From the IMG/VR virus record IMGVR_UViG_3300046001_008198, positions 32,001 through 96,000 of that record: DNA of 64,000 nt; one strand, written 5' to 3'. The notes beneath the pieces were generated by a model. That model was given only the letters and a program-made list of their open reading frames with translations, made no database searches and was not told the origin of the DNA. The stretch is from a virus. The translations under genes were made by a program, and so were the position numbers. Below are positions 1-64,000 of this stretch, piece after piece (the first letter of the stretch is position 1; the number at the start of each line of letters is the position of its first letter).

Positions 1-2352
1 CATACTCCTCGTGTTCCTAACATGACTTTCTATAAAAGTGTTGTCAAAGAAGAATACAAAACTGAGATTGTAGAAAGAGATTACATTGATAATAATGGGA
101 ACTTGGTATTAGCAAACATTGATAATCGAAATAGATTTCTTCCAAAAACTCCGCAACAAGGTGCTAGCAGCAGTAAGTACATCAATCCTGATTACCAAAC
201 TATGTTTGATACCGATCATGATTTATGGAATATGCTGGATGAGTTTAAGAACATCCATTTAGATTCTCAGATTGGTCTTGATAATGCCCAGAAATTAGGA
301 TTGAGTTATCCTTCAGCAAGAAGAGCTGGTTTAGAGAAGTTTACTCCACATAAACCAAAAGAGGCAGCGCGTAGATTTGTAAGTAATACATTACAGATGG
401 TACATTCTCAAGCGGATGATTACAATTTTGGTTTGATGATGAAGCCTATTGGAACTAAAAAACTTGATGAGTTTGGTAGACCTGTCTACGGTACATTTGA
501 ATTGGATCTGGACGATCGTAGTTTGGATATCATTGATTTAATGATGCAGTATCAACAAAGTGTTGAGTCATTTAAACTTCTACGAAAGAATTATTCAGTG
601 GCCAAAACTTTACAAGAACTTTTAGCTGGTGAAACCATTGCTCCTCAAATCAATAAATTCAAAAAAGAATTAGATTTTGTAGCTGCTGTTTCAAAGAATC
701 CAAATGTTGTACATAGAGCAAAGGCTGTTAATCAAATCTTTGAAAGACATTATGAAGGCGCAGGGCTTACTTCTTTTGGTGAAGGAACTATTGGACGGGA
801 AGCAACACGTATGGCTCACAGAGGTGTAAGTGGAATATCATCTCTTTCAAACAGGAAGTTCTTCTTTTTCAATTGGATGTCTGATGCTACCAATGCTGTT
901 TCAGGAAGAGTACAATACGGTTTAATTTCTGCAACTAGATCTGGTGATTATTTCAATATGAAAAACTGGATGGTTGGTGAAAAGAAAGCTTCTTCTACAA
1001 TTTCTCAGATGTTGGCATTGACTTATTCTTCTAGTACACGGGGGGTTGATGTCCAATTGGCTCAATTAATGAACGCGGCTCCTGATAAATTTGAACATGA
1101 AATTGGAGATGCAGGTAGTCGTAATGCATCCAAAGATGCTTATGAAGGTAAAGCAGGTTATGCTGTAAGAGCTGTACTACAACATCAGTTGGAACTTGCA
1201 GCTTTTTACGCGTTACTTGATAATCAAAAATATAGATTTCAGATAAATGGAACTGGTCCGCTTACTACTTTGGATAAATCGGTTGAACTTCGTAATGGAA
1301 AGATTCATACAAAAGATGGAGTTCCTCAGGAATACAGTATTAGTTATGATTCAAAAGGTACACTTATTTTAGGTGATAAATTGAAACAAATTATGAATCA
1401 CCATAATGGATTTTTAGTAAAAGCTACAGGTCTTGCAGGTAAGTTTAGCCAATCTGAATTTATGAATAGATGGCTGCTTGGTAAAATAATGCTGATGGTA
1501 TTAAGATTTGTTCCTGGTATGACTATGGATCGATATCAATTTAAAATCAGGAAGGATATGCCTAAGTCGGCAATGACTAAATCAGGATTAGGGTATTCAG
1601 GAAGAGCAATTAAGGGATTGTTTACAGGAAATATACAGGCTCGTTATAATTGGGATACAAAACAAGCCGAGATCGGTATGTATGTTGGAGCTTTGCAATT
1701 TTTTCAAAGAACTGTTACTGGAAGATTGAGTAATGTTTCGAATAATGAGTACGCAAGAGAAAATCTTCGCGGATTATTTGGAGTTGCTTTAACTAAAGCT
1801 ATGCAGGCTTTGATTCTTTCAATGTGTTCGGGTATGGTGTTTAATGATGACGATGACGATGAGTATAATGATTATCAGTATGATCCTAACAATCCTGATT
1901 ACCAATCTTTAAAAGCTTCTGCTACACTACCGAGACTTCCTGGGGTTGATCCTAAGTATGCTGCATCAAAAGGTATGTTTGAAGTAGGTGATTATGCACA
2001 ATTAGTTGCATTACGACTTGGACTTCGGGTAGAAAAAGAAACTGATACATGGAATCCTTTAACTCTTACACCTTTAGTAAAAGATATTATCTTAGGAAAT
2101 GGTCCTGCGGGTGAGGGTTCTGTGAAAGATGTGTTTGAAATAGTTAAGCTTTTAACTTTGGAAACTAAGGCTGCTATGGGATTTGAAGTCCAAGATTCTA
2201 AATTAACTATTGGAGCAGATGCAGGTCCTTATACTTGGCAGAGAGAAGGTGAAAGAAAAATTTGGAATGTTACAGGTCGATTATTTGGACTGAACGGAAG
2301 TATGATCAATCCAGCCCAAGCAATCGAAAATGAAGCGGCTTTCGCTAAATAA
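1..2352 (+). CDS. C-terminal fragment of a very large protein, probably a virion-associated/ejected protein (5'-truncated by window edge)
   Basis: Frame is open from base 1 (no stop before ATG 22), >776 aa. It lies on the structural-gene strand and converges on the replication block. Function inferred from size and position only. Confidence 0.45.
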   Translation, partial: HTPRVPNMTFYKSVVKEEYKTEIVERDYIDNNGNLVLANIDNRNRFLPKTPQQGASSSKYINPDYQTMFDTDHDLWNMLDEFKNIHLDSQIGLDNAQKLGLSYPSARRAGLEKFTPHKPKEAARRFVSNTLQMVHSQADDYNFGLMMKPIGTKKLDEFGRPVYGTFELDLDDRSLDIIDLMMQYQQSVESFKLLRKNYSVAKTLQELLAGETIAPQINKFKKELDFVAAVSKNPNVVHRAKAVNQIFERHYEGAGLTSFGEGTIGREATRMAHRGVSGISSLSNRKFFFFNWMSDATNAVSGRVQYGLISATRSGDYFNMKNWMVGEKKASSTISQMLALTYSSSTRGVDVQLAQLMNAAPDKFEHEIGDAGSRNASKDAYEGKAGYAVRAVLQHQLELAAFYALLDNQKYRFQINGTGPLTTLDKSVELRNGKIHTKDGVPQEYSISYDSKGTLILGDKLKQIMNHHNGFLVKATGLAGKFSQSEFMNRWLLGKIMLMVLRFVPGMTMDRYQFKIRKDMPKSAMTKSGLGYSGRAIKGLFTGNIQARYNWDTKQAEIGMYVGALQFFQRTVTGRLSNVSNNEYARENLRGLFGVALTKAMQALILSMCSGMVFNDDDDDEYNDYQYDPNNPDYQSLKASATLPRLPGVDPKYAASKGMFEVGDYAQLVALRLGLRVEKETDTWNPLTLTPLVKDIILGNGPAGEGSVKDVFEIVKLLTLETKAAMGFEVQDSKLTIGADAGPYTWQREGERKIWNVTGRLFGLNGSMINPAQAIENEAAFAK

Positions 2353-2967
2353 TTAAGATAATTCTGTTAGTAGTTCGGCAAGAGCTTTCTTTCCAAAACA
2401 AACAGTTTCTTTCTCAAGAAAAGGTGGTTCTATTAGTTCCACCTTTTTCATTATAGTTTCTACATCGCAATTCAATTCATCCGCATAATCCTGATAATAG
2501 TTTTCAGGGTGTATTGCAATCTCTGAAATTGGATGATCTGTTCTGCTCAGAAGGATCTTTGTGTTTAAAGTAAGCTTTGTGTACTCACCTCGTAAGATAG
2601 TGTCGTAGATGTTAGCTATCTGCGTAAATTCAAAGAAGAAATATTCATATTCATCATCGCTAATACTAAAATCAAAGAATTTATTCTCCGAAAGTATTGT
2701 TCTGACAGTCTGACTAATGTGATTTTTATGGAACAGACAGATTAAAGGACGGGTTTTCCCTAGATCCACTGATTCAATTTGTAGATATGTGCCGATAGGA
2801 ACAACATTTTTTGGAAGTTGTAACAAAGGGAACAAGAAGATTAAACTTTTAGTGTCATCTCTATGAGTCAGAAGTTTTTCGATTACGGTTGCTTTATTCA
2901 TTTTTAATATTTTATATAAAGGTAATAAATAATTAATAGTTAAACAAAAAATGTTTAAAATCCCCAC
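2353..2967 (-). CDS. hypothetical protein
   Basis: 204-aa ORF, likely start at the Met near 2901; its stop abuts the stop of the + strand giant gene with 0-nt gap. Confidence 0.65.
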   Translation of the reverse strand: MGILNIFCLTINYLLPLYKILKMNKATVIEKLLTHRDDTKSLIFLFPLLQLPKNVVPIGTYLQIESVDLGKTRPLICLFHKNHISQTVRTILSENKFFDFSISDDEYEYFFFEFTQIANIYDTILRGEYTKLTLNTKILLSRTDHPISEIAIHPENYYQDYADELNCDVETIMKKVELIEPPFLEKETVCFGKKALAELLTELS

Positions 2968-4043
2968 ATATTTTTTACCTCTTCTAATTCAGGTTTCTGA
3001 AAATCCCTTGCTACTGAAGGGTTTCGATCACCTTCCGCATGGAATACCCAAATATAAGTTTCCACATTGGTCCCACTTTCTTTAAATGCTCCTTTTGATA
3101 CAGGAAAATAGAGGCCTCCTTCATTTTCAGCCCATTCTTTAAATTCCTGATACTTTTTTTGATTATTTGTAATTGGACTAGGGGAACTCATTGTGATTAA
3201 TTGTCCTCCTGGTTTTAGAAACTTGTACATGTGTCGAATATGTTGAATATCCTGACCTCCTGTAAAAGGTGGATTTGCAATGATTAAATTAAATTGACCA
3301 AGAGTTTCAGGAGTATGTTTAAGAAAGTCTCCTTGTAATGTAGTTACATCAGAATTTGATTCAAATTTATCAGTAAGAACTGAATAATTCACATCACTGT
3401 ATTCCAAAGCTGTTATTTTTATGTCAGGTCTTACTGTTTGAAGGGCTTGCACAATTGCTCCCTGACCTGCTGAAGGTTCAAGCATTGTGTATCCTGGTCC
3501 AAGCATTCCAATTATTTGATTGGTTAATTCTTCACAAACTGCTGCAGGTGTTCCGAAGAACTGTAATTCTTTTTTCAGATTTTTAATCTCTCCATTTAAG
3601 ATCCGCTCTTGCATGATTTTCGCTGAAATGGGGAACTCAAATGCATTGTTTTTATACTTACCAAGGTTTTTGGTTAAGTAAGTCTTTACATCATTGTAAT
3701 TATCGAAGAATACATTCTCAGGAAGGATTAGTTTTTTACCGTCAGGAATCATGCGGCCAATGTTACGGAGCACTTCATCCTCATCATATTCAACAGGTAT
3801 TGATTTCAAATCAAGTTGTTTGTTACCTGATGAAATTTCTATCGAAACTGTTTTGCCAATGTTACTTTTAATAAATTCTATATCTTGTTTGGTAAAAGTA
3901 TAGTCACAACCATCTCCTAATGCAATAGTTTTGCGGTTTTCATCTATTAATATTTTAGCTGAAATACTTCCTTCTGTTACATAATATAATTCGGATTTGA
4001 CTGTGACTGTTACAAGATCATTATGGATTTCTATTTTTTCCAT
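2955..4043 (-). CDS. N6-adenine DNA methyltransferase with N-terminal extension
   Basis: Motif X QFFGTP, motif I LEPSAGQGAI, motif IV IIANPPF. Confidence 0.85.
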   Translation of the reverse strand: MEKIEIHNDLVTVTVKSELYYVTEGSISAKILIDENRKTIALGDGCDYTFTKQDIEFIKSNIGKTVSIEISSGNKQLDLKSIPVEYDEDEVLRNIGRMIPDGKKLILPENVFFDNYNDVKTYLTKNLGKYKNNAFEFPISAKIMQERILNGEIKNLKKELQFFGTPAAVCEELTNQIIGMLGPGYTMLEPSAGQGAIVQALQTVRPDIKITALEYSDVNYSVLTDKFESNSDVTTLQGDFLKHTPETLGQFNLIIANPPFTGGQDIQHIRHMYKFLKPGGQLITMSSPSPITNNQKKYQEFKEWAENEGGLYFPVSKGAFKESGTNVETYIWVFHAEGDRNPSVARDFQKPELEEVKNMWGF

Positions 4044-4582
4044 GTAGGGTGTGTAAAATATTTATATTCAATTGGACCTCGATATCCTTTTTCAAGTTCG
4101 AGTATCATTGTTTGTATTCGAAGGTATCCGAATGACTTTCTTGGTAATGCTGTGATGGATTTCAATCCGAATTCAATTAGGTGTCTACATCTAGTGTCGG
4201 AATCAAGCATTAAGAACCAAGGCATCACTGCAATTACATGATCACTCATCTTCATACACTCATTTAAGATATGATAACCTGCGGCCATGCCAGAAAGATT
4301 GATTCCTTCTGGTGCATTGTCGATAATCAAACTCTTTCCTGAGAAAGGAGGATTCATAATAACTGCATCATACCTTTCAGTAGTATTCAATAGAAAAAAA
4401 TCTTCTGCAGCAGTTACTCTAAATCGAGGGATACCAAGACTTACTTTTGATTTACGACTATGTAGTTCTTTTACAAGATTACCTTCTCCTGGAGTTGGTT
4501 CCAATATACTGTGACAATGAAATGGAATCATGTCCACCATGTATTTAGCAACCACAGGATGTGTTTGAAATTGTTTTTCCAT
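4031..4582 (-). CDS. small amino (N6A/N4C) DNA methyltransferase
   Basis: FQTHP, motif I LEPTPGEGNL, motif IV IMNPPFS. Confidence 0.8.
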   Translation of the reverse strand: MEKQFQTHPVVAKYMVDMIPFHCHSILEPTPGEGNLVKELHSRKSKVSLGIPRFRVTAAEDFFLLNTTERYDAVIMNPPFSGKSLIIDNAPEGINLSGMAAGYHILNECMKMSDHVIAVMPWFLMLDSDTRCRHLIEFGLKSITALPRKSFGYLRIQTMILELEKGYRGPIEYKYFTHPTWKK

Positions 4583-4583
4583 T

Positions 4584-4865
4584 TTACATTTTTACAAGTC
4601 TAATATGAGAAGCTCCATATCGATTTTGAAGTTGCTCTAATGCAACCATGTCTTCTTGGAATTCTTTTGACCATCCAAAATATTCGAGCGGATCTGGTTC
4701 TTGCATGTATGCCGCCACATTAAAGATGTGTTCTTTCATGTCTCCCTGATCTAACCATTGGTCAATTTTAAGAGTTTGTATTTTCTCAAAGGTTCCTAGA
4801 TTTAATTCTGATTGTAGCACATCAATTATTTTATGTGCATCGAACTTGGTTAATTTTTTACTCAT
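4584..4865 (-). CDS. hypothetical protein
   Basis: Tiles with neighbours on the coding strand. Confidence 0.65.
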   Translation of the reverse strand: MSKKLTKFDAHKIIDVLQSELNLGTFEKIQTLKIDQWLDQGDMKEHIFNVAAYMQEPDPLEYFGWSKEFQEDMVALEQLQNRYGASHIRLVKM

Positions 4866-5157
4866 CGTTTTGTATATATCTGATTAATACATCTTTTCCA
4901 ATTGCTTCCATTAGGTCATTAACATCATAGTAATGAATCACAGCCGATGTAGTTACACGGGATAATAATTCCTGAGGACCTAATGAATCCAATACTTTTT
5001 CTTTAGCATATTCAATCAAAACATCATCAGGAATATCCTCTAAGACTTCATTGATATAATTAGTATCAACATCAATGTAAATTCTATCGGAACTCTGAGG
5101 TTCCATATTATTAATACATTTTGCATCGAAGGTGAGATTAACGGTAGGTTGTGCCAT
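4858..5157 (-). CDS. hypothetical acidic protein
   Basis: Tiles with neighbours; Asp/Glu rich. Confidence 0.65.
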   Translation of the reverse strand: MAQPTVNLTFDAKCINNMEPQSSDRIYIDVDTNYINEVLEDIPDDVLIEYAKEKVLDSLGPQELLSRVTTSAVIHYYDVNDLMEAIGKDVLIRYIQNDE

Positions 5158-5158
5158 A

Positions 5159-5707
5159 TTAAATTAATTTACTTACAAGTTTTTCAGCTTCTTTACCATA
5201 TACTTTTTTGATATGATTACTTAAAGATATATCATCAGGGCAATTTACTCTTTTGTCCAGAGCAACAATATCTAATGTGAATTTATTACTCATCGCCATA
5301 ACTAGACCATCACCTTTTGGAGTGAAGCCTAGTATTTTTGTAAGTTTTTTCCAATCTTCTTTACGCTGAAGAGCTTCTATTACTTTATGCTCATATATTT
5401 CAGGAAGGTCTTCAACTGGTGGATGTCCTGTAATTAAATTATGAGCTCTTTTTGGATCCACTTTAGATAACCATTCGATCAATTGTTTTTTACAACTAAG
5501 TTTTGTTGAGGCTGACCACATAAATAATCCAGTTCTTACTTCACTCATACTGTAATAAAAATCTTGGAATTCGCCCCGAACTAATCTAGGATGTATTCCA
5601 AACTCAAATGTTTCACCATTGATTTCCCGAGAAATAATTTCAGCGGATATTTTATATAGTTTTTCTCCAGTAGCAATTGTTATTTCACGATTGATAATTT
5701 TTGCCAT
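5159..5707 (-). CDS. hypothetical protein
   Basis: Tiles with neighbours. Confidence 0.65.
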   Translation of the reverse strand: MAKIINREITIATGEKLYKISAEIISREINGETFEFGIHPRLVRGEFQDFYYSMSEVRTGLFMWSASTKLSCKKQLIEWLSKVDPKRAHNLITGHPPVEDLPEIYEHKVIEALQRKEDWKKLTKILGFTPKGDGLVMAMSNKFTLDIVALDKRVNCPDDISLSNHIKKVYGKEAEKLVSKLI

Positions 5708-5708
5708 C

Positions 5709-5951
5709 TTATCCTTTTTTAACTTCGGTTAATAATTTTAGTTGTCTTTCCAATTCAAGCGCTACCTGAATTCCTTTTTGAGCTGTGAATGCAGGATCTG
5801 ATGTTAAGTTTGGATTACTTAAAGCAGCTGCAGTAAATTCTCTAGCACATCTTTCGAAGTAAGATTCACCTTCTTCTTCTTTCCAGGTTTTGTCTCCACT
5901 TGGATATTCCATAGTAGCAAATACAGGATGTACTTTTTTACTTAGATCCAT
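5709..5951 (-). CDS. hypothetical protein, paralog of 5938-6345
   Basis: Shares the C-terminal motif AAALSNPN..AQKGIQVALELERQL with its neighbour. Confidence 0.65.
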   Translation of the reverse strand: MDLSKKVHPVFATMEYPSGDKTWKEEEGESYFERCAREFTAAALSNPNLTSDPAFTAQKGIQVALELERQLKLLTEVKKG

Positions 5952-6345
5952 CTCTTAATATATTTTCCATGATTTCTAATTGGTTGCATACAGCTAATGC
6001 AATTTGAATAGCCTTCTGAGCAACCTGTTCTGGTTCTAAGTTGTTATTATTAGGATTGGCTGTTATTCCTGATATAGCATGCTCAGTATAGATTGCAAGA
6101 TAGTTTTTGTTACTACCCGGAACGCGTAAAGCTTTCTTTTCATGAATCGTATGTGATTTCTGCATATCTTGCATAGGTCCTGAATTAGCCTTAGCCATTG
6201 TCATATTAATCTTACCAATTGTACCCTCCGCTGCTTGATCTATAGGAAGTATTCCTAAAGCTTGCTGTCTTTTTTGTATAGAATTTAAATTATCTTGAAG
6301 GCTTGCTCTTGCATATTTTGCGGAACGATCTCCATCTGTACTCAT
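5938..6345 (-). CDS. hypothetical protein, paralog of 5709-5951
   Basis: C-terminal GITANPN..AQKAIQIALAVCNQL. Confidence 0.65.
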   Translation of the reverse strand: MSTDGDRSAKYARASLQDNLNSIQKRQQALGILPIDQAAEGTIGKINMTMAKANSGPMQDMQKSHTIHEKKALRVPGSNKNYLAIYTEHAISGITANPNNNNLEPEQVAQKAIQIALAVCNQLEIMENILRDGSK

Positions 6346-6539
6346 AATAGTTTTTCTTTTTCTTGAATAATATTTGCTTCTACTTCAATCCAGAAGCGTG
6401 CATTTGTAATAGTTGTCATATATGGAACATTTTCGATTGAGTTCTGCTCCATTTTGATATATCCTTGAACTTGCTTATGTGCTGCAGCTATCCCCATTTC
6501 TTGAATCAGGGTAATAGCTTTTAGATGTGGAATTGTCAT
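6342..6539 (-). CDS. hypothetical protein
   Basis: Overlapping start/stop with neighbours. Confidence 0.55.
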   Translation of the reverse strand: MTIPHLKAITLIQEMGIAAAHKQVQGYIKMEQNSIENVPYMTTITNARFWIEVEANIIQEKEKLL

Positions 6540-7481
6540 TTAAAATTTATTTTTGACACAATGTCCGTGCGACATTTTATAGTCTTCCAATTCTTCAATT
6601 GTCATATGACCATATTTTTCTTCTGCTATGATTAGCATCTCAGGTAATAGTTTCTTGCCCCATACTCCAAGGTTGTCTACAATTTTACCTGTCTTTTGAG
6701 ATACAGCTTTTGTAAGATCTCCTTTGTAAGCATTGGCTTTTATCTTATTCACTTCCAATTCCACCCATTCTTCATATTCAAATGGCCATACTCTCCATAA
6801 ATAAAGTAATTCTTGTAAGCTCATGAAAGGACAAATCATGCAATTGCTCGGAGGTGGAACCGTCCAACCAGTTGACTTGATATAATCTTGACAAGCCTGT
6901 CTATCTAGTCCTAAGTCAATTAATGGATACACTTTGTTTATTGCAAGGCGCATCCATATAGCTATGCTGTCTTCATTTGTTGAAGCTCTCTTTTCTTCAC
7001 CTGCAGCAATTCCTAAAAGCATGTCAATTTTACCATACTTTTTAGCGAATTCTTGTAATGCTCTTTTAAGTCCTACTTTTTCAGTGCTGTATGTAGTGTG
7101 AACATATTGTTCTAACCAATTGTAAATCGGTGTAATTTTTAATTTATCCGTGCAAGTCTTTGGAAAAGCTTTGGATCCAATTGCATTTGCTGATCGGTAG
7201 AATCCTTTCAATCCTTTAGACCATGATGGGGAAGTATGTCCCATATCTCCAGTAATGAAGTAGAAAGGGATTTTTTTCTTTGCACACAATGTTTGCACCC
7301 ATTTTCGATGAGCTATTGTCTTTGGATGCTCATTACCTGTGTCAGCCATTACAACAATTAAATCTCCTGGAGCGTATGTCTTTTTAAAGAAAGGTTCATA
7401 GATGAGTCGATATAAAATTGCTGTGCTGTCTTGACCTGCTCCGAAACTTAATACTGTTAGTTTCGCAAGTTTATTCAACAT
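6540..7481 (-). CDS. phosphoadenosine phosphosulfate (PAPS) reductase-family / PP-loop protein
   Basis: PP-loop SFGAGQDST, ADTGNEH, GIAAGEEKR, YPL, C-terminal SNCMICPF. Confidence 0.8.
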   Translation of the reverse strand: MLNKLAKLTVLSFGAGQDSTAILYRLIYEPFFKKTYAPGDLIVVMADTGNEHPKTIAHRKWVQTLCAKKKIPFYFITGDMGHTSPSWSKGLKGFYRSANAIGSKAFPKTCTDKLKITPIYNWLEQYVHTTYSTEKVGLKRALQEFAKKYGKIDMLLGIAAGEEKRASTNEDSIAIWMRLAINKVYPLIDLGLDRQACQDYIKSTGWTVPPPSNCMICPFMSLQELLYLWRVWPFEYEEWVELEVNKIKANAYKGDLTKAVSQKTGKIVDNLGVWGKKLLPEMLIIAEEKYGHMTIEELEDYKMSHGHCVKNKF

Positions 7482-7836
7482 GGGACTTGTATTTTAAAAT
7501 TAAATTTCCTTCTTCATCAAGCTTTTGTTTATAGGTTGTTTTATTAAATTTTTCAGTTCTATAACCATTATGAGAAGTTTCAATATTAAAAATTGGCTGA
7601 GTAACAATCTCAACTTCCATCTGATTGCATTTTTTATTCGACTGTTCTTCAACTACTCGAAATAATTCAGCACAATTAACTTTTGATAATTTTTTGAGTA
7701 TTGTCCCATTACGCTCTGATTGAGCTACATCATCTGCTTCAAAAGGATATTGCGATGAACCAAGTATTTTACAGTCTTCTCCTGTAAGAGTATAACCTAC
7801 TCCTTTAGGATATTTATATTTAACTAATGTATACAT
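7471..7836 (-). CDS. hypothetical protein
   Basis: Tiles with neighbours. Confidence 0.6.
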   Translation of the reverse strand: MYTLVKYKYPKGVGYTLTGEDCKILGSSQYPFEADDVAQSERNGTILKKLSKVNCAELFRVVEEQSNKKCNQMEVEIVTQPIFNIETSHNGYRTEKFNKTTYKQKLDEEGNLILKYKSHVE

Positions 7837-7888
7837 GTAGCTTATGTTTTAAAATTATTTATAACAATTATCAACCTATAGGTTTATT

Positions 7889-8080
7889 TTAATCTTCTTC
7901 TTCGTATTCAGTTCCATCTAATCTTTCTCCATTACCATCCCAATATGGAACTTTTGTATCAGTATAAAAATTAATTATTTGAGCATCTATTAACTCATCA
8001 ACACATTCTACTAATAAATCTTTTATTTGGTCAATTTCTAATGTTTCAATCCAAATTTTTAATCTTTCTCTTCGGCTCAT
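7889..8080 (-). CDS. small acidic hypothetical protein
   Basis: 63 aa, fills the gap on the coding strand. Confidence 0.55.
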   Translation of the reverse strand: MSRRERLKIWIETLEIDQIKDLLVECVDELIDAQIINFYTDTKVPYWDGNGERLDGTEYEEED

Positions 8081-8097
8081 AATATCAACTTATAGGT

Positions 8098-8370
8098 TTA
8101 TACTAATAAAGCTTCTTCGATTTCTTCAGCATATTCTTTTATCATTTCGATAACAGAGTCTGTAAAAGTGTCATCTACAGGGGCAAATAGCTCTTCCCTG
8201 AAACCTTTTCTTGCATTAGCAGGGTTGTCCAATAACTCTTTGAGTATTACTCCAAATTTAGGAGTGTATCCGTGGACTGTGTAAATAATGTCTTTTTTTA
8301 ATACAATGCCGTGGTCAGGGTACTGCATAGCTTTGACACATACAATTTTTTGATCGGGTTTAAATCTCAT
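8098..8370 (-). CDS. hypothetical protein (probable paralog of 36601-36894)
   Basis: KIVCV..IYTV..GVILKEL..F pattern shared with 36601-36894. Confidence 0.6.
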   Translation of the reverse strand: MRFKPDQKIVCVKAMQYPDHGIVLKKDIIYTVHGYTPKFGVILKELLDNPANARKGFREELFAPVDDTFTDSVIEMIKEYAEEIEEALLV

Positions 8371-8371
8371 A

Positions 8372-8731
8372 TTACTTTGTTAATTGTAAATAAATATCTT
8401 TCTCCTTAGTAGATAAGGTTTCGAAAGAATAGGATTCAGGATAGATGGATTCTTTGTCATAATAAGGTTCTTCTTTTGAACCAAAATGAACAGGCTTTAA
8501 TGAAAAATGCCAAAGGACAAACTCTTTAAAATAAATCTTATCGAATTTGTCTGTAATATTTAAAAGTCTAGTCAAAGAATTTCCTCTTCCTGCATTTAAA
8601 TTATAATAGGATAATCCGTCAACATAAACATAATGTTCAATCTGAGGAATCAAACTTAGAAAGTGGTCTAGGAGCGTTCCACTTAATTCTGGGATCTTTT
8701 TTGGGCTGTTTTGGTGGATCATATCGGACAT
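8372..8731 (-). CDS. hypothetical protein
   Basis: ORF overlaps 8637-8927 by about 95 nt, so the start is uncertain. Confidence 0.5.
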   Translation of the reverse strand: MSDMIHQNSPKKIPELSGTLLDHFLSLIPQIEHYVYVDGLSYYNLNAGRGNSLTRLLNITDKFDKIYFKEFVLWHFSLKPVHFGSKEEPYYDKESIYPESYSFETLSTKEKDIYLQLTK

Positions 8732-8927
8732 TAAATATAGTGATTAATTTATTATAATCTTCCTTTATTTTTTGATTCGAGTAGTTGCATCTACGCTTAC
8801 CTTTTATAGTGAACCATCGCTTAAAATACTTTAGCTTTCTATGGCTATCGAATACATAAGTTTTGAATGTGTCTTTGATAAGTTTTGCAACTACTCGCTG
8901 CTTGAATTCTTGGTCAGTCCATTTCAT
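8637..8927 (-). CDS. hypothetical basic protein
   Basis: Start overlaps the upstream stop. Confidence 0.5.
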   Translation of the reverse strand: MKWTDQEFKQRVVAKLIKDTFKTYVFDSHRKLKYFKRWFTIKGKRRCNYSNQKIKEDYNKLITIFNVRYDPPKQPKKDPRIKWNAPRPLSKFDSSD

Positions 8928-9486
8928 ATTCAGAAATTAATGACGGAATTACTTCCGGGTTGACAAAATCATAACCGTCAATTTTTAATTTTGCAATCAT
9001 TCCTTTGGGGCCAAATTTTAATTTCTGTGATTTAGTAAACAACTGATCGTATTTAAAATTGTCATACCAATTACTAATCACAGATTTACCTTTGACAACT
9101 AAAACATTTGAGTTTAATTCTAAATAACGATCATTTAGGTGTAGTTTAATGACCTCCTCTGCATAGTTAATTAAAGTTGATCGAGTTACTGCTATTTTGA
9201 TTAACTGTTTGTCATATGTGTAAGGAACTTGTCTGTTACCATCGAAGATATGAAATTGAATGGTATCTACATCTCTGGATGTGTATATAGATGCCATTTT
9301 GAATGTTTTGAAATATAAATCAACTGACCAATATTCTATATTAATGCATCGGATAATGTTTATATTGAATCCCATGTTTGTGAATATTGAAATAAACTCT
9401 AAACATTTATCACGATTTTCACTTTTTGTGAATATTGTTGTGGCTTTATCAGAGTTGAAATGTTGTAATACAGATTTGAGTTTCAT
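8914..9486 (-). CDS. hypothetical protein
   Basis: Tiles with neighbours. Confidence 0.65.
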   Translation of the reverse strand: MKLKSVLQHFNSDKATTIFTKSENRDKCLEFISIFTNMGFNINIIRCINIEYWSVDLYFKTFKMASIYTSRDVDTIQFHIFDGNRQVPYTYDKQLIKIAVTRSTLINYAEEVIKLHLNDRYLELNSNVLVVKGKSVISNWYDNFKYDQLFTKSQKLKFGPKGMIAKLKIDGYDFVNPEVIPSLISEYEMD

Positions 9487-9496
9487 TTGAATGTTT

Positions 9497-10234
9497 TTAA
9501 GCGGTGTATATTACTGTTTCTTGAGTGTTGATTGGATCTATTCCTTCTGAAGTAAACCATTCAGGGTTGGCAATAAATGATTGTTTATCACCCATTAATC
9601 GAATGTGTTCTTTGCGAGCGCGAATGGTGTTAATCTTTTTAGTTTTAACTTTGGTTACTGATTGTTGAAACCATTTGTTATCATTATCAGGAAAAGTTCG
9701 AAGTATAAATAAGGTTTTGTCTTTCTTTTTAACAAACTCATCATTAAAATAATGAATCTTTCTAAGGTACATGAATATTTGCTCATTGAATGCATGCACT
9801 TGAGCATCTGTTTTATTTGCAAAGAATTTGAATAAGTGTTTAGTTGGTTCTTTAGTTTTAAACATTGAGCCAATAAACTCAGTTTTACTTCTAACAATAG
9901 GTGTGGAATGTTGGGATTTAGCAAATACATTTTGTTGTGAAGGTATTATTTGTCTATAGCTCATAACAGGAATGTCATTTATACTCAATACAAAACAGTA
10001 TCCTGATCTGTGGATATAACGTCTATCCAATACAGGATCATATTCTTCGAAGAGATGAACATATTCTATTTTTATATTAGCTTTATGTTGTAGTCCTGCT
10101 AACTGTCTAAATGCTGGATAATCTGTAGAAGTAGAATTGAGATGTACTTCAGGTATGTATTGGAAGCCTGCTGTTAATAATAATTTTACGGATTCTTTGT
10201 CAATAAGTGGTATTTCATTGAATGGGATGTACAT
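9497..10234 (-). CDS. hypothetical protein
   Basis: 245 aa; preceded by hairpin plus TTTACTATCATC motif. Confidence 0.7.
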   Translation of the reverse strand: MYIPFNEIPLIDKESVKLLLTAGFQYIPEVHLNSTSTDYPAFRQLAGLQHKANIKIEYVHLFEEYDPVLDRRYIHRSGYCFVLSINDIPVMSYRQIIPSQQNVFAKSQHSTPIVRSKTEFIGSMFKTKEPTKHLFKFFANKTDAQVHAFNEQIFMYLRKIHYFNDEFVKKKDKTLFILRTFPDNDNKWFQQSVTKVKTKKINTIRARKEHIRLMGDKQSFIANPEWFTSEGIDPINTQETVIYTA

Positions 10235-10278
10235 GATGCTTAACGTTTGATGATAGTAAAAGCAGGCTGTAACACCTA

Positions 10279-10890
10279 CTATGGTTTGTCCTGCATTTTA
10301 TAGAGGGTGAATATTTCTGGGTTGAACACGGGAATGTTTTTCAGTACGGTTTGGATATGCCACTTTCTTCTTTCTGCCGGACTCATGTTGGAAAAGGGTT
10401 TTGAGTTGTATCTGCATGGAATGAATGTTAATGGATATGTTACTGTCGAACTCCATTCTGTATCTGAGCTTCTGAAGGTTAGGATATGATTTGCCTTTAA
10501 CTTATTTAGGATGTTCTCGAACAATGCTTTTTTGATTAGTTCTACTACAATATCTCCTAGAGTATTATGACCTGATGATTCATTGAACTCTTCTGCTGGT
10601 GAAGTCCAATGTCTTATTAGATTATCTATTTCATTTAATATTTTAAGATCTATGGGATCTGCATTTCTTACAACGATTGATGACCATCCGTCTACATATG
10701 ATGCAGAAAAATCACAGGCTTGTATGTCATCGATATATAACTTGCATGTAAAGTTTACATTGTAACTGAATTCGCTGTGATGTACACTCTTGTCATATTT
10801 GACATTAGGCTTTGCAACTGACAATTTGTATTTGTTAACTACTTCCAAAAGCTCTGGCTCTAAATCGTATATGGCTCTTATAGTTTTCAT
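10279..10890 (-). CDS. hypothetical protein
   Basis: Tiles with neighbours. Confidence 0.65.
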   Translation of the reverse strand: MKTIRAIYDLEPELLEVVNKYKLSVAKPNVKYDKSVHHSEFSYNVNFTCKLYIDDIQACDFSASYVDGWSSIVVRNADPIDLKILNEIDNLIRHWTSPAEEFNESSGHNTLGDIVVELIKKALFENILNKLKANHILTFRSSDTEWSSTVTYPLTFIPCRYNSKPFSNMSPAERRKWHIQTVLKNIPVFNPEIFTLYKMQDKP

Positions 10891-11231
10891 AGCTGTTTAC
10901 AATAAGTTATAAATTCTTCGGTGAATTCACCTTCGTCAGTGAGTACTTCAATAGATTCAGTTTCATCCTGACCACAGAAAAGCGGGTAAGGTTCTTTGCT
11001 GTTGTATGTAGTTTTGAATATTACTTTTTTCTTCTTAATGGAAACATCAAGATTAGAAATAGTTAAGGATCCTTCATCCAATAATTCTATTTCGAAAGGC
11101 TCATCTATTTCATCGTATCCCATTTTAACAGGAGTTCTTCCATCAAGTATTAATAGTATAAGTCTACCCATGCATTTGAGTAGTTTTCCTTCATTAAAAA
11201 GGTCACGGGGTATTACGCGGTTATAACTCAC
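10887..11231 (-). CDS. conserved phage protein of unknown function
   Basis: N-terminus YNRVIPRDLFNEGKLLKCMGRL recalled as a recurrent phage family (not database-checked). Confidence 0.6.
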   Translation of the reverse strand: MSYNRVIPRDLFNEGKLLKCMGRLILLILDGRTPVKMGYDEIDEPFEIELLDEGSLTISNLDVSIKKKKVIFKTTYNSKEPYPLFCGQDETESIEVLTDEGEFTEEFITYCKQL

Positions 11232-11396
11232 AGTTCTTTGTAAAATTTAAAATGTTAGTGGACCATCGATCCTTCAGTCTAGTTTCCAAAAGTCTAAGCT
11301 TTGACTTATCTGGATGTATTGTTTGTAGATTACGAGTTTTGTTTATTGCTATAGTAAGCGTGTAATCTTTTTTTATGAAATAATTTAATGGTTTTT

Positions 11397-11936
11397 TCAT
11401 AAGCTGTGATATAGTGTTAATTCTTTTAAATTTTCAATAATGAATCCTTTTAATCTGAAGTGAGCAATGTTTGCTTTTATGGTAGCAGCATCGGAAGGAA
11501 TTGGAATAAGTTTCCAGAAATCTCCTGATGCTGTAGGATGAGAAGCTTTGATTGCTCTACTGCTTAATAAATGTTTTTTTTGATGTAAATAAATCATCGC
11601 TTTGGCTATTGAAGTCCTCATAGTTTCCACAGGTTTGCCTTGATACATTCCTGTAAAAGATATAGAGTCTGCTTTTTTAGAAGCTGTTATGTAACAATTT
11701 GTATTAGTTACACCTACTTCTAATTCATAGTAACCATCCCAGTTTGATTTTATAATATAGTTATCACTTTGAAGATCGTGATTGAGTTCAAGCATTCTAA
11801 ATGAGTGTTGAAATATTTCTATGAATTCATCTATTGATACTTTAGGAAAGGTTGTGTGTTTTGCATTATTAAAATAAAGTAATGTGTTGGTGTCAGGAAG
11901 TAGTCTTACCCGTCTAATTAACCATAGATGTGTCAT
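11397..11936 (-). CDS. hypothetical protein
   Basis: 179-aa ORF on the coding strand. Confidence 0.6.
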   Translation of the reverse strand: MTHLWLIRRVRLLPDTNTLLYFNNAKHTTFPKVSIDEFIEIFQHSFRMLELNHDLQSDNYIIKSNWDGYYELEVGVTNTNCYITASKKADSISFTGMYQGKPVETMRTSIAKAMIYLHQKKHLLSSRAIKASHPTASGDFWKLIPIPSDAATIKANIAHFRLKGFIIENLKELTLYHSL

Positions 11937-11948
11937 AATATAAAAATT

Positions 11949-11975
11949 AAAAAAGCCCGCTGTATGGTCGCGAGC
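11949..11975 (-). terminator. intrinsic terminator
   Basis: Minus strand GCTCGC-loop-GCGGGC followed by a T-tract. Confidence 0.6.
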
Positions 11976-12126
11976 ACACCCCTTTGATAAGCATTCCGTT
12001 ATGATTATTTAAGCAGTACGGTTTATACATCTTTCTGTGATACAATTCAAGGGTTCAACAAGAAAGTAGTCTGATTATCGTAACCTCTCAGGACTGAGGT
12101 GAACATTCACTGCACCCTAACAATAT

Positions 12127-13911
12127 TTATAATTCTAAATAAAAGACTTCAGATGTTTCTGTAAGTTGTACATTAATAAATCCGTCCACTACTTGATGAG
12201 TGTATTCGGCATTCTCTTTTTTGTACAACTCTTTAATTCTTGCTTCGATACGATCAGCAAATTGATTCTTTGATGCTTCGATAACTGGTTCAGAAATTTC
12301 CATGAAGTCAACACCTTCGATTGTTGGTGTAGCTACATTTTGTTGAACAGCATTTAATAATGCTAAATCACTTTCATCTAATTGCATAATAGGAGCATCT
12401 CCTGCAGCAGCTGTTAATTCAGCCATGATATCTACAGACATTTCTGGAGTTGCTTCAACAGCAGGTGTTTCAGTTGATGACATTCTTTCTCTTGCTTCTT
12501 GGCAAGCCATGATAATGTTTTCTGTAGACATTGTTTCATGGGGAAGAGATTGGAATAATTCTAAAAAGTCTGCTTCAGCCAAAAGTCTTTCTGACGGTTC
12601 TGTAGTTACGACAGTCCCAACACTTTCCTGAACTTCTACTTCTACAGTCTTCTTTCTTTTCGGCTTTTCAGCAGTATCTGGAGCCATTGATGTAATCCAA
12701 TTCTCACAAAGAGTTTGATTGAAAGCTATGGATTCCATTTCTTTAAACTGTTCACCTGCATATTGGTATATCAATGCAGGACTATGCTTAGTTGTGTCAA
12801 GCATGTGATCAACAAAAGCTTCTGAAGTTATTGTTGACGTAGCAGGAGCTTCTTCTTCTTTAGAGAATTCAATTACTAACTCACTGTCTTCTGCATCAAC
12901 AACTTCTTCTTCTCCAAGGTTATGATCAATTTCTAAACCTTCTGCAAATCCTGATTGTTCTACTTCAGGTTCTCCTTCAATTTCAGCTACTCTTTCAAGA
13001 TACTCTTGATCGCTTTCAACATGAGCTTCAACTTCATATTTAAAACCTTCTTCTGTTTCAACTGGTTCTGTAACAACTTTTAGTTGCATTTCAGTTTCAA
13101 CTTCATTGTTTTCCAATACAAGTTCAAAAGCATCTTGGTGTACAGTATCTTCTTCTGCTATTTCTAATTCGAACTTAGGAAGAGTTAATTCAGTCGGTAC
13201 ATAATTAGCTACTTCAAGCATAACTGACATGTGTATACGTTGCTGACATACTTGCCATAATCCCATACCTGCATCTTGAATACCAAACATTAGGTATTTA
13301 TACAAGCCCCATAGAGTATCGCGATCCGTGTATTCAAACATAGGTTTCTTTCTTTCTCGGAATACAGCAACTGCTTGAGTTTGATTTAGGAATTCTTTCT
13401 CAAAGAATAATCTTCCCATAATGATTCCATACAACTGATCAGTTAAAGGAATTTTCAACATCTCATTTTTCTCATCAATGATTGATTGGAAATGGTCAGC
13501 CGCTTGAGAACATAAGTCTTTGATTGTTTCTTCAGCTTCATCGAAGGCTGTTCCTGTATGCTTGCGTAACCACTTAGCACCTGTAGAACCAATCATGGTA
13601 GTTTGGTTATCGTAAATCATTCCTGCAATAGCACAGCCAAACTTTACTTTCTTGTTGTAAGAGTTCTGCCAGTGGAAAACCATTCCCATTTGAGGGTCGG
13701 TTAGATTTTGAATAAAGAATTCTCCTTCAGCTACATCACCTTGATCTCCTTCAAAGAAAGATTCCGAAGTTATTTCGAAATTATTTGCTGCAAGTTCACG
13801 GCGAATTGTATCGATTACAAAACCGTGAGGGATTACAGTATAGGTATCTGTTGCCACAGGTAATGTGGTATTTCTTAAATAAGCTTCTGATATTGATATT
13901 TGTGCTTTCAT
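12127..13911 (-). CDS. DUF932/DUF945-like N-terminal domain fused to a long Glu-rich acidic region
   Basis: N-terminal T.TYTVIPH..VIDTI..EL and NSYNK..KFG..I pattern; residues ~240-594 are strongly acidic and low-complexity. Confidence 0.55.
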   Translation of the reverse strand: MKAQISISEAYLRNTTLPVATDTYTVIPHGFVIDTIRRELAANNFEITSESFFEGDQGDVAEGEFFIQNLTDPQMGMVFHWQNSYNKKVKFGCAIAGMIYDNQTTMIGSTGAKWLRKHTGTAFDEAEETIKDLCSQAADHFQSIIDEKNEMLKIPLTDQLYGIIMGRLFFEKEFLNQTQAVAVFRERKKPMFEYTDRDTLWGLYKYLMFGIQDAGMGLWQVCQQRIHMSVMLEVANYVPTELTLPKFELEIAEEDTVHQDAFELVLENNEVETEMQLKVVTEPVETEEGFKYEVEAHVESDQEYLERVAEIEGEPEVEQSGFAEGLEIDHNLGEEEVVDAEDSELVIEFSKEEEAPATSTITSEAFVDHMLDTTKHSPALIYQYAGEQFKEMESIAFNQTLCENWITSMAPDTAEKPKRKKTVEVEVQESVGTVVTTEPSERLLAEADFLELFQSLPHETMSTENIIMACQEARERMSSTETPAVEATPEMSVDIMAELTAAAGDAPIMQLDESDLALLNAVQQNVATPTIEGVDFMEISEPVIEASKNQFADRIEARIKELYKKENAEYTHQVVDGFINVQLTETSEVFYLEL

Positions 13912-15908
13912 AAATTAAGAGTTGTTTGTGACACTAAGGCCTTTAGATTATTAATTTCTCTGTTGACTTTTTTGATATAAAAACTGTAATCGATTTGATA
14001 ATATTCGATAGGTAATGTGCTGTCTACATTGATTGCTACTTCTTCTAATGAGGAAGATGCTTCTAGTTTCAATACACCTGCAACAGTTTTAGACTTATGT
14101 ACTTTTAGGATCTTACATCCATTCTTACATGCGTAGTACCGAATGGTTTTAGGGAGGGGAAATGTTACCATTTCGTCATCCATTCCTAGATAACATTCTT
14201 TTATAAATTTCCAATCCCCTTTGGCTCGAACACCCGCGCAATAATCGTAAATGTTTTGACCTTCTTTGATTGTTTTTTCTACAGGTATACCTAGTACAAA
14301 ATAATTATACAAGGCAATACGATTTATCCTATAGGATTTGTTTTTATGCAAAGCTTTATCTACTTCGAAGCGACCTTTACATTTGGTAGCGAAGTGATAA
14401 ATCTTATCGCCAGAAACTTTAAGCAAGGGTTTCTGTTCTTCAGCTAATAAACTTTTAGCTTTCTCTAAAGGAATTTCTTTTCCTTTAAATATACCTATGT
14501 AATTATTAACATCAAATACAATAAGCCTTTGGTAATCTTCATACTCCAATTCAAGTAGAGTTTGAGCTTCCCATTCTTTACAAATCTGATCGAATAGTTC
14601 TTCATATTCCTGTGGAATTAATACTTCTCCACCGTCAGTGTTTACCATCAGTGGTCTAGCCATTGGAATACGCTCACACAGGTCTTCTAAGAGCATAACT
14701 AATGAAAGCTGTCCATTACATGTAATCTGCATTGTAAAGAAGCTGTCCTTGAGAAAGCTATTCTTTTCATTACTTAACCCATAGGTTGAGTTCAGAACAA
14801 TTTTATACATGTAGTTTAGCGGATTCTTTTTGTCATACTTCAGACGCTCATTATAAAACCATTCATATCTGTTACAAAAGATTTCATTATTGATATGTGC
14901 TGGAGCCCATCTGTTACGGATTGCGAGATTAGGATAGAAAGATTTGACATCAAAAGATTTGATAATCATTCCGTCACCTGATTTATAATCACCTCGCTTG
15001 GCTCCATGGATTCCACCTAATGCAAAAGATATAGGTAAACCTCGATAGCTGATATCATATTTGAATGTACCTTTTAGATTTTCACCATCGAGTACTAGGT
15101 TCTTGAATGTACCTAGCATTTTCTGAAGACCTTCTGTTTTGAATTTAATGTATGGAAGAATTGCTTCTTTCAAATGAATTTTAGGACGATAAGTTTTCTT
15201 GTCTTTCAGATCCCATTTGCTAATACCTAAATCTTTACTTAGTAAATCCAGAAATATTTTCTTTACCATGTCTGGCTCAGAAGAATTCTTTAGATTCAAA
15301 TTAAAAACTTTCGATAACTCTTGTCTGATTTCAACTTCTCCTTTGTTTATTTTGTAAAGTTCTAAGGTAGATAAGCAATCATTCAAACAATATTTCCTGA
15401 GATCTAAAATTTGTTCGCGTGTGAGATGATCTCCTGGTTGGCAATCCATATCCATAATATTTGGATAGTCCATATTGTATTGGATCCATTTGAGAGATGC
15501 GAACTTTTGTTGGTTGTTGTAATTATTTATTGATGCTATATCGCAATCATTGTAAAGGAGATCCTTCTTTTTATAGATAGCATAACCTTTAGTATTTTTT
15601 TGATCGAGAAGGGTTTGAACAAAAAGATAAACTTCTTCAGCCACCCTTTCTCCAGAGAGATGGAGTAAGCGCTCATAGTTACTAATGACAAATGTTGAAA
15701 CCTGCGTATCAAAATCAAGCCCGTTGAATGAAATCAATCGAGTCTTATTTTTAATTAATTGTTTTTGAAAGTGGAGGTATTCAGTAAGTTGATTTTCATA
15801 TGAAGATACTTCAAAGCTGATAACATCATCAGGTTTATCGGCATCAACATATAAGGTCAGAAAACAGTTTCGAATTGTTTCTTTATCAAATACATATTCT
15901 TTTTCCAT
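13908..15908 (-). CDS. polB: family B DNA polymerase
   Basis: ExoI DKET, ExoII FNGLDFD, ExoIII YCLND; polymerase motifs SFDVKSFYPNL, YKIVLNSTYG, VNTDG. Confidence 0.92.
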   Translation of the reverse strand: MEKEYVFDKETIRNCFLTLYVDADKPDDVISFEVSSYENQLTEYLHFQKQLIKNKTRLISFNGLDFDTQVSTFVISNYERLLHLSGERVAEEVYLFVQTLLDQKNTKGYAIYKKKDLLYNDCDIASINNYNNQQKFASLKWIQYNMDYPNIMDMDCQPGDHLTREQILDLRKYCLNDCLSTLELYKINKGEVEIRQELSKVFNLNLKNSSEPDMVKKIFLDLLSKDLGISKWDLKDKKTYRPKIHLKEAILPYIKFKTEGLQKMLGTFKNLVLDGENLKGTFKYDISYRGLPISFALGGIHGAKRGDYKSGDGMIIKSFDVKSFYPNLAIRNRWAPAHINNEIFCNRYEWFYNERLKYDKKNPLNYMYKIVLNSTYGLSNEKNSFLKDSFFTMQITCNGQLSLVMLLEDLCERIPMARPLMVNTDGGEVLIPQEYEELFDQICKEWEAQTLLELEYEDYQRLIVFDVNNYIGIFKGKEIPLEKAKSLLAEEQKPLLKVSGDKIYHFATKCKGRFEVDKALHKNKSYRINRIALYNYFVLGIPVEKTIKEGQNIYDYCAGVRAKGDWKFIKECYLGMDDEMVTFPLPKTIRYYACKNGCKILKVHKSKTVAGVLKLEASSSLEEVAINVDSTLPIEYYQIDYSFYIKKVNREINNLKALVSQTTLNL

Positions 15909-15920
15909 AAATTATTGGAT

Positions 15921-15951
15921 AAAAAAAGGAGTGCTATGATGCACCCCTTTT
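15921..15951 (-). terminator. intrinsic (possibly bidirectional) terminator
   Basis: A-tract, GGAGTGC-loop-GCACCCC, T-tract. Confidence 0.55.
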
Positions 15952-15971
15952 ATTCTTTGATATATTGGAAA

Positions 15972-16379
15972 CTATAGAAATGACTTGTAGTCAGCTCTAT
16001 CAGCATTTATCGCAAACATCTCTACAAATGTAATGATGTCCTCAGCTTTTTCAATTTGGATTTCATGAAATACTTCAAACATTTTTCGCTCTTGCTTGAA
16101 TGGATGACTTACTTTGGTACGACTGTCCGTATTAGGAGTCATCATTCCTTTGTCATCTACTTTCGGCATGAAGCTGAAATGATTTTTCTTTTCTTTCAGT
16201 AAGCACGCTAAGATTTTTCTTTTAGGATCGAATACACATTCTACATAAGGGCAGTCTGTTGTAAGCGGGATTAAAGAAAAAGTTGACTGCTCTCCACTTA
16301 AAGTGGTTGAAGTAATAAGCATTGAACCTATTACAGGTAATGCTTTGGACTTGGTTGGTTTATTAGGTAACTCTGGCAT
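15972..16379 (-). CDS. hypothetical protein
   Basis: Preceded by a TATATTTG promoter-like box at 16396-16403. Confidence 0.7.
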   Translation of the reverse strand: MPELPNKPTKSKALPVIGSMLITSTTLSGEQSTFSLIPLTTDCPYVECVFDPKRKILACLLKEKKNHFSFMPKVDDKGMMTPNTDSRTKVSHPFKQERKMFEVFHEIQIEKAEDIITFVEMFAINADRADYKSFL

Positions 16380-16409
16380 ATAATTAATTTTTTTTCAAAT
16401 ATAAGAAAT

Positions 16410-17381
16410 TTATAATTCAACTTCACCTAAAGCATATTCTTTTGGTAAATTGAATTCTTGTTTTCTCAAATGCCACTGCACTGTGTCAAATGATTTATTC
16501 ATTCTACAAGTCCATTTGTGCATACTTTCTTCTGAAACTTTGAATGCGTACACATCATTGTTTTTATCACATACAAGAAAGTAAAATTCAATCTTCCATT
16601 TATCTTTAGAGTTTTTTGGAATAAGTGACTCTACTAATTTTTTGTATATAGGAGGTTGTAAAAAGTAATGATATGTATCGAAACTAAATTCCTTCCACTC
16701 TTGTAAAGTACGCTCGGTCTTCTTGAGATCTACAATTTGTAGTACACACTTTTCATAATCGACTTTTAGTCTGTCCACAATTCCTCTAAGATCGAAATCC
16801 CATTCAGGCATGTTACAAGTTACATCCATTTCATTACGACATACTTGTTTCTGATTTGTTTGTTCAAAGAAATTATGATGCGCTTTATCATAATCCAAAA
16901 CAGCATCCGCTTTGGCAGTCATGGTAGCTACCGAATCATAAGTAACAATAGGAACTTTTTTAATGTTTGCTTCCTGCAATGCTCTAAAGTAATCAATAGC
17001 TTCAGGTGTTTGAATTCTTGAAAGTTTTATAGGATCTGTCATTTTATCATACAAACCTTGCTCTTTAATCCATGCTAAAGTTTCAACATTTAATTCACCT
17101 AAGCCCACGATTCCTTTTTCAGCAACCCATTGATAGTTAAAGTACCAATCACAAAAAGCTTTTGGATTTGCACTAGGCAGTTTGGCTGACTGCATCATAA
17201 ATTTTTCATTGATGGTATCTCTTTCCAATAGTAATGCATGGAATAATTGTCCGTCTACAAAATGTTTCTGATCAACTTCTTCAATTCCTTCTATGTATTT
17301 TTTGTAAAATTCTTTAGGACTTTTAATCAATGTTGTTATCGATGAGAAGCTTAACCTTCTTCTTTTTTTTTCTGTAAGCAT
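16410..17381 (-). CDS. PD-(D/E)XK exonuclease (RecE/exonuclease VIII-like)
   Basis: LSFSSI, GQLFHALLLE, RGIVDRL..IVDLKKT, YFLQ..IY. Confidence 0.8.
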   Translation of the reverse strand: MLTEKKRRRLSFSSITTLIKSPKEFYKKYIEGIEEVDQKHFVDGQLFHALLLERDTINEKFMMQSAKLPSANPKAFCDWYFNYQWVAEKGIVGLGELNVETLAWIKEQGLYDKMTDPIKLSRIQTPEAIDYFRALQEANIKKVPIVTYDSVATMTAKADAVLDYDKAHHNFFEQTNQKQVCRNEMDVTCNMPEWDFDLRGIVDRLKVDYEKCVLQIVDLKKTERTLQEWKEFSFDTYHYFLQPPIYKKLVESLIPKNSKDKWKIEFYFLVCDKNNDVYAFKVSEESMHKWTCRMNKSFDTVQWHLRKQEFNLPKEYALGEVEL

Positions 17382-17387
17382 AGATAT

Positions 17388-18278
17388 TTATTTAAATTTT
17401 AATTTTGCTTTGAACATAAACTTATCACTTTTTTCTGTTATAAGTGGATTGTATTCTGCTAAGATGAAGGACATCATACGTGTTTTATCTTGCTTATAAA
17501 TACTTGGATCTCCATCACGTACAGCTGAATTTAATTCACATAATGTATCAATTGTATCAAGATGTAATTCTCCTTGAAATCCATTCTGTGATGTAGATGC
17601 TGATATAGTTTTAAGATAATTTAATAACACATCTCCTTTTAATATCTCTTTGTTTATATGACCAAGCATGATAAGATATTCAAATGATGTTACAGCATTC
17701 CATCTAAGACATGATGTTATACCGAGTTTTATATTTTCTGCATTTTCAGATGTCAACAAAGCTTTAGTTTTAGTATAGTCTTCTAGTTGCATAGTTGGTC
17801 TATCCATTAATCTAAAAAATTCAGATACAGGTACACGGATAGCAGATGATTTAGGATTTGGTGCACGAACAAAACTTTTTGTATGCCCTACGCTTTCATT
17901 AGTTTTATCCATATCTGCTGTAAATACTGTTGCCTCAGGATACTCTTCTAATATTTCTTTGGCAATGTCTATAATATTAGCATCTTGAGATGCAAATGCA
18001 GGAATTACTTTCATATATTCTATTGATAATTTATCAATAAATAATATATTTTCAAGTGTTCTGTTAACAGCAAATGGACTTATTGTTATAGGAGATCCTT
18101 GAATTTGGAATACTATATCGGTCGATGATTGCTTTTGCTTTTTGAACCAATCAATTTGTATATCAGAAGCCTTTATTTTAGGACATAAAGCTTCAACAAA
18201 AGTTGTAACACAAGAAGCTGTGTATTTAACTTGGGTTAGGTTTTCTTTTAATACTTCTTTGAAGATAATTATTTCCAT
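17388..18278 (-). CDS. hypothetical protein
   Basis: 296 aa, on the coding strand. Confidence 0.7.
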   Translation of the reverse strand: MEIIIFKEVLKENLTQVKYTASCVTTFVEALCPKIKASDIQIDWFKKQKQSSTDIVFQIQGSPITISPFAVNRTLENILFIDKLSIEYMKVIPAFASQDANIIDIAKEILEEYPEATVFTADMDKTNESVGHTKSFVRAPNPKSSAIRVPVSEFFRLMDRPTMQLEDYTKTKALLTSENAENIKLGITSCLRWNAVTSFEYLIMLGHINKEILKGDVLLNYLKTISASTSQNGFQGELHLDTIDTLCELNSAVRDGDPSIYKQDKTRMMSFILAEYNPLITEKSDKFMFKAKLKFK

Positions 18279-18319
18279 TGTTTTTAAAAAAAGGGAGAAC
18301 CGAAGTCCTCCCGTAATTA

Positions 18320-19525
18320 TTATTCCATTACTGTTTGGTAGATGGCATTGTTAAGAAGTAAGTCATTCCACTTGTCATCTCCTCCTACTAATTTACGAGT
18401 GAGTACAAAGCGTAAGTCTGCTCCTAAACATTTGCTGTCAATCAAATCAACAACTCGTTGGATCATTACTTTATCAACCTGATTCTTTTGTACTACATGC
18501 TGAAGATGATTTGCTACACGAACCATAAGAACATTTGCAATGTCAGCACGGTATGTTGTACCAGATGAGCATACATTATTTATTTCCGATAAGATGTTTG
18601 CAAAAGGAATACTCAAGTCAAAGATTTTATCAGGAGAAATAATCATATCCATTTTGTTATGAATGAATGATGTGAACATTGATGCAGCTTCGCTACCTAA
18701 AGAACCTTCACCTAACATTTGGATAAGCTCTAAGTTTTGTTCGAAGTTTTGGAAGGTGCTGATCACTGAGAAGAACATTGAGATCGATCTTGGATTTACC
18801 TCTGGTCTTTTGTCATCGATTAGTTCTGGAGTCATCAATACAAAATTGATACATCTCGAATCTATTCCTGATTTCACTGCCCATTCAGCCCAAACTTCAG
18901 CATCAAACTTTACAAATAAGTTTAAGTATCTTGATTGTTGAGCAGGATCTTGGTATGCAACAGTGTAAATTCCGTCATCTGGATTAGATGATAAAAGAAT
19001 TGTCCAATCTTTTGGTAACTCCCAAGTCATATACTTCTGAGTACTAATCAAATTCATTACTGCTTGAGTGAACTGAGGGGCAGCGCGCGTATAATCATCA
19101 AGGATTAAAATACCTGCACCTTTCTTACCTTTAATCCATTGAGGTTCTGAATATGCCATACGTGAATCTGTAGTCACAACATATCCTAAAGTCTTATATG
19201 AATCAATTGCTTTTTCTCTTACCCATATTGAATCAACTACATCTCCTTTTTTGCAGACCATTTTATATTCTTCAACAGGAAGACCAATTAAATCACCTAT
19301 CTCTTGCATCTCAGCCATGTTTACCTGAGTCACATTATTTGCTGGATAACCAAGCATTTGTCCAACCTGATTGATTGCAGATGTTTTACCTAGTCCTGCT
19401 GGACCTACTATGTTTGCTGCTACAGGAGGAAGACCTTTAGCTGAATTTACTTTATTCGCTGCAATAATATGTAACATTACATTTTGCAATTCTTGAATAT
19501 TTACCTCGGTGTTTTTTGATGCCAT
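18320..19525 (-). CDS. MoxR/dynein-related AAA+ ATPase
   Basis: Walker A GPAGLGKT, Walker B ILILDDY, sensor SSNP; adjacent to a VWA gene. Confidence 0.8.
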   Translation of the reverse strand: MASKNTEVNIQELQNVMLHIIAANKVNSAKGLPPVAANIVGPAGLGKTSAINQVGQMLGYPANNVTQVNMAEMQEIGDLIGLPVEEYKMVCKKGDVVDSIWVREKAIDSYKTLGYVVTTDSRMAYSEPQWIKGKKGAGILILDDYTRAAPQFTQAVMNLISTQKYMTWELPKDWTILLSSNPDDGIYTVAYQDPAQQSRYLNLFVKFDAEVWAEWAVKSGIDSRCINFVLMTPELIDDKRPEVNPRSISMFFSVISTFQNFEQNLELIQMLGEGSLGSEAASMFTSFIHNKMDMIISPDKIFDLSIPFANILSEINNVCSSGTTYRADIANVLMVRVANHLQHVVQKNQVDKVMIQRVVDLIDSKCLGADLRFVLTRKLVGGDDKWNDLLLNNAIYQTVME

Positions 19526-19532
19526 AATTAAT

Positions 19533-20565
19533 TTACATTTCTAGTTTGATACATTTTCCTGGAAGGTCGTCATTCATTCCGCTTACGGATGACAGAACCC
19601 ATAATATATTCCCTCTTGCATTTTCTGGAGCAGAACATTCTCCGTCTGTAAAATAAATCAGACATGAGTATTTACTTAAATTTTTGCGATACATATCTAT
19701 AACAGGTTGAAATTCTGTACCTCCTCGACCATTGATTTTAATATTGGCTCTTGGATTATACCTAATCACATTGTTAATTCTTGTATCACATAATACAACT
19801 GTTACATCGTGACCTGTACGATAGATGTGATGTATTTCATGCATGAATTCTGTAAGCTCATCGTTGCTTACACTAGCACTGGTGTCAATTGCTACAAGTA
19901 TATGTGAGAAATCTTTTCTTTTTAAACCAGGCATGTCAGAAAAGCGATTACTCTTTTTTCTTTTAGTGGTTACAAAATGGCACTTCACTGAAGTCCCTAC
20001 AAAGTTTCTTACAAATCCTCTCCAATTGAATTTTGGTGGAGTGATATCAACTATTTTATCAAGGATGTGCTTAACATCGAAAGGTAATGTACCTCGTGCT
20101 TTAGTCACTTCCTTAACAGCTTGGTCAATTGAATGAGCAAAACCTCGGTCTAAGATTTCTTTCATGGTATTACTCATACCTTCTATCTCATCCCATTGAT
20201 GATTTGGATTGTGTAATGGTTTACCATCGTCACCCATAACCATTTTACCACCAGGTTGACCTTCACCATCACCATCACTACCTGCTCCTTGACCATCACC
20301 TTCTTGGCTCTGGTTCAATAAATCTTTTAAAGCCTGTGAGTTTGGACAACCTGCTTCTTTTTCCTGAAGCAAAGCTTTGTAATAAAAGTTTGTGTCTTTT
20401 CCAGCAGGAAGATTTAAATCTTTGAATGCTTCTAAAGTACAGCCTCCTTCAGGTAATAACTCAGTAGGTATATCCTGATTGATATAAATATCCATTGCCA
20501 TGTTTGACAATTCTTTATCTTTCAAGTGACCAAAATCGGTAAGGTGGAAGAAACATATATGCCTT
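19533..20565 (-). CDS. exon 2 of DUF2201-type metallopeptidase-VWA protein (spliced length 419 aa)
   Basis: Begins A-AGG-CAT (completing HELRH); VWA MIDAS IDTSAS, GRGGTEF, YFTDG. Confidence 0.85.
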
Positions 20566-20613
20566 CATTATGTTAACTATAATTTTCATTATAGATCGGA
20601 CTATACCTTCATC

Positions 20614-21438
20614 TCATTGAGATGGCTTATTGTAGTCTCTGAACCTCCTTCTTGGTTTATAGGTATCAAAATAATTTTTATAGATATTATACTTTCTTTC
20701 TAAACATATTGTATGATTAGAATACATATAATTGTATAATATTAAACTATCTTGAATAGAAAAAGATAATAGGTAAACACCTGTAAATGATAATGTTTTC
20801 TTATGTGTTGGCAGAATAGTTATTAAATCTTTTAAAAATAATTCTGATCCTGAACAAATTTCTGTTTGCAATCGGATCCAATCTTGTGATTTAATATTCC
20901 TACTTACTCTAACACATCCATCACCATCAAAATAACCTCTTACAAAATGACTATATAAAGCATCATTTAATTTTGGTAATCTAATGGTTAATGATTTAGC
21001 TGATGTACAGCCTAGATTTATTAAATCTTGTTTCATTTTTGATGAACAAAGTCTAGCTTTCCATATTACACTTTTGTATTTATTGTGTATTTCTTTGGTT
21101 ATGAAGCCGGTATATTGTAGATCTTTTAAAAATGATTCTATGACTATTTTATCCTTCGATGTTAAGAAAACATTGTTGTTGTTTTTACCTATATTACCAT
21201 CGGCAAATAAGAATCCTAACCAGTAAGCTTTTCTTTCTGTATTTATATTTTCAAAATAATTATCATCACATGTAAATTTTAAAGCAGCTTCGGATGAAGT
21301 TCTTATATGATGATTGTTTCTTTTTAGAATTCTGAATACAGTTTTTCTATCTATACTAATTAGATTTGCTATTTTATCTGCTGATAATTTTTGATCAGTG
21401 TATAAATTTAACACTTGATCTTCTTTTTCTTTTACCAT
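20614..21438 (-). CDS. intron-encoded LAGLIDADG homing endonuclease with N-terminal HTH
   Basis: YWLGFLFADGNI and FVRGYFDGDGCV motifs; enclosed by the CTTCTTG/CAAGAAG stem. Confidence 0.9.
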   Translation of the reverse strand: MVKEKEDQVLNLYTDQKLSADKIANLISIDRKTVFRILKRNNHHIRTSSEAALKFTCDDNYFENINTERKAYWLGFLFADGNIGKNNNNVFLTSKDKIVIESFLKDLQYTGFITKEIHNKYKSVIWKARLCSSKMKQDLINLGCTSAKSLTIRLPKLNDALYSHFVRGYFDGDGCVRVSRNIKSQDWIRLQTEICSGSELFLKDLITILPTHKKTLSFTGVYLLSFSIQDSLILYNYMYSNHTICLERKYNIYKNYFDTYKPRRRFRDYNKPSQ

Positions 21439-21458
21439 TATATGTAATTATATATGTA

Positions 21459-21466
21459 CAAATGTA
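21459..21466 (-). promoter_or_regulatory. Bacteroidota-type -7 promoter box inside the intron, upstream of the homing endonuclease gene
   Basis: TACATTTG matches TAnnTTTG, about 20 nt before ATG 21438. Confidence 0.5.
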
Positions 21467-21665
21467 CCTATTATTTTTAAATTACACAAGAAGTTTGGCT
21501 GCGGATTTCCCATTCGGACATCTTTATCTTTTTTACTATACCTGAGTGATTAATTCAGCCGCATACTATGTTACCATGTATGTTTAGTAGATAAAGCTTT
21601 AGGGGGTCCCCGTCAATTTAAAGCATTTTTACATGTACATCACTATACAAGGAGCCCAGACGTTA

Positions 21666-21892
21666 AGCTCATGGATTAATAATCCTTTCTTATGAGGTTC
21701 AGGTAAACTATCCCAGAAGTCAGGATTGATAAGCAGTTGATAGTTGATTCCATTAAGGCCAACACCTGCTGTTTTAGTTTTTCTTGTTACTTGTTTATTC
21801 AAACTAAGTAATACAAGTCCGTAAAAAGGCTCATCAAATATAAGCTGTTTACAGATTTTAAATACCGAATCTAAAACTTTTTGTTCACTCAT
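21666..21892 (-). CDS. exon 1 of DUF2201-type metallopeptidase-VWA protein
   Basis: EPFYG..LLSL..TAGV..LLINPDFW..GLLIHEL, the DUF2201 N-terminal pattern up to the HExxH motif. Confidence 0.85.
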
Positions 21893-22368
21893 GGTAAATC
21901 ATCTGATTCAATTAAAAATTCTGGGTCTAATGGTTCTGCCGACATAGATATTAAACTTTTCTTTTGAGCTTTAACATCAGGTGTTAACTCTTTTAGAGAT
22001 GCGAATAATACTTTTGTTTGCTCGACATAATAATGTTCTAAGGCATGAACATTGATCGATGATTTATATTTAGCCGTTTTGATAACTAATTTAACCAACT
22101 GTGTAAGATCAATATCCTCATCTGAATTATGGTTTTCATGCAGATTAACTTTCAAATCTTTGAATGCCGCATAGAAAACTTTTATATCATCTTTGTATGT
22201 TGATGCGGAACTTTCTTGTTTTAAACAAAAATCTTTCATCAATAACATTGAAGCTATACAGTTTTTATCTGTTAGTTTGTTAGTAAGAAATAATATAAGC
22301 ATCTTATGATCCGCAGGTGAAGACCCGCTTATGAAACCTAAATGCTTTTCAAATTCTGATTGTGTCAT
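21889..22368 (-). CDS. hypothetical protein
   Basis: Overlapping start/stop with neighbours. Confidence 0.65.
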   Translation of the reverse strand: MTQSEFEKHLGFISGSSPADHKMLILFLTNKLTDKNCIASMLLMKDFCLKQESSASTYKDDIKVFYAAFKDLKVNLHENHNSDEDIDLTQLVKLVIKTAKYKSSINVHALEHYYVEQTKVLFASLKELTPDVKAQKKSLISMSAEPLDPEFLIESDDLP

Positions 22369-23351
22369 TTGTAATATGTATTAAAGGTTGTGGTTAAACT
22401 TTTCAGCATAAACAATCTTGAGTTTGCAACACCGTGTTCTTTCAAACAATCAGCTACATCCTTTTCAATTGTAAAGTTTATACTTTGTAAATCGAATCTT
22501 TCTTTGTAGACAGCAGCACTTTTTAATCCTGCTGCATCGTTATCAAATAAGATTGAGATGAATGGATATTTTGATTTGAAAAATAGCATATCCGCTTCAC
22601 TGAGTATACTGTTTTCACTGTCGGCCGCAATGCATTCCATGCCTGATATCTTTAAGCGTTTGAAGGCTGCAATATCTTTAATGCCGCTTTGTATAAGTAA
22701 CCAAGGAGCTTTGTATTGAAGTTGATCTTTACCTTGGATGTAATCTTTAACCTTAATGTATTTGGTTTTCTTCTCTCCTGGATTATAAATCTTATACAGT
22801 TCTCCTGCAGCAGTAAAGAAACCATAGCATAAAGGCTTATCAAATTGAAAGTACTCTGTATTAACACCGAGTTTCTTTTCAAAGATATACTTTGATAAAG
22901 GTTTTACATTTAAATAATTCAGGATGTCAGATCCTATATGAAACTGTGACCAGTGCTCTTGATCTAAAGTGTTCCAACCTCTAACTTCATGGTGTGTAAT
23001 AGTCCATACAGGTTTTGTAAAAGTGCTTAGTGTATGAGAGTGAATATCAGTATTGCCTTCTTTGTATAGATTAAATATTTTTCTATAGGCTTCCTGCTTA
23101 TCCAGATTGTATAACAGCTGAACCAAATGTACTCCGTCTCCTTTATAACCGCTGCTGAAATCTACAAATTTGTATTTGCCAGCCTCATTTATATAAAGCA
23201 TGAAGGATGGATCAGTGTCTTGAGCATTGAATACAGAGCGGATTTTAATTGTTTGACCTATAAGTTTTTCATTGATTGGTAGAAAGTTTTCGAACACCCA
23301 TTCATTAGGTACAGGAAAATTTTCATGATCGAATTGAAATGTTGAAATCAT
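22365..23351 (-). CDS. DNA primase (TOPRIM)
   Basis: SVFNAQDTDPSF, TOPRIM-like LIQSGIKD and FDNDAAG. Confidence 0.75.
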   Translation of the reverse strand: MISTFQFDHENFPVPNEWVFENFLPINEKLIGQTIKIRSVFNAQDTDPSFMLYINEAGKYKFVDFSSGYKGDGVHLVQLLYNLDKQEAYRKIFNLYKEGNTDIHSHTLSTFTKPVWTITHHEVRGWNTLDQEHWSQFHIGSDILNYLNVKPLSKYIFEKKLGVNTEYFQFDKPLCYGFFTAAGELYKIYNPGEKKTKYIKVKDYIQGKDQLQYKAPWLLIQSGIKDIAAFKRLKISGMECIAADSENSILSEADMLFFKSKYPFISILFDNDAAGLKSAAVYKERFDLQSINFTIEKDVADCLKEHGVANSRLFMLKSLTTTFNTYYK

Positions 23352-23362
23352 ATCTGTAAAAT

Positions 23363-23394
23363 AAAAAAGGGTGAAGTATGTACCTCACCCTTTT
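23363..23394 (-). terminator. intrinsic (bidirectional-type) terminator
   Basis: AAAAAAGGGTGA-loop-TCACCCTTTT. Confidence 0.65.
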
Positions 23395-23411
23395 ATTGTG
23401 ACTAATATTAA

Positions 23412-24206
23412 TTATGCATCTAGCAAATCATCTGCTGCTGAAGGTGCATTATTCTTTTCCCAAGGTAAATCACTTGCGTCTTCATCTTGCATGAATTTTT
23501 CAGCGTTTCCTGGACTAGCTGTTGGGATGTTATCTCCTGTGAATCCTCCTACTGGTTTAGCAGAACTCTTCTCACCTTGGATATGTAATACAGGATCGAA
23601 CCTTTGAACAGGTGTCTCACTTGTATCATTACCAAAAGTTTTGAATCCTTTCTCTGGCTTAGGAAGGAACAACCAGTATTGAGGGTATCCTGCCTCATTA
23701 ATTTGCTTATCTGCAGCAAGACAGAAGTTTAAGAACACATCTTTGAATGCTACTTCAGCATTGAATGCCTCACCTAATGCTTCCCATGTTGGGTAGTTTG
23801 AATCCTTGTCAAACCATTCTTGATTTCCAACAGTTTCCTGAGCGACTCTTCTCAGGAAAGCAATTGTTTGTTCAGCATCAGTCTTAGTGATCATCTCACC
23901 TGACTTCTTGTCTTTGAAAGTGAATGTACTGAAAGGAAAGTCAGATGCTTTGACTGTTCCTACACGACCAAGAAAAGTTCCTTGTGTTGGATCATTCTTA
24001 TCAATTTGAAATCCTTTGAAGTCTCCTCCAATAGGTTCTGTTTCTATACGCAATTTGACTGTTACCTCATTGCGAGTTTTCTTTTCATTGTACTTGGCTG
24101 TAATAGTTACCTCGTTGATCTTCGCTCTTACATTACCCGGGTTGATAGACATACCACCTGTTGATACTTTTTCAACACCTACTCCTTTTGTTCCGATACC
24201 TGACAT
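23412..24206 (-). CDS. putative single-stranded DNA-binding protein
   Basis: Between primase and AAA_24 genes; beta-rich core, flexible acidic C-terminus (DLPW..ADDLLDA). Confidence 0.5.
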   Translation of the reverse strand: MSGIGTKGVGVEKVSTGGMSINPGNVRAKINEVTITAKYNEKKTRNEVTVKLRIETEPIGGDFKGFQIDKNDPTQGTFLGRVGTVKASDFPFSTFTFKDKKSGEMITKTDAEQTIAFLRRVAQETVGNQEWFDKDSNYPTWEALGEAFNAEVAFKDVFLNFCLAADKQINEAGYPQYWLFLPKPEKGFKTFGNDTSETPVQRFDPVLHIQGEKSSAKPVGGFTGDNIPTASPGNAEKFMQDEDASDLPWEKNNAPSAADDLLDA

Positions 24207-24238
24207 GATTTACCTGTATTAAATTGTTATGTTATAAA

Positions 24239-25036
24239 TTACTTAGTCTTTGGGAAAATTTTATCCCAGTGTGTGATAAGTTCATCCTTATCATTATATT
24301 CAGAAATAAGAATATGTTCTTTTTCTAAATCTCTAAAGCGACCACCTGCTGTGGTATCTTCTGATGCATTGAAGTTAATCCAGTTCTGCTTTCCTTTTCT
24401 GTAAAGGTATCCTGCAGCATCTGCATTAAACATTGTTACAAATCTAGTACGCTTACTTAATTGTAAATCGATTTCTGTTTTATCAACTCCATCTTTGCTA
24501 ACTGTATTTGTAACACTGTGAGCAAGAATAATTAACTTTGGCGCACATCTTTCTAGCTTTTTAAGAACAGCTTCAAAGGCATCAGCTACATACTTTTGAC
24601 CTTTTCCGAAAGGAAGATTGGTTAAAGAACCGTATCTAGCTTTCCCAGATTTTGCATGTAATGAACCGTCTTCATTTTGAAGGAACCATTTCTCACCTTC
24701 AGGGGAGTTTGCATAGTTAACTTCTGCTTGCGTCATACACATCTCTTCAAGACTTGAAGCTGTATCAATGGTGATGTATTGATAAGGAGCTTTGCCTGAA
24801 GATTTAATTGCAGCATGAATTGCATCACATACCCCGTCTACATCAGAATACTTTCTGATTTGGATTGCCATTGCAGCTATTGCCAAGGAACCTTTTTCAA
24901 AGTCCAAGATTAAATTGTTGGGCAACTCAGCTACGACAGTTGTTTTACCTGTCTTAGGTCTTGAAAATAATACAAGCCTCGATGGTGATGTGATTTGTGC
25001 TGGTCTTTTTTCTGTAGGAAGATTTATTTCTGCCAT
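24239..25036 (-). CDS. AAA_24 / Sak4-like ATPase
   Basis: SRPKTGKTT, LILDFEKG, ITIDTAS, ILAH, ADAAGYL. Confidence 0.75.
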   Translation of the reverse strand: MAEINLPTEKRPAQITSPSRLVLFSRPKTGKTTVVAELPNNLILDFEKGSLAIAAMAIQIRKYSDVDGVCDAIHAAIKSSGKAPYQYITIDTASSLEEMCMTQAEVNYANSPEGEKWFLQNEDGSLHAKSGKARYGSLTNLPFGKGQKYVADAFEAVLKKLERCAPKLIILAHSVTNTVSKDGVDKTEIDLQLSKRTRFVTMFNADAAGYLYRKGKQNWINFNASEDTTAGGRFRDLEKEHILISEYNDKDELITHWDKIFPKTK

Positions 25037-25037
25037 A

Positions 25038-25580
25038 TTATTTAATTGATTTGGTTACTGCTTCATTGAGCCATGCTTTTTTACTACATGGTACTCGTAG
25101 ATGTATCGCTGCGTAATCACGCAATGACATTTGTTTTGCGGGTCCATCGCTTTCCGGATCTTCAATGAGTCCGAAGTCGTAGACTTCTCCTGATTCCTCA
25201 TCATCATTCATAGGAAGTACAACAATTTCTAAAGCACTGGTCGGGACTACATATCCTAATCCTGTACTGATAGTTCTTGTTTCATACTCCTGTTTGTAAT
25301 GAGGATTATGGGGAAGTTTATATAATGTGTGAGTAGGATCTTCGGATTCATAAGCTCGGTTTACGAACTCTAAATAAATATCCTTTCCTGCCTCACATTC
25401 ACTAGGAAATAAAGTTATGACCTGTCTCTCCTTGTATTGATACACCATCTTAGGTGTGAATACAGGATCCGTGATACCTATTTGCATTAAGCCTGGTATA
25501 TGACGGAGAAGCAGGTCTGCTATCTTTTCCTTGTTTGTTTTTTCTGTGGACCCTTGACTTGGTGGTGTTACACTTACCAT
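25038..25580 (-). CDS. hypothetical protein
   Basis: In the replication operon; ends in a ..SLRDYAAIHLRVP motif. Confidence 0.65.
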   Translation of the reverse strand: MVSVTPPSQGSTEKTNKEKIADLLLRHIPGLMQIGITDPVFTPKMVYQYKERQVITLFPSECEAGKDIYLEFVNRAYESEDPTHTLYKLPHNPHYKQEYETRTISTGLGYVVPTSALEIVVLPMNDDEESGEVYDFGLIEDPESDGPAKQMSLRDYAAIHLRVPCSKKAWLNEAVTKSIK

Positions 25581-25581
25581 G

Positions 25582-26634
25582 TTATGCTGATATTTTTGGT
25601 CCTGGTTTTTGCATTACACCCGGAGTTGTCATTTCTTCAATGGTCATGTGTTCAAATTTAGCTCTAAAGAAACTCATTCGTGTATCGCCTGTTCGAGTCT
25701 TGAGGATGTGTGCTACCAATACGGTATCATCTTCAATAATAAATCCTTCAGGGCCATACACATCGATATGTCTTAGAGCAGGTCTATCCCATACCATTAA
25801 GAAATCCGCGTGTTGTAATAAAGCATCAGCTCCGAAGATGTCCTCATCGTTTGGATAATTTCCATACTTGTTTGGTTCACATCTAGCTGGTGTTGTGATG
25901 CTTCGATTTAATTGAGAAAGAATAACAAAGATAATAGGGTATGCTTTCTTGAGTTCGGTACATACTTCACCTAATTCATTTAACATATCCATTGTTGTTT
26001 GACCTTGACCTTTTCGAAATAAAACCGAGTGGTCAATTGTAACAAGAGTGTTACGGTAAATTACCATATCAATCTCTTGTTCATTCTTTACTCTTTTTTC
26101 GGTACGACATTTAGCTTTCATGTACTCAATGACTTCTTTGCGAAATTCTTTCACAGTCATTTGACGATCTACAATATCGATAGCGAAGTGAGATGCTTTT
26201 ACAGCATGCTCTTGACAGATAGTAAATATCTCATCGCTGAGTACTATTCCTTCTTGTTCAGCACTACATAAATACTTGTAACTTCTTTTTGTTATAGCGG
26301 AGAATTCTCTAATTTTTGAGTTTCTACCAACCATTTCCAAACTGAAATCAAGTACAGTCATGTCGAGGTCTGCATTTTCAGGAGAGAAAGCGTGACGGAC
26401 AATCATATCCTTACTCAAGGTTTTACCTCCACCTGGTCTGGATCCAATGATGTTGATTGAATGGAACTCCCATCCTTTAATACCTGCATCATTGATTTTA
26501 CCCCATGGTGTTTTCATGGTTTGGTTCTTACCTTGCTGTCCTTTCTTTAGATACACTAAAGCTTCTTGATAGTGCTTTGCGTGCGGTTTCCAACTTGGAA
26601 TGTATGTATCTGGTTTTGTAACTTTCTGTGTCAT
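25582..26634 (-). CDS. dnaB: DnaB-like replicative helicase
   Basis: Walker A GSRPGGGKT, FSLEM, IDH, LSQLNR, KTRTG. Confidence 0.88.
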   Translation of the reverse strand: MTQKVTKPDTYIPSWKPHAKHYQEALVYLKKGQQGKNQTMKTPWGKINDAGIKGWEFHSINIIGSRPGGGKTLSKDMIVRHAFSPENADLDMTVLDFSLEMVGRNSKIREFSAITKRSYKYLCSAEQEGIVLSDEIFTICQEHAVKASHFAIDIVDRQMTVKEFRKEVIEYMKAKCRTEKRVKNEQEIDMVIYRNTLVTIDHSVLFRKGQGQTTMDMLNELGEVCTELKKAYPIIFVILSQLNRSITTPARCEPNKYGNYPNDEDIFGADALLQHADFLMVWDRPALRHIDVYGPEGFIIEDDTVLVAHILKTRTGDTRMSFFRAKFEHMTIEEMTTPGVMQKPGPKISA

Positions 26635-27227
26635 ACTACGCGGGTTTTAAATACCTTCTTTTCTTGAGGTATATCTCCTTGATTTAATCGATCACAATAG
26701 TTTGCCAATTCAGAAACAAGCATTTTATTCCTCTCTTTACATATAAAATACATAGCTGTTGCCATGTACATGTATGGTGGAGAAGCTTGTTGATACTCAT
26801 TGATATACATTTGGGTTGCTTTAAGCACAATATCCCAGGAGTAATCGTATTCTGTAAAGAACCATAGCATATTCTTTTCTATGTTCTTTTTATCACCCTT
26901 CGCATACTTTTTACTTGGTAGTATGCCGTCAGGAAATATATTGATAAACTTTTGTAGATTCTCAGTAAATTCTGGAGTAACCTTTGCGCTTTCGACAAGC
27001 TTCTTCTTAGTTGTAAAGAAAGCTTCTATCTTTTTTACCAATGCTATTGTTGTACTACTTAGTACTCCGTGATCGTCAAGTGTTCCTTCAGGAAGAGAAC
27101 TTCTTACTGAGTCAGGTAACTTACTTATATCCTCTGGATGAATGTACAAGTGATGCATTATACTGTATTGGTAAATAGATAGTTTTGCTTTTTTAATAGC
27201 CTCGAAAAAGTATGTTTGTTTTAACAT
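26631..27227 (-). CDS. hypothetical replication-associated protein
   Basis: Directly upstream of dnaB with overlapping codons. Confidence 0.6.
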   Translation of the reverse strand: MLKQTYFFEAIKKAKLSIYQYSIMHHLYIHPEDISKLPDSVRSSLPEGTLDDHGVLSSTTIALVKKIEAFFTTKKKLVESAKVTPEFTENLQKFINIFPDGILPSKKYAKGDKKNIEKNMLWFFTEYDYSWDIVLKATQMYINEYQQASPPYMYMATAMYFICKERNKMLVSELANYCDRLNQGDIPQEKKVFKTRVV

Positions 27228-27252
27228 AAGGGGTTATAAAAATACAACTTTT

Positions 27253-27924
27253 TTACCACTTAATTACATCCCCAGTATTCTTTTTGAGAATAGAGTTGAT
27301 GATGTTAAAAATGTCCATGTCATTCCAATTCTTTTTATCTGGATTCGGAATAAACATTTTATAGTTGTGCTCACTTATAAGAGAACCGAATGCTTCAACT
27401 GCATCACCTACGAACACATAAATAATCCCTGTTTGGTCTTGCATTGATTCAATGATTGCTTTTGTAACAGGTCCCCATAAGATAGCATGGCTGTCAGGTT
27501 TTCCTAATGTACAAGTAGCAGCTACATTGAGCATGAGTACACCTTGCTTTACTAAATATTCAAGATTTGCTTGAGGTAAGTCTTCTGGATCTGTAGGAAA
27601 TGCATCTGCAAAGAATTTTGCATTAGCGTTCTGTACATAACCTGATAGCGCTAACCCGTCTGCTTGTCCTGATCCTTCAAATGGAAGTCCATTAATGAAT
27701 ACAACTCGTACATCATCAGGTGGACATAACATCATAGATTTGAAGATATCTTTCATCGGTGGAGTAAATGTAGCTCCTGATGTAACATCTTCCAACCATT
27801 TTGCAACCAGTGGAGTGAATATTGGATTTTTGATAATCGGTACAAGGATGTTATTCCATGGGGAATTTTCATACTTTTGTACTAACCTCTCAATGAGGTC
27901 TTCTTTACTTAATTGATTTGACAT
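27253..27924 (-). CDS. uracil-DNA glycosylase family-1 homologue with degenerate active site
   Basis: TPP..DIF, DVRVVF, QADGLAL, QGVLMLN, SH..W align to UNG; GQDPY is replaced by NGLPF and HPSPLS by PNP. Confidence 0.8.
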   Translation of the reverse strand: MSNQLSKEDLIERLVQKYENSPWNNILVPIIKNPIFTPLVAKWLEDVTSGATFTPPMKDIFKSMMLCPPDDVRVVFINGLPFEGSGQADGLALSGYVQNANAKFFADAFPTDPEDLPQANLEYLVKQGVLMLNVAATCTLGKPDSHAILWGPVTKAIIESMQDQTGIIYVFVGDAVEAFGSLISEHNYKMFIPNPDKKNWNDMDIFNIINSILKKNTGDVIKW

Positions 27925-28216
27925 GAGTGAAAAAAAGTATAAAGGGATTAAACTTGAATCTCTAATTAACATTAAAATAAGCGGAGCTTTCTATGCTGAT
28001 TTGAAGACTGTACTATTTGAGTATGTCCATGAAGGAGAAACTCAGGAAAGCGTAACTTTAATGCTGAAAAATATTCAGAATAAAACCGTAACAACTTCTA
28101 AAGAAAAGTATTGCTATCTTATAATGGCATTGCTGGCGCAAGTAGAAGCTGATGCGGCTGATCAAGGATTGATCGATGACTTTGTTAAACCTAGCGAAGA
28201 AGATCTCCAAAATTAA
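27923..28216 (+). CDS. hypothetical protein on the opposite strand
   Basis: 97-aa ORF that exactly fills the gap between two minus-strand genes. Confidence 0.55.
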   Translation: MSEKKYKGIKLESLINIKISGAFYADLKTVLFEYVHEGETQESVTLMLKNIQNKTVTTSKEKYCYLIMALLAQVEADAADQGLIDDFVKPSEEDLQN

Positions 28217-28586
28217 TATTTAGGAATACACCGATTTCAATTACGGTTTCAATTACATTACTGAGCTCTTCTTTAGAACAATCTGTAAAGGATCGGTATT
28301 CTCTATTGTTTGCATCGCCTGTGTATAAACCACACTTGTGTTTTAGATCGATTTTAGATGCAGCCATACTTTGACCTTGTTCTTTAGCAATTTCAGCAAG
28401 ACATGCATGAATTTTTGCAATTTGCGCTTTGGTTCCAGTATGCGATCTGATTTCGAATAGGACATCAACTGTTTCATCTTCTTTGAGGGATGCTAGAAAG
28501 AATTTATACTTTTCTTGGCACACCCCATTCTCAACGATTAGCTTTCCATCCTTTTTGTACATTTTAAGACTGAGGGACTGACTCAT
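28191..28586 (-). CDS. NinB/Orf-like recombination protein (tentative)
   Basis: ..T.AQ..KIHA.L.EIA.. pattern and S...SKEE..N.IE tail. Confidence 0.4.
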   Translation of the reverse strand: MSQSLSLKMYKKDGKLIVENGVCQEKYKFFLASLKEDETVDVLFEIRSHTGTKAQIAKIHACLAEIAKEQGQSMAASKIDLKHKCGLYTGDANNREYRSFTDCSKEELSNVIETVIEIGVFLNINFGDLLR

Positions 28587-29157
28587 GGATTTTCTTTATT
28601 AAGAGTGTTGGATTGATTTCGAATTCTTCCCATGGCTTTGATGATAGTAACTCTTCCAATCGGTCGTATCTAAAATCATCTTCATCTTCATCTTCATCGT
28701 CTTCTTTAATTTCAGCTTCGGGGTTTGCAAGATACGCTTTATAACTATCAGTTGTTTTAGTAGCGCTGTATTCTTTGTTATCTAAATCTCTGAATTCAAA
28801 AAGATAATCTGTTGATAATTCGGATTCTTTGGTACAACGATATTCTCCATACATCCACATACCGCTTTCTTCTGCTGAACCTTCGCATGTAAGATTGAAA
28901 CCGTATGCTAAAAGAAATAAATCTTCTATGCTGGGTCCCCATTTACTTTGATAAGTCAGGAGAAGACTATCGCCATCTAAATCAAATTCACACTCAAATA
29001 ATGCTTTTGAATTATCCCCTACTTCAAGAAATGGTAGATAAAATCCTTCATTTTTTTGTAGTGCTATTTGACAAGACTGTTGCATTTTGGCATGTAGAAT
29101 GCTTAGAAGTTGAGGTGCTCCTTTAAATTGTACTGAGTTATAACACCAATTAGCCAT
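28564..29157 (-). CDS. DUF1281/YubB ferredoxin-like family protein
   Basis: MANWCYNSV and YQSKWGP..YGE motifs. Confidence 0.55.
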   Translation of the reverse strand: MANWCYNSVQFKGAPQLLSILHAKMQQSCQIALQKNEGFYLPFLEVGDNSKALFECEFDLDGDSLLLTYQSKWGPSIEDLFLLAYGFNLTCEGSAEESGMWMYGEYRCTKESELSTDYLFEFRDLDNKEYSATKTTDSYKAYLANPEAEIKEDDEDEDEDDFRYDRLEELLSSKPWEEFEINPTLLIKKIHESVPQS

Positions 29158-29302
29158 CTTTAATAGTTTTAAATGTGTATGCTTGTTTTATTTCAACCTT
29201 GAGTTTAGCTCGCGTGATTGCTGTGTACAACCATCGGGCTTTATTCCAAGCATCGCTTAGCCAATCGGCATTAATGTAGACATGATCCCATTCCTGACCT
29301 TG
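29150..29302 (-). CDS. exon 2 of RecD/Dda-like SF1B helicase (not in the ORF track)
   Basis: Translates QGQEWDHVYINADWLSDAWNKARWLYTAITRAK..; completes motif V HKA|QG and motif VI. Confidence 0.92.
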   Translation of the reverse strand, partial: QGQEWDHVYINADWLSDAWNKARWLYTAITRAKLKVEIKQAYTFKTIKDG

Positions 29303-30334
29303 CGGTTTATTTAATTGTTATTTTTTGAGTGTGTTTATCAAACACATAACAATTACCTTCTGTTTCCATGAAGGATTGGACTATATCTTTAACATTTGCA
29401 TTACAATATGCTATGAATGATACACTGTAAGTTTTTGAGAATTTCCATTTCACATCATGCAAAGTATTATGTTTTGCTGTAGTTGTGAGCGTACTCCAAG
29501 TATGTCTATTATTAAAAAATAGATTTGCTTCAAGTGCATTTTTAAAAATTAGAATTTGATTTTCATTTTCTAAAATGATAGGTGGATGTTTTGTTTTACC
29601 TGCTTGTGGATTTCCATAACCTTTTCTTTGTTTAGATAAGTTTTCAGAGAAGCCTGTTGGTTTAGCAACACCTTTAATTTTTTTAGATATCAAATGAGAA
29701 GTAATCTTTTTAGATTCTTCTGTAAGCATTGAATATGTATCACCTCCTTTACCACCAATAGTTTGATTAGTTAAAGAGTGTTTTTGTGAATATATTTTAA
29801 TGTAATGCTTTTCTAATAGATTAGAGATAATTTCAGAACAACAATCTATTTCGGTAATTATTGCTTTTGTTGGCAATAAGTTATGTAAATAAGAAAGCCT
29901 TTTGTTCCAATTAACTGATCCTTTATTTGCAGCAGTTACTCTTCTGTAATGTGCAGATAATCTATCTTTTAATTCTAATTTAGTACAACCAATATAAAAT
30001 ATTTCATTGGTCAATGGATTACTTAATGTGTAAATCTTATGTGTGTTCATAGTTTTGATTATAAAGATAAGCTTTATGAATCGATGTTGCAAATATTACT
30101 TCCTGTTTCGGATAAAGTTTGATAACTTTTCCTACTCTACTTCCTTCCATTCTAAAAGAATGTGGTTTCGATAGTCTCTGAACCTTACCCATTTTACAAG
30201 GTCTTGGCTGCTGATTGCCCATTCGACATCTCAGTAATTTTTAAGCATTCACACTTACTCTTTGGAGTTATGTTGTAGCTTACTGAGCTTTAGGGTATTC
30301 CAGCAATTAAAGAAGTTTTATAAGACCCAAGTTA
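29303..30334 (-). mobile_element. group I intron (1032 nt) with GIY-YIG homing endonuclease
   Basis: P AATTGCTGGAA, Q AATCAGCAGCC, R TCAGAGACTAT, S AAGATATAGTCC. IGS GGGTCTT pairs with exon AAGGCT; CTTG/CAAG P10; terminal G at 29303. Confidence 0.92.
29307..30050 (-). CDS. intron-encoded GIY-YIG homing endonuclease
   Basis: KIYTL..FYIGCT..RL..H..E..YI..LTNQTIGG; lies between R and S (P8 region). Confidence 0.88.
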   Translation of the reverse strand: MNTHKIYTLSNPLTNEIFYIGCTKLELKDRLSAHYRRVTAANKGSVNWNKRLSYLHNLLPTKAIITEIDCCSEIISNLLEKHYIKIYSQKHSLTNQTIGGKGGDTYSMLTEESKKITSHLISKKIKGVAKPTGFSENLSKQRKGYGNPQAGKTKHPPIILENENQILIFKNALEANLFFNNRHTWSTLTTTAKHNTLHDVKWKFSKTYSVSFIAYCNANVKDIVQSFMETEGNCYVFDKHTQKITIK

Positions 30335-31516
30335 AGCCTTGTGTGTGCTTGTTGCATAGCCATAGGTACTAATGATAACCGAAGATTTCCATCCGAGTAC
30401 TCGCTTGTTACCAAAATATACGGCTGTAGTAAATCTCTTATCAAATTTGAAAGAGTTTATCTTCATAAGCATTGATGGATGTAGACTTGGTTTATCAAGG
30501 TCTGTGACTAATAGAGTTTGAAACTTTCTATCGATGAATTTAGGATCGGTAGTTTCTATCTCATGTTCGATGAATACGAATGAGTAAATGCCATAGACAG
30601 GATTATTTTTAGTGCCTGTGTCAATTTCTCTTCGGAAGGTATCAAGCACAACTGGATTACGAATTACATATTGCTCACCATTGTTGTACAAGGTGTTTGC
30701 TACAGAGATAACTCTTTCATAGTCATTGATAGGGTTTTTGATTTCATCCTTGTATCTCACACCTCTGATCAATCGATTGTATTCTAATCTTTTGTTATTA
30801 GTGGATGTAAGCAGGATGTAACTTTTATTTCCTGTGATGTCAGCTATTAGTTCTGGGCTGAACTTTTTAACTACACTGAAATCTTCTGAACCGTTATCAA
30901 TTAGATGACATTCATTTGATTGACGAAGATGTGTTGCTACTTTGAGGATTGCTCCATCGTTGCGCTTTACTTCATACAAAGTGAACATCCATTCTTCTTT
31001 GAATTCCATGTTAGAGTTATTCCATGAGAATATTTGCGGGTCTTTGCCAACAGGTTCCAATTGGAATCCATCGCCCATAAATATAATCTTTGCACTTGCT
31101 TTCTTTGCTTCACTTAATAAATCAAGAAGAACTTGTTCATCAATCATAGAGCATTCGTCAACAATGTACACACGGCGAAGGTCAAGACCTTTACCTTTTT
31201 TGAACTCGCCTGTTTTTTCATCAGGACCTCCGTATAATGCTGAATGTAATGTAGAGAAAGAGGTTGAATTGTTTATAATCTTTTCTCTTAATCTTTTTAC
31301 TGCAGCATTGGTTGGAGCCATAACATCGGCTTTAAAATATACAGCTATGTTTTCAGCAATGGTTGTTTTACCAGTACCTGCATAACCGCTTAGAAGAAAG
31401 TATCTTTCTCCGCTTTTTTCCCATTCCAGTATCTTTTCTAAAGCACCCCTCTGATCCGCTGTGTATTCAATTACATTGGATCGAGAGGTGAATATATCTT
31501 TTACAATTTGACTCAT
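30335..31516 (-). CDS. exon 1 of RecD/Dda-like SF1B helicase (spliced length 444 aa)
   Basis: GYAGTGKTT, APTNAA, IVDECSM, GDGFQLEPV, L.EVKR, GYATSTHKA. Confidence 0.92.
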
Positions 31517-31517
31517 G

Positions 31518-32078
31518 TTATTCGCGAGCCCATCCGTAAAACATATAGAGTCCTACACTTTCTTTACTGCTAGGTTTATAATTTACGGTTGCTGTAAGTG
31601 TGCTACCTTTTTCTAATTTTTTAGCTATGTTGATTGTACATTTACGCTTATTCTTTTCACTCCAAGTGCGAGCTTTTGTAAGAGCTTCGCCTTTTGTAGC
31701 ACATGAGTCAAGTAAATCGTCACCGCTGGATGTAGAAATTTCAAAGACCTGGATCCATTTTTTAGTTCCTTTTTCTACATGGTGTTCAACTGTAGTTTTA
31801 ATTTTAGATTTATTTTCTACTGGTTTGACTAATTCCATGAAATAAATGGCTTCATCATTATTTGATGCATACTCTTCTGCAAAGTCGTAGAATCCTTTCT
31901 TTTTTGCTTTTGCGAAGTCGCAAGTTCTATCAATCAAGCGGTGTGATTTGCTTGAATTAATAGTTCCTGAATAACCTTCTTGATGGCCCATTTCATCATC
32001 TGCATCATCCATTGCTTTTCTATAAGCCTCTTGGACATTAAAGCCTCTGGCTTGTACTGTAAATACTACACTTCCCAT
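31518..32078 (-). CDS. hypothetical protein
   Basis: Tiles with neighbours. Confidence 0.65.
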   Translation of the reverse strand: MGSVVFTVQARGFNVQEAYRKAMDDADDEMGHQEGYSGTINSSKSHRLIDRTCDFAKAKKKGFYDFAEEYASNNDEAIYFMELVKPVENKSKIKTTVEHHVEKGTKKWIQVFEISTSSGDDLLDSCATKGEALTKARTWSEKNKRKCTINIAKKLEKGSTLTATVNYKPSSKESVGLYMFYGWARE

Positions 32079-32512
32079 TATGCTGCCGTGTTATTAGGTA
32101 AATTAATTAATTTTTCTACCATGCTTTGTGTTTCAGGATCCTCTGAATTTAGAAACATGATTAGTCTGTCATATTCATTTTTGGATATTTCTTTGTTGAG
32201 ACATCTGGTGTTAATGATTTCTTTGTACTGTCTTGCTTTTTCTTGCCACAATCCAATGTTTTTATTGATAATATTGTAGCCTTTTTTAAGCTTTGCGCTC
32301 ATCATTTCATCAAAGCTAATGTATGCTAATGCCTTACTGACATGACTACAAATAATAACTTCTCTGTTTGCCTTTCCTGTTTTACCATGTTTGGCAATTA
32401 CACTGTATGAATTATTATTATTGTGTTGGTGAAGGAAGATGTTATAATCTTTGTCAGAATTTTGACTACGATTCATGTAGTTCAGGAATACATTTTGAAT
32501 AATAATACTCAT
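32078..32512 (-). CDS. WGR-domain-like protein
   Basis: Y.IFL..YSV...HGK.G..A...F..M...K.KKGY fits the WGR fold, with HGK in place of WGR. Confidence 0.5.
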   Translation of the reverse strand: MSIIIQNVFLNYMNRSQNSDKDYNIFLHQHNNNNSYSVIAKHGKTGKANREVIICSHVSKALAYISFDEMMSAKLKKGYNIINKNIGLWQEKARQYKEIINTRCLNKEISKNEYDRLIMFLNSEDPETQSMVEKLINLPNNTAA

Positions 32513-32513
32513 G

Positions 32514-32855
32514 TTATAGCAATTTAAGGATGGTTTCTAAAAAAGAAAGCTCTTTGGTGATACCAGAGTAAACTTGAGCTTCAGTGTTGACATCCGATGA
32601 TACTGTACAAGAATTTAATATAACTGAATCAATAGATTCATGAAGTCGTGCATCCCACAAATCGGAAGAGGTATTTTTATCTATAGCTTGAATTAATTGA
32701 GTAGCTGCAGTTTTAAGAACTTCCATATTGTTGAGTGCTTTGAGTACAATGTCTGCTTCTGCTTTTGTAGAACATAGGCAAATCCGTCCATAAGATTTCT
32801 CGAATACAACTACACTACCGTCTTTGTATGAGATTTTTCTATACTTGTTTGCCAT
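32514..32855 (-). CDS. hypothetical protein
   Basis: Tiles with neighbours. Confidence 0.6.
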   Translation of the reverse strand: MANKYRKISYKDGSVVVFEKSYGRICLCSTKAEADIVLKALNNMEVLKTAATQLIQAIDKNTSSDLWDARLHESIDSVILNSCTVSSDVNTEAQVYSGITKELSFLETILKLL

Positions 32856-32856
32856 A

Positions 32857-33843
32857 TTAATCTATCCAAAAGGTTCCACAATCTTGACATCTGTTACCAC
32901 AAGGGTAGTTGTTGATGTAAGTAGTATTTCTATGACGAGTGATATCCATATCTCCCGCACTACATTTACCTGCTTTATAAATAATATCGAATCGCTTGTC
33001 ACGGTTTGTGATTTCGCTAAGACTGGATTCAGGTAAGATTCTTTTGCATTTAGTACGACTGAATTCAACTTTGGTATTTTCACACCAGTTGCTAGACATT
33101 TGACATACTGAATGAGTGTATGAGTACTTAATGTTTTTGCAGATATGAATTCTTTCTTTTTCCAAAGGGAGAATAACAGTTCCTGTACAATAACAATGAT
33201 CACCACTTCCATTTGAAGTATTAATTATAGCTAATGCAAAGTTACTAAAGCGAAGTGAGTTAATCTTTTCATCAATGATGATGTACTTTTCTAAATCATC
33301 GTAGAAATAAATGACTAAATTTCCTCCGTAAGAGGCTTGCATAATCATCATATCGATAGCAGCATCTGTTTCAGGTGAAGCTTTCTTTAAGCCTATGAAG
33401 TTTTTAATACATTTTCTTTCCTGAATTATTCGCTTTTTAGACCAATTCCATGACTCTGAGTCCATTTCATATCCAGTGTCGTAGAACATGGTTTGCTTAC
33501 CCGTGTTGCGAAATAAATCTTTAATTGGAGTTGATGTATCATTGTCATAAATTTCATCAGTGATGCGATCGTTTAACTCATCCATGATTTCATCTATATC
33601 TTCTTCGGATAATTCTGGAAAGTCTCTTTCAATGGCTGATTTAACTTCTTCTTTTTCATCTAATATGTCTACATCCCAATCGAAAGTAATATCGTCAATA
33701 TCTTCATAAGAAGATTTGTGTATTGCCGATTCTATTTCATCAAGTTTGTGACTTAAATCATCATTTTGGTCAACATAATAAATATGAGCCTTAGGAACAA
33801 GTGGTTTTACCTGCTCCCAAGACAATTTGATTTCTTTTTCCAT
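32857..33843 (-). CDS. hypothetical protein (acidic N-terminus, Cys-rich C-terminus)
   Basis: 328 aa; ends PCGNRCQDCGTFWID. Confidence 0.7.
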   Translation of the reverse strand: MEKEIKLSWEQVKPLVPKAHIYYVDQNDDLSHKLDEIESAIHKSSYEDIDDITFDWDVDILDEKEEVKSAIERDFPELSEEDIDEIMDELNDRITDEIYDNDTSTPIKDLFRNTGKQTMFYDTGYEMDSESWNWSKKRIIQERKCIKNFIGLKKASPETDAAIDMMIMQASYGGNLVIYFYDDLEKYIIIDEKINSLRFSNFALAIINTSNGSGDHCYCTGTVILPLEKERIHICKNIKYSYTHSVCQMSSNWCENTKVEFSRTKCKRILPESSLSEITNRDKRFDIIYKAGKCSAGDMDITRHRNTTYINNYPCGNRCQDCGTFWID

Positions 33844-34310
33844 TACTTAACAATTGTGCGATGGGCTCTTACTAAATAGACTTCACCATTAGGTCTGTCG
33901 ATAATAGCTCTTCCTTCTTTTAGGCTACTAAGTGTTGCAGTAGGTTCTCCTAAGAATATTTGAATAGCTGATAAGATTTTATCTGTAGCAGATTTACCAT
34001 TAGTTACTTGAATTGTGTCAATGTATGTATCTTCTGGAGAGAATAGAACATCAACTTCAATAACTTTGGATTCTTCTCTTACAGGCATATCTGAGGCAAT
34101 TGAAAGTACCACAGCATCAGGAGCTGGAGTGTCGAGAATTTGAGTTGGTTGATCGTAAGATTTAACTGTGAGTGTTTTACCTTTGAGTTGCTTTAATGCT
34201 TCTCTGTCGATAAAGTTCTCTGGGTCCGGACATAATACAATTTTCAATGCTCCGTTGCTGATGATAGTAATTTTCATTGTGTAAGATTTAGAGTATACCG
34301 TTGTCGGCAA
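33843..34310 (-). CDS. hypothetical protein
   Basis: Start probably at the second Met (MKITI). Confidence 0.6.
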   Translation of the reverse strand: MPTTVYSKSYTMKITIISNGALKIVLCPDPENFIDREALKQLKGKTLTVKSYDQPTQILDTPAPDAVVLSIASDMPVREESKVIEVDVLFSPEDTYIDTIQVTNGKSATDKILSAIQIFLGEPTATLSSLKEGRAIIDRPNGEVYLVRAHRTIVK

Positions 34311-34755
34311 ATGAATAATAATTATGTTTTGTTATAATTAAGTGGTCAATAACTTGCATATCAATCATGCTACCAAAGTTTTTTAATTTTCTAGTAAGTG
34401 ATATATCATTATCGCTTGGTTTATTTTGACCACTTGGGTGATTGTGAACTAAAATTATAGCGTGACAATTGCTGTTTTTTAATGCATTGCTGAATATAAT
34501 TTTGCCATCAACTACAACTCCACTGTATCCACCTTCTCCAATTTTTGAGTAACCAATAATTTGATTAGCTTTGTTGAGATATAAAGTGTAGAAGTATTCG
34601 TTTAGATTAATTTCACATAGTTCTTTTTTGTAAATCTTTCTCATAAAAGCTGCAGTTGTTTCAGGACTTGTCAGGTTTTCTATAGGAAATGTAGTACTTT
34701 CTTTTGCTAATGTAAGTCTTTGTCGAATTACATATTTTACTGGAAGTTTCATCAC
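34288..34755 (-). CDS. RadC-like JAB-domain protein
   Basis: E.F..LYLN..N, ILVHNHPSG..PS.ND..LT, DHLII. Confidence 0.9.
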   Translation of the reverse strand: MMKLPVKYVIRQRLTLAKESTTFPIENLTSPETTAAFMRKIYKKELCEINLNEYFYTLYLNKANQIIGYSKIGEGGYSGVVVDGKIIFSNALKNSNCHAIILVHNHPSGQNKPSDNDISLTRKLKNFGSMIDMQVIDHLIITKHNYYSFADNGIL

Positions 34756-35033
34756 ATTAAGAAATTAATAGCTATTTGCATATCGATGAAGATAAGGTAA
34801 TTACCCATAGCTAATTCATCTTTGTGTCCTACTATTTTAAATAATGGTTCAAGAAATCCTTGATTGTTTTTGAAACCTGTTATTCTTGCAGATCTGATAA
34901 TACCATTTTGTTTTTTAGGAAGCATGTAGTCTCTGTGTAGAACAAGAACTTTACTCCCTATTGTCAGGTCTTTCATTGGGAAACTGTATCCTTTTGGAAG
35001 ATCTGTTTGATTTATTTTTTGATGTTGTGGCAT
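34752..35033 (-). CDS. hypothetical protein
   Basis: Tiles with neighbours. Confidence 0.55.
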   Translation of the reverse strand: MPQHQKINQTDLPKGYSFPMKDLTIGSKVLVLHRDYMLPKKQNGIIRSARITGFKNNQGFLEPLFKIVGHKDELAMGNYLIFIDMQIAINFLM

Positions 35034-35448
35034 AGTTAATAAATTGTTTGAAAAAGATTCTCATAATTTCATCTTTGCTGTAATTGCTGTCAATGAATTG
35101 TTCAAATTCTTTTTGATTAATATTAATTTCAATTGTATATGAAGTTTCAGTAGTTTCTCTAGGAGATTTTTCTAAATATTGTGGAAACTTCATTGGTATT
35201 TTTGAGCGTAATTCTTCTGTAAATTCTATAAATTCGGGATGATTCTGAATGAAAAAGACTTCAATGATATTATGGCGAATTGCATCATGGTTTCGATTTA
35301 ATTCTTTACCAATAGCACTCAGAGACATTTTTAGTATCCAAAACATATATGCGGCTATATAATGTCGTTGTAATACAATGTCTCTGTTTCGTGCTCTTGT
35401 AATTAAACCTTTCTCTTTCATGAATCCCCGTAAGTCATCAATTGTCAT
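34951..35448 (-). CDS. protein with DnaA domain IV-like helix-turn-helix
   Basis: R.R.IV..R..A.....MSLSAIGKELNRNH..I.H resembles the DnaA C-terminal DNA-binding domain. Confidence 0.55.
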   Translation of the reverse strand: MTIDDLRGFMKEKGLITRARNRDIVLQRHYIAAYMFWILKMSLSAIGKELNRNHDAIRHNIIEVFFIQNHPEFIEFTEELRSKIPMKFPQYLEKSPRETTETSYTIEININQKEFEQFIDSNYSKDEIMRIFFKQFINYATTSKNKSNRSSKRIQFPNERPDNRE

Positions 35449-35449
35449 C

Positions 35450-36232
35450 CTAATTACATTTTAAGGTTTTAGTTGTTTCAACTGTCCACGGAATATCTGA
35501 ATGTTCAAAGCAATCTTTGAGATAGTCAAATTCTTTGAATTTGAATTTGGCATCCCACTCTTTAGCTCTTTCATAACTAGATGTAGCTAAGGCTTTGAAT
35601 CCGTAGAAATCTCGCATCTTTTCTACATCTATAGGCTCAATATCAATTTTTGTATCATTGAACTGTAATTGATAAAAAGAATGCAATGGATCCGGTGCGA
35701 ACAAAGTTTGCTTTGGATTACCTAATTCCATAAAGAAAGTTGCAGTATTTAAATATCTACTTGGATTGAGTTGATTGAATGCGGCATATACAGCTAACTG
35801 TAACATTGAATTGTTAACATACCAATCTGTTACAGGTTTATCCGATGTAATATTTTTATGTTCAATGAATAGAAAAGAACCTGTCATTACTAATCCTTTG
35901 TTGTCATCTTTGAAATCAGGAATAACTTCATCGAATGCGTAGTGAATAAGTACTTCTTGATTGTTGACCGGAAGTTTATATGTTCCTCGCATTTCTAAAA
36001 ATTGTGATGTAGCTTTAGCTAAGGCAAGTTCATTTCCTGCAACTTGTGCTGGTGTTACTACTGCTTTATCAGGATTGTTTCTTAGATAGCAGATTTGCAT
36101 TGCAGACTTTTTGATAAGGTCGGCAAGGCCAAAATGTTGTGTTTCCATGTGATGATAGTAAAATGAAAAAAGCCTACTGAGTTTCAGTAGGCCGAGGTAG
36201 TACCCAGTATACATCATTAGTTTGCTCGTCAC
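35450..36232 (-). CDS. PD-(D/E)XK-like nuclease fold protein (start likely 36148)
   Basis: FDE..FIEHK..LQLAVY. Confidence 0.5.
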   Translation of the reverse strand: MTSKLMMYTGYYLGLLKLSRLFSFYYHHMETQHFGLADLIKKSAMQICYLRNNPDKAVVTPAQVAGNELALAKATSQFLEMRGTYKLPVNNQEVLIHYAFDEVIPDFKDDNKGLVMTGSFLFIEHKNITSDKPVTDWYVNNSMLQLAVYAAFNQLNPSRYLNTATFFMELGNPKQTLFAPDPLHSFYQLQFNDTKIDIEPIDVEKMRDFYGFKALATSSYERAKEWDAKFKFKEFDYLKDCFEHSDIPWTVETTKTLKCN

Positions 36233-36437
36233 GAACTAAAGGAATTTTGATTAATTCTATGTCTTTTGGGTTAATCTTAATGTTTTGATTGGTGCGGTAA
36301 TAACCTTGTGCTTTATATCGAAGTGGGAAATCTTTTATGAATTGATCGGCTACTTCTGAGGAGAATTCTTGAGGTGATGCTGTAATATTATCAGTCTTAT
36401 TGAAGACTATAAAGAGTTGTTGTTCCATACAATACAT
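36174..36437 (-). CDS. hypothetical protein
   Basis: F..QF..RY..QGYY pattern. Confidence 0.55.
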   Translation of the reverse strand: MYCMEQQLFIVFNKTDNITASPQEFSSEVADQFIKDFPLRYKAQGYYRTNQNIKINPKDIELIKIPLVRDEQTNDVYWVLPRPTETQ

Positions 36438-36604
36438 CCTTCTTTTTTGTGCTTTTCATACATAAGCTCTGTTGTAGATCTTACAATGAATTTACGGTGA
36501 GGTTTCATTTTAAGTTTGTTGACATCAAAGCTTTCATAGCCTGGTAAACAACTAACTAAATGTTCAATATCGATTACTTGTTTGCGATTGGAATTTCTGA
36601 TCAT
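36407..36604 (-). CDS. hypothetical protein
   Basis: Tiles with neighbours. Confidence 0.5.
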   Translation of the reverse strand: MIRNSNRKQVIDIEHLVSCLPGYESFDVNKLKMKPHRKFIVRSTTELMYEKHKKEGCIVWNNNSL

Positions 36605-36894
36605 ACTTCTTCTAAAATTTCAGCTTCTAAATAAGCAATTATTTCTTCTTCATTGTTAGGATCTATGATTGCAAATCTATGACATGAGTAAAAACTATAT
36701 GGAAAATGTGCATCGGTTAATGTGAGTTCAGCAAGTGTGAAACCCCATGTATTTTTTCCATACTGAGTTCTATGCAACTTAGTTGCTGTATAAACTCTTT
36801 TATCTTTAACCCATAGGTAGTCAGGAATTTCAACAGGTTTTTTTGCATCATCAATACATACGACCTTGCATGGTAATTTGATTTCTTTAGCCAT
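36601..36894 (-). CDS. hypothetical protein (probable paralog of 8098-8370)
   Basis: KVVCIDD..VYT..GFTLAEL..RF. Confidence 0.6.
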   Translation of the reverse strand: MAKEIKLPCKVVCIDDAKKPVEIPDYLWVKDKRVYTATKLHRTQYGKNTWGFTLAELTLTDAHFPYSFYSCHRFAIIDPNNEEEIIAYLEAEILEEV

Positions 36895-37207
36895 TGAATT
36901 CTTTTTTTATTTCAGCAATAAGTCCGCGTCTTTCAAGGACTGCATGCATTGGATGTATTTGTTCCCAAGATCCCATTTTAACATGGGCTTTTCCTGAATT
37001 GTGTGCAATTAGTACTATTTGTTCAACTTGCAATGGTTGGAATTGGGTTGCTTCGGTTACAGCACCGGCTACATATTCGAATGAATGTACATCGTCATTA
37101 TGTAGAAATAAATGACATTCTGCAAGATGAGGATCGATCTCGGTGAGTTCTTTATAAGAGGTCTTGTTCATGAGCGAGTTTTGGGTTTTCAAAATGAATT
37201 TTATCAT
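36887..37207 (-). CDS. clpS: ATP-dependent Clp protease adaptor ClpS homologue
   Basis: LFLHNDDVHSFEYV and EQIVLIAHNSGKAHVK.G; N-degron pocket NDD and His retained. Confidence 0.8.
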   Translation of the reverse strand: MIKFILKTQNSLMNKTSYKELTEIDPHLAECHLFLHNDDVHSFEYVAGAVTEATQFQPLQVEQIVLIAHNSGKAHVKMGSWEQIHPMHAVLERRGLIAEIKKEFNG

Positions 37208-37577
37208 GGCAGTTACGACACGAGGCTTTAAAGAATTTTACCTCAGTTGTATTAATACCACGACCTTTCGAGTGATGCAAATCAGTTGCGGATCCAGTGC
37301 AACCTACCCAATTAATTTCACAGTAAGGATGTTTATTGAGATATTCTAATCTAACTTTTAGATACTCAGCTTTAATCTTTGCTTGTTTTGGTGAAAGTTT
37401 TTTAATTGGGGTTGGTGGTTTTACTGTAGGCTTTTTTACATTTGATGCTTTGTCACTCATTTGAAGCGAGCAACTATAACTGCAGCAAGGCAACCTGTCT
37501 CCATCTATTGTTACATATTTGAAGACAGGTCTATTGTTACCACAACAAATGCACTGTTTATGTTTTCTAGCAATCAC
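37152..37577 (-). CDS. HNH-like endonuclease with N-terminal zinc finger
   Basis: CICC..CCSYSC; CE..C...ATDLHH.KGR..CRNCHDKIH. Confidence 0.65.
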   Translation of the reverse strand: MIARKHKQCICCGNNRPVFKYVTIDGDRLPCCSYSCSLQMSDKASNVKKPTVKPPTPIKKLSPKQAKIKAEYLKVRLEYLNKHPYCEINWVGCTGSATDLHHSKGRGINTTEVKFFKASCRNCHDKIHFENPKLAHEQDLL

Positions 37578-38143
37578 ATTGCAGCAAAGTTAGAAGGTAA
37601 TAGTTTACTTTCCAAAAGTTTTTCGATAATCATACCTCTGGATATTCCTAATTCCTTGAATGAAAGTGTGCATTTAAAATTTGAATCTGTTGTAATGTCT
37701 GAGCTTAATAACTGCTTGAATAATACAGCAGGTAAGATTTCAGGAGTTTGCTTTTTAATTTGCACAGAAACTTTAGAAGTGTTTTCGTATGAGCGCACGA
37801 TTTTGAGGTCATTACTTCTTTGACTTGAAGCTGATGATAGTAAATCATTCGCCACATTACTGAAAGCTTTCAATCGGAGATTCATTATCTCTTGCTTGAA
37901 GATGTTAATTACATCTTGAGCTTTTCTGTGAGTTTTTGCTATACGAGATTTCTTTGCAGAATTCATGGTATATAATTCTTCTGGTGTGTAAACAGAGAGT
38001 CCGAACAATAAGCGATCGTAAAGATGCTGCTGTCCGTTTGATAGAGATACTGGTCCATAAGACTGTGCTAGTTTTTGGTACTCAGTTCTGATAATACGAG
38101 TTTTAGTCAGTGACGCTAAGTCCTGAAGAGAATTTGTTTTCAT
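37574..38143 (-). CDS. hypothetical protein
   Basis: Tiles with neighbours. Confidence 0.65.
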   Translation of the reverse strand: MKTNSLQDLASLTKTRIIRTEYQKLAQSYGPVSLSNGQQHLYDRLLFGLSVYTPEELYTMNSAKKSRIAKTHRKAQDVINIFKQEIMNLRLKAFSNVANDLLSSASSQRSNDLKIVRSYENTSKVSVQIKKQTPEILPAVLFKQLLSSDITTDSNFKCTLSFKELGISRGMIIEKLLESKLLPSNFAAM

Positions 38144-38164
38144 ATAAATTTGGATTAAAGAATT

Positions 38165-38446
38165 TTATTCATCATTGAATAGAGCATCGAGATTAATCTC
38201 TACTGTTGGCTCGTCTTCATCTGTGAGAAATTCAAGGGTTTGGTGTTGTGATGGATCTTCGATGTCTTCTTCGATGTGTTCATCAAGACTTTCGAAAGGG
38301 TTGGATGAGGCTCCTCCGATGTTCATGCCATTTAGGACTTTCAAATCATCATCGTCCATAGCTAAAAAAGCCTCTAAGGACATGTTGATTGATTTACCAT
38401 TTGGACATTGATACCTCATTGTTGCAATAATTATATATAATAACAA
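38165..38446 (-). CDS. small highly acidic protein
   Basis: From MRYQ: 22 Asp/Glu against 3 Lys/Arg in 84 aa. Confidence 0.65.
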   Translation of the reverse strand: MLLYIIIATMRYQCPNGKSINMSLEAFLAMDDDDLKVLNGMNIGGASSNPFESLDEHIEEDIEDPSQHQTLEFLTDEDEPTVEINLDALFNDE

Positions 38447-38456
38447 AAATAAGTTA

Positions 38457-38900
38457 TTAAAGTAGTTCTATAGGCTTACAGTAGTATTGTTGAATCTTTA
38501 TAATTGAAGATATTACTAAACCATCTACTATTTTAGTTGGAATTTTAACAAAAACATCCTGATTTAGAACTGAGATTTCATGTATTTCCACTACAACATA
38601 ACCATTGATATCAATCAACTTGTTGTTTTTGTGGTAGTTCATTATTTCTGTATTCCAAAGTGATTTAATTTTAATCCTAACATTTACTCCAGGAGCAAAG
38701 ATGCATGGATTACCATTAACTTTGATTGGTTTTTCAGGATTGTTTAGAAAGTTCATGAACATATCTCTCTGATCACTTCCCATTTCTGAAAGATTGAGTG
38801 CTAATTGTTTAATAATTAGTTCTTTTTTTTCTGGAAAGTTCATGAACATTTTGATAATATCAATATCTCTTTGTAAAGAGTCTTCGTTGATTCTGCTCAT
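38457..38900 (-). CDS. hypothetical protein
   Basis: On the coding strand. Confidence 0.6.
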   Translation of the reverse strand: MSRINEDSLQRDIDIIKMFMNFPEKKELIIKQLALNLSEMGSDQRDMFMNFLNNPEKPIKVNGNPCIFAPGVNVRIKIKSLWNTEIMNYHKNNKLIDINGYVVVEIHEISVLNQDVFVKIPTKIVDGLVISSIIKIQQYYCKPIELL

Positions 38901-39060
38901 AATTAATTGATGTAACCGTATTGAGCCATTAGTGTTGGATCAACCCCTGTGAGTTGGCAATCTAAGATGAATTCTTCATGCATTTGTGCCAATACATCAT
39001 CTTGGGTCATTGGCTTTTGTTCTGTTGTTGGCTTTTCCATTTGTGTAAATTAAGAGAATA

Positions 39061-39090
39061 AAAAAGGGAATACACGATGCATTCCCTTTT
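39061..39090 (-). terminator. intrinsic terminator
   Basis: AAAAAGGGAAT-loop-ATTCCCTTTT. Confidence 0.65.
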
Positions 39091-39142
39091 GTCAATAAAT
39101 TAAACTTCGTCAAGTCTAAGTTCTCCCTCCATGCAGGGGGTG

Positions 39143-39376
39143 TCACCTAGTTGGATGTCTCTCCTTTCTGCTGTAGTTAATCAATCCTTCTGTTAAGATT
39201 GTTATCAAGTTCCCTTCATAAATATCTAGAGTATAGATTCGGGGTGTTTTAACAACAATTTCAAAGAATGGTATTGAGTTACAGAAAGCTATATTAATCG
39301 TGTTGTTGTTTTCCGATTGATAACTTGCTGAATAAACTACAACAAGAAGGAGCAACATAGTTAGTGATGCTCTCAT
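39143..39376 (-). CDS. putative exported/membrane protein
   Basis: Hydrophobic N-terminus MRASLTMLLLLVVVYSA. Confidence 0.5.
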   Translation of the reverse strand: MRASLTMLLLLVVVYSASYQSENNNTINIAFCNSIPFFEIVVKTPRIYTLDIYEGNLITILTEGLINYSRKERHPTR

Positions 39377-39405
39377 CTTATATTTTTTAGATTGGTGTAA
39401 ATATA

Positions 39406-39945
39406 TTAATTATTTGCAATAAATTTATAATAGGTTCGATTTTCACTTTTGGTGTAGACAGCGTAGTCTTCTCCAACAATGATATATTCATTCTGATTAT
39501 AATAAATTGTACCGTTATTTCCTAAATCAGGAATAATGTCAATGTAAGGCATGGTATAGGATCCATTTCCATCTATTCTTTCTATAATGAGGTATTTAGT
39601 TCCATCAGTTTCTTGGTAAAAGCTGACATGGCTGTATTCTCGAAGGATATTATAGAGTGGTAGATTAGGTTTGCTGATAATTAACCATCCTGAATTGCTT
39701 TTGCTGTAAATGTGTGTTAAAACTTCATTGTTTACAACATAGACTGTTGTTTTGTATTCAATCACAAGTGTTGTTAATGATGTTTTAGTAATTTCTACGG
39801 GTACTTCTGCAGTACTGGAATTGAAATACTTGACAACATACAGGTCTTGAATTGTAACTTGTTCGGTTGGACAAGCATCTATCGGAGTTGCTTGAACTGT
39901 TGTTGCGAATAATAGAATCGCACAAATTGCAAAAAATCTTTTCAT
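39406..39945 (-). CDS. putative secreted/periplasmic protein
   Basis: Sec-type signal MKRFFAICAILLFATTVQA-T. Confidence 0.65.
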   Translation of the reverse strand: MKRFFAICAILLFATTVQATPIDACPTEQVTIQDLYVVKYFNSSTAEVPVEITKTSLTTLVIEYKTTVYVVNNEVLTHIYSKSNSGWLIISKPNLPLYNILREYSHVSFYQETDGTKYLIIERIDGNGSYTMPYIDIIPDLGNNGTIYYNQNEYIIVGEDYAVYTKSENRTYYKFIANN

Positions 39946-40054
39946 GGGTTTGAAGATTTAAAGATTAATACTAAATAAATAATTGTGATATATATAGGCT
40001 TTGAGGCCAAGCTGATTGAACAGCGTGTCTTGGGTTTGATGATAGTAAAAGTTT

Positions 40055-40195
40055 TTAATGTGGTACTTTACCGCCTTTTAAGGTAAACCAAATGGTGAAC
40101 ATTGGAATGAGGTTGATACAAAATCTTTTATGGTATTGAGAATAATGTACACCTATCCAGAAAGCTCGCCAATTGAATAACATTCCTAATTTCAT
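40055..40195 (-). CDS. 46-aa small protein (not in the ORF track)
   Basis: MKLGMLFNWRAFWIGVHYSQYHKRFCINLIPMFTIWFTLKGGKVPH; ATGA overlap with the upstream gene. Confidence 0.6.
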   Translation of the reverse strand: MKLGMLFNWRAFWIGVHYSQYHKRFCINLIPMFTIWFTLKGGKVPH

Positions 40196-40512
40196 TTGCT
40201 TTTCTTTTTAGATTTTAGGATGAGAAATTCTGTACACTGAATGACTGTCATAGATGGATCTGAATAATCTAATCTACCTTCAATGATTACTTCCATTTGA
40301 GGAACTAGCGTATCATTCATTATTTTAGCCATTTTTAATTTGGCGCATACATTGTGTGTTTGGATATTAGTAATGGTTGAAATCTTATTTTTAGTTTTGA
40401 ATGTTTCAACTGTTTCTAATTCCATAGATAATAAAGGACCTTTTTTAAGGTCTGTGTACATCATGGATTTTACTGTACCTATCAGAGATACTTTGTTTCT
40501 TAATGGCTGCAT
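40192..40512 (-). CDS. short SSB-like OB-fold protein
   Basis: NKVSLIG.V..H.V..A..M...V.IEGRL; no acidic tail. Confidence 0.6.
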   Translation of the reverse strand: MQPLRNKVSLIGTVKSMMYTDLKKGPLLSMELETVETFKTKNKISTITNIQTHNVCAKLKMAKIMNDTLVPQMEVIIEGRLDYSDPSMTVIQCTEFLILKSKKKSK

Positions 40513-40513
40513 A

Positions 40514-41017
40514 TCAAATTTTTTTAAGTAAGTATTCTCCTTGTTCTGTTAATCTTGGTTCAGGAACGGCATAAACTTTATCTCCACAAATATCCATCAC
40601 AAATTCAACTTCAATTTCTGTTGGTTGCATAACATGTCTTTCCAAGTAACCTTTATAAGATTTTTGAGCTTCAGGATAAGTTTTATCTTTTGAAATCCAT
40701 CCAGCATAAAAAGCATTTAATACTTGTTCCAAAGTAAACACCTTGTCTTTATTCAACTCCATTGCTTTGTTGAAGCCTATCTTAAAGCCAATTTTTTCAC
40801 GAGTTTTAAAATCATGAACACGAGTTTTTTCATCAAGTGTTTCAAGTTCTCTAGCCAACTTCTCAACATCAACTACTCCCATTGCTTTAGCAAACTCTTC
40901 TTCACAATTTTGTTTGGATAGTTTTTTATCTCTATTATCTCTTGAATCAGTAGATGCTATTGCCCAACTTTTATCAACATATAAGTAGAAAATATCATCT
41001 TTCTTAATTAGTTTCAT
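40514..41017 (-). CDS. hypothetical phage protein
   Basis: KLSKQNC..VEKLA..GF..AMELNKDK.FT..EIEVE pattern. Confidence 0.65.
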   Translation of the reverse strand: MKLIKKDDIFYLYVDKSWAIASTDSRDNRDKKLSKQNCEEEFAKAMGVVDVEKLARELETLDEKTRVHDFKTREKIGFKIGFNKAMELNKDKVFTLEQVLNAFYAGWISKDKTYPEAQKSYKGYLERHVMQPTEIEVEFVMDICGDKVYAVPEPRLTEQGEYLLKKI

Positions 41018-41037
41018 ATGATTGTGTATTAGTTGTT

Positions 41038-41247
41038 TTATTTTTTTAGTGCATCATATAGTGCTGCTGTGAACAAACACGATAATAAAAATGCTAATGC
41101 AAAGAATCCTATGCATGCTCCTCGACCTTCTGGACTCCATTGTGAAATGTTGAAAGTTACAAAGTAAAAACTTACACATAAATAGATCATAGCTATTAGG
41201 ATTACAAATATTGCAATATTTGTTTTAATTAGTTGGTGTATACTCAT
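41038..41247 (-). CDS. small two-TM membrane protein
   Basis: Two hydrophobic stretches. Confidence 0.6.
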   Translation of the reverse strand: MSIHQLIKTNIAIFVILIAMIYLCVSFYFVTFNISQWSPEGRGACIGFFALAFLLSCLFTAALYDALKK

Positions 41248-41375
41248 TTTGCTTGGGTTTAGTGGATGATAGTAAATAATAAACCCGGACCTGTATGAGA
41301 TCCGGGAATTTTCTAGTGTGCTAGAGCAGTACCTACGAAATTAAATATTTATGCTAGATATTTGGAAAAATATCG

Positions 41376-41449
41376 TGATTATGATGGGAGTCGAACCCAC
41401 ACCCCTGATCCGTGTACCCAGACCCGCACTACCCCAGTGCTACACAATC
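41376..41449 (-). tRNA. tRNA-like cloverleaf with non-canonical anticodon arm (identity unassignable)
   Basis: Acceptor GATTGTG/CATAATC, T8-A9, D arm GCAC-TGGGGTA-GTGC, T arm GTGGG-TTCGACT-CCCAT. Anticodon arm GGTCTG-GGTACA-CGGATC; no encoded CCA. Confidence 0.6.
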
Positions 41450-41526
41450 GCCATATCAGGAATAGGTAAACCTGATAATGTAATACCAATGAAGCAGGGG
41501 GTTGCCTGACTTACACACTGGTGATA

Positions 41527-41784
41527 TTATAATGGAAATTCATCTTTGTCTTTCCACAGCTGAACGATATCTGTTGGTGATTTGGTAATCACTGTGTCAA
41601 ATAATAGTTTAGCTAATGATTCGTTGTTACCTGACAAAGTAAGGAAATCTTTTTTGGTGTGAGACTTTCCTGATTTATCAATATAACATACTAAAGTTTC
41701 GCAACTGTTGTAAGCATCTACTGATTTGAAAATAGATTTAGCTTTAACAGTGCAGTGTTGTGGTGTTTGTGTAAGAGTATTCAT
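41527..41784 (-). CDS. hypothetical protein
   Basis: On the coding strand. Confidence 0.55.
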   Translation of the reverse strand: MNTLTQTPQHCTVKAKSIFKSVDAYNSCETLVCYIDKSGKSHTKKDFLTLSGNNESLAKLLFDTVITKSPTDIVQLWKDKDEFPL

Positions 41785-41802
41785 TGTTGGTTGGTTTTGT
41801 GA

Positions 41803-42120
41803 CTATTTGAATCTACCGCCGTGATCTCGCTTTGCTAACTTTTTGAGAGCATTGTCTTTGTTCAAGGCTGATATATACACACAGTCTGGTTTCATTACTA
41901 CTTTTTTGTTTGTAGATCCAGAAGAATCTTTGTTAACTACATAATCGGTTTTGGTAAACTCCGCTGGTTCAATTGTACCTGTTTCTAAATTTATTTCAAA
42001 TAAAGAATGACCTCGGTGTGGATGAATACTACCAATATGTTTTTCCTGAAACTTCTGTTCTGTTTCTTTGGAGATATGAATCTCTTCACGGACTCCTAAC
42101 TCTATTTCTTTACTGTTCAT
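41803..42120 (-). CDS. hypothetical protein
   Basis: Preceded by a TACCTTTG box (42125-42132) only 4 nt before ATG. Confidence 0.65.
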   Translation of the reverse strand: MNSKEIELGVREEIHISKETEQKFQEKHIGSIHPHRGHSLFEINLETGTIEPAEFTKTDYVVNKDSSGSTNKKVVMKPDCVYISALNKDNALKKLAKRDHGGRFK

Positions 42121-42147
42121 GATACAAAGGTAAATAAAAATTAGTTA

Positions 42148-42432
42148 TTACAAAATTATGATGTCAGTGGCAATGACTTTACCTTTAGCAAGATAACCTT
42201 CTACAGCTAAATCAGATCCGATTCGTAGGCGATTAATAAATTTTAGGTATATGTCTCCTTTGAGTACAACTCTGTGTTGATACTTTTTTGTGATAGGTTT
42301 ACCATTTCCATCCAACTGTAGAGATTTAGTTTCCAGGATAAAGCAAGTGCCTACTTTTTTAATACCTTCTTCGGTGGTTTGTTTAGGCTCAAGCGTTTTG
42401 AGAAGCTTGCCTATTAAGTTTACATGATTCAT
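42148..42432 (-). CDS. short SSB-like OB-fold protein
   Basis: MNHVNLIGKL..HRVV..L..GS.LAVEG.L; no acidic tail. Confidence 0.6.
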   Translation of the reverse strand: MNHVNLIGKLLKTLEPKQTTEEGIKKVGTCFILETKSLQLDGNGKPITKKYQHRVVLKGDIYLKFINRLRIGSDLAVEGYLAKGKVIATDIIIL

Positions 42433-42442
42433 GTGAAATGTT

Positions 42443-42646
42443 TTACTTGGTTGTGGTTAACTCTTGTGGTTGAACTTGGGTTCTTTTAACACCATGTTCT
42501 TGTTCTATTGCAAAAAGAATCTTGTTGGCTTCATTCATTCTGTCAACGGCTTTCATTCCGATTGCCATGTGATGATTGAATGTGTTGGCTGCATCAACCC
42601 ATCTTTCATTTGCAAGTTCAAATTTTAATCTGGTTGTGTCGTCCAT
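42443..42646 (-). CDS. hypothetical protein
   Basis: ATG embedded in TTTTACTATCATG. Confidence 0.55.
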   Translation of the reverse strand: MDDTTRLKFELANERWVDAANTFNHHMAIGMKAVDRMNEANKILFAIEQEHGVKRTQVQPQELTTTK

Positions 42647-42725
42647 GATAGTAAAAGTTAAAGGTTAATAAATTACCCCTCTGCATCTCAGTTGTAGGCT
42701 GTTATACCCTAAGTTAGCACCAATA

Positions 42726-43001
42726 CTATTGAACCAACCTATAAACAAGACGTTCAGCTTCTTTGCCTTTAACGTGCTTATAAATAGTTAATTCAGTTGG
42801 TGTTCCATTGTTATCAGCCATTCCGCTAATTGAAACAATTTCACTAACTTCAATCACATTATTAGGGTCTGTACCTTCATAAACTATAAATGGGAAAGGC
42901 AAAGAACCTGCCTTAAATTCCTTAATTTCATCATCAGTAAAATAAGTACTGGTGCTAACATCGGTTTGGCAAAATTGCCGTTTTGTTTCTTCGTTTGACA
43001 T
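42726..43001 (-). CDS. hypothetical protein in a cassette-like unit; start codon lies inside the attC-like repeat
   Basis: First ~15 codons (..RQFCQTDVS) are the right arm of the inverted repeat. Confidence 0.6.
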   Translation of the reverse strand: MSNEETKRQFCQTDVSTSTYFTDDEIKEFKAGSLPFPFIVYEGTDPNNVIEVSEIVSISGMADNNGTPTELTIYKHVKGKEAERLVYRLVQ

Positions 43002-43078
43002 TTTATCTAAATTTTAAAGTTTGTACTACTAATGAAGTTTTGTGTTCGGCAACTTCGCCAAGCCGAGAAACGTTATCA
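42953..43078 (-). mobile_element. attC-like recombination site (126 bp)
   Basis: TGATAAC..CGGCTTGGCGAAGTTGCCG (loop) CGGCAATTTTGCCAAACCG..GTTAGCA. Confidence 0.55.
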
Positions 43079-43376
43079 TTAACTATTTAACATAGTTCAC
43101 TTACAACTGCTCACCCTTGGGAGCTGATTAACTCATCTAGCTATATGCTACATTAGTTTCGGTTAATCAGGTGGTTTCACATCTTATGTGGCTGGTTTCC
43201 ACTACATCCCGTGCACTAGGAATAAGAAGTCTTTATATCCACGTGAGAATGGTGCATTAATAATTTGACGGCTCCCGTATTTCAGAGAGCCGTTCAATAA
43301 TTGGGTTTGTAGTACTTGCTACAAATATGTCCATCAACGCTAGGTTGGATAAAGCCGAAGCTATTTCATGATTTTT

Positions 43377-43580
43377 TCATAGATTTGTTCTAGTAATAAT
43401 TTTTTCTGTTTGTCCCCATGAAAATTCAGAGGGATTGAGATAATCTAATTTGAATGCTTTTTTGAATACATCTGCAATCATTACTTCATCGAATTCGTCT
43501 TCGAATGTTACTTCAGATTTATTAACATCAAGGATGAATGTTATCAATGATGCTAAATCAATTAATACAAGTGTTATCAT
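43377..43580 (-). CDS. hypothetical protein
   Basis: Motif TTTACTATCATC lies about 10 nt upstream. Confidence 0.55.
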   Translation of the reverse strand: MITLVLIDLASLITFILDVNKSEVTFEDEFDEVMIADVFKKAFKLDYLNPSEFSWGQTEKIITRTNL

Positions 43581-43619
43581 AATTGGGGTGGATGATAGTA
43601 AATACTATTAAATATATAA

Positions 43620-43916
43620 CTATAGTACTTGATAAATGAATAATGGATATCTCATTTCACCGTGTACTGAATCTATTTGAAAGAATATAGCCATTCCTAA
43701 GAAATTACATTCTGTAGAATCAAATGCTTGACCGTCTGGAACTATCTTAAATTTGAATATTCTATGGTAGATCATATCAGGATTGTGAGAGAAATAGATT
43801 CGGAGGTCAAGGTTAACACGTTCTATACTTAGAATTTTGGCATCCGATGGTAAGTTCACTTCATGAGTTTTTTCACATGGAAACTTAATTGTGATATATG
43901 TTATGATCGTATTCAT
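43620..43916 (-). CDS. conserved phage protein (LP.DAKILSI..F.IV.DG family)
   Basis: Pattern recognition only. Confidence 0.55.
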   Translation of the reverse strand: MNTIITYITIKFPCEKTHEVNLPSDAKILSIERVNLDLRIYFSHNPDMIYHRIFKFKIVPDGQAFDSTECNFLGMAIFFQIDSVHGEMRYPLFIYQVL

Positions 43917-43927
43917 ACAGTTACGTT

Positions 43928-44344
43928 TTATAAGAGTCCTATCTTTTCAAGGAAATCTTTGTTAGTAAATCGATGTTCAAAGAATTCAATTACATAGACA
44001 TCTTCATCAGTAATAAGATGGTCAATGGCTGTGATATGGTCGCCGTCATTGTATTGGCGAAGAAGATTAAGCATTGCATCAACAAGGTAATCGATGTGTT
44101 CATACGTAATGAATTGTCGAGCACTCTCGATAGCTACTGCCTGAGCAAAATACTTGTTAATATCCATTCTGTGGTAGTCAAAGTCTTTCTCAGAATTATC
44201 AGCGTCAAGGATTATTAGTCGTTTGATAATGTTTGGAAGCTCTGTAGCACTGAGGATGTGTGTGAGGTAGAGATTATTTGGTGTCATTATTTGGTGGATT
44301 AAATGATAGTAAATACCAGTATATTTTTTCATCATGCATTCCAT
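43928..44344 (-). CDS. hypothetical protein (start likely 44287)
   Basis: Motif copy at 44303 lies about 16 nt upstream of ATG 44287. Confidence 0.55.
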   Translation of the reverse strand: MECMMKKYTGIYYHLIHQIMTPNNLYLTHILSATELPNIIKRLIILDADNSEKDFDYHRMDINKYFAQAVAIESARQFITYEHIDYLVDAMLNLLRQYNDGDHITAIDHLITDEDVYVIEFFEHRFTNKDFLEKIGLL

Positions 44345-44627
44345 GTAAGTCGAGAATGCTGAATGCTGTTTGGTGGTAATTGATTATTGGTTCAGATGAT
44401 ATTCCGAATGGAAATCTTTCATTTTTGTAATCGTAATAAGTTCCAACCCAATTTTCATATTTGAAAATATCATGAGTGCCCTGACTATAATCAGGACCTT
44501 GAGTGATAACAAATACATTTAGATCCGGACGATATGTTGATACCCAGATATGTTTTAATGTTTCTGATTTATCTGTAGTAATCAATAACTTCACACCAGG
44601 TTTTGTTTCAAAAAGGATATGTGCCAT
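44274..44627 (-). CDS. tandem paralog family member 3
   Basis: ILFETKPGVKLL...YWYLLS. Confidence 0.65.
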   Translation of the reverse strand: MAHILFETKPGVKLLITTDKSETLKHIWVSTYRPDLNVFVITQGPDYSQGTHDIFKYENWVGTYYDYKNERFPFGISSEPIINYHQTAFSILDLHGMHDEKIYWYLLSFNPPNNDTK

Positions 44628-44630
44628 AAT

Positions 44631-44966
44631 TTATGAGATTAAGTACCAATAGAATATATCTGGATGTACAAAATCATATCCTTTGAGAATTGATTCTAAC
44701 GATTCATGTTTATAATATGTTGATCCTGCTACAGAATTGTAAATAATAAACTGAGTATTGATTCTGTTTGGTGTACCTGTTGTACTAAGAAATGCATCAA
44801 TAACATTAGGTTTTGTTATAGTCCACAGTGTTTCTTCATTTGTATACAACACAGTTAATTTGTCATAATAGAAGAAAGTTGAGAATGCAAGCACTAGATT
44901 AGGACATTTTTCTTGAACAACAAGCAAGCGTACTCCGGATTTAGGTTCTACGATAATTCGTTTCAT
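44631..44966 (-). CDS. tandem paralog family member 2
   Basis: IIVEPKSGVRLL...YWYLIS. Confidence 0.65.
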   Translation of the reverse strand: MKRIIVEPKSGVRLLVVQEKCPNLVLAFSTFFYYDKLTVLYTNEETLWTITKPNVIDAFLSTTGTPNRINTQFIIYNSVAGSTYYKHESLESILKGYDFVHPDIFYWYLIS

Positions 44967-44978
44967 AGGCGCTGGGTG

Positions 44979-45293
44979 TTATGATAGTAAATGCCAATAG
45001 GTCTCACCTTTGGATGTGAACATATAATGATTTAGCATTTCAAGTAGGCATTCACTTACAGTTGCACAATAATCTGATGGTTCACGGATGTTTATGAAGT
45101 TACTGTCCCACGGCAATAAGTTAACACCTTTTACGGTAATGAGGTAATGGAATTCTGGTGGTGCAAAGTAGAGTGTGAAATCTTCAGGGCCTGTAAACAT
45201 TTCAGTAGTGAATACATGAGGGAGCATTTTTGATTTAGTCTTTGTTAGCAACAATCGCACTCCTGGTTGTGGTTCAATTATGAGGTGGTTCAT
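44979..45293 (-). CDS. tandem paralog family member 1
   Basis: LIIEPQPGVRLL...YWHLLS. Confidence 0.65.
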   Translation of the reverse strand: MNHLIIEPQPGVRLLLTKTKSKMLPHVFTTEMFTGPEDFTLYFAPPEFHYLITVKGVNLLPWDSNFINIREPSDYCATVSECLLEMLNHYMFTSKGETYWHLLS

Positions 45294-45302
45294 AAGGCTT
45301 GG

Positions 45303-45659
45303 TTATTTATCTTCTTTCATTATATGAATTTCATCGATGGCGAATGTAATGGATGGATCCATCTTACTTTTGATTGTTAATTCAGCCATTTGTTGAGCAT
45401 CGAAAGCATCAGTAGCTTTGACAAAGAAGTCTGCCGTGTATGTAACTTTGAATGATTTAAGTTGACGTAGTTCTTTGATGTATGCATAAACTGTTTTGAA
45501 TTTTTGCTTACGCTCAATAGGGTCTAGTATTTTGTCAACTGTTGTAGTGATTGATGCGTCACCATTTGTATATAATATAATACAGGCTCTTTGTAAAAAG
45601 GGAAATTTCTTTTTTATCTTGGTGACTAAGTTCTTGTGTTCAATTGGTGAGAGTTCCAT
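45303..45659 (-). CDS. hypothetical protein
   Basis: ATG directly after the motif variant TACTATCATC. Confidence 0.6.
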   Translation of the reverse strand: MELSPIEHKNLVTKIKKKFPFLQRACIILYTNGDASITTTVDKILDPIERKQKFKTVYAYIKELRQLKSFKVTYTADFFVKATDAFDAQQMAELTIKSKMDPSITFAIDEIHIMKEDK

Positions 45660-46153
45660 GATGATAGTATTAATAGGTGAAAATTCAAAAGCGGCAGGTA
45701 CTAATCTTTCTGAATTACTTCTATACTATAAGAGATAAAAGAAAAGATCTGTCATGCATGTAGTCTTCAAAGATAGAGTCTTGAGGTATGAGGTCATGTT
45801 CTATGCAATGTTCGAATAGCTCTGTAGTGGTCCAATCGTAGTAGGGAGTGTCCATATAGTAATATTTAAATTGAATAAATGGTCGGTTTGAGTAGGTATG
45901 AAGAGGTGAGGAATATAGGGATAGGTTGTCCCTCAGTATCACACAAAGAGAAGCCAAAACCTCGCATTATTGTAATGCTATGCTTAATAAAGAGGATTAA
46001 AGTATCAAATATCCCCGGGTGGAGACTAACTTTGAAAAGATTAATCCCTTATAAACATTGAGAAGTATGTAAAAGTATACTATTGGATTCCTAAAACAGT
46101 ACAAAAGGAGATATTGCTACCTCCTAATGCATTGTTCCTCTCTTTACACAAGG

Positions 46154-46342
46154 TTATTGTTCATCTAATTCGATATAACCTAGTATGAATAGGTCATTTG
46201 TATTAGCTGAAATACTGATTGATTCTGTTTCTACTTCTTCAATCATAAACTTAATAGCGAATTTCTTTGCTATTGCTTTGAATTGGTAGTACTCCTTTAA
46301 ACTAAGGTGTATGATTGTGGTAATGATTTCTGCAGTTTTCAT
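46154..46342 (-). CDS. hypothetical protein
   Basis: 62 aa, followed by a terminator-like hairpin near 46105-46125. Confidence 0.5.
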   Translation of the reverse strand: MKTAEIITTIIHLSLKEYYQFKAIAKKFAIKFMIEEVETESISISANTNDLFILGYIELDEQ

Positions 46343-46896
46343 AAGCTTATTTATTGTGGTTTATAGCCTTATTTAATTAATTATGAGATAGTTACGCATT
46401 GTAACTTAAAGTAATAGTTAAACCCTTTCACGGTACAGGCATGGTCTTGCTGGATGAGTGATGTATTAGTAGTTGGGCTTGTAATACGTAAGGGTTGCTT
46501 GTAATAGGATAGTAGCTTGGGTCCTGGAGTATGAGATCATCTCTGTTGTTTCGGCTTTCCTGATTACAGGCGGGGTGATGATAGTAAGGTAGCACATTCT
46601 TGATTGGGCCTTCTTCGAAGAAGCTAGTAGCTAGGGTCCCGAAGGATGTGAAGGTCAGGAAGTGCATACCATGGGACTGTAATTACTACGAGTGCTGTTC
46701 CGTGTTAGCACGGGTGAGCATTGGGTGTAGAGACTGTTGCCAAGATCGCATGTATGTCAACCCTCGGAGAGCATAGGTTGCCTAGGCGGCAGGACGAAGT
46801 CCTTCTAAGAGCCGACACCAAGTTGGGAGTGAGTAGCGATGATAGTAAAACAAAGCCCCCGTTAAGGGGCGATGTTCAGTACCAAGGATATCTGTG

Positions 46897-47742
46897 TTAC
46901 TCAATAACCAAACCTCCGAAGGCTTTAGTCTTTGTAGTAGCATGTACTTCCATTTTTGCAATAGCCTCTGATTCTCGTTGTTTAATCTGCTCTTCAGGAG
47001 AAAGTTGAGCAAATGATTCACGAATTTCTTGGTTTGCAAGAGTCAATGATAGTAAAGAAGGCGAAGCCGAAGTCAAGATGCTCGGATTACCTTTCAATAG
47101 ATTATCATCGTATTTGATTGGAACAGTACTTCCGACAAAGGATTTACCCTTAGCCTCAAACGCTTTGATTAATTCATCAAGGTTTGTGAACACCTGTTCA
47201 ACACGAAACACTTTATCTCCAAAGCGAATTGCGATTCTACGGCGACCGTAGTTCCAATTCTCAAGATGTCCTTTCGGATTCTCAGGAGTAATGTGTTTAT
47301 CAAATGTGTAAGATTTCTTTTTCTCAGGATTTTGTCTGTGATAAAGTAATCTTTCAGTATCAACCTTCGCACTAGCAACAACACAATGCACCATAGGTAC
47401 AGAGATATTTGATTCAGTAATGAAGTGTTGAATATCCACACCTTCAACAGTAATATCGTCACGGACAATATCAGAAGTGTTAGGTGTTTCAACATCAGCG
47501 CCCCAACCTAAAGAAGTAGCCAAAGCATTAAGCTTTGCTTGAACTAAAGGGTTGTTAGATGCTGACGCACAAAGAGTTGTCAATGCAGTTTTAGATTTAA
47601 CACCTAAAGCTAATTTAATGTCCGATGACAACGGACAAGCCTGTAAAAATTCTGAAGCATTCATATGAATGAGTATTTGGTAAAAAGAAGATGTCTTTAA
47701 GTAGGCACATCGATTCCTTGATACAATTCGTGTATGTATCAA
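46897..47742 (-). CDS. hypothetical protein (start probably MNASEF)
   Basis: Long ORF within an otherwise non-coding region; followed by a terminator at 46855-46870. Confidence 0.65.
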   Translation of the reverse strand: MIHTRIVSRNRCAYLKTSSFYQILIHMNASEFLQACPLSSDIKLALGVKSKTALTTLCASASNNPLVQAKLNALATSLGWGADVETPNTSDIVRDDITVEGVDIQHFITESNISVPMVHCVVASAKVDTERLLYHRQNPEKKKSYTFDKHITPENPKGHLENWNYGRRRIAIRFGDKVFRVEQVFTNLDELIKAFEAKGKSFVGSTVPIKYDDNLLKGNPSILTSASPSLLSLTLANQEIRESFAQLSPEEQIKQRESEAIAKMEVHATTKTKAFGGLVIE

Positions 47743-48404
47743 ACAGAGATATATAAATTAGCGAGCGAAGCCAAAATATCTCGAAGAGATTCAATCTAAG
47801 TCAAAGGTTGAGAGTAGTGAAAAACACTTGATTACCGAGCACCAATTAAGGGACAAGACAATCAAGTGTAAACCTAAGCTGAAACTATGAAAACTGAATA
47901 CAATCCAATCTATGTCAGAGGTGAGGATGAGGGTTGATGATAGTAAACAAAACTCCCCGTAGGGAGTTGTTGGGTTTCTGCCGTGGCCCACACGCCTATC
48001 GAGGTTTGTTTCTTGGGAGCTGACTTGACCTCGTAGGTACAGTAACATTCAGCTCTTGCATTCCGACAACATTGTCAGAGAAGATTTGGTTGGAGTTCCC
48101 CTCTCAACCATGTAGTCGCAGTGTTCTCAGTGGTTATGATAGATGAGCTCTGCGCGCACCCTCTATCCTGTCCTCGTTGTGCACCATACCATATCGGTCC
48201 ATCGAGTCAAGGATACTCAATCGGTGGTGAATATGTCGAACCAACAACAACTCACAATATAATCCAATCTAAGTCAAAGGTTGAGCGAAGCGAGAGTGGG
48301 TGTGATGAGCGATGATAGTAAAAGAAAAGTCCCGAAGGACTATATCTTTTCGACTCCCTTGCTTTCTTGTGGTATGAGAACATCCACTCATCAGATTCAT
48401 CAAT

Positions 48405-48596
48405 TCAATTCCAATAGAGGACTCTCACCTCGAGCACATTATCAGGTTCATCATCCAATTCCTTACGGATGAATGCAATCTTCTCCTCCTCTGTAAGGTC
48501 AACGGCATCTCGCCACTTCCTTACAATTTCTAGGAACTTATTCATCTCTTCTTTGTTGCCCATCGGATTAATAAGAAGAGTCCTCCCCACATACAC
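48405..48596 (-). CDS. hypothetical protein
   Basis: 63 aa, plausible helical protein. Confidence 0.45.
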   Translation of the reverse strand: MYVGRTLLINPMGNKEEMNKFLEIVRKWRDAVDLTEEEKIAFIRKELDDEPDNVLEVRVLYWN

Positions 48597-48763
48597 ATAC
48601 TAAGCAGGCATATTTTATAACCCGTCATATTATGTGTTGTGAATACTCCTAAGCAGGAAATAAGTACCATTAGTAACATGAATCCTAGTACTCCATTATT
48701 AAGTGTTATTCTTTTCATAGTTAAAGTATTGTGGGAGAGTATCTCATCTCCCTTGTTAGTTTA

Positions 48764-48973
48764 TTAAAGTTCTTCAAGGCCTTTAAGCGCCTCCTCTGTA
48801 TCAGTTATACACTCCTCACGGATAATGTAGTGACCCATTCTTTCTGCCATGTATTCCCCTTCAGATTGGAAGTCTTCAGGTCCCATCTCTTGACGAGCCT
48901 GTGCATAATCATTGGCTATGTCGCAAGCCATAGAGTTGAACTCTTCAGCGCTTACTATTTCAAAATCTTTCAT
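48764..48973 (-). CDS. small acidic protein, first gene of the leftward block
   Basis: 19 Asp/Glu against 5 Lys/Arg in 69 aa. Confidence 0.6.
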   Translation of the reverse strand: MKDFEIVSAEEFNSMACDIANDYAQARQEMGPEDFQSEGEYMAERMGHYIIREECITDTEEALKGLEEL

Positions 48974-49377
48974 ATCAGTTCAGTTTAAGTTTATAATCAT
49001 GGTAATCCAATCTAAGTCAAAGGTTTAATACAGTAGTATATAATAAGACCATTATACACAGTGAGTGAGCAGTGAGAGTCTGACGAGCGAAGCGAGTCCA
49101 AGTGTTGAGTGTGAGTGAGTGAGAGGTGAGACATTCATTCTCAGGAGAGATCATCAACAACCCCTCCCCCCTCTGGTTTTTTTTCTTGAATAATTAGCTG
49201 AATATTTCCAAGCTCCTGTGGTCAATGGGGGGTGGACCCCTCTTGCTTCAATGGGTGGGGTGGTTTATGTAAGGACCATCATCACATCATTATACATTAT
49301 TTTTATCAATTCCGCATGACCCTCAACACACCCTTACATAATATTTCACCCAATTCCGCGAGAATTAAATTTTTATG

Positions 49378-49385
49378 TATCTTTG
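49378..49385 (+). promoter_or_regulatory. Bacteroidota-type -7 promoter box
   Basis: TATCTTTG, 25 nt before the first rightward ATG (49411). Confidence 0.55.
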
Positions 49386-49410
49386 GTGGACCAACCAATA
49401 AATTTGAATT

Positions 49411-49629
49411 ATGGCTTTGACCACACTTACAAAGAAAGTTCTCAATTTCTCAGAGATTCCCAATTCAGTTAAAAAAGATCACTGGTTAACGCTCATTGAT
49501 AATATTGAATTGAAGGAAGTTCATATCGAAAACGATCCGCAGGATAAAGACCCCGTTGTTAATTGGATCAATACGATTTATCCTGAGTTACAAGATGAAG
49601 ACTCGTTCTATATTAATTTGAAAGCCTAA
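49411..49629 (+). CDS. hypothetical protein
   Basis: First gene of the rightward block. Confidence 0.6.
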   Translation: MALTTLTKKVLNFSEIPNSVKKDHWLTLIDNIELKEVHIENDPQDKDPVVNWINTIYPELQDEDSFYINLKA

Positions 49630-49633
49630 AGTT

Positions 49634-49864
49634 ATGAGCAAGAAAAAGGATGATAAAGAGGAAACTCGACCTTTGTTTATTATTGAAGCTGCAGATGACT
49701 TGAATGATAAGGATTATAATGCAGTTAAAGTTTATGTGTCAGATGATATTCCGAAAGCTGTATTGGCTGGAATTCTAAATAGTATTTCACAGATGTTACT
49801 TCAGGAAAGTGAAGCTGAAAAGAAACCAGGAATGAAAATGATTAAACCACAAGGAGATGCCTGA
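49634..49864 (+). CDS. hypothetical protein
   Basis: Tiles with neighbours. Confidence 0.6.
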   Translation: MSKKKDDKEETRPLFIIEAADDLNDKDYNAVKVYVSDDIPKAVLAGILNSISQMLLQESEAEKKPGMKMIKPQGDA

Positions 49865-50078
49865 TAAACATTGTTTTACTTCGCGGAGATTAAACGCGAT
49901 TAGCAAGGTTAGACATAAACTGAACGTCTCTCTTCCTGGATCTGGATCCTATAATCATTCCGATATTAAAGTTATGTTAGAATATATTGAGGAATTGGAG
50001 GCCAAGAATATAGATCATGTGAATGTTCGCAAGGACTTGAGTAAACGTATTGATAATCTTATTAAAAAATATAGCTGA
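49857..50078 (+). CDS. hypothetical protein
   Basis: Tiles with neighbours. Confidence 0.55.
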   Translation: MPDKHCFTSRRLNAISKVRHKLNVSLPGSGSYNHSDIKVMLEYIEELEAKNIDHVNVRKDLSKRIDNLIKKYS

Positions 50079-50530
50079 TGGTAACTGTTGGTGGTACTGC
50101 TGCAGAGGTGAAGATTTCTTTTGATGGAAATCAGGCATACGAATATCTCTATAAATATGTTGAGGATAATTTATTTCAATTGTTTGATGATCACAAAGGA
50201 ATAATAAATGATGTTGCATGGATGAGAGGAAAGGATCCTAATTTGTGTCTGGCATTATTTGATTGGAAGTACTTGGATCACTTACGAATGAATATTTATG
50301 ATCGTGGTCTTGGTGAGTTTATCCAGAATATGTCATTCTTTGGTGAATCACTTGTCTGGTGTAGATTGGATAAATCGTATAGACTTGGAACGCAAGTTGG
50401 TGAAATCAAAGATAAAGGAACGCTGCGGTTTATCATTGGTGTTCGTATGTACCCTGATTCACTTCCTAAGATATTCTTTGATGTCATGTCTATGTCACAC
50501 CTATCCACCGGATACACAGAAAAAGTCTAA
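50078..50530 (+). CDS. hypothetical protein
   Basis: TGATG overlap with the upstream gene. Confidence 0.6.
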   Translation: MVTVGGTAAEVKISFDGNQAYEYLYKYVEDNLFQLFDDHKGIINDVAWMRGKDPNLCLALFDWKYLDHLRMNIYDRGLGEFIQNMSFFGESLVWCRLDKSYRLGTQVGEIKDKGTLRFIIGVRMYPDSLPKIFFDVMSMSHLSTGYTEKV

Positions 50531-50532
50531 GT

Positions 50533-51012
50533 ATGCCATACGGAGTTTTAAGTAGTATTTCATTGGAGCCGTATTCACCAAACGATATGATTGTTTGTTC
50601 TGGATATTCGGCGCAGGAATTACATGATTGGCTACAGGATGTTTATGTAGGCGATTGGTATGGATCCGATATTATTCCAACTCTGGGCGCTATCAAAAAA
50701 CACGCTATAGCCAAACAAAATATTCTCACTATGATTCGTGAGCAAGAATCAAGCATCGATGCTTTGAATAATGAAGCTGCTGCAGTAGGTGGATGTTTGT
50801 TCTACGATAAAGAAAAAAACATTTACTTAATGGTCCTACGTGCAGGATTCAATCCATACTCACCGGAAGATATGATCAATACAGCCCATGAAGTTCTACA
50901 CATGTGTCAGGTGTTCCTACCCACATATTTTGACCGAACCTTGGAAATGGAAAACGAAGCTTACTTCCACAGTAATATGATGCGCCAGATCTATAAAAAA
51001 TTTATCTCTTAA
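50533..51012 (+). CDS. putative zincin-like protein
   Basis: AHEVLH followed by E.EAY. Confidence 0.5.
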   Translation: MPYGVLSSISLEPYSPNDMIVCSGYSAQELHDWLQDVYVGDWYGSDIIPTLGAIKKHAIAKQNILTMIREQESSIDALNNEAAAVGGCLFYDKEKNIYLMVLRAGFNPYSPEDMINTAHEVLHMCQVFLPTYFDRTLEMENEAYFHSNMMRQIYKKFIS

Positions 51013-51072
51013 TATGTAATATAGAGAAAAAGATTTAAGTATTTAATTCTCAATAAGTTACACGATTTCTCT

Positions 51073-51127
51073 GCACCCCTTTCGGTGCAAAAAAGCACCT
51101 TTTATGGAATAATTGCACCTTTTATGG
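51073..51127 (+). repeat. three direct repeats GCACC(T/C)TTT..GG spaced 20-22 bp
   Basis: GCACCCCTTTCGG at 51073, GCACCTTTTATGG at 51095 and 51115. Confidence 0.75.
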
Positions 51128-51148
51128 TGTAGATATGAAATTAATTTA

Positions 51149-51156
51149 TATCTTTG
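51149..51156 (+). promoter_or_regulatory. Bacteroidota-type -7 promoter box
   Basis: TATCTTTG upstream of 51210. Confidence 0.55.
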
Positions 51157-51209
51157 TTTTACCAACCAATGATTAGAACCTGCGGGTTCCGAGTCAGTAA
51201 AATAAAAAT

Positions 51210-51395
51210 ATGAAAAGAATTTTTAATCTTGAGGAAGCCGAAGCCTGGTTTCTTACAAACTCCACAGGATCTGTAATCTGTGTAAATGAGAAAGGTAGTG
51301 AGCTACCATGTTCGTCATACATCGATGCAAAGGTGTTCTTCACGCAACCGGAAGATATGCCAAGTCACCAAATTCTTAAAGAAGGGCTTAATTAA
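51210..51395 (+). CDS. hypothetical protein
   Basis: TAATG overlap with the next gene. Confidence 0.6.
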   Translation: MKRIFNLEEAEAWFLTNSTGSVICVNEKGSELPCSSYIDAKVFFTQPEDMPSHQILKEGLN

Positions 51396-51913
51396 TGACT
51401 TCTATCGCAAGGAAAATTCCAGTCGTTACTAAAGTGGATGTGGAAAAGTATGTCAATAAAGAAACGGGCGAAGTAATGCAATCGGAAATGGGAATGGGAA
51501 TGGGAAAAGTTCATGTTGTTGGACAGAGTGAAAGTGTACTTATCAGCAGTGATGAATACATTATCATCGATAGTCAAGCAATTGAATATGTCGGAAAGGA
51601 GTTTGCTCCAATGGATGTAGGTCGAATTATGAAGATGGCTAATATGACTTATGGGCCATACAACATAATCCACAAAAATGGAGCTCCTTGTACGGATGAT
51701 CAATTGATGCAGGAATTGAATTACAGCCGAAATAAATATGCAGACTTCATGAAACGCTTGTATCGCAAGTCTGTTATCTATTACATGTCTGGAGTATTCG
51801 AAGGAAAAGAGGCAAAGTACATTCTCCTGAATCCTCACTTAGCACGCAAAAGAAAAACAGTTCATGTGGATGTATTGAGTGTATTTGATAATATCAGCAA
51901 AAGAGGATTATGA
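51395..51913 (+). CDS. RepL-like winged-helix protein (tentative)
   Basis: VNKETGEV, HTH-like EL..SR.K...M..L, YILLNPH..RK. Confidence 0.5.
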   Translation: MTSIARKIPVVTKVDVEKYVNKETGEVMQSEMGMGMGKVHVVGQSESVLISSDEYIIIDSQAIEYVGKEFAPMDVGRIMKMANMTYGPYNIIHKNGAPCTDDQLMQELNYSRNKYADFMKRLYRKSVIYYMSGVFEGKEAKYILLNPHLARKRKTVHVDVLSVFDNISKRGL

Positions 51914-52018
51914 AGTTATTTGTAAAAATTTGGGCTTGGGTATCATTTATTATTTCGGTAATCATACTCTTGTACATTACGCAGATGTGCGGATCTGGTG
52001 AATCATTAATACACAACT

Positions 52019-52396
52019 ATGCCCCGTAAGAAGAAAAAAGCATCAGAGGGTTTGTTCGCACAACTTGGTGGAGTGAATACAGCAATCTATAAACCATTAA
52101 CTACGGATAAGTTGGTTAATTCTTTAGAAGGTTTTTTTGGAAAAGTACCCGAATCACGTTCTAATAGACAGCTTGTTCTTCAAACTGGTTCTGCGGGAAT
52201 GGAAATGTTTAATGAGATAATGAAAAAAGATGCTGAAAGAAAAGCGCTTTTATCTAAACTGGATGAACTTCATTACTCAGATCAGATTACAAGAAAAGAG
52301 TATTCTACAGTGAGAACCCATTTAGAACAAGATGATGAAAATTATGAATTTGGTAAAAAATTATTAGATGCAGTGGTACAGAAACTTAGTTGTTAA
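52019..52396 (+). CDS. hypothetical protein
   Basis: On the coding strand. Confidence 0.55.
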   Translation: MPRKKKKASEGLFAQLGGVNTAIYKPLTTDKLVNSLEGFFGKVPESRSNRQLVLQTGSAGMEMFNEIMKKDAERKALLSKLDELHYSDQITRKEYSTVRTHLEQDDENYEFGKKLLDAVVQKLSC

Positions 52397-53033
52397 AAGG
52401 CAACACATATATGAATTTCAGCATGGAGATCTAATTAGTGCTGATTTCACACATAATAATTTTATGGTAGGGAGTAGAGTTGGTCCTAACCATTTAATAC
52501 AAATGGTTACAACCAATCCAGCCGAAGATTCAAAACACGGAGGTGATTGGTTTGAAGATTTATTAGGAATGGGGCCAGTGTTTACAAGACATGCAAGTGT
52601 TTATATTCCGGCGCATGCAGACAATGTTAATCATCTTTTAAAAATAAAAGAGAAAGGAAAGTTTGATTTTATTAGTGATTCTGTAATTGAAGGCCTACAG
52701 CGATTATGTACATCTCATGAAGATAGCGAGAATATTAAAATGCTTGTTAAAATGATTCGTGTGGAAATGAGAAAACTTCCTATAGTAAAAGGGTGTATAT
52801 ACCGATATGATCCTAATATCAAAGAGCCTACATCAGATTCTTATTATCGAGTAATAGCTGTAGATGTAGTTAAAGGAAATATATTTGGAGGGGTTGTTAC
52901 AACTAAAGGAGTCGAATGTAAAGCAGATTTAGTTTTAGGAGATTATCGAAGTTTTACTGCTAAGGATTTTCTTCCAAATTCACTATCCGAATATTATAAT
53001 TTGATGAAAGATGAGAGCGGAAAAAATATTTAA
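52368..53033 (+). CDS. hypothetical protein
   Basis: On the coding strand. Confidence 0.6.
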   Translation: MQWYRNLVVKRQHIYEFQHGDLISADFTHNNFMVGSRVGPNHLIQMVTTNPAEDSKHGGDWFEDLLGMGPVFTRHASVYIPAHADNVNHLLKIKEKGKFDFISDSVIEGLQRLCTSHEDSENIKMLVKMIRVEMRKLPIVKGCIYRYDPNIKEPTSDSYYRVIAVDVVKGNIFGGVVTTKGVECKADLVLGDYRSFTAKDFLPNSLSEYYNLMKDESGKNI

Positions 53034-53137
53034 CGGGGTAATGGTGGTAGTATATGGAGTACTGATACTATTATTAATAATGAAAAGTTTGGGTTGTGAA
53101 AAAGAATCACAGTCAAAATCTAATCTAAAAAACACAT

Positions 53138-53386
53138 ATGGAGAAAGAAGTAGGTAAATTGTATGTAAGTGGAAAAACTGTAATCCTTTGTACAGGATCC
53201 GGAACATCTGAAAGAACTTTTTCAGGAGTAGTCGTAAAGCAAAAAGATCCAACAAGCTACCATCAGGTTGGTGATCATAGCAACAGTTGGACCACGAGTG
53301 TATTCGATAGAGAATACGAAGATCATGTTGTACTTGATAACACACGTTGGAAAGAAAGAGTAGAAATGGGGCATAGTCCTGGTTAA
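53138..53386 (+). CDS. hypothetical protein
   Basis: VILCTG..FSGVVVK..VG..S..W pattern. Confidence 0.6.
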   Translation: MEKEVGKLYVSGKTVILCTGSGTSERTFSGVVVKQKDPTSYHQVGDHSNSWTTSVFDREYEDHVVLDNTRWKERVEMGHSPG

Positions 53387-53397
53387 TTTAAATTATA

Positions 53398-53649
53398 ATG
53401 AAAGAAGAAAATCAGCCACCGTTACCAGAACCAACTCTGGGTGAAATATTAGCAGATGTTATGATTGGTCCTCTACAGGAAGGTCATAATCCAAAAGTTG
53501 CAGAAGCTCGATTGTTAGCGGCTCGCTTGATCGATATGATGGCTGCCGACAATATGAGTATAGCAAAAGAAAAAATATCAGATGCCGCTGTCATAAGCAT
53601 ATTAGCATCACTTAGTTTAGTTGAGAAATCTTTAACCTTTAAATTTTAA
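53398..53649 (+). CDS. small helical protein, possible distant Acb2/Tad1-hairpin-like
   Basis: TLGE..NP.V...A.LID..KSLT pattern; weak. Confidence 0.35.
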   Translation: MKEENQPPLPEPTLGEILADVMIGPLQEGHNPKVAEARLLAARLIDMMAADNMSIAKEKISDAAVISILASLSLVEKSLTFKF

Positions 53650-53653
53650 TTTT

Positions 53654-54127
53654 ATGAACAACTGGTTTACAGTAAAAGTCCGATACACGAAGCAATTGGA
53701 CAACGGGCAATTTAAAAGAGTAAGTGAGCCTTATCTTATTGCAGCAATGAGTTTTACGGATGCAGAAGCTAGAGCTTTTGAAGAAGTAGGTGAATTAGTA
53801 CGTGGAGAATTCAACGTGGTGTCAATCACCAGAACTGAAATACATGACATCTTTTCACATGGAGATTCGGATGTTTGGTACAAAGCAAAAGTTACTTACG
53901 ATTCAGTTACGGATGATGAGAAATCTAAAAAGGTGGTTCAACACATGTTGGTATCGGCTCATTCTGTAACAGATGCTGAGTCTCGTATCAAGGAAAGTTT
54001 AAGCACAATGCTTGTAGACTTTGAAGTTCCTTCGGTAAGTATTTCGGCAATCGTAGAAATCTTCCCATACAAAGAAGATTTAGATCGCGAAATAAGTCGA
54101 ACAGCACCTACAGCTGCAGCAGAATAA
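53654..54127 (+). CDS. DUF4494 family protein
   Basis: WF.VKVRY.K..NG..K.VSEPYL..A.SFT.AE.R; WYKAKV..D....KK. Confidence 0.8.
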   Translation: MNNWFTVKVRYTKQLDNGQFKRVSEPYLIAAMSFTDAEARAFEEVGELVRGEFNVVSITRTEIHDIFSHGDSDVWYKAKVTYDSVTDDEKSKKVVQHMLVSAHSVTDAESRIKESLSTMLVDFEVPSVSISAIVEIFPYKEDLDREISRTAPTAAAE

Positions 54128-54140
54128 TTTGTATTTTTAT

Positions 54141-54165
54141 AGGGTGGTTTTCGGATCACCCTTTT
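54141..54165 (+). terminator. intrinsic terminator
   Basis: AGGGTGGT-TTTCGG-ATCACCCT followed by T-tract. Confidence 0.65.
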
Positions 54166-54176
54166 AATTTTAAATT

Positions 54177-54629
54177 ATGTGGATCTACCAGAATAAAGAA
54201 TTTACTCAGGATGATATTCCTGATACCGCTTACGGATTTGTTTACTTGATGACAGCCACAATTGATGGAAAGCATGTAGGGTATATTGGAAAGAAATCTT
54301 TCTATTTAAATACAAAGCAGAATATTGGAATCAAGGAAAAGGCCGCACTGAAAGCTGCAAATCCACACAGTAAGAAAACAAAAAAGATTGTAACAAAGCT
54401 TGCATACCAAAATTACTTTTCGAGTAATAAGACTTTACTTGATGCACAGAAAGCAGGAATCCCAATTAAGAGAATGATTCTGGAAATCTGTAATAGCAAC
54501 AGAGAGTTGAGTTACAAAGAAGTAAAGTACCAATTCAAATGTGATGTATTGGAAAGCGATGTTTATTTAAATGATAATATTTTAGGAAAATTTTATAAGT
54601 ATGGGATTAATAGTATCAGTAGAAAGTGA
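54177..54629 (+). CDS. GIY-YIG superfamily nuclease
   Basis: GFVYLM..YIGKK..YFSSN..R.IL..C..Y.E.K.Q..YLNDNI. Confidence 0.7.
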   Translation: MWIYQNKEFTQDDIPDTAYGFVYLMTATIDGKHVGYIGKKSFYLNTKQNIGIKEKAALKAANPHSKKTKKIVTKLAYQNYFSSNKTLLDAQKAGIPIKRMILEICNSNRELSYKEVKYQFKCDVLESDVYLNDNILGKFYKYGINSISRK

Positions 54630-55389
54630 TAATCAGAGAACCAAGAGTGTTATAAATGGGAAAAAAGCTGTTATCATAGAATCACAAAGAGATATACCTG
54701 AATGGTATGATTTTAGAGGAATGACTTGTTTTATATGGGAACCAAATTCAATAAAGGATCAAATAAATACAGCCTCGTCAACTGCTGTTTGCACAATAAT
54801 TCAAAATAATGAACATATCTGGACAGGTCTTGTTCCACATAATCATTTAAAGTGCTCTCGCTGGTCAAGTTTAGAAATATGGACAGATGAGTTAGTATCA
54901 AATTCAAATAGTGATATTGTAAAATGGTTACTTGAAAACAATAAACCTTTTTCAGAAGGAATACAAACCAAGTATGGTATGATGTTCATGAGTACGGCAG
55001 ATAGTAAAAAGTTTCAAAAAGAATGGGCTAGTGGCACATGGGCTAAATTAGATAAAGGTTCAGATTTTGATATTGAAAAAGCATCTGAAAATGTATTACT
55101 TTTGGACATGGAGGCTACTTTTGAGAAATGTCTACATATTGCCATTGCCAAGAATAGTGATTATGGTGGTAGCAAACAGAGCCCTTACAATAATTTCCTG
55201 AATGCTAAAGCTGTAGGAGTTACTGTAGAAAGAGGAATCTTAGTTCGAATGATGGATAAGATGTCAAGAATATCAACATTGCTTGACAAGGATCCAAAAG
55301 TAGTTGGTGAAGGAATAGAAGATACACTGGATGATTTAATAAATTATACAGCTATTTTAAAATCATATATTAACCAAAACAAAAAATAG
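54601..55389 (+). CDS. protein with C-terminal nucleotide-modification-associated domain 1 (DUF1599-like)
   Basis: KNSDYG..F..VRMMDKMSRI..E...DTLDDLINY..IL. Confidence 0.7.
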   Translation: MGLIVSVESDNQRTKSVINGKKAVIIESQRDIPEWYDFRGMTCFIWEPNSIKDQINTASSTAVCTIIQNNEHIWTGLVPHNHLKCSRWSSLEIWTDELVSNSNSDIVKWLLENNKPFSEGIQTKYGMMFMSTADSKKFQKEWASGTWAKLDKGSDFDIEKASENVLLLDMEATFEKCLHIAIAKNSDYGGSKQSPYNNFLNAKAVGVTVERGILVRMMDKMSRISTLLDKDPKVVGEGIEDTLDDLINYTAILKSYINQNKK

Positions 55390-55394
55390 TTAAG

Positions 55395-55799
55395 ATGTTT
55401 ACATGGTCTGATAGACATATAGGTATTGAGGAATCTGTTGGAATATGGATAACCGACCATGAACGAAGTATGTGGAAAACACTGGCGAGTGATTTTGAAC
55501 ATAATTTGGTATTTGGTGTAGATCCGGCAATCGGAAAGAGTAATGGATTGTGGGAACAAATACATGTTGGTGTGAAACATCCTTATATAAAAAGTCCACT
55601 TGAGTCCTTTAGAATGGATGTAATGGATTTCGGAGATCCACTTGAAGCTGTGTATAAACAAAAAAAAGTATTACTTTTGGAAATCACAATTAATAATTAT
55701 AATCAATATGAGCAAAACCAACCAACAATCCCAGTTAGCTTCATCAGACAAGCTCTTTCCAAAGTTTCAGGAAATTACTGGAAGAAAGCTTTTAATTAA
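55395..55799 (+). CDS. hypothetical protein
   Basis: 3' end overlaps the GroES-like gene; boundaries uncertain. Confidence 0.4.
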   Translation: MFTWSDRHIGIEESVGIWITDHERSMWKTLASDFEHNLVFGVDPAIGKSNGLWEQIHVGVKHPYIKSPLESFRMDVMDFGDPLEAVYKQKKVLLLEITINNYNQYEQNQPTIPVSFIRQALSKVSGNYWKKAFN

Positions 55800-56064
55800 A
55801 AAACCTGTTCTCGAAAGTAAATCAGGATTGATACTGAAGAATAAGGAAGAAAGTATGACTTCCACAGATCTTAACAAATTATACCTTAGGGTAAAAGTAT
55901 TAGCCGTTGGAGCAGCTGTGGAAAATCCACTCCTAATTCCAGGTGCTGAAATATTCGTTGACACTACCGGTTTACGCATGGCAGAGCTTATTATGATAAC
56001 TGAAGGTAAAGAAGATGTAATTTATATGCTCATTCATGAGAATAATGCCGCAATTATTTGGTAA
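55708..56064 (+). CDS. GroES-like co-chaperonin
   Basis: GRKLLIK, mobile loop ESKSGLIL, KVLAVG..V, PG..IFV. Confidence 0.65.
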   Translation: MSKTNQQSQLASSDKLFPKFQEITGRKLLIKKPVLESKSGLILKNKEESMTSTDLNKLYLRVKVLAVGAAVENPLLIPGAEIFVDTTGLRMAELIMITEGKEDVIYMLIHENNAAIIW

Positions 56065-56116
56065 CTTTGTATGGGTTTGTAATACATGAGTTTTAATACT
56101 CTTAAATAATTAGGAA

Positions 56117-56145
56117 AGTCCTTGGAATTGTTCAAGGGCTTTTTT
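56117..56145 (+). terminator. intrinsic terminator
   Basis: AGTCCTTG-loop-CAAGGGCT followed by T-tract. Confidence 0.65.
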
Positions 56146-56283
56146 ATTTTAGCATATTCTTTTTCAGTGAACAGTGGTTAGGTTAGGTAAAGACCTCTGA
56201 GAATAATTCTTAGAGGTTTTGTTTTTAATAAAAAAATGCTTATATTATTAAGTATACATAAATTACAATTAATAATATAAGCC

Positions 56284-56820
56284 ATGTTGAACAATCTTAC
56301 AAACTTTGCCAGTATCATAAAAGATAGAATGGTAAAAAAAGAAACAGTACCTACAGACTTAATTGCGTTAGGTAGAGCTGATAAAAAGTATGATGGTGGA
56401 TACCGACCAATTGCCATTAGTGCAGAAGATTTAATTCAACAAGTTGTTGATACAGTAAATAACACTGACTACTACACTGTAGATCTAGCTGTAACAAGTG
56501 TAGTAAATGTTACTACCCCTAAAGGAGTAATTGAAATTACTATGGATGAAACACTAGTAGCTCCAAAACCAGCATTTGGTACATCAGTAGTATTAACTAT
56601 TGCAAATGCAGATATGGATTTTACTGATCTAGATAAAGTTTATATGCAGTTTTCAACATACTATAGTCAAACTATAGATGATACTTTTATACCATATGTA
56701 TTATCTACAGGAGCTACAGTTGGTTCTACTTTTACTATTTATAATGCAAATCCATCACCAGCAGGACTTAGTCAATTTAAAGGAAAATTCTATTTATACT
56801 ATGAGCTTTATAATTTTTAA
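56284..56820 (+). CDS. virion structural protein with shared N-terminal module
   Basis: MLNNLTNF..PTDLIA.G..Y.P.AI.A.D N-terminus. Confidence 0.6.
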   Translation: MLNNLTNFASIIKDRMVKKETVPTDLIALGRADKKYDGGYRPIAISAEDLIQQVVDTVNNTDYYTVDLAVTSVVNVTTPKGVIEITMDETLVAPKPAFGTSVVLTIANADMDFTDLDKVYMQFSTYYSQTIDDTFIPYVLSTGATVGSTFTIYNANPSPAGLSQFKGKFYLYYELYNF

Positions 56821-56823
56821 ATT

Positions 56824-58251
56824 ATGTTACAAAATTTAACTAATTTTTCTAATCTTATTAAGTTAAGAAGAGTTAAAACAACACTTGAACCTACAGATTT
56901 AATTGCTGTAGGTACAAAAGATCGTAGATTCAACGGTGAGTATAAACCAACAGTAATTACAGCAGAAGATTTTGCTGCACAATTTGGTGGATTACAAACA
57001 GTTAAATATTCTAATGTATTTTTTGTAGATCCTATACAAGGTATTGATGCTACAGCAATGTCTGGAGATTTCACAAAGCCTTATCTAACAATAGAATCAG
57101 CTTTAAATGCAGCTAATGCTACTGCTCCAACATTAACAAATCGAGCATTGGTATATGTTCGTAAAGGTGAGATTGCTAATTTTTCAGGCAACGCATATAA
57201 TAATGTAGATGTTTATTGCGATGCCGGGGTTGTATTCAAGGGATATTTCTTTTTAACAGATATGAATATTGGCAGTGGTGTAAATTTCAATTGGTATGGT
57301 TTTGCTAAATGGAATTTAACAATGAGTTCTGTAGCTTTTAGATGGCAATATGCAAGTACTGTTTTAGTTGAAGGAGACTCTTTTGTTAATACAGGTGCAA
57401 TATCTTTATGTTACAATGTAACAATTGGGACAATTGATATTACTTACAATTTTAATTCAATGGAATCATCTCAAACCATAGGTAATGGTTATGCTTTTAG
57501 TTGGAGAAATAATTGTAACGGAACTGTTAATGTAAAAAATTACATTAAATCTCCACACTCTCAACAAGAAATGAGAGCAAGTCATTCAGGAAATATTGAA
57601 ATAAATTGTCCTAGAAATATATTGACAGCTGCTAATGTTTATGGAGGAAATTTTAAACAAATTGCGTATGTCTCTTCATCATCTTTAACAAGCACACTTA
57701 CTTTTAATGGATTGCTAATTAATGAAACACCAACATACTTAGGTGGAACTTCAACAATGATTTTATACCAAGGTTTAGGAACGGTTATAGTTAATGGTAA
57801 AATATACGCTATTCAAGGAATGGGTGTTTGGAATACAGGAGCAGGAACAATTATTGCTGAAGGAGGTATTGAATCAAATATCCAGTGTTTTGTCAGTAAT
57901 GGTGTTGGAAATATTTATATAAAAAGAGGTCTTTTAGCATTAAAAAGTTTAGGAGGGAGTGTTCAGCGTTTAGGTTATGTAGGTTCAACAGGAAATGTAT
58001 GGTTAACAGATTGTGAATTAAATTCTGATTTAGTTGGAGAATGTATATTACAAGGAACAGCTACTTCAAAAGTATTCATGAAAAATATAACTTGTGAAAC
58101 TGCAGGAGTAGATTTTATAAATGCTTCCGTTGCAGGAACAATTAATCAATTTACAAACTGTGTGTCAAATAAACCTTTATCTGCAAATGTAGTAAACGAA
58201 CTTGCTCAAGGATTAATAGTTGATGCTTTATTAAAAACTCCTAAATTCTAA
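56824..58251 (+). CDS. tail spike/fibre-like protein, probable right-handed beta-helix
   Basis: Shared N-terminal module, then FVDP..G.D..G..TKPY.TI..AL (pectin-lyase-like start) and Gly/Asn-rich beta repeats. Confidence 0.65.
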   Translation: MLQNLTNFSNLIKLRRVKTTLEPTDLIAVGTKDRRFNGEYKPTVITAEDFAAQFGGLQTVKYSNVFFVDPIQGIDATAMSGDFTKPYLTIESALNAANATAPTLTNRALVYVRKGEIANFSGNAYNNVDVYCDAGVVFKGYFFLTDMNIGSGVNFNWYGFAKWNLTMSSVAFRWQYASTVLVEGDSFVNTGAISLCYNVTIGTIDITYNFNSMESSQTIGNGYAFSWRNNCNGTVNVKNYIKSPHSQQEMRASHSGNIEINCPRNILTAANVYGGNFKQIAYVSSSSLTSTLTFNGLLINETPTYLGGTSTMILYQGLGTVIVNGKIYAIQGMGVWNTGAGTIIAEGGIESNIQCFVSNGVGNIYIKRGLLALKSLGGSVQRLGYVGSTGNVWLTDCELNSDLVGECILQGTATSKVFMKNITCETAGVDFINASVAGTINQFTNCVSNKPLSANVVNELAQGLIVDALLKTPKF

Positions 58252-58254
58252 ATC

Positions 58255-58569
58255 ATGGAAATCAATATACTAAGTGGCTCAAATGCTCCTGAAACAACAA
58301 ATGTACTAATGGGTATGTATAATGGTACAGATCAAAATGTTGATGTAACAGCATTGAGTAATGCTTTAAAAACAAAGTATGATGCTTTCTTTAATTTCAC
58401 AGGAAATTATTCAAACCTAATCATCCTAAATGCTCCTTATGAGTTAAGTGCGAATAGAGTTATTCCTGATTCAGTAGAGCTGGATACAGTCACAATAGAT
58501 TATAATACTTTATCTGCTGCTGATAAAAAGAAAATAGATAATTTAGCAGCAATAATAATAATTAAATAA
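58255..58569 (+). CDS. hypothetical structural/chaperone protein
   Basis: Directly after the spike-like gene. Confidence 0.55.
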   Translation: MEINILSGSNAPETTNVLMGMYNGTDQNVDVTALSNALKTKYDAFFNFTGNYSNLIILNAPYELSANRVIPDSVELDTVTIDYNTLSAADKKKIDNLAAIIIIK

Positions 58570-58577
58570 AAACAACC

Positions 58578-59213
58578 ATGTTAAATAACCTCACAAACTT
58601 TGCCAATATCATAAGAGAGAGAATGGTAAAAAAGGTATTAGTGCCTACAGATCTAATTGCAGTAGGTAGAGCTGATGCTGGTTATAATGGCGGATATAGA
58701 CCAATTGCTATTAGTGCAAGTGATTTAATTAACCAAATAGCAGAACCTTCTGTAACTTTTGTACAAGGTTCTTTTGATCCTCAAGTACAAGCAACAATGA
58801 CTCCTATATTAGGAACAATTACTTATGCAAACAGTACTGTAGTATTTGATAGATATAGAGTTCAAGGAACAGCTACCTTATCAGGAGCTGGAACTTATGC
58901 ATATCTTATTGGTGTAGTAGTTGGTTCAACTCCTCTATTAAGAGTAAGAGAAGATAGTACTATACTAGCAACAGATACTAATGTTTATGACACAGTAGCT
59001 TCAGCTATGAACTTTAATGTTCTTGTAAAAGATGGAACAGGTGCTTTAATTTCAACTATTTCAGCATTTATTGCGGATGACAATACAATATCATCTCCTG
59101 ATGAACATTGGTTTACATTAGTAATGACAGCAGGAGTACCTTTTAGTGCAGATGTCAGTATTGATTTTACAATTGCAGTACCACAAGGACCAGTAATAGA
59201 ATTTTTTAATTAA
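58578..59213 (+). CDS. virion structural protein with shared N-terminal module
   Basis: MLNNLTNF.. N-terminus, beta-rich C-terminal domain. Confidence 0.6.
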   Translation: MLNNLTNFANIIRERMVKKVLVPTDLIAVGRADAGYNGGYRPIAISASDLINQIAEPSVTFVQGSFDPQVQATMTPILGTITYANSTVVFDRYRVQGTATLSGAGTYAYLIGVVVGSTPLLRVREDSTILATDTNVYDTVASAMNFNVLVKDGTGALISTISAFIADDNTISSPDEHWFTLVMTAGVPFSADVSIDFTIAVPQGPVIEFFN

Positions 59214-59344
59214 TTAACGGCTATGAAAAAGACTAATTTACGCCAATATTTACTTGCTAAGTATGGTAAAAGAGAACTTGAGATTCTTGCAAAACTTTCT
59301 TCTCAAAAAATGAAATATATTACACAAGGTAAAAAATAAAAGTC

Positions 59345-59995
59345 ATGTCAATAGGAAATTTAAAATCAGAAGGTAATAAAGGAAATAATTTTCCTTGGCA
59401 ATTAAAAATGCTAACGGGTCAACAGTGTGCCTGTGACTATCTTAAAGAAATTGATCTTAATACTGATAATATTGAACCCTTGTTATTACAAATATTAACA
59501 GCAATTCAATCAGGATACGATTATGAAGCAATGTTAGTTGTAGATGCTAATGACATTACTTGGTTAGAAATAAGAATTTATAATCCTGATACAGGAACTT
59601 TTGATCCACCCGTATATTATCCAGCAGGATCAAATACACCCGGTATCCCTTTAGCACCAATTACTTATATTAATCCTAATACTTATTTAGCTCAAATTGT
59701 AAGTAATACTTCAGCAATAGCAATAAGTACTGCAGCAATTGATACTAAACTTACATCAGTAGCAAGAACTCCTAATTTTCTAAGACCTTCAGGTTCTTTA
59801 GGTACAGTTACAGCAGGTGTATTTTCTATGTCATTTGCCAGTGTAGGAACTGGTAATGCTACAGTAGGAGGAATGACTCTTAAACCTGGAGAAACAATAA
59901 ATTTTGATGCAGGAGCATTAAACAATACTTTAGGAGCAGTAGCTTATGATACTACTACTACAGGTTCAGAGTTAATTATTATTACACTTACATAA
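59345..59995 (+). CDS. putative virion structural protein
   Basis: Thr/Gly/Ala-rich, in the tail gene cluster. Confidence 0.55.
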   Translation: MSIGNLKSEGNKGNNFPWQLKMLTGQQCACDYLKEIDLNTDNIEPLLLQILTAIQSGYDYEAMLVVDANDITWLEIRIYNPDTGTFDPPVYYPAGSNTPGIPLAPITYINPNTYLAQIVSNTSAIAISTAAIDTKLTSVARTPNFLRPSGSLGTVTAGVFSMSFASVGTGNATVGGMTLKPGETINFDAGALNNTLGAVAYDTTTTGSELIIITLT

Positions 59996-59997
59996 TA

Positions 59998-60549
59998 ATG
60001 TCTACACATATAGACATATCTCCTAACCTAAGTGGTTACGGCAGAGGACTATTTGCACAAACAGCATTAGGAACTCCTATAGCTAATACTATAGTAGAAA
60101 ATTCTTTAGTAGGTGCTGGTGTTGGTACATTGTCAGTTCCTGCAAATGGTTTTAAAGTAGGAGATTCTTTTACTGTTAAAATGTGTGGTAATTTATCTTG
60201 TGCTAATAATGAAACAATACGTATTAGAATTAAATCTAATGGTGTTGTAATTGCAGATGCAGGAGTTTTTCAAATGAAGATTGCTACTAATAAATTCTTT
60301 GAATTAGTTATTGACTTTACAATTGCTCAACTTGGTGGGCCAGGTGTAGGAAAATTACACGTTAATGGTCAATACGCATATAATCAAAATGCTAATACTC
60401 AACTTGACGGAGTTAACTTTGCCTTGGTGTCTAATACTACATTTGATACTACAGTAGCAAATACACTTACAATTACGGCACAATGGGGATTAGCAAATGC
60501 TGCTAATTCAATTCAATCACAGAACTTTGTTCTACAAAAAATATATTAA
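59998..60549 (+). CDS. putative tail-associated beta-sandwich protein
   Basis: Composition and context. Confidence 0.55.
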   Translation: MSTHIDISPNLSGYGRGLFAQTALGTPIANTIVENSLVGAGVGTLSVPANGFKVGDSFTVKMCGNLSCANNETIRIRIKSNGVVIADAGVFQMKIATNKFFELVIDFTIAQLGGPGVGKLHVNGQYAYNQNANTQLDGVNFALVSNTTFDTTVANTLTITAQWGLANAANSIQSQNFVLQKIY

Positions 60550-60947
60550 TGGGTACATTTATTCAAATAGCAGGTTCAGGTGGTGGAACAGCAGGTTCAG
60601 ATAAAGGTTCTTTTGGAGCTGTAGCTGATGCATCTACAACAGGATTAATAGGTTATATCACCATTCCTTACAACGGAACTATCACAGGATGGGAAGTAGT
60701 TGGTGATATAGTAGGAAATTGTGTATTTGATGTATGGAAAACTGCATCAGGTATTATACCTACTGTAGCAGATACTATTGCAGGAACAGAAAAACCCAAA
60801 CTTGTTGCACAACAGATAAATTCAGATTTAGCTTTGACTACTTGGACAACAGCAGTTACAGCAGGAGATATTGTAGCAATAAACCTAGAGTCAGCATCCG
60901 TACTTTCTAGAGCTTGGTTAACAGTATTCATAACTAAACTACCTTAA
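60549..60947 (+). CDS. putative tail-associated protein
   Basis: IPY.GTIT.W....G..VFDVWK..P..A.TI....KP pattern typical of tail-fibre-associated domains. Confidence 0.55.
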   Translation: MGTFIQIAGSGGGTAGSDKGSFGAVADASTTGLIGYITIPYNGTITGWEVVGDIVGNCVFDVWKTASGIIPTVADTIAGTEKPKLVAQQINSDLALTTWTTAVTAGDIVAINLESASVLSRAWLTVFITKLP

Positions 60948-60948
60948 A

Positions 60949-61224
60949 ATGGATTTTACTTGGATAGTATTAGAAAGAACAGAATTACCTCAACAACAAG
61001 TTTATTGGGAGTATGATGAAGAGGGTAATCCAATACCTGGAACAGAAACATTTTTTGATTATGTAATGGTATATACTTTAGTAGAGTATGACTTTCCTAC
61101 TTATCAAACAAAGGTTACTGTAAAAATTAACCATTTCAATCCTCAATCAGAAGAAGAAATTGATTTAGGTATTTATAACATGGGAATTACAGAAGAAAAA
61201 AAATTAGCTAATACACAGGAATAA
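60949..61224 (+). CDS. hypothetical acidic protein
   Basis: Between tail genes. Confidence 0.55.
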   Translation: MDFTWIVLERTELPQQQVYWEYDEEGNPIPGTETFFDYVMVYTLVEYDFPTYQTKVTVKINHFNPQSEEEIDLGIYNMGITEEKKLANTQE

Positions 61225-62897
61225 TGGCAGATAGATATTGGGTAGTAGGTGGTACAGGAAATTATAACTCTACAACAAATTGGTCAGCAACATCAGGGGG
61301 AGCATCAGGAGCATCTTTTCCAAGTGTATCAGATAATGTATTTTTTAATGCTTTAAGTGGAGCTGGAATTGCAATAATAAATGTTGCGTCAAATTGTTTA
61401 AACTTAAATCTTACAGGGTTTTTAGGAACTTTAGATTTTACGTTTAACCTTAGTACGTCAGGAACAGCAATAAATTTAGGATTAGGAACTTATACCGTAA
61501 CAGGTGTTTCTGCATTAAGATTTCAAACAGCAACAGCTATAACATCAAATGGTAGCTCTTGGACTGGAAATATTATGTTTGCTACAAACGGTGTGTTTAC
61601 ATTAGTTGACAATTTAACTGTTTTAGGAACGACAAGTTTTCAAGGTACAATTTCTCCTGTTATAAATGGAAACACCCTGAATATTAAAGGTAATTTAACA
61701 ATATCAACTTCGGGTACAATTTCAGGCACAACTATATTTTCTTTTACAGGAACAGGCACTTGGACGCACACGGTAGCAGGATTAATAAGTAATGCTTTAA
61801 CAATTAACACAGCTGGAACTCTTACTATTTCAGGTACAGTTTATAAACAAACAGGACTTTTTACTTATACAGCAGGAACAATTATTGACACAACAGGAAC
61901 TGTTGTTGTGCAATCATTAACATTAAACCTATCAGGGTTTACATTTAGGAAGTTACTTGTAAATAACACTATAACATTAACTAGCAATATAAATGCTGTA
62001 ACCTTTGGGACAACAGGAGCAAATGCAACATCATTTGTTCTTGGAGGAAATACTCTTAACTTTACTCATCTTGAATTAGGTAACACAGGTACAACAACTT
62101 TACCTACTGCTTGGGTATGCCAAAATATAGAATTTTTAAATGCTTCAGCTGGTGTATTAAATACTAATTCAATTACAATAAATGGCAATATTGTTCAATC
62201 AGGGGCAGGTGTTTACAGTGGAACTACAACTTTTACATACGCTGGGACAGGCACATGGACTGCACCATCAATAAATAGTTATTTTTCAAATAGTTTTACT
62301 ATTAACACAGCAGGAGTATTACTTTTTATAAGTGCTAATCTTGGAGGAGGAATATTTACTTATACAGCAGGAACGGTAGCAACTGCAGGTTCAACTTTAA
62401 ATATTGTTGGAAATGGAACAACATTAAATGATGGTATTATTGTTTGGTGGGATGTGTTTACTGTGATAAACGTATCAAATCTTGTGTTAAATAATCAACT
62501 TGTTTGTCTTAATGCTTTAACAATTGATAATTCACAGGTTGCTTTTAGTGGAGCTGATGGAACATTTGATGTGTACAACCTTTATTTAAATTCATCAGGC
62601 ACTATTGCAAGAAATCCAAAATTAGTTGCTCTAAAAACTTACAGGGTGAGAGCTGTGTTTAAATCTCAAGGAACACTTGCTTTTCCAATAACTTTGTCTT
62701 CTAGTGTTGGAGCATCTCAGGCTATTTTTACAGTTGACCAAGGAGCAATAATTGATGTTGGATTTTGTAATACTAAAGATATAAACTCCTCACTAGGTAG
62801 AAGAATTTACAGTTATAAAGGTTCTTTTGTAAATACATTAAATTGGGACTTATTACCAATAGATGTTACACCATCATCAGGAGTGTTTGTAAATTAA
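61224..62897 (+). CDS. tail fibre/adhesin-like beta-solenoid protein
   Basis: RYWV.GGTGN.NST.NWS..SGG..GAS.P..DNV.F start; internal GTGTWT/INTAG/FTYTAGT repeats. Confidence 0.65.
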   Translation: MADRYWVVGGTGNYNSTTNWSATSGGASGASFPSVSDNVFFNALSGAGIAIINVASNCLNLNLTGFLGTLDFTFNLSTSGTAINLGLGTYTVTGVSALRFQTATAITSNGSSWTGNIMFATNGVFTLVDNLTVLGTTSFQGTISPVINGNTLNIKGNLTISTSGTISGTTIFSFTGTGTWTHTVAGLISNALTINTAGTLTISGTVYKQTGLFTYTAGTIIDTTGTVVVQSLTLNLSGFTFRKLLVNNTITLTSNINAVTFGTTGANATSFVLGGNTLNFTHLELGNTGTTTLPTAWVCQNIEFLNASAGVLNTNSITINGNIVQSGAGVYSGTTTFTYAGTGTWTAPSINSYFSNSFTINTAGVLLFISANLGGGIFTYTAGTVATAGSTLNIVGNGTTLNDGIIVWWDVFTVINVSNLVLNNQLVCLNALTIDNSQVAFSGADGTFDVYNLYLNSSGTIARNPKLVALKTYRVRAVFKSQGTLAFPITLSSSVGASQAIFTVDQGAIIDVGFCNTKDINSSLGRRIYSYKGSFVNTLNWDLLPIDVTPSSGVFVN

Positions 62898-62935
62898 TAA
62901 ATAAAAAATAATAAAAACTATTATCGTATAAAATC

Positions 62936-63373
62936 ATGAGCTTCCAAGACCAATTAAATAGCGTTAAAGACCAAATGTATAATGCTTCTATTTACATGAT
63001 GCCTATTATAGGAGCGTTCTTTGCGCCTGCAACTTATGTGATACTTTTAGTCGTGTTGTTTACGTTGGTAGACACTAAGCTTGGAAGACAAAGAGCAAAA
63101 TTTGAGAATGTTCCATTAACCTCAAATAGATTCTCGGATTTGTTTGCCAAATTAATAGGTTATGGTGTGTTCATTTGCATTGGATTACTTATTAATCTAA
63201 TTACAGAATGGAAACATGGAGTATGGTTATCAGCTATAGTTCCTATCTATACAGAGGTTATATCTATTGATGAGAATCAAAAAGCACTAGGAAAGAAGGG
63301 TATAATCAAACAGATAGAAGATGTTTATAAATTTGCATTGACAATTAAACAGAAGAAAGATAAATTAAGATAA
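62936..63373 (+). CDS. putative holin
   Basis: Three hydrophobic segments, D...G, E..SI.EN motif, basic C-terminus. Confidence 0.7.
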   Translation: MSFQDQLNSVKDQMYNASIYMMPIIGAFFAPATYVILLVVLFTLVDTKLGRQRAKFENVPLTSNRFSDLFAKLIGYGVFICIGLLINLITEWKHGVWLSAIVPIYTEVISIDENQKALGKKGIIKQIEDVYKFALTIKQKKDKLR

Positions 63374-63888
63374 TGGCAAGACTCACACCAAAAATGCAGA
63401 CTAAACAAAACATTACACTAATTGCTCAAGTAGTATTAGGTGTAATGTGCTTATTTCTTCTTTTAAGAAGTCCTAAACAGGTTTATCCTGTAACGACAAA
63501 GAAGACTATTGAAAGAAGAATTGAAGGCAAGGAGACTCAAATTCAAACTTGGACAAAAGTAATTGGAAATGAAAAGAATATTATTAATAGAATTGCTTTA
63601 CTTCAAAAAGACTTTGAGGCAAAACTATTAGAAGTAAAAAATGCTAGAGACACTTTCAAGATTGTACAATATCAGGATACTTTAATCCATGTGTTGTACA
63701 AAAAGGTAGACCATTTAACAAATACAGTTACCTTTCAGGATAGCATAATCATAGCACAGCGTTATATCATCAACTCTAAGGACACTATTATCACGGTTCA
63801 GGAATTTGATATAAAGAAGATTAAAAGACAGCGTAATTGGTCTTTATTAGCAAATGGAGTATTAACCGGATTATTAATTATTAAGTAA
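63373..63888 (+). CDS. putative spanin-like/membrane-anchored coiled-coil protein
   Basis: N-terminal TM, coiled coil, C-terminal hydrophobic tail; lies between holin and lysin. Confidence 0.5.
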   Translation: MARLTPKMQTKQNITLIAQVVLGVMCLFLLLRSPKQVYPVTTKKTIERRIEGKETQIQTWTKVIGNEKNIINRIALLQKDFEAKLLEVKNARDTFKIVQYQDTLIHVLYKKVDHLTNTVTFQDSIIIAQRYIINSKDTIITVQEFDIKKIKRQRNWSLLANGVLTGLLIIK

Positions 63889-63889
63889 G

Positions 63890-64000
63890 ATGAGTTTAGT
63901 AAAATTTCAGGAAAGAATCGGAGCTAATCCAGATGGTGACTTTGGTAAGCAAACCCTAACTAAGGGTATGGAATATTTGAGAATAAGCAAAGAGCAAGCT
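63890..64000 (+). CDS. endolysin N-terminus (peptidoglycan-binding; GH19-type suspected), truncated by window edge
   Basis: MSLVKFQERIGANPDGDFGKQTL: Q..IG..PDG.FG..T binding motif. Confidence 0.55.
   Translation, partial: MSLVKFQERIGANPDGDFGKQTLTKGMEYLRISKEQA

Follow-up and report, generated by a model that had tools for sequence, protein, structure and literature searches.

The ten-nucleotide word, 12 nt when its conserved flanks are counted, that recurs along the small early genes of this uncultured crAss-like phage is most likely the transcription start signal of the phage itself and of its distant relatives, as inferred from the position and conservation of the word. The window, the whole stretch of DNA analysed, comprises 64,000 nt (positions 32,001-96,000 of IMGVR_UViG_3300046001_008198, a record of 125,219 bp) and carries ATGATAGTAA 16 times on the plus strand and never on the minus strand, at exactly the coordinates listed in an earlier sequence-only reading. 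That reading had estimated well under one copy by chance, in line with 100 dinucleotide shuffles, which averaged 0.36 copies and held 3 at most. Counted on both strands of the whole record, as it had suggested, the polarity is kept, with 17 copies on the same strand and 0 on the other (0 and 2 for a control word), and the word is the top-scoring 10-mer genome-wide, with 0.51 copies expected under a third-order Markov model. The motif is unusually exact, because one-mismatch variants number just five on the same strand and one on the opposite strand in the whole genome; 17 exact against five one-mismatch copies is the kind of exactness found in promoters that phage-encoded polymerases read. The extended consensus reads T-TTACTATCAT-C, the word is not palindromic, and the aligned copies disclose no conserved -35, upstream block or other promoter element beside it.

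Every copy in the window lies, in sense, within a 46-kb early/replication arm encoding a DNA polymerase, a primase, DnaB-like and Dda-like helicases and an exonuclease, together with many small ORFs devoid of family matches. Genome-wide, 16 of the 17 copies fall in this arm, assigned by analogy with phi14:2, and all of them are sense to it; the clustering of 14 of the 16 window copies in 34.2-48.4 kb, as well as the near copy at 45661 (ATACTATCAT), were both described correctly from the letters. The remaining genomic copy, at genome position 118986 in the late arm, is antisense to the local late genes, as is one copy each in the relatives G006 and G007; such antisense copies run against a promoter role. 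The features of the window are as follows, in the order in which the arm is read.

2353..49200, minus strand: early/replication arm, holding every window copy in sense
48312..48321, minus strand: motif copy TTTTACTATCATC, 6 nt past the terminator hairpin 48328-48341, at the head of a ~360-nt ORF-poor stretch closed by the next terminator
47937..47946, minus strand: motif copy, 4 nt past the terminator hairpin 47951-47968 and 272 nt ahead of a 255-aa ORF (start 47664)
47046..47055, minus strand: motif copy within the 255-aa ORF, in frame Leu-Leu-Ser-Leu, lacking the following C
46839..46848, minus strand: motif copy, 6 nt past the terminator hairpin 46855-46870, at the head of a non-coding stretch
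46757-46811: 55-nt element kept in relatives, within the non-coding stretch headed by the preceding copy
46578..46587, minus strand: motif copy sharing the ORF-poor stretch of the 46839 copy, the next credible start (46342) being 235 nt away
45661..45670, minus strand: near copy ATACTATCATC, with the ATG (45659) of a 118-aa ORF 1 nt on
44981..44990, minus strand: motif copy whose final T is the first base of the upstream ORF's TAA stop; ATG 44966, 14 nt on
44303..44312, minus strand: motif copy at the 3' end of the upstream ORF, among its final codons (Leu-Leu-Ser in frame); ATG 44287, 15 nt on
43592..43601, minus strand: intergenic motif copy; ATG 43580, 11 nt on, after a G-free leader
42645..42654, minus strand: intergenic motif copy that shares its final two bases (AT) with the ATG at 42646
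41376-41449: tRNA gene preceding the terminator hairpin 41284-41306
41266..41275, minus strand: motif copy, 8 nt past the terminator hairpin 41284-41306; ATG 41247, 18 nt on
40039..40048, minus strand: intergenic motif copy; ATG 39945, 93 nt on
37834..37843, minus strand: motif copy within a 189-aa ORF, in frame Leu-Leu-Ser-Ser
36152..36161, minus strand: motif copy, 9 nt past the terminator hairpin 36171-36193; ATG 36148, 3 nt on
34261..34270, minus strand: motif copy at codons 3-6 of an ORF with ATG 34277, frame Ile-Thr-Ile-Ile
28641..28650, minus strand: motif copy towards the 3' end of a 197-aa ORF, in frame Leu-Leu-Ser-Ser; ATG 28586, 54 nt on
10250..10259, minus strand: intergenic motif copy between stop 10279 and ATG 10234, with a 15-nt leader

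Three types of placement stand out: (i) seven of the 16 exact copies end close to a start codon, at -2 to 18 nt before it (binomial p = 6e-7), as does the near copy, the eight start codons named in the sequence-only reading all being correct; (ii) five of the 16 lie 6-10 nt past strong terminators (4 nt, by its coordinates, for the 47937 copy; p = 2e-10), namely five of the ~7 such terminators on the minus strand between 33 and 49.5 kb; and (iii) four head or occupy ORF-poor stretches, one of which harbours a conserved non-coding element. Other copies are found 54-370 nt from any start, within genes, or in non-coding stretches, so that the translational control site, one of three roles proposed earlier, fits poorly. 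For two in-ORF copies, 37834 and 47046, no gene that they might serve is apparent, an observation at odds with a promoter, as is the lack of a copy ahead of the first arm genes (48973-48405). The replication part (33-11 kb) is also free of the word apart from 28641..28650, though terminators there directly precede genes. The C-rich, G-poor tail described earlier is real, being modest at +11..+30 of the motif (C 30% vs 17%, G 14% vs 17%) and pronounced in the true leaders that separate motif from ATG, where G falls to 5.9% vs 17% in this genome and the relatives taken together (p = 5e-9).

These features bear on an unlikely alternative in which the word acts in RNA, as the 5'-leader or inter-cistronic element UUACUAUCAUC, serving as a processing site, a RegA/RegB-like site for a translational repressor or activator of early messages, or a nut-like antitermination signal beside a hairpin. 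The eight sites close to start codons and the unstructured, G-poor, C/A-rich leaders that come after the word speak for such an element, and strict sense orientation is compatible with it; furthermore, in the relatives the site ahead of the helicase gene abuts a covarying hairpin that has a GNRA-like loop but lacks a U-tract. Nevertheless, upstream hairpins of -10 kcal/mol or stronger accompany only 22% of 41 sites (5% in controls), at a distance of 0-10 nt, the next start may be 93-370 nt off, and several copies are mid-ORF or non-coding. In addition, little read-through RNA would hold a word placed directly after a strong terminator, and an indel among the relatives, described below, has the word heading a unit with its own terminator.

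The recurrence of the word in relatives is new. The sequence-only reading had pointed to related phages as a check, and the word is kept in ten diverged contigs as T/G-TTACTATCA(T/C)-C-A, always sense to the helicase gene (27/27 copies; controls 0-1), the helicases of these contigs being 42-47% identical and the virion polymerase 31%. An orthologous site lies 20-28 nt ahead of the helicase ATG in six lineages. Within a 93-aa ORF of the relatives, the motif codons TTA-CTA-TCA are identical in three lineages, whereas, of 12 other four- or sixfold degenerate codons whose residue is conserved, 11 differ (Fisher p = 0.009). In this genome the orthologue has neither the peptide nor the word. G006 and G007 combine the motif with a collinear polymerase orthologue (31% identical), the motif is not enriched in G003, where polymerase identity is patchy (23-30%), and the word is absent from the early arm of phi14:2, few lineages having been sampled for this co-occurrence and constancy at 31% identity being open to either interpretation. 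The earlier description as a phage-specific cis element therefore needs one change: the element appears to be a functional, strand-specific one of the early arm, but is common to a clade rather than to a single phage.

The relatives also place in perspective the third earlier proposal, a recombination anchor, for which they provide one clear case, in a secondary role. Comparison of G006 and L304 with G007, L306 and L309 reveals an extra motif-leader-gene-terminator unit of ~450 nt in the former two, bounded by two motif copies, at a location where the latter three carry a single copy. That recombination would be the primary function, the word acting as a short homology or target for gene-cassette exchange with no role in expression, is highly improbable. 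This cassette and the copy-rich part of the arm, filled with small ORFs that have no relatives, are what it would explain; by contrast, 10-12 nt is short for homologous exchange (flanking terminators may supply homology), orthologous copies persist across diverged genomes, even in an ORF away from an indel boundary, the majority of G006/G007 breakpoints lie away from motif copies, and neither strict orientation nor proximity to start codons would be needed.

Among the three earlier proposals the promoter fits best, since copies occur just past terminators and ahead of starts, stand at the head of ORF-poor stretches and begin a self-contained cassette that some relatives have and others lack; the polymerase that would read it is an inferred part of that proposal. 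Taken as a whole, a promoter core with an internal start, read most likely by the injected polymerase, is the best explanation, held tentatively and at somewhat less than even odds. T-TTACTATCAT-C would be a phage-specific promoter core opening self-contained units across the initial third of the early arm, comprising small genes and non-coding RNAs and often ended by an intrinsic terminator. If so, the start site must be inside the word, because three copies precede an ATG by 0-3 nt; the copy 42645..42654 overlaps its ATG, which would place the start at or before the A of ..CAT. Most simply, transcription would start at the A of ..TCAT.., giving transcripts that begin AUC and continue into a C/A-rich, G-poor, unstructured leader, or that are leaderless. 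The identical promoter-plus-terminator junctions could then act as break-and-join points for cassette gain and loss. The length and exactness of the word would suit an operator, a site from which a phage DNA-binding protein turns the early units off or on at a fixed position relative to non-conserved promoters, and the restriction of the word to the early third of the arm and the DnaA_C-like HTH protein encoded there (34951-35448, a match below the Pfam cut-off) agree with it. Such an operator is nonetheless very unlikely: the word is non-palindromic, no conserved promoter element adjoins it, and conserved in-coding copies far from starts are hard to explain.

The most likely reader of the proposed promoter would be an injected crAss-type virion RNA polymerase, the 3833-aa product of an ORF at genome positions 16434-27935. 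It is collinear with phi14:2 gp66 (BLASTP, E = 5e-10) and preserves the catalytic DxDxD motif as DYDID, compared with DFDID in phi14:2 (AKTGADYDIDKLF against TKTGSDFDIDKMY). A published description of such a promoter was not found, and the motif is possibly the still-undescribed promoter of the polymerase injected by these phages. Somewhat more specifically, and with a confidence likewise a little short of even, TTACTATCATC, with the A of ..TCAT.. as +1, may serve a family-level clade as the promoter of its injected crAss-type polymerase, used with neither sigma factor nor hairpin and held constant as the enzyme diverged to 31% identity; if true, it would provide the first defined template for biochemistry and structure of initiation by this polymerase class. 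Promoter specificity changes far more quickly in T7-type phages. A word invariant at 31% polymerase identity thus favours a slower-evolving reader, and this constancy counts against the virion polymerase.

Host RNA polymerase would be such a reader, redirected by an unrecognised gp55- or MotA-like phage factor or carrying an unusual host sigma, with TACTAT as a -10-like element and the units expressed as delayed-early or middle; we regard this as a minority possibility, of about one chance in a handful. TACTAT matches TATAAT at four of six positions, including the key A2 and T6, conserved host machinery more easily explains the invariance of the word, and the absence of the word from the very first arm genes is expected if an earlier product is needed. 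Moreover, no common motif was detected upstream of the phi14:2 early transcripts made by the virion polymerase, while its host-read promoters have one (bioRxiv 10.1101/2020.03.07.982082), which supports a host reader and, with the absence of the word there, weighs against the virion polymerase. On the other hand, a conserved -35 or upstream block is absent, a start 6-8 nt past TACTAT would be in or beyond the ATG at 42646, 45659 and 36148, a profile search with working positive controls detected neither region 2 nor region 4 of sigma-70 in the genome, and such exactness is unusual for sigma-dependent promoters. Bacteroidota primary-sigma promoters comprise a -33 TTTG and a -7 box TAnnTTTG. The word is unlike this consensus and lacks the TAnnTTTG box, so this type was rejected. 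The sequence-only reading took a host TAnnTTTG box to be in use elsewhere in the window; bipartite TTTG-N17-21-TAnnTTTG matches are rare in the genome and show no bias to the sense strand of genes. A genome search with PF00940 (T7-type polymerase), run with no positive control, gave no match.

The core of T7/SP6-type promoters reads ..TCACTATAG, with +1 at the final G. TTACTATCA equals TCACTATAG at 7/9 positions, a formal likeness that may be due to chance; the T7/SP6 register would make the A of ..TCAT.. +1, as the ATG overlap also demands, and both are near-exact words with the start site inside, although 12 nt are conserved here, not 23. The virion polymerase of coliphage N4 is T7-like and needs a template-strand hairpin. 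It is injected and reads early promoters (PMC4496689). In both phages a handful of conserved, strand-specific sites stand where the early region opens, and here some have a hairpin just upstream, whereas the polymerase here is of the two-barrel crAss type. An N4-type hairpin promoter was rejected, the hairpin being absent at most sites and at a variable distance (0-10 nt) where present.

In T4-type phages, the PeSL (promoter-early stem-loop) cassettes couple an early promoter to a terminator stem-loop and recur among small, dispensable ORFs of a plastic region (Arbiol et al. 2010, PMC2839356). They flank indels that distinguish related phages, and their promoters are strong, sigma-70-like and of host type (PMC2839356). 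Here a terminator stem-loop is joined to the word at 5/16 copies, as well as at G007 copies 17193 and 18218, and the ~450-nt indel unit is bounded in the same way; in contrast, just 5/16 copies are so joined, and the word is neither sigma-70- nor Bacteroidota-like and lacks a -35. A sigma-70-like host promoter of PeSL type was rejected, with no conserved -35 and sigma-70-like matches below shuffle expectation.

In phi14:2, an injected rifampicin-resistant gp66-type enzyme makes the early-arm transcripts (Drobysheva et al., bioRxiv 10.1101/2020.03.07.982082; review PMC10136315). The two phages share (i) a giant gp66-type virion polymerase, collinear including the catalytic motif, (ii) a small early/replication-gene arm opposite the structural and cargo genes, and (iii) ORF-poor, early-transcribed stretches near the arm head; a single exact word absent from phi14:2 marks the units here, which are known from their sequence. 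Finally, the tape-measure-fused virion RNA polymerase of P23-45 uses AT-rich promoters ahead of the first-expressed genes, and their motif is present in relatives encoding the enzyme and absent from those without it (bioRxiv 10.1101/2022.12.01.518664). The P23-45 system differs in sequence, host phylum and polymerase architecture, and its motif was linked to experimentally mapped starts and to ChIP-seq; its short conserved motif and injected two-barrel single-chain polymerase nonetheless constitute a precedent for the reading proposed here.

The word ATGATAGTAA, one of several spellings of the motif used here (TACTATCA, TTACTATCAT, TTACTATCATCA, TTACTATCAC and TTACTATCA being the others), has 16 exact copies in the window (bases 32001-96000 of a 125,219-bp record scored as complete), every one on the + strand, and 17 versus 0 copies on the two strands of that whole record, bearing out the strand polarity reported from the sequence-only reading. 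Shuffled sequence yields a mean of 0.36 copies and a maximum of 3, and against a third-order Markov model no other 10-mer in the genome is as strongly over-represented (17 copies where 0.51 are expected); both comparisons reject chance or a composition artefact. Only five one-mismatch variants occur on the copy-bearing strand, including the near copy already noted at 45661. Aligned on the coding (-) strand, the 16 copies give the consensus T-TTACTATCAT-C, with no conserved block upstream as far as -40 and a C/A-rich, G-poor tract downstream; the true word-to-ATG leaders, pooled over this genome and its relatives, comprise 5.9% G against a 17% background, and 32% C, in agreement with the C-rich, G-poor tail described earlier. 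A coding repeat is likewise rejected, the word being mostly intergenic, unlike the other strand-biased word, CCTCAAGG (12 to 0; genome 114.9-116.4 kb, outside the window), whose bias is explained by late proteins in which it codes for collagen-like Gly-Pro-Gln-Gly repeats. In the plus-strand arms, intergenic k-mer enrichment disclosed A/T runs only and no second crisp motif.

Simple ORF calls place rightward genes at genome 1-34.3 kb and 81-125 kb, and leftward genes at genome 34.3-81 kb, equivalent to window 2.35-49.2 kb. The leftward arm comprises DNA polymerase, primase, DnaB-like and Dda-like helicase and exonuclease genes, its first third (window 49-34 kb) containing many small ORFs without a Pfam family. 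The rightward arm opens with giant ORFs of 2082, 3833 and 1942 aa; the 3833-aa ORF, with a YbiA match at its C-terminus, aligns with gp66, the injected virion RNA polymerase of the model crAss-like phage phi14:2, across the catalytic motif (DYDID here, DFDID in gp66), and it is from this alignment that the phage is classified, at sequence level, as crAss-like. In phi14:2, transcription of the replication/regulatory arm falls to gp66, which is injected and resistant to rifampicin, with the host enzyme serving the rest of the genome (bioRxiv 10.1101/2020.03.07.982082; PMC10136315); because of this scheme the leftward arm is taken, by analogy, as the early arm. Each of the 16 window copies points in the sense direction of this arm, and the 17th (genome 118986-118995, outside the window) lies antisense inside a late gene. 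Genome 1763 and 124310 have a near-identical coding stretch in common, a hint that the ends may be repeated or a gene duplicated. Between the divergent arms, beside G/C runs, window 49274-49359 (+) contains two tandem 42-nt direct repeats, 74% identical; a similar word, ATAATGTAT(A/G)ATGATGTG, is retained at the corresponding position of G007, a near-complete related phage genome.

In seven exact copies and in the near copy, the gap between the end of the word and the ATG of an ORF of 67-245 aa is -2 to 18 nt (p = 6e-7 for the start-codon proximity of the exact copies), so that the eight start codons named by the sequence-only reading stand. Five copies lie 6-10 nt downstream of strong intrinsic-terminator hairpins (p = 2e-10), which represent five of the approximately seven strong terminators on that strand at window 33-49.5 kb. 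One of these copies follows a tRNA gene, in the order tRNA, terminator, word. The features concerned are:

10234, 36148, 41247, 42646, 43580, 44287, 44966 and 45659, - strand: ATG start codons beside the word
41376-41449, - strand: tRNA gene (Rfam tRNA, 37.8 bits, cut-off 29, E = 1.4e-6), absent from the ARAGORN and whole-window Rfam output
41284-41306, - strand: terminator following the tRNA gene, itself followed by the copy at 41266

Four copies (48312, 47937, 46839 and 46578) occupy a 2-kb ORF-poor, GC-richer stretch heading the early arm; five overlap coding DNA, where they read Leu-Leu-Ser(-Ser) (28641, 37834, 47046, 44303 and 44981), and the copy at 34261 overlaps coding DNA in another frame.

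The function that we infer for the word is that of a promoter, a reading that is probable when the question of its reader is set aside. It would be a compact promoter containing its own start site and opening self-contained units, an account that suits the strict orientation and exactness of the word, its placement downstream of terminators and ahead of starts, the copies heading non-coding DNA and the modular indel described below. At 42646, 45659 and 36148 the ATG overlaps the word or comes 0-3 nt after it; if the word is a promoter, its start site must then fall within it, no further downstream than the A of ..TCAT.., which would leave some messages leaderless or nearly so. Against the T7/SP6 core, TCACTATAG, the spelling TTACTATCA matches at seven of nine positions, with +1 on the same A that the ATG overlaps need, which may be coincidence. 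An element acting at the RNA level within the leader is an unlikely reading, and an operator is improbable.

Neither a DNA search nor a protein search of the phage collection returned relatives or closer relatives, respectively, and two early proteins have no relatives in IMG/VR or JGI metagenomes; the closest helicase homologue, P0001 (69% identical, on a 113.9-kb contig), is absent from IMG/VR and GTDB contigs. The relatives compared are therefore IMG/VR contigs reached via protein homology, with a Dda-like helicase 42-47% identical. Whole-record counts in ten of them give 27 copies, all on the helicase-gene strand, against 0-1 for a reversed control word, so that conservation in relatives holds; the copies in G006/G007, G004/G005 and G012/L042 are orthologous and thus not independent. 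In G006 and G007, the two near-complete genomes, four of five copies lie sense in the early arm and one antisense in the late arm, and TTACTATCAC variants follow terminators at 17193 and 18218 of G007. Exactly one late-arm antisense copy is present in each of this genome (118986-118995), G006 and G007 (84318), where late messages would carry the complement of the early-leader word; these sites are non-homologous between genomes and so may be due to chance. G003, a 126-kb relative at greater distance, shows no enrichment of the word, the phi14:2 early arm has no copy, and a de novo k-mer search found no analogous motif in G003 (26% GC) or in that arm. Among the matches listed, an IMG/VR scan for GGTTACTATCATCA gave almost only chance or coding occurrences, and a helicase-profile scan gave mostly unrelated helicases, with one lineage gained (G009).

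Contigs with a Dda-like helicase homologue contain one copy of GG-TTACTATCATCA whose distance to the downstream helicase ATG is 20-28 nt; ahead of it lie GTAG and a hairpin with GNRA-like loops and no U-tract. The stem changes by lineage with pairing kept (CCACGC/GTGTGG, CCGCCTC/GAGGTGG, CCTCTCC/GGAGGGG and CCGCAT/GTGCGG), a covariation described from the sequences by eye, the MAFFT alignment being out of register. At 20-45 nt ahead of the helicase start codon (L072, L073, L293-L295), the conserved GGTAGCC, the 6-7-bp hairpin capped by a G..A tetraloop and the GG are together reminiscent of the 16S rRNA 3' end (GGUAGCC and helix 45), perhaps by coincidence. Two copies in relatives sit within conserved ORFs. 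In a 93-aa ORF (G007 27978-28259), three lineages share the codons TTA-CTA-TCA unchanged, while 11 of 12 other four-/six-fold degenerate codons for conserved residues differ (Fisher p = 0.009), and the window orthologue (36601-36894) lacks the Leu-Leu-Ser-Ser peptide as well as the word; selection therefore acts on the nucleotides and not on the peptide.

Compared to G007, which displays a single terminator-plus-word, G006 contains an insertion of ~450 nt comprising, in order, a terminator, TTACTATCAC, a G-poor leader, a ~105-codon ORF, a terminator and TTACTATCAC; among further contigs, one has the G006 state and one the G007 state, the latter also found in one metagenome contig. As read from these alignments, what is gained or lost is a whole word-gene-terminator module flanked at each junction by the word, and this points to a way in which small early genes may be shuffled among these phages. 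The recombination anchor proposed earlier gains from this module one supporting case, in relatives and as a secondary role, but other G006/G007 breakpoints are not at copies, and a purely recombinational role is very improbable. In L035/L073 (G006) and L061 (G008), the conserved motif copy is separated from the helicase start by an inserted, free-standing gene for a ~160-aa HNH/AP2-type homing endonuclease, which G007 lacks.

Two other elements accompany copies at the head of the early arm. A 55-nt non-coding element, window 46757-46811 (-), is 84% identical (E = 4e-10) to G007 18378-18431 (L075), in genomes whose proteins are only 31-47% identical; in both, a motif copy stands immediately upstream of it, and it contains a UUCG-capped stem with a compensatory change (GGAC/GUCC versus GGGC/GCCC) and has no Rfam match. 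The ~400-nt stretch around it in G007 comprises a repeated GTGTCGGCT...CTGCCGCC module. The element may be a conserved early non-coding RNA, by likeness to the abundant early non-coding transcripts of phi14:2. An Rfam search of the ORF-poor stretches gave no match, and their folding energy is unremarkable (z = -0.3 and -1.3). The second element, CTTTGACTTAGATTGGAT, occurs four times with 0-2 mismatches (window 49005-49022, 48262-48279, 47903-47920 and 47789-47806, -), nowhere else in the genome, two of them ~30 nt after a motif copy; its candidate roles are operator, iteron or second class of promoter.

Regarding the reader of the promoter, the injected virion polymerase is tentatively the most likely, because that enzyme transcribes this arm in phi14:2, and P23-45 provides a related case of an injected-polymerase promoter motif (bioRxiv 10.1101/2022.12.01.518664). 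Three observations weigh against it: (i) phi14:2, the only mapped model, showed no common early motif (bioRxiv 10.1101/2020.03.07.982082; PMC10136315); (ii) the word is unchanged across polymerases only 31% identical, the orthologue in G006 and G007 being collinear; and (iii) the word is missing from the genes at the very start of the arm and from the replication genes, though terminators there abut the next gene. In the replication part, strong terminator hairpins with T-runs at 23352-23411, 18279-18319, 15909-15971 and 11937-12126 (-) have the next start codon within 10-20 nt and no copy. Reading of the word by the host polymerase with a putative phage factor is rather unlikely. The case for the injected enzyme is helped by two negative results in the genome: no sigma-70 domain was detected (with working controls), and a PF00940 search, run without a positive control, gave no T7-type polymerase.

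A literature search found no published description of a promoter that a virion polymerase of the crAss type would read. CrAss-like phages rank with the most abundant of known viruses, and the structure of the injected crAss-type polymerase is solved; a 12-nt, near-invariant, clade-wide word at the heads of early units offers a concrete template for testing the recombinant polymerase, and can serve for annotating the early transcription units of relatives that are uncultured. Compared to known systems, the word does not match the host Bacteroidota promoter, whose defining features it lacks; an obligatory hairpin promoter of the coliphage N4 type is rejected, most sites having no hairpin, and the word lacks the defining feature of the PeSL class, not being sigma-70-like. 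In role, nevertheless, it resembles the promoters of injected phage polymerases (N4, PMC4496689; P23-45, bioRxiv 10.1101/2022.12.01.518664), and in layout the PeSL promoter-stem-loop cassettes of T4-type phages (PMC2839356).

Follow-up and report, generated by a model that had tools for sequence, protein, structure and literature searches.

Integrons are the textbook gene-capture device of Proteobacteria, and the sedentary chromosomal ones carry homogeneous attC sites of about 125 nt, as in the Vibrio cholerae repeats. In the integrase VchIntIA, an insert specific to the IntI proteins binds extrahelical bases. Integrons with a co-directional integrase have a layout like that of the chromosomal arrays considered below.

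In Bacteroidetes, IntegronFinder 2.0 recovered almost no integrons, only In0 elements and one complete integron. Among phages, attC clusters without integrase (CALIN) have been reported (Qi et al. 2023, PMC9892861), and one of the phages concerned is P12002L, whose cluster comes with two methyltransferase genes. The sites of P12002L were called by HattCI and treated as ordinary attC, and P12002L_attC1 alone among the sites tested was not recombined by IntI1; matched 14-nt arms, Bacteroidota arrays, a separate recombinase and reversed genes do not form part of that description. In Bacteroidales, the clusters named rAID-1 (Ross et al. 2019, bioRxiv 10.1101/471110) consist of a XerD-like tyrosine recombinase followed by co-directional low-GC genes, with "repetitive intergenic sequences reminiscent of integrons", and are defined by a 5' recombinase of the XerD type with at least 44% identity to BF9343_RS08045. 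Compared by layout alone, rAID-1 matches the chromosomal arrays analyzed here; it differs in that its cargo consists of immunity genes in gut Bacteroidales and in that phage arrays and hairpin-borne start codons were not described. Also, a protein classification that does not deal with sites or cassettes has recognized "integron-like" simple tyrosine recombinases, some of them devoid of the insert (Smyshlyaev et al. 2021, PMC8138268), a subgroup that fits the array recombinases presented below. Our literature search, which cannot prove absence, found no paper on matched 14-nt arms, on phage arrays as a system or on start codons within the site, and the gene-swapping system seems to have been described so far only in fragments.

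The locus described here lies in a stretch of 64,000 nt (hereafter the window) of the 125-kb genome of a lake-water phage. With a probability that we place at roughly 80%, the interval 43071-42713 represents one gene cassette of an integron-like system of gene capture, widespread among Bacteroidota and their phages. Its likeness to classical integrons includes an imperfect-palindrome site with an AAC...GTT R box, an unpaired spacer, an L-box stem and a variable loop, whose structure is kept while the sequence varies; cassettes that bear the complement of their own far end; break points that fit G|TT (AA|C on the other strand); and head-to-tail arrays with a tyrosine recombinase at one end. In contrast to classical integrons, the R box is 14 bp long and not 7, two fixed G.T wobbles replace clear extrahelical bases, the recombinase is devoid of the approximately 40-residue IntI insert and co-directional with the cassette genes, and genes in phages have the opposite orientation with respect to the site, many of them with their start in the hairpin loop. 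Neither attI nor Pc was identified for the array system, in which a terminal motif is a candidate attI-like site.

Architecture of the site in the phage genome

The hairpin spans positions 43076-42955 of the window, on the minus strand (as are all features of the unit given below), and occurs as a single copy in the phage genome. The original prediction had described an imperfect inverted repeat bounded by TAAC and GTTAGCA, which was confirmed by repeat search, by folding and by a covariance model. The upstream flank (43072..43085), ending in ..GATAAC, looks like a distal arm and does not pair with the arm that follows the hairpin; its TAAC (43075-43072) marks the start of family conservation. 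The left junction of the unit, TAA|C-G, is located at 43072/43071, and five contigs, drawn from three metagenome runs, have loose ends at 43075/43076. The junction is followed by a 5' unpaired spacer of 6 nt, GTTTCT (43066..43071), with G as first base in 99% of inter-cassette sites, and by the 19-nt 5' half of the stem (43047..43065), equivalent to the L box and recognized both as an inverted repeat and by folding. According to the sequence and the list of ORFs, the 66-nt loop (42981..43046) is A/T-rich and contains an ATG at 43001-42999. The 3' half of the stem (42962..42980), supported by repeat search, fold and covariation, lies within the coding sequence as codons 8-14, and a 3' spacer of 2 nt, AT (42960..42961), with T as last base in 99% of sites, closes the hairpin. 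The asymmetry of the spacers, 6 versus 2 nt, had been pointed out as non-canonical and is real.

Next to the hairpin stands the proximal arm, GTTAGCACCAGTAC (42946..42959), which codes for the V-S-T-S-T of the leader. The distal arm, GTATTGGTGCTAAC (42713..42726), overlaps the TAG stop codon of the gene. The near-complementarity of the unit ends, also part of the original prediction, extends over both 14-mers (42959-42946 with 42726-42713), which form 13 Watson-Crick pairs and one G.T, the latter between G42949, the fixed wobble partner, and T42723. A second family-invariant G.T is formed in the stem by G43053, in its 5' half, and T42974. In the repeat search, the two structures appeared as inverted repeats with 20-nt arms and 85% identity, one at 42961-42980/43047-43066, which is the hairpin stem (18 of 19 pairs on the minus strand, G.T allowed), and the other at 42708-42727/42945-42964, which brackets ORF 43001..42726. 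The hairpin strand folds with -33.3 kcal/mol (z = -3.3). The right junction falls after C42713, where contigs with the same gene from runs X3 and X5 diverge exactly, giving a mobile unit of 359 nt (42713..43071), as delimited by its break points, that would comprise spacer, hairpin, proximal arm, gene and distal arm.

The AAC and GTT ends of the site correspond to TAAC at 43075-43072 and GTTA at 42959-42956, and the attC consensus RYYYAAC/GTTRRRY is only partly matched (GATAAC, GTTAGCA). No tRNA was detected by a tRNA scan of the window, and a sigma-70 promoter scan, whose range does not include Bacteroidota promoters, gave no hit. Inspection of the hairpin loop by eye revealed no clear instance of TAnnTTTG. 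A hammerhead-like CUGAUGA...GAAA following the proximal arm was dropped, given that the family does not conserve it, and the flank beyond the distal arm scored poorly as an array-terminal (attI-like) site (position-weight score -8.1, rank 927 of 1498).

Upstream of the unit, within a non-coding stretch of about 300 nt (43077-43376), a 31-nt piece at 43101-43131 is common to contigs of three other lake metagenome runs, with divergence on both sides (loose ends at 43101 and 43131). It adjoins a CTGATTAAC/GTTAATCAG hairpin, another hairpin is found at 43259-43302, and Rfam yielded no match; this piece may be another small repeat or regulatory element.

Distribution and conservation of the site family

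A distant search of the phage collection recovered 42944-43090 as the sole matching part of the window, with 73% identity to 13 Muminvirus genomes (Flavobacterium phages). There, the match spans the gap before a DNA methyltransferase gene and the first 19 codons of that gene; the ATG falls in the same alignment column as in the window site, and the differences in the stem are compensatory. A search of IMG/VR and of bacterial genomes with a pattern of two conserved boxes extended the family to at least 119 viral and at least 120 bacterial genome stretches, nearly all from Bacteroidota among the matches listed. Conservation in the 112 distinct viral copies listed sets in sharply at TAACG and stops at GTGTTAG, and the 126-nt element is 80-99% conserved in over 100 phage contigs among these matches. 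The ATG occurs at a fixed position in 65 of 124 listed copies. In 268 distinct inter-cassette sites the spacer measures mostly 110-119 nt, with G as first and T as last base, and is flanked by AAC and GTT, which are invariant, both having been required by the scan.

Alignment of the window site with 40 diverse sites (RNAalifold) yielded an 18-bp stem with compensatory double changes in 16 of the 18 pairs. Two G.T wobbles are fixed, one in the arms and one in the stem, the latter kept as G.U in 40 of the 41 sites. As to the extrahelical bases of an L box, no constant bulge was found; one 1x1 mismatch column is present, and is paired in some sites. Neither the folding energies (-32.8 versus -32.0 kcal/mol) nor the numbers of G.U pairs (791 versus 829) revealed a strand bias of the stem. 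A covariance model built from the same 41 sites matched the window site with 106.6 bits (E = 1.7e-21) on the minus strand and with 21.4 bits on the opposite strand. It also recovered 12 sites in mumin6-1 and, besides attC1, three in Polaribacter phage P12002L, a genome that had been missed by an nhmmer profile of close copies. Thus the site proposed in the original prediction as attC-like belongs to a structurally covarying family, whose members stand in arrays.

Judging by its sequence, P12002L_attC1 (30059-30005, minus strand), located between two methyltransferase genes, is a short member of this family with the architecture CTAAC-G...T-GTTAG. Several short variants of 55-90 nt (the L096:4888 region, L124 30059-30005 and several other loci) have in common a loop around CGTTTTAATGCCG and look like a distinct subfamily that includes this published site.

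Matched ends and cassette arrays

Throughout the family, the hairpin is followed by a 14-mer (GTTAG....G...) that has its pairing partner in another 14-mer (...T....CTAAC), located where the next gene ends. Such a distal partner, pairing at 12 or more of 14 positions and situated 150-2400 nt downstream, on the stop codon or immediately after it, was found for 96 of 122 listed copies; the copies that lack it mostly belong to loci that end too soon. The variable positions of the two arms co-vary from one cassette to another (TGGCAGTAC with GTATTGCCA, GCGTAGTGC with GCATTACGC, TTGCCGTTT with AAATGGCAA, etc.), and position 11 of the proximal arm is always G, opposite T. Mean pairing amounts to 12.7 of 14 positions within one cassette, in a set selected at 12 or more, versus 7.5 of 14 across one hairpin, indicating that the ends match per gene and not per hairpin. 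The cassette with self-complementary ends anticipated from the window is therefore a property of the family.

When arm pairs alone were scanned for, nine consecutive cassettes were recovered on one strand of mumin6-1, from 8109 to 1648, versus 0-1 in shuffled sequence, together with five cassettes in P12002L and one real pair in the window phage. Arrays reach 12 sites in related phages and 8-9 cassettes in bacterial loci of 8 kb. The window itself contains one unit only, and this phage cassette is a one-unit array, an orphan of the integron-like system. The site downstream of the gene had been regarded as truncated, a view that does not hold, given that the cassette itself ends with the distal arm, any hairpin beyond it being part of the next cassette.

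Break points and extent of the mobile unit

Around the site, the genomes of mumin6-1 and filifjonk9-1 share 99.9% identity, and the difference between them is an insertion of about 1.58 kb with three annotated genes; its break points are confined to TAAC|GTT, where a distal arm meets the following hairpin. The borders of exchange were further assessed in 31 pairs of cassettes at least 90% identical and located in different loci. The similarity ended on the right-hand side 0-20 nt past the distal arm in 25 of the 31 pairs (0-3 nt in 15 of them) and never at 21-398 nt; the flanks are common too in the other six. On the left-hand side, 15 of the 31 pairs lost their similarity where the hairpin begins and eight close to the proximal arm, suggesting that a second exchange point, or homologous recombination inside hairpins, also occurs.

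In independent lake metagenomes, contigs with the same 91-aa gene (7 differences in 313 nt) depart from the window sequence exactly at 42713 and run on into other hairpin variants, so that the gene occurs elsewhere with the same boundary. Other lake contigs have hairpin and arm in common with the window and carry different cargo from 42946-42954 onward. The summed contig depth reaches 285-412 over the hairpin, versus 3-8 over the flanks. Taken together, the break points point to a mobile unit made up of hairpin, proximal arm, gene and distal arm (43071-42713). The extent initially predicted was therefore right as to its matched ends and not as to its start after the hairpin, since the mobile unit normally includes the hairpin upstream, with breaks at CTAA|C-G on either side and not at the GTTAG that follows the hairpin. 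The exchange of genes between Bacteroidota phages by way of cassettes, which had been proposed from the window, is borne out by the homologous arrays and by the break points of shared cassettes. Two observations would have contradicted this proposal, namely a lack of homologues in arrays and an occurrence of the ORF elsewhere without the complementary boundaries; neither was made.

When the strand complementary to the gene is considered, the break points take the form G|TTAG, compatible with the G|TT crossover of integrons (resolved here to TAAC|GTT). Neither an empty site nor an excised circle was recovered from lake-metagenome contigs, which are blind to rare excision. For the two neighboring genes, a search of IMG/VR gave no relatives.

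Recombinases associated with the arrays

In agreement with the absence of an integrase from the window already pointed out in the original prediction, no tyrosine recombinase is present in the window or in the whole 125-kb phage genome, and none is annotated in mumin6-1 or P12002L. Arrays adjoined by a tyrosine recombinase do exist, in bacterial genomes as well as in some of the phages. Four loci (L184, L201, L154 and L208), including those of Flavobacterium sp. 9AF and Flavobacterium sp. SM15, have the recombinase gene immediately after the last distal arm; in a Lacibacter chromosome and in L159 and L180, no more than a few kb separate it from the end of the array. Two phage contigs (L011 and L024) encode in the same position a homologue of 294-298 aa, 39% identical to the SM15 protein.

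The best NCBIfam family for the array recombinases is NF040815 (tyrosine recombinase/integron integrase), with 221 bits against a cut-off of 220, and the integron-integrase model TIGR02249 gives 204-212 bits against a cut-off of 265. Their nearest solved structures are XerA and VchIntIA. The array recombinase aligns with residues 14-205 and 246-319 of VchIntIA and has nothing opposite 206-245, which is the IntI-specific insert; this makes the system integron-like and not a canonical integron.

At the array ends (L184, L201, L208 and about 70 others) the junction after the last cassette reads AAC|T, not AAC|G. An array-terminal motif, roughly T-N5-(C/A)TA(T/C)ACGCAAC, lies between the last cassette and the recombinase gene in L184, L201 and L208, a position that makes it a candidate attI-like site.

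Orientation of the cassette genes

Phage and chromosomal cassettes differ in the strand of their genes. In the viral loci listed, the longest ORF lies on the GTT...AAC strand in 331 of 340 cassettes, and the start codon is inside the site in 172 of the 340. In the chromosomal arrays beside a recombinase the ORFs occupy the strand opposite to that of the phage type and are co-directional with the recombinase gene, which is thus flipped in the same way relative to site polarity (L208, L184, L201, L154, L159, L199 and L222, compared with viral loci L005-L123). This suggests that site polarity follows the recombination system and not transcription. On its opposite strand, the window unit reads TTAG..., gene, R'', L'', L', G, the canonical layout of an integron cassette, which implies that phage genes are reversed relative to the site; they run outward from the hairpin. 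Three loci binned as bacterial (L226, L173 and L197) have small cassettes in the phage-type orientation, and could stem from phages or prophages whose DNA was assigned to bacterial assemblies.

The cassette gene and the cargo of related phages

The gene of the window cassette (43001..42726) encodes 91 aa, namely a leader of about 19 aa contributed by hairpin and arm, followed by a conserved core of 73 aa. Thirty-one homologue clusters were found in metagenomes, with the core beginning near residue 20; the protein has no Pfam match and, among these metagenome clusters, no named homologue. An AlphaFold2 model built with 15 homologues reached a mean pLDDT of 52, too poor for a fold search. In the homologues, the approximately 19 N-terminal residues vary with the hairpin variant and always end in VS.S, the translated arm. 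Marine homologues of 73 aa start right at the core, with distal-arm-like sequence still present after the stop codon. The leader thus appears to be a by-product of the site.

The proposal that the site supplies translation initiation is upheld insofar as an ATG lies in the 66-nt loop, and translation would start there, as inferred from the sequence. The hairpin loop would then provide an A/T-rich leader, the ATG and, with the rest of the hairpin, about 14 codons, to which the proximal arm would add about five more. It is unusual for a recombination site to serve as a translation start as well, and the idea is testable, with cultured pairs of Muminvirus and Flavobacterium available.

Elsewhere on the minus strand of the window, three adjacent ORFs at 44274-45293 (117, 111 and 104 aa) have the appearance of tandem paralogues, with ..EP..GV.LL.. 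in common close to their start and ..YW(Y/H)L(L/I)S at their end; cassette arms are absent from their flanks. Two further ORFs, at 42148-42432 (94 aa) and 40192-40512 (106 aa), have similar N-termini (..N/VSLIGK/TV..) and may be paralogues.

The viral cassettes considered have 140 distinct ORFs that reach 60 aa or more; PF01555 was assigned to 34 of these, PF00145 to six, and Dam and PF03602 to one each. DNA methyltransferases hence make up 30% of this set, and the rest mostly lack a Pfam family.

Proposed mechanism and alternative explanations

In the mechanism that we propose, the site would be composed of an R-box-like stem formed by a distal arm (...CTAAC) and a proximal arm (GTTAG...), a 6/2-nt spacer, a long L-box-like stem and a variable loop. 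One DNA strand would fold into this site and a tyrosine recombinase of the Xer/IntI type would cut it at CTAA|C. Hairpin, gene and distal arm would then move as a unit, probably by way of a circle in which the two arms of the cassette are paired. As the phage has no recombinase of its own, the cassette was probably acquired with the enzyme supplied in trans, be it by the host, a co-infecting phage or an ancestor. Against this mechanism speak the missing recombinase and the single copy of the site in the phage genome, the array recombinase devoid of the IntI insert, the flank that does not score as array-terminal, and the failure of IntI1 to recombine P12002L_attC1, a member of the family.

Part of these features could also be read as mRNA structures, in which hairpin and arm pairing form a translation-initiation or processing element (e.g. 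an RNase III-type stem) kept for expression. Such a reading draws on the covariation of both stems with their fixed G.U on the sense strand of the gene, on the ATG in the loop of about half of the copies, on the ORF strand of nearly all phage cassettes and on the strand-specific covariance match. Yet we consider a role restricted to RNA unlikely, mainly on account of the opposite gene orientation in the chromosomal arrays, where the G.T-bearing strand is antisense to the mRNA; also, indel and context break points coincide with the borders of the site, tyrosine recombinases stand at array ends, and Rfam contains nothing relevant for the window site at the gathering threshold or at E <= 5. A role in expression may exist alongside recombination.

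Conserved intergenic stem-loops can shuffle genes by other means, the promoter-early stem-loops of T4-type phages being the model for hairpins that act as regulatory repeats in homologous recombination between co-infecting phages. The strong conservation of the 126-nt element among phage contigs, the lack of a recombinase in most such phages and the left breaks near the proximal arm in 8 of 31 pairs speak for this origin, which however leaves unexplained the matched and co-varying arms of each cassette, the right breaks within 0-20 nt of the distal arm, hairpins of conserved structure and unrelated sequence, and the recombinase at array ends. CTAA|C breaks between hairpins without sequence similarity have also been seen in part, and we hold homologous recombination to be a very improbable explanation of the whole. 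It is harder still to see the unit as a small transposon or miniature inverted-repeat transposable element, moved by a transposase, whose terminal inverted repeats would be the 14-nt arms. Inverted ends do surround a discrete unit with many copies in many genomes, but the arms differ between cassettes and co-vary, when the binding sites of a transposase would be conserved; sequence inspection revealed no target-site duplication at the junctions of the window unit, the arrays are head-to-tail, no transposase was seen in them and 30% of the cargo are methyltransferases, all of which makes a transposon extremely unlikely. As for chance matches in an A/T-rich phage genome, where 22 short inverted repeats were detected, at seed 6, in the 1-kb region that contains the unit, their probability is practically negligible in view of the family-wide conservation and covariation, of the 0-1 matches in shuffled controls (versus nine in the related phage) and of the E-value of the covariance-model match.

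Biological significance

Beyond the assignment of the single unit in the window, we think it reasonably probable that Bacteroidota and their phages share a gene-capture system that we have not found described as such, with a short Xer/IntI-like recombinase devoid of the hallmark domain of integrons, a 14-bp cassette-specific R box and fixed G.T wobbles, and that phages use it with reversed genes, a start codon supplied by the hairpin and a leader of about 19 residues, in order to stock and swap anti-restriction methyltransferases and small genes. The turnover of methyltransferase genes in Muminvirus has been linked to host range (Nilsson et al. 2020, PMC7077304), and the cassette system would offer a concrete mechanism for the rapid turnover of such genes in phages. 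The small cassette genes, including the 73-aa core found here, would represent a pool of candidate counter-defence genes. More generally, the logic of the integron would operate in genomes of Bacteroidota and in phage contigs, hundreds in all, by means of a recombinase devoid of the domain regarded as essential for attC recognition. If this is true, structure-specific single-strand recombination would be older or more flexible than the IntI model implies.
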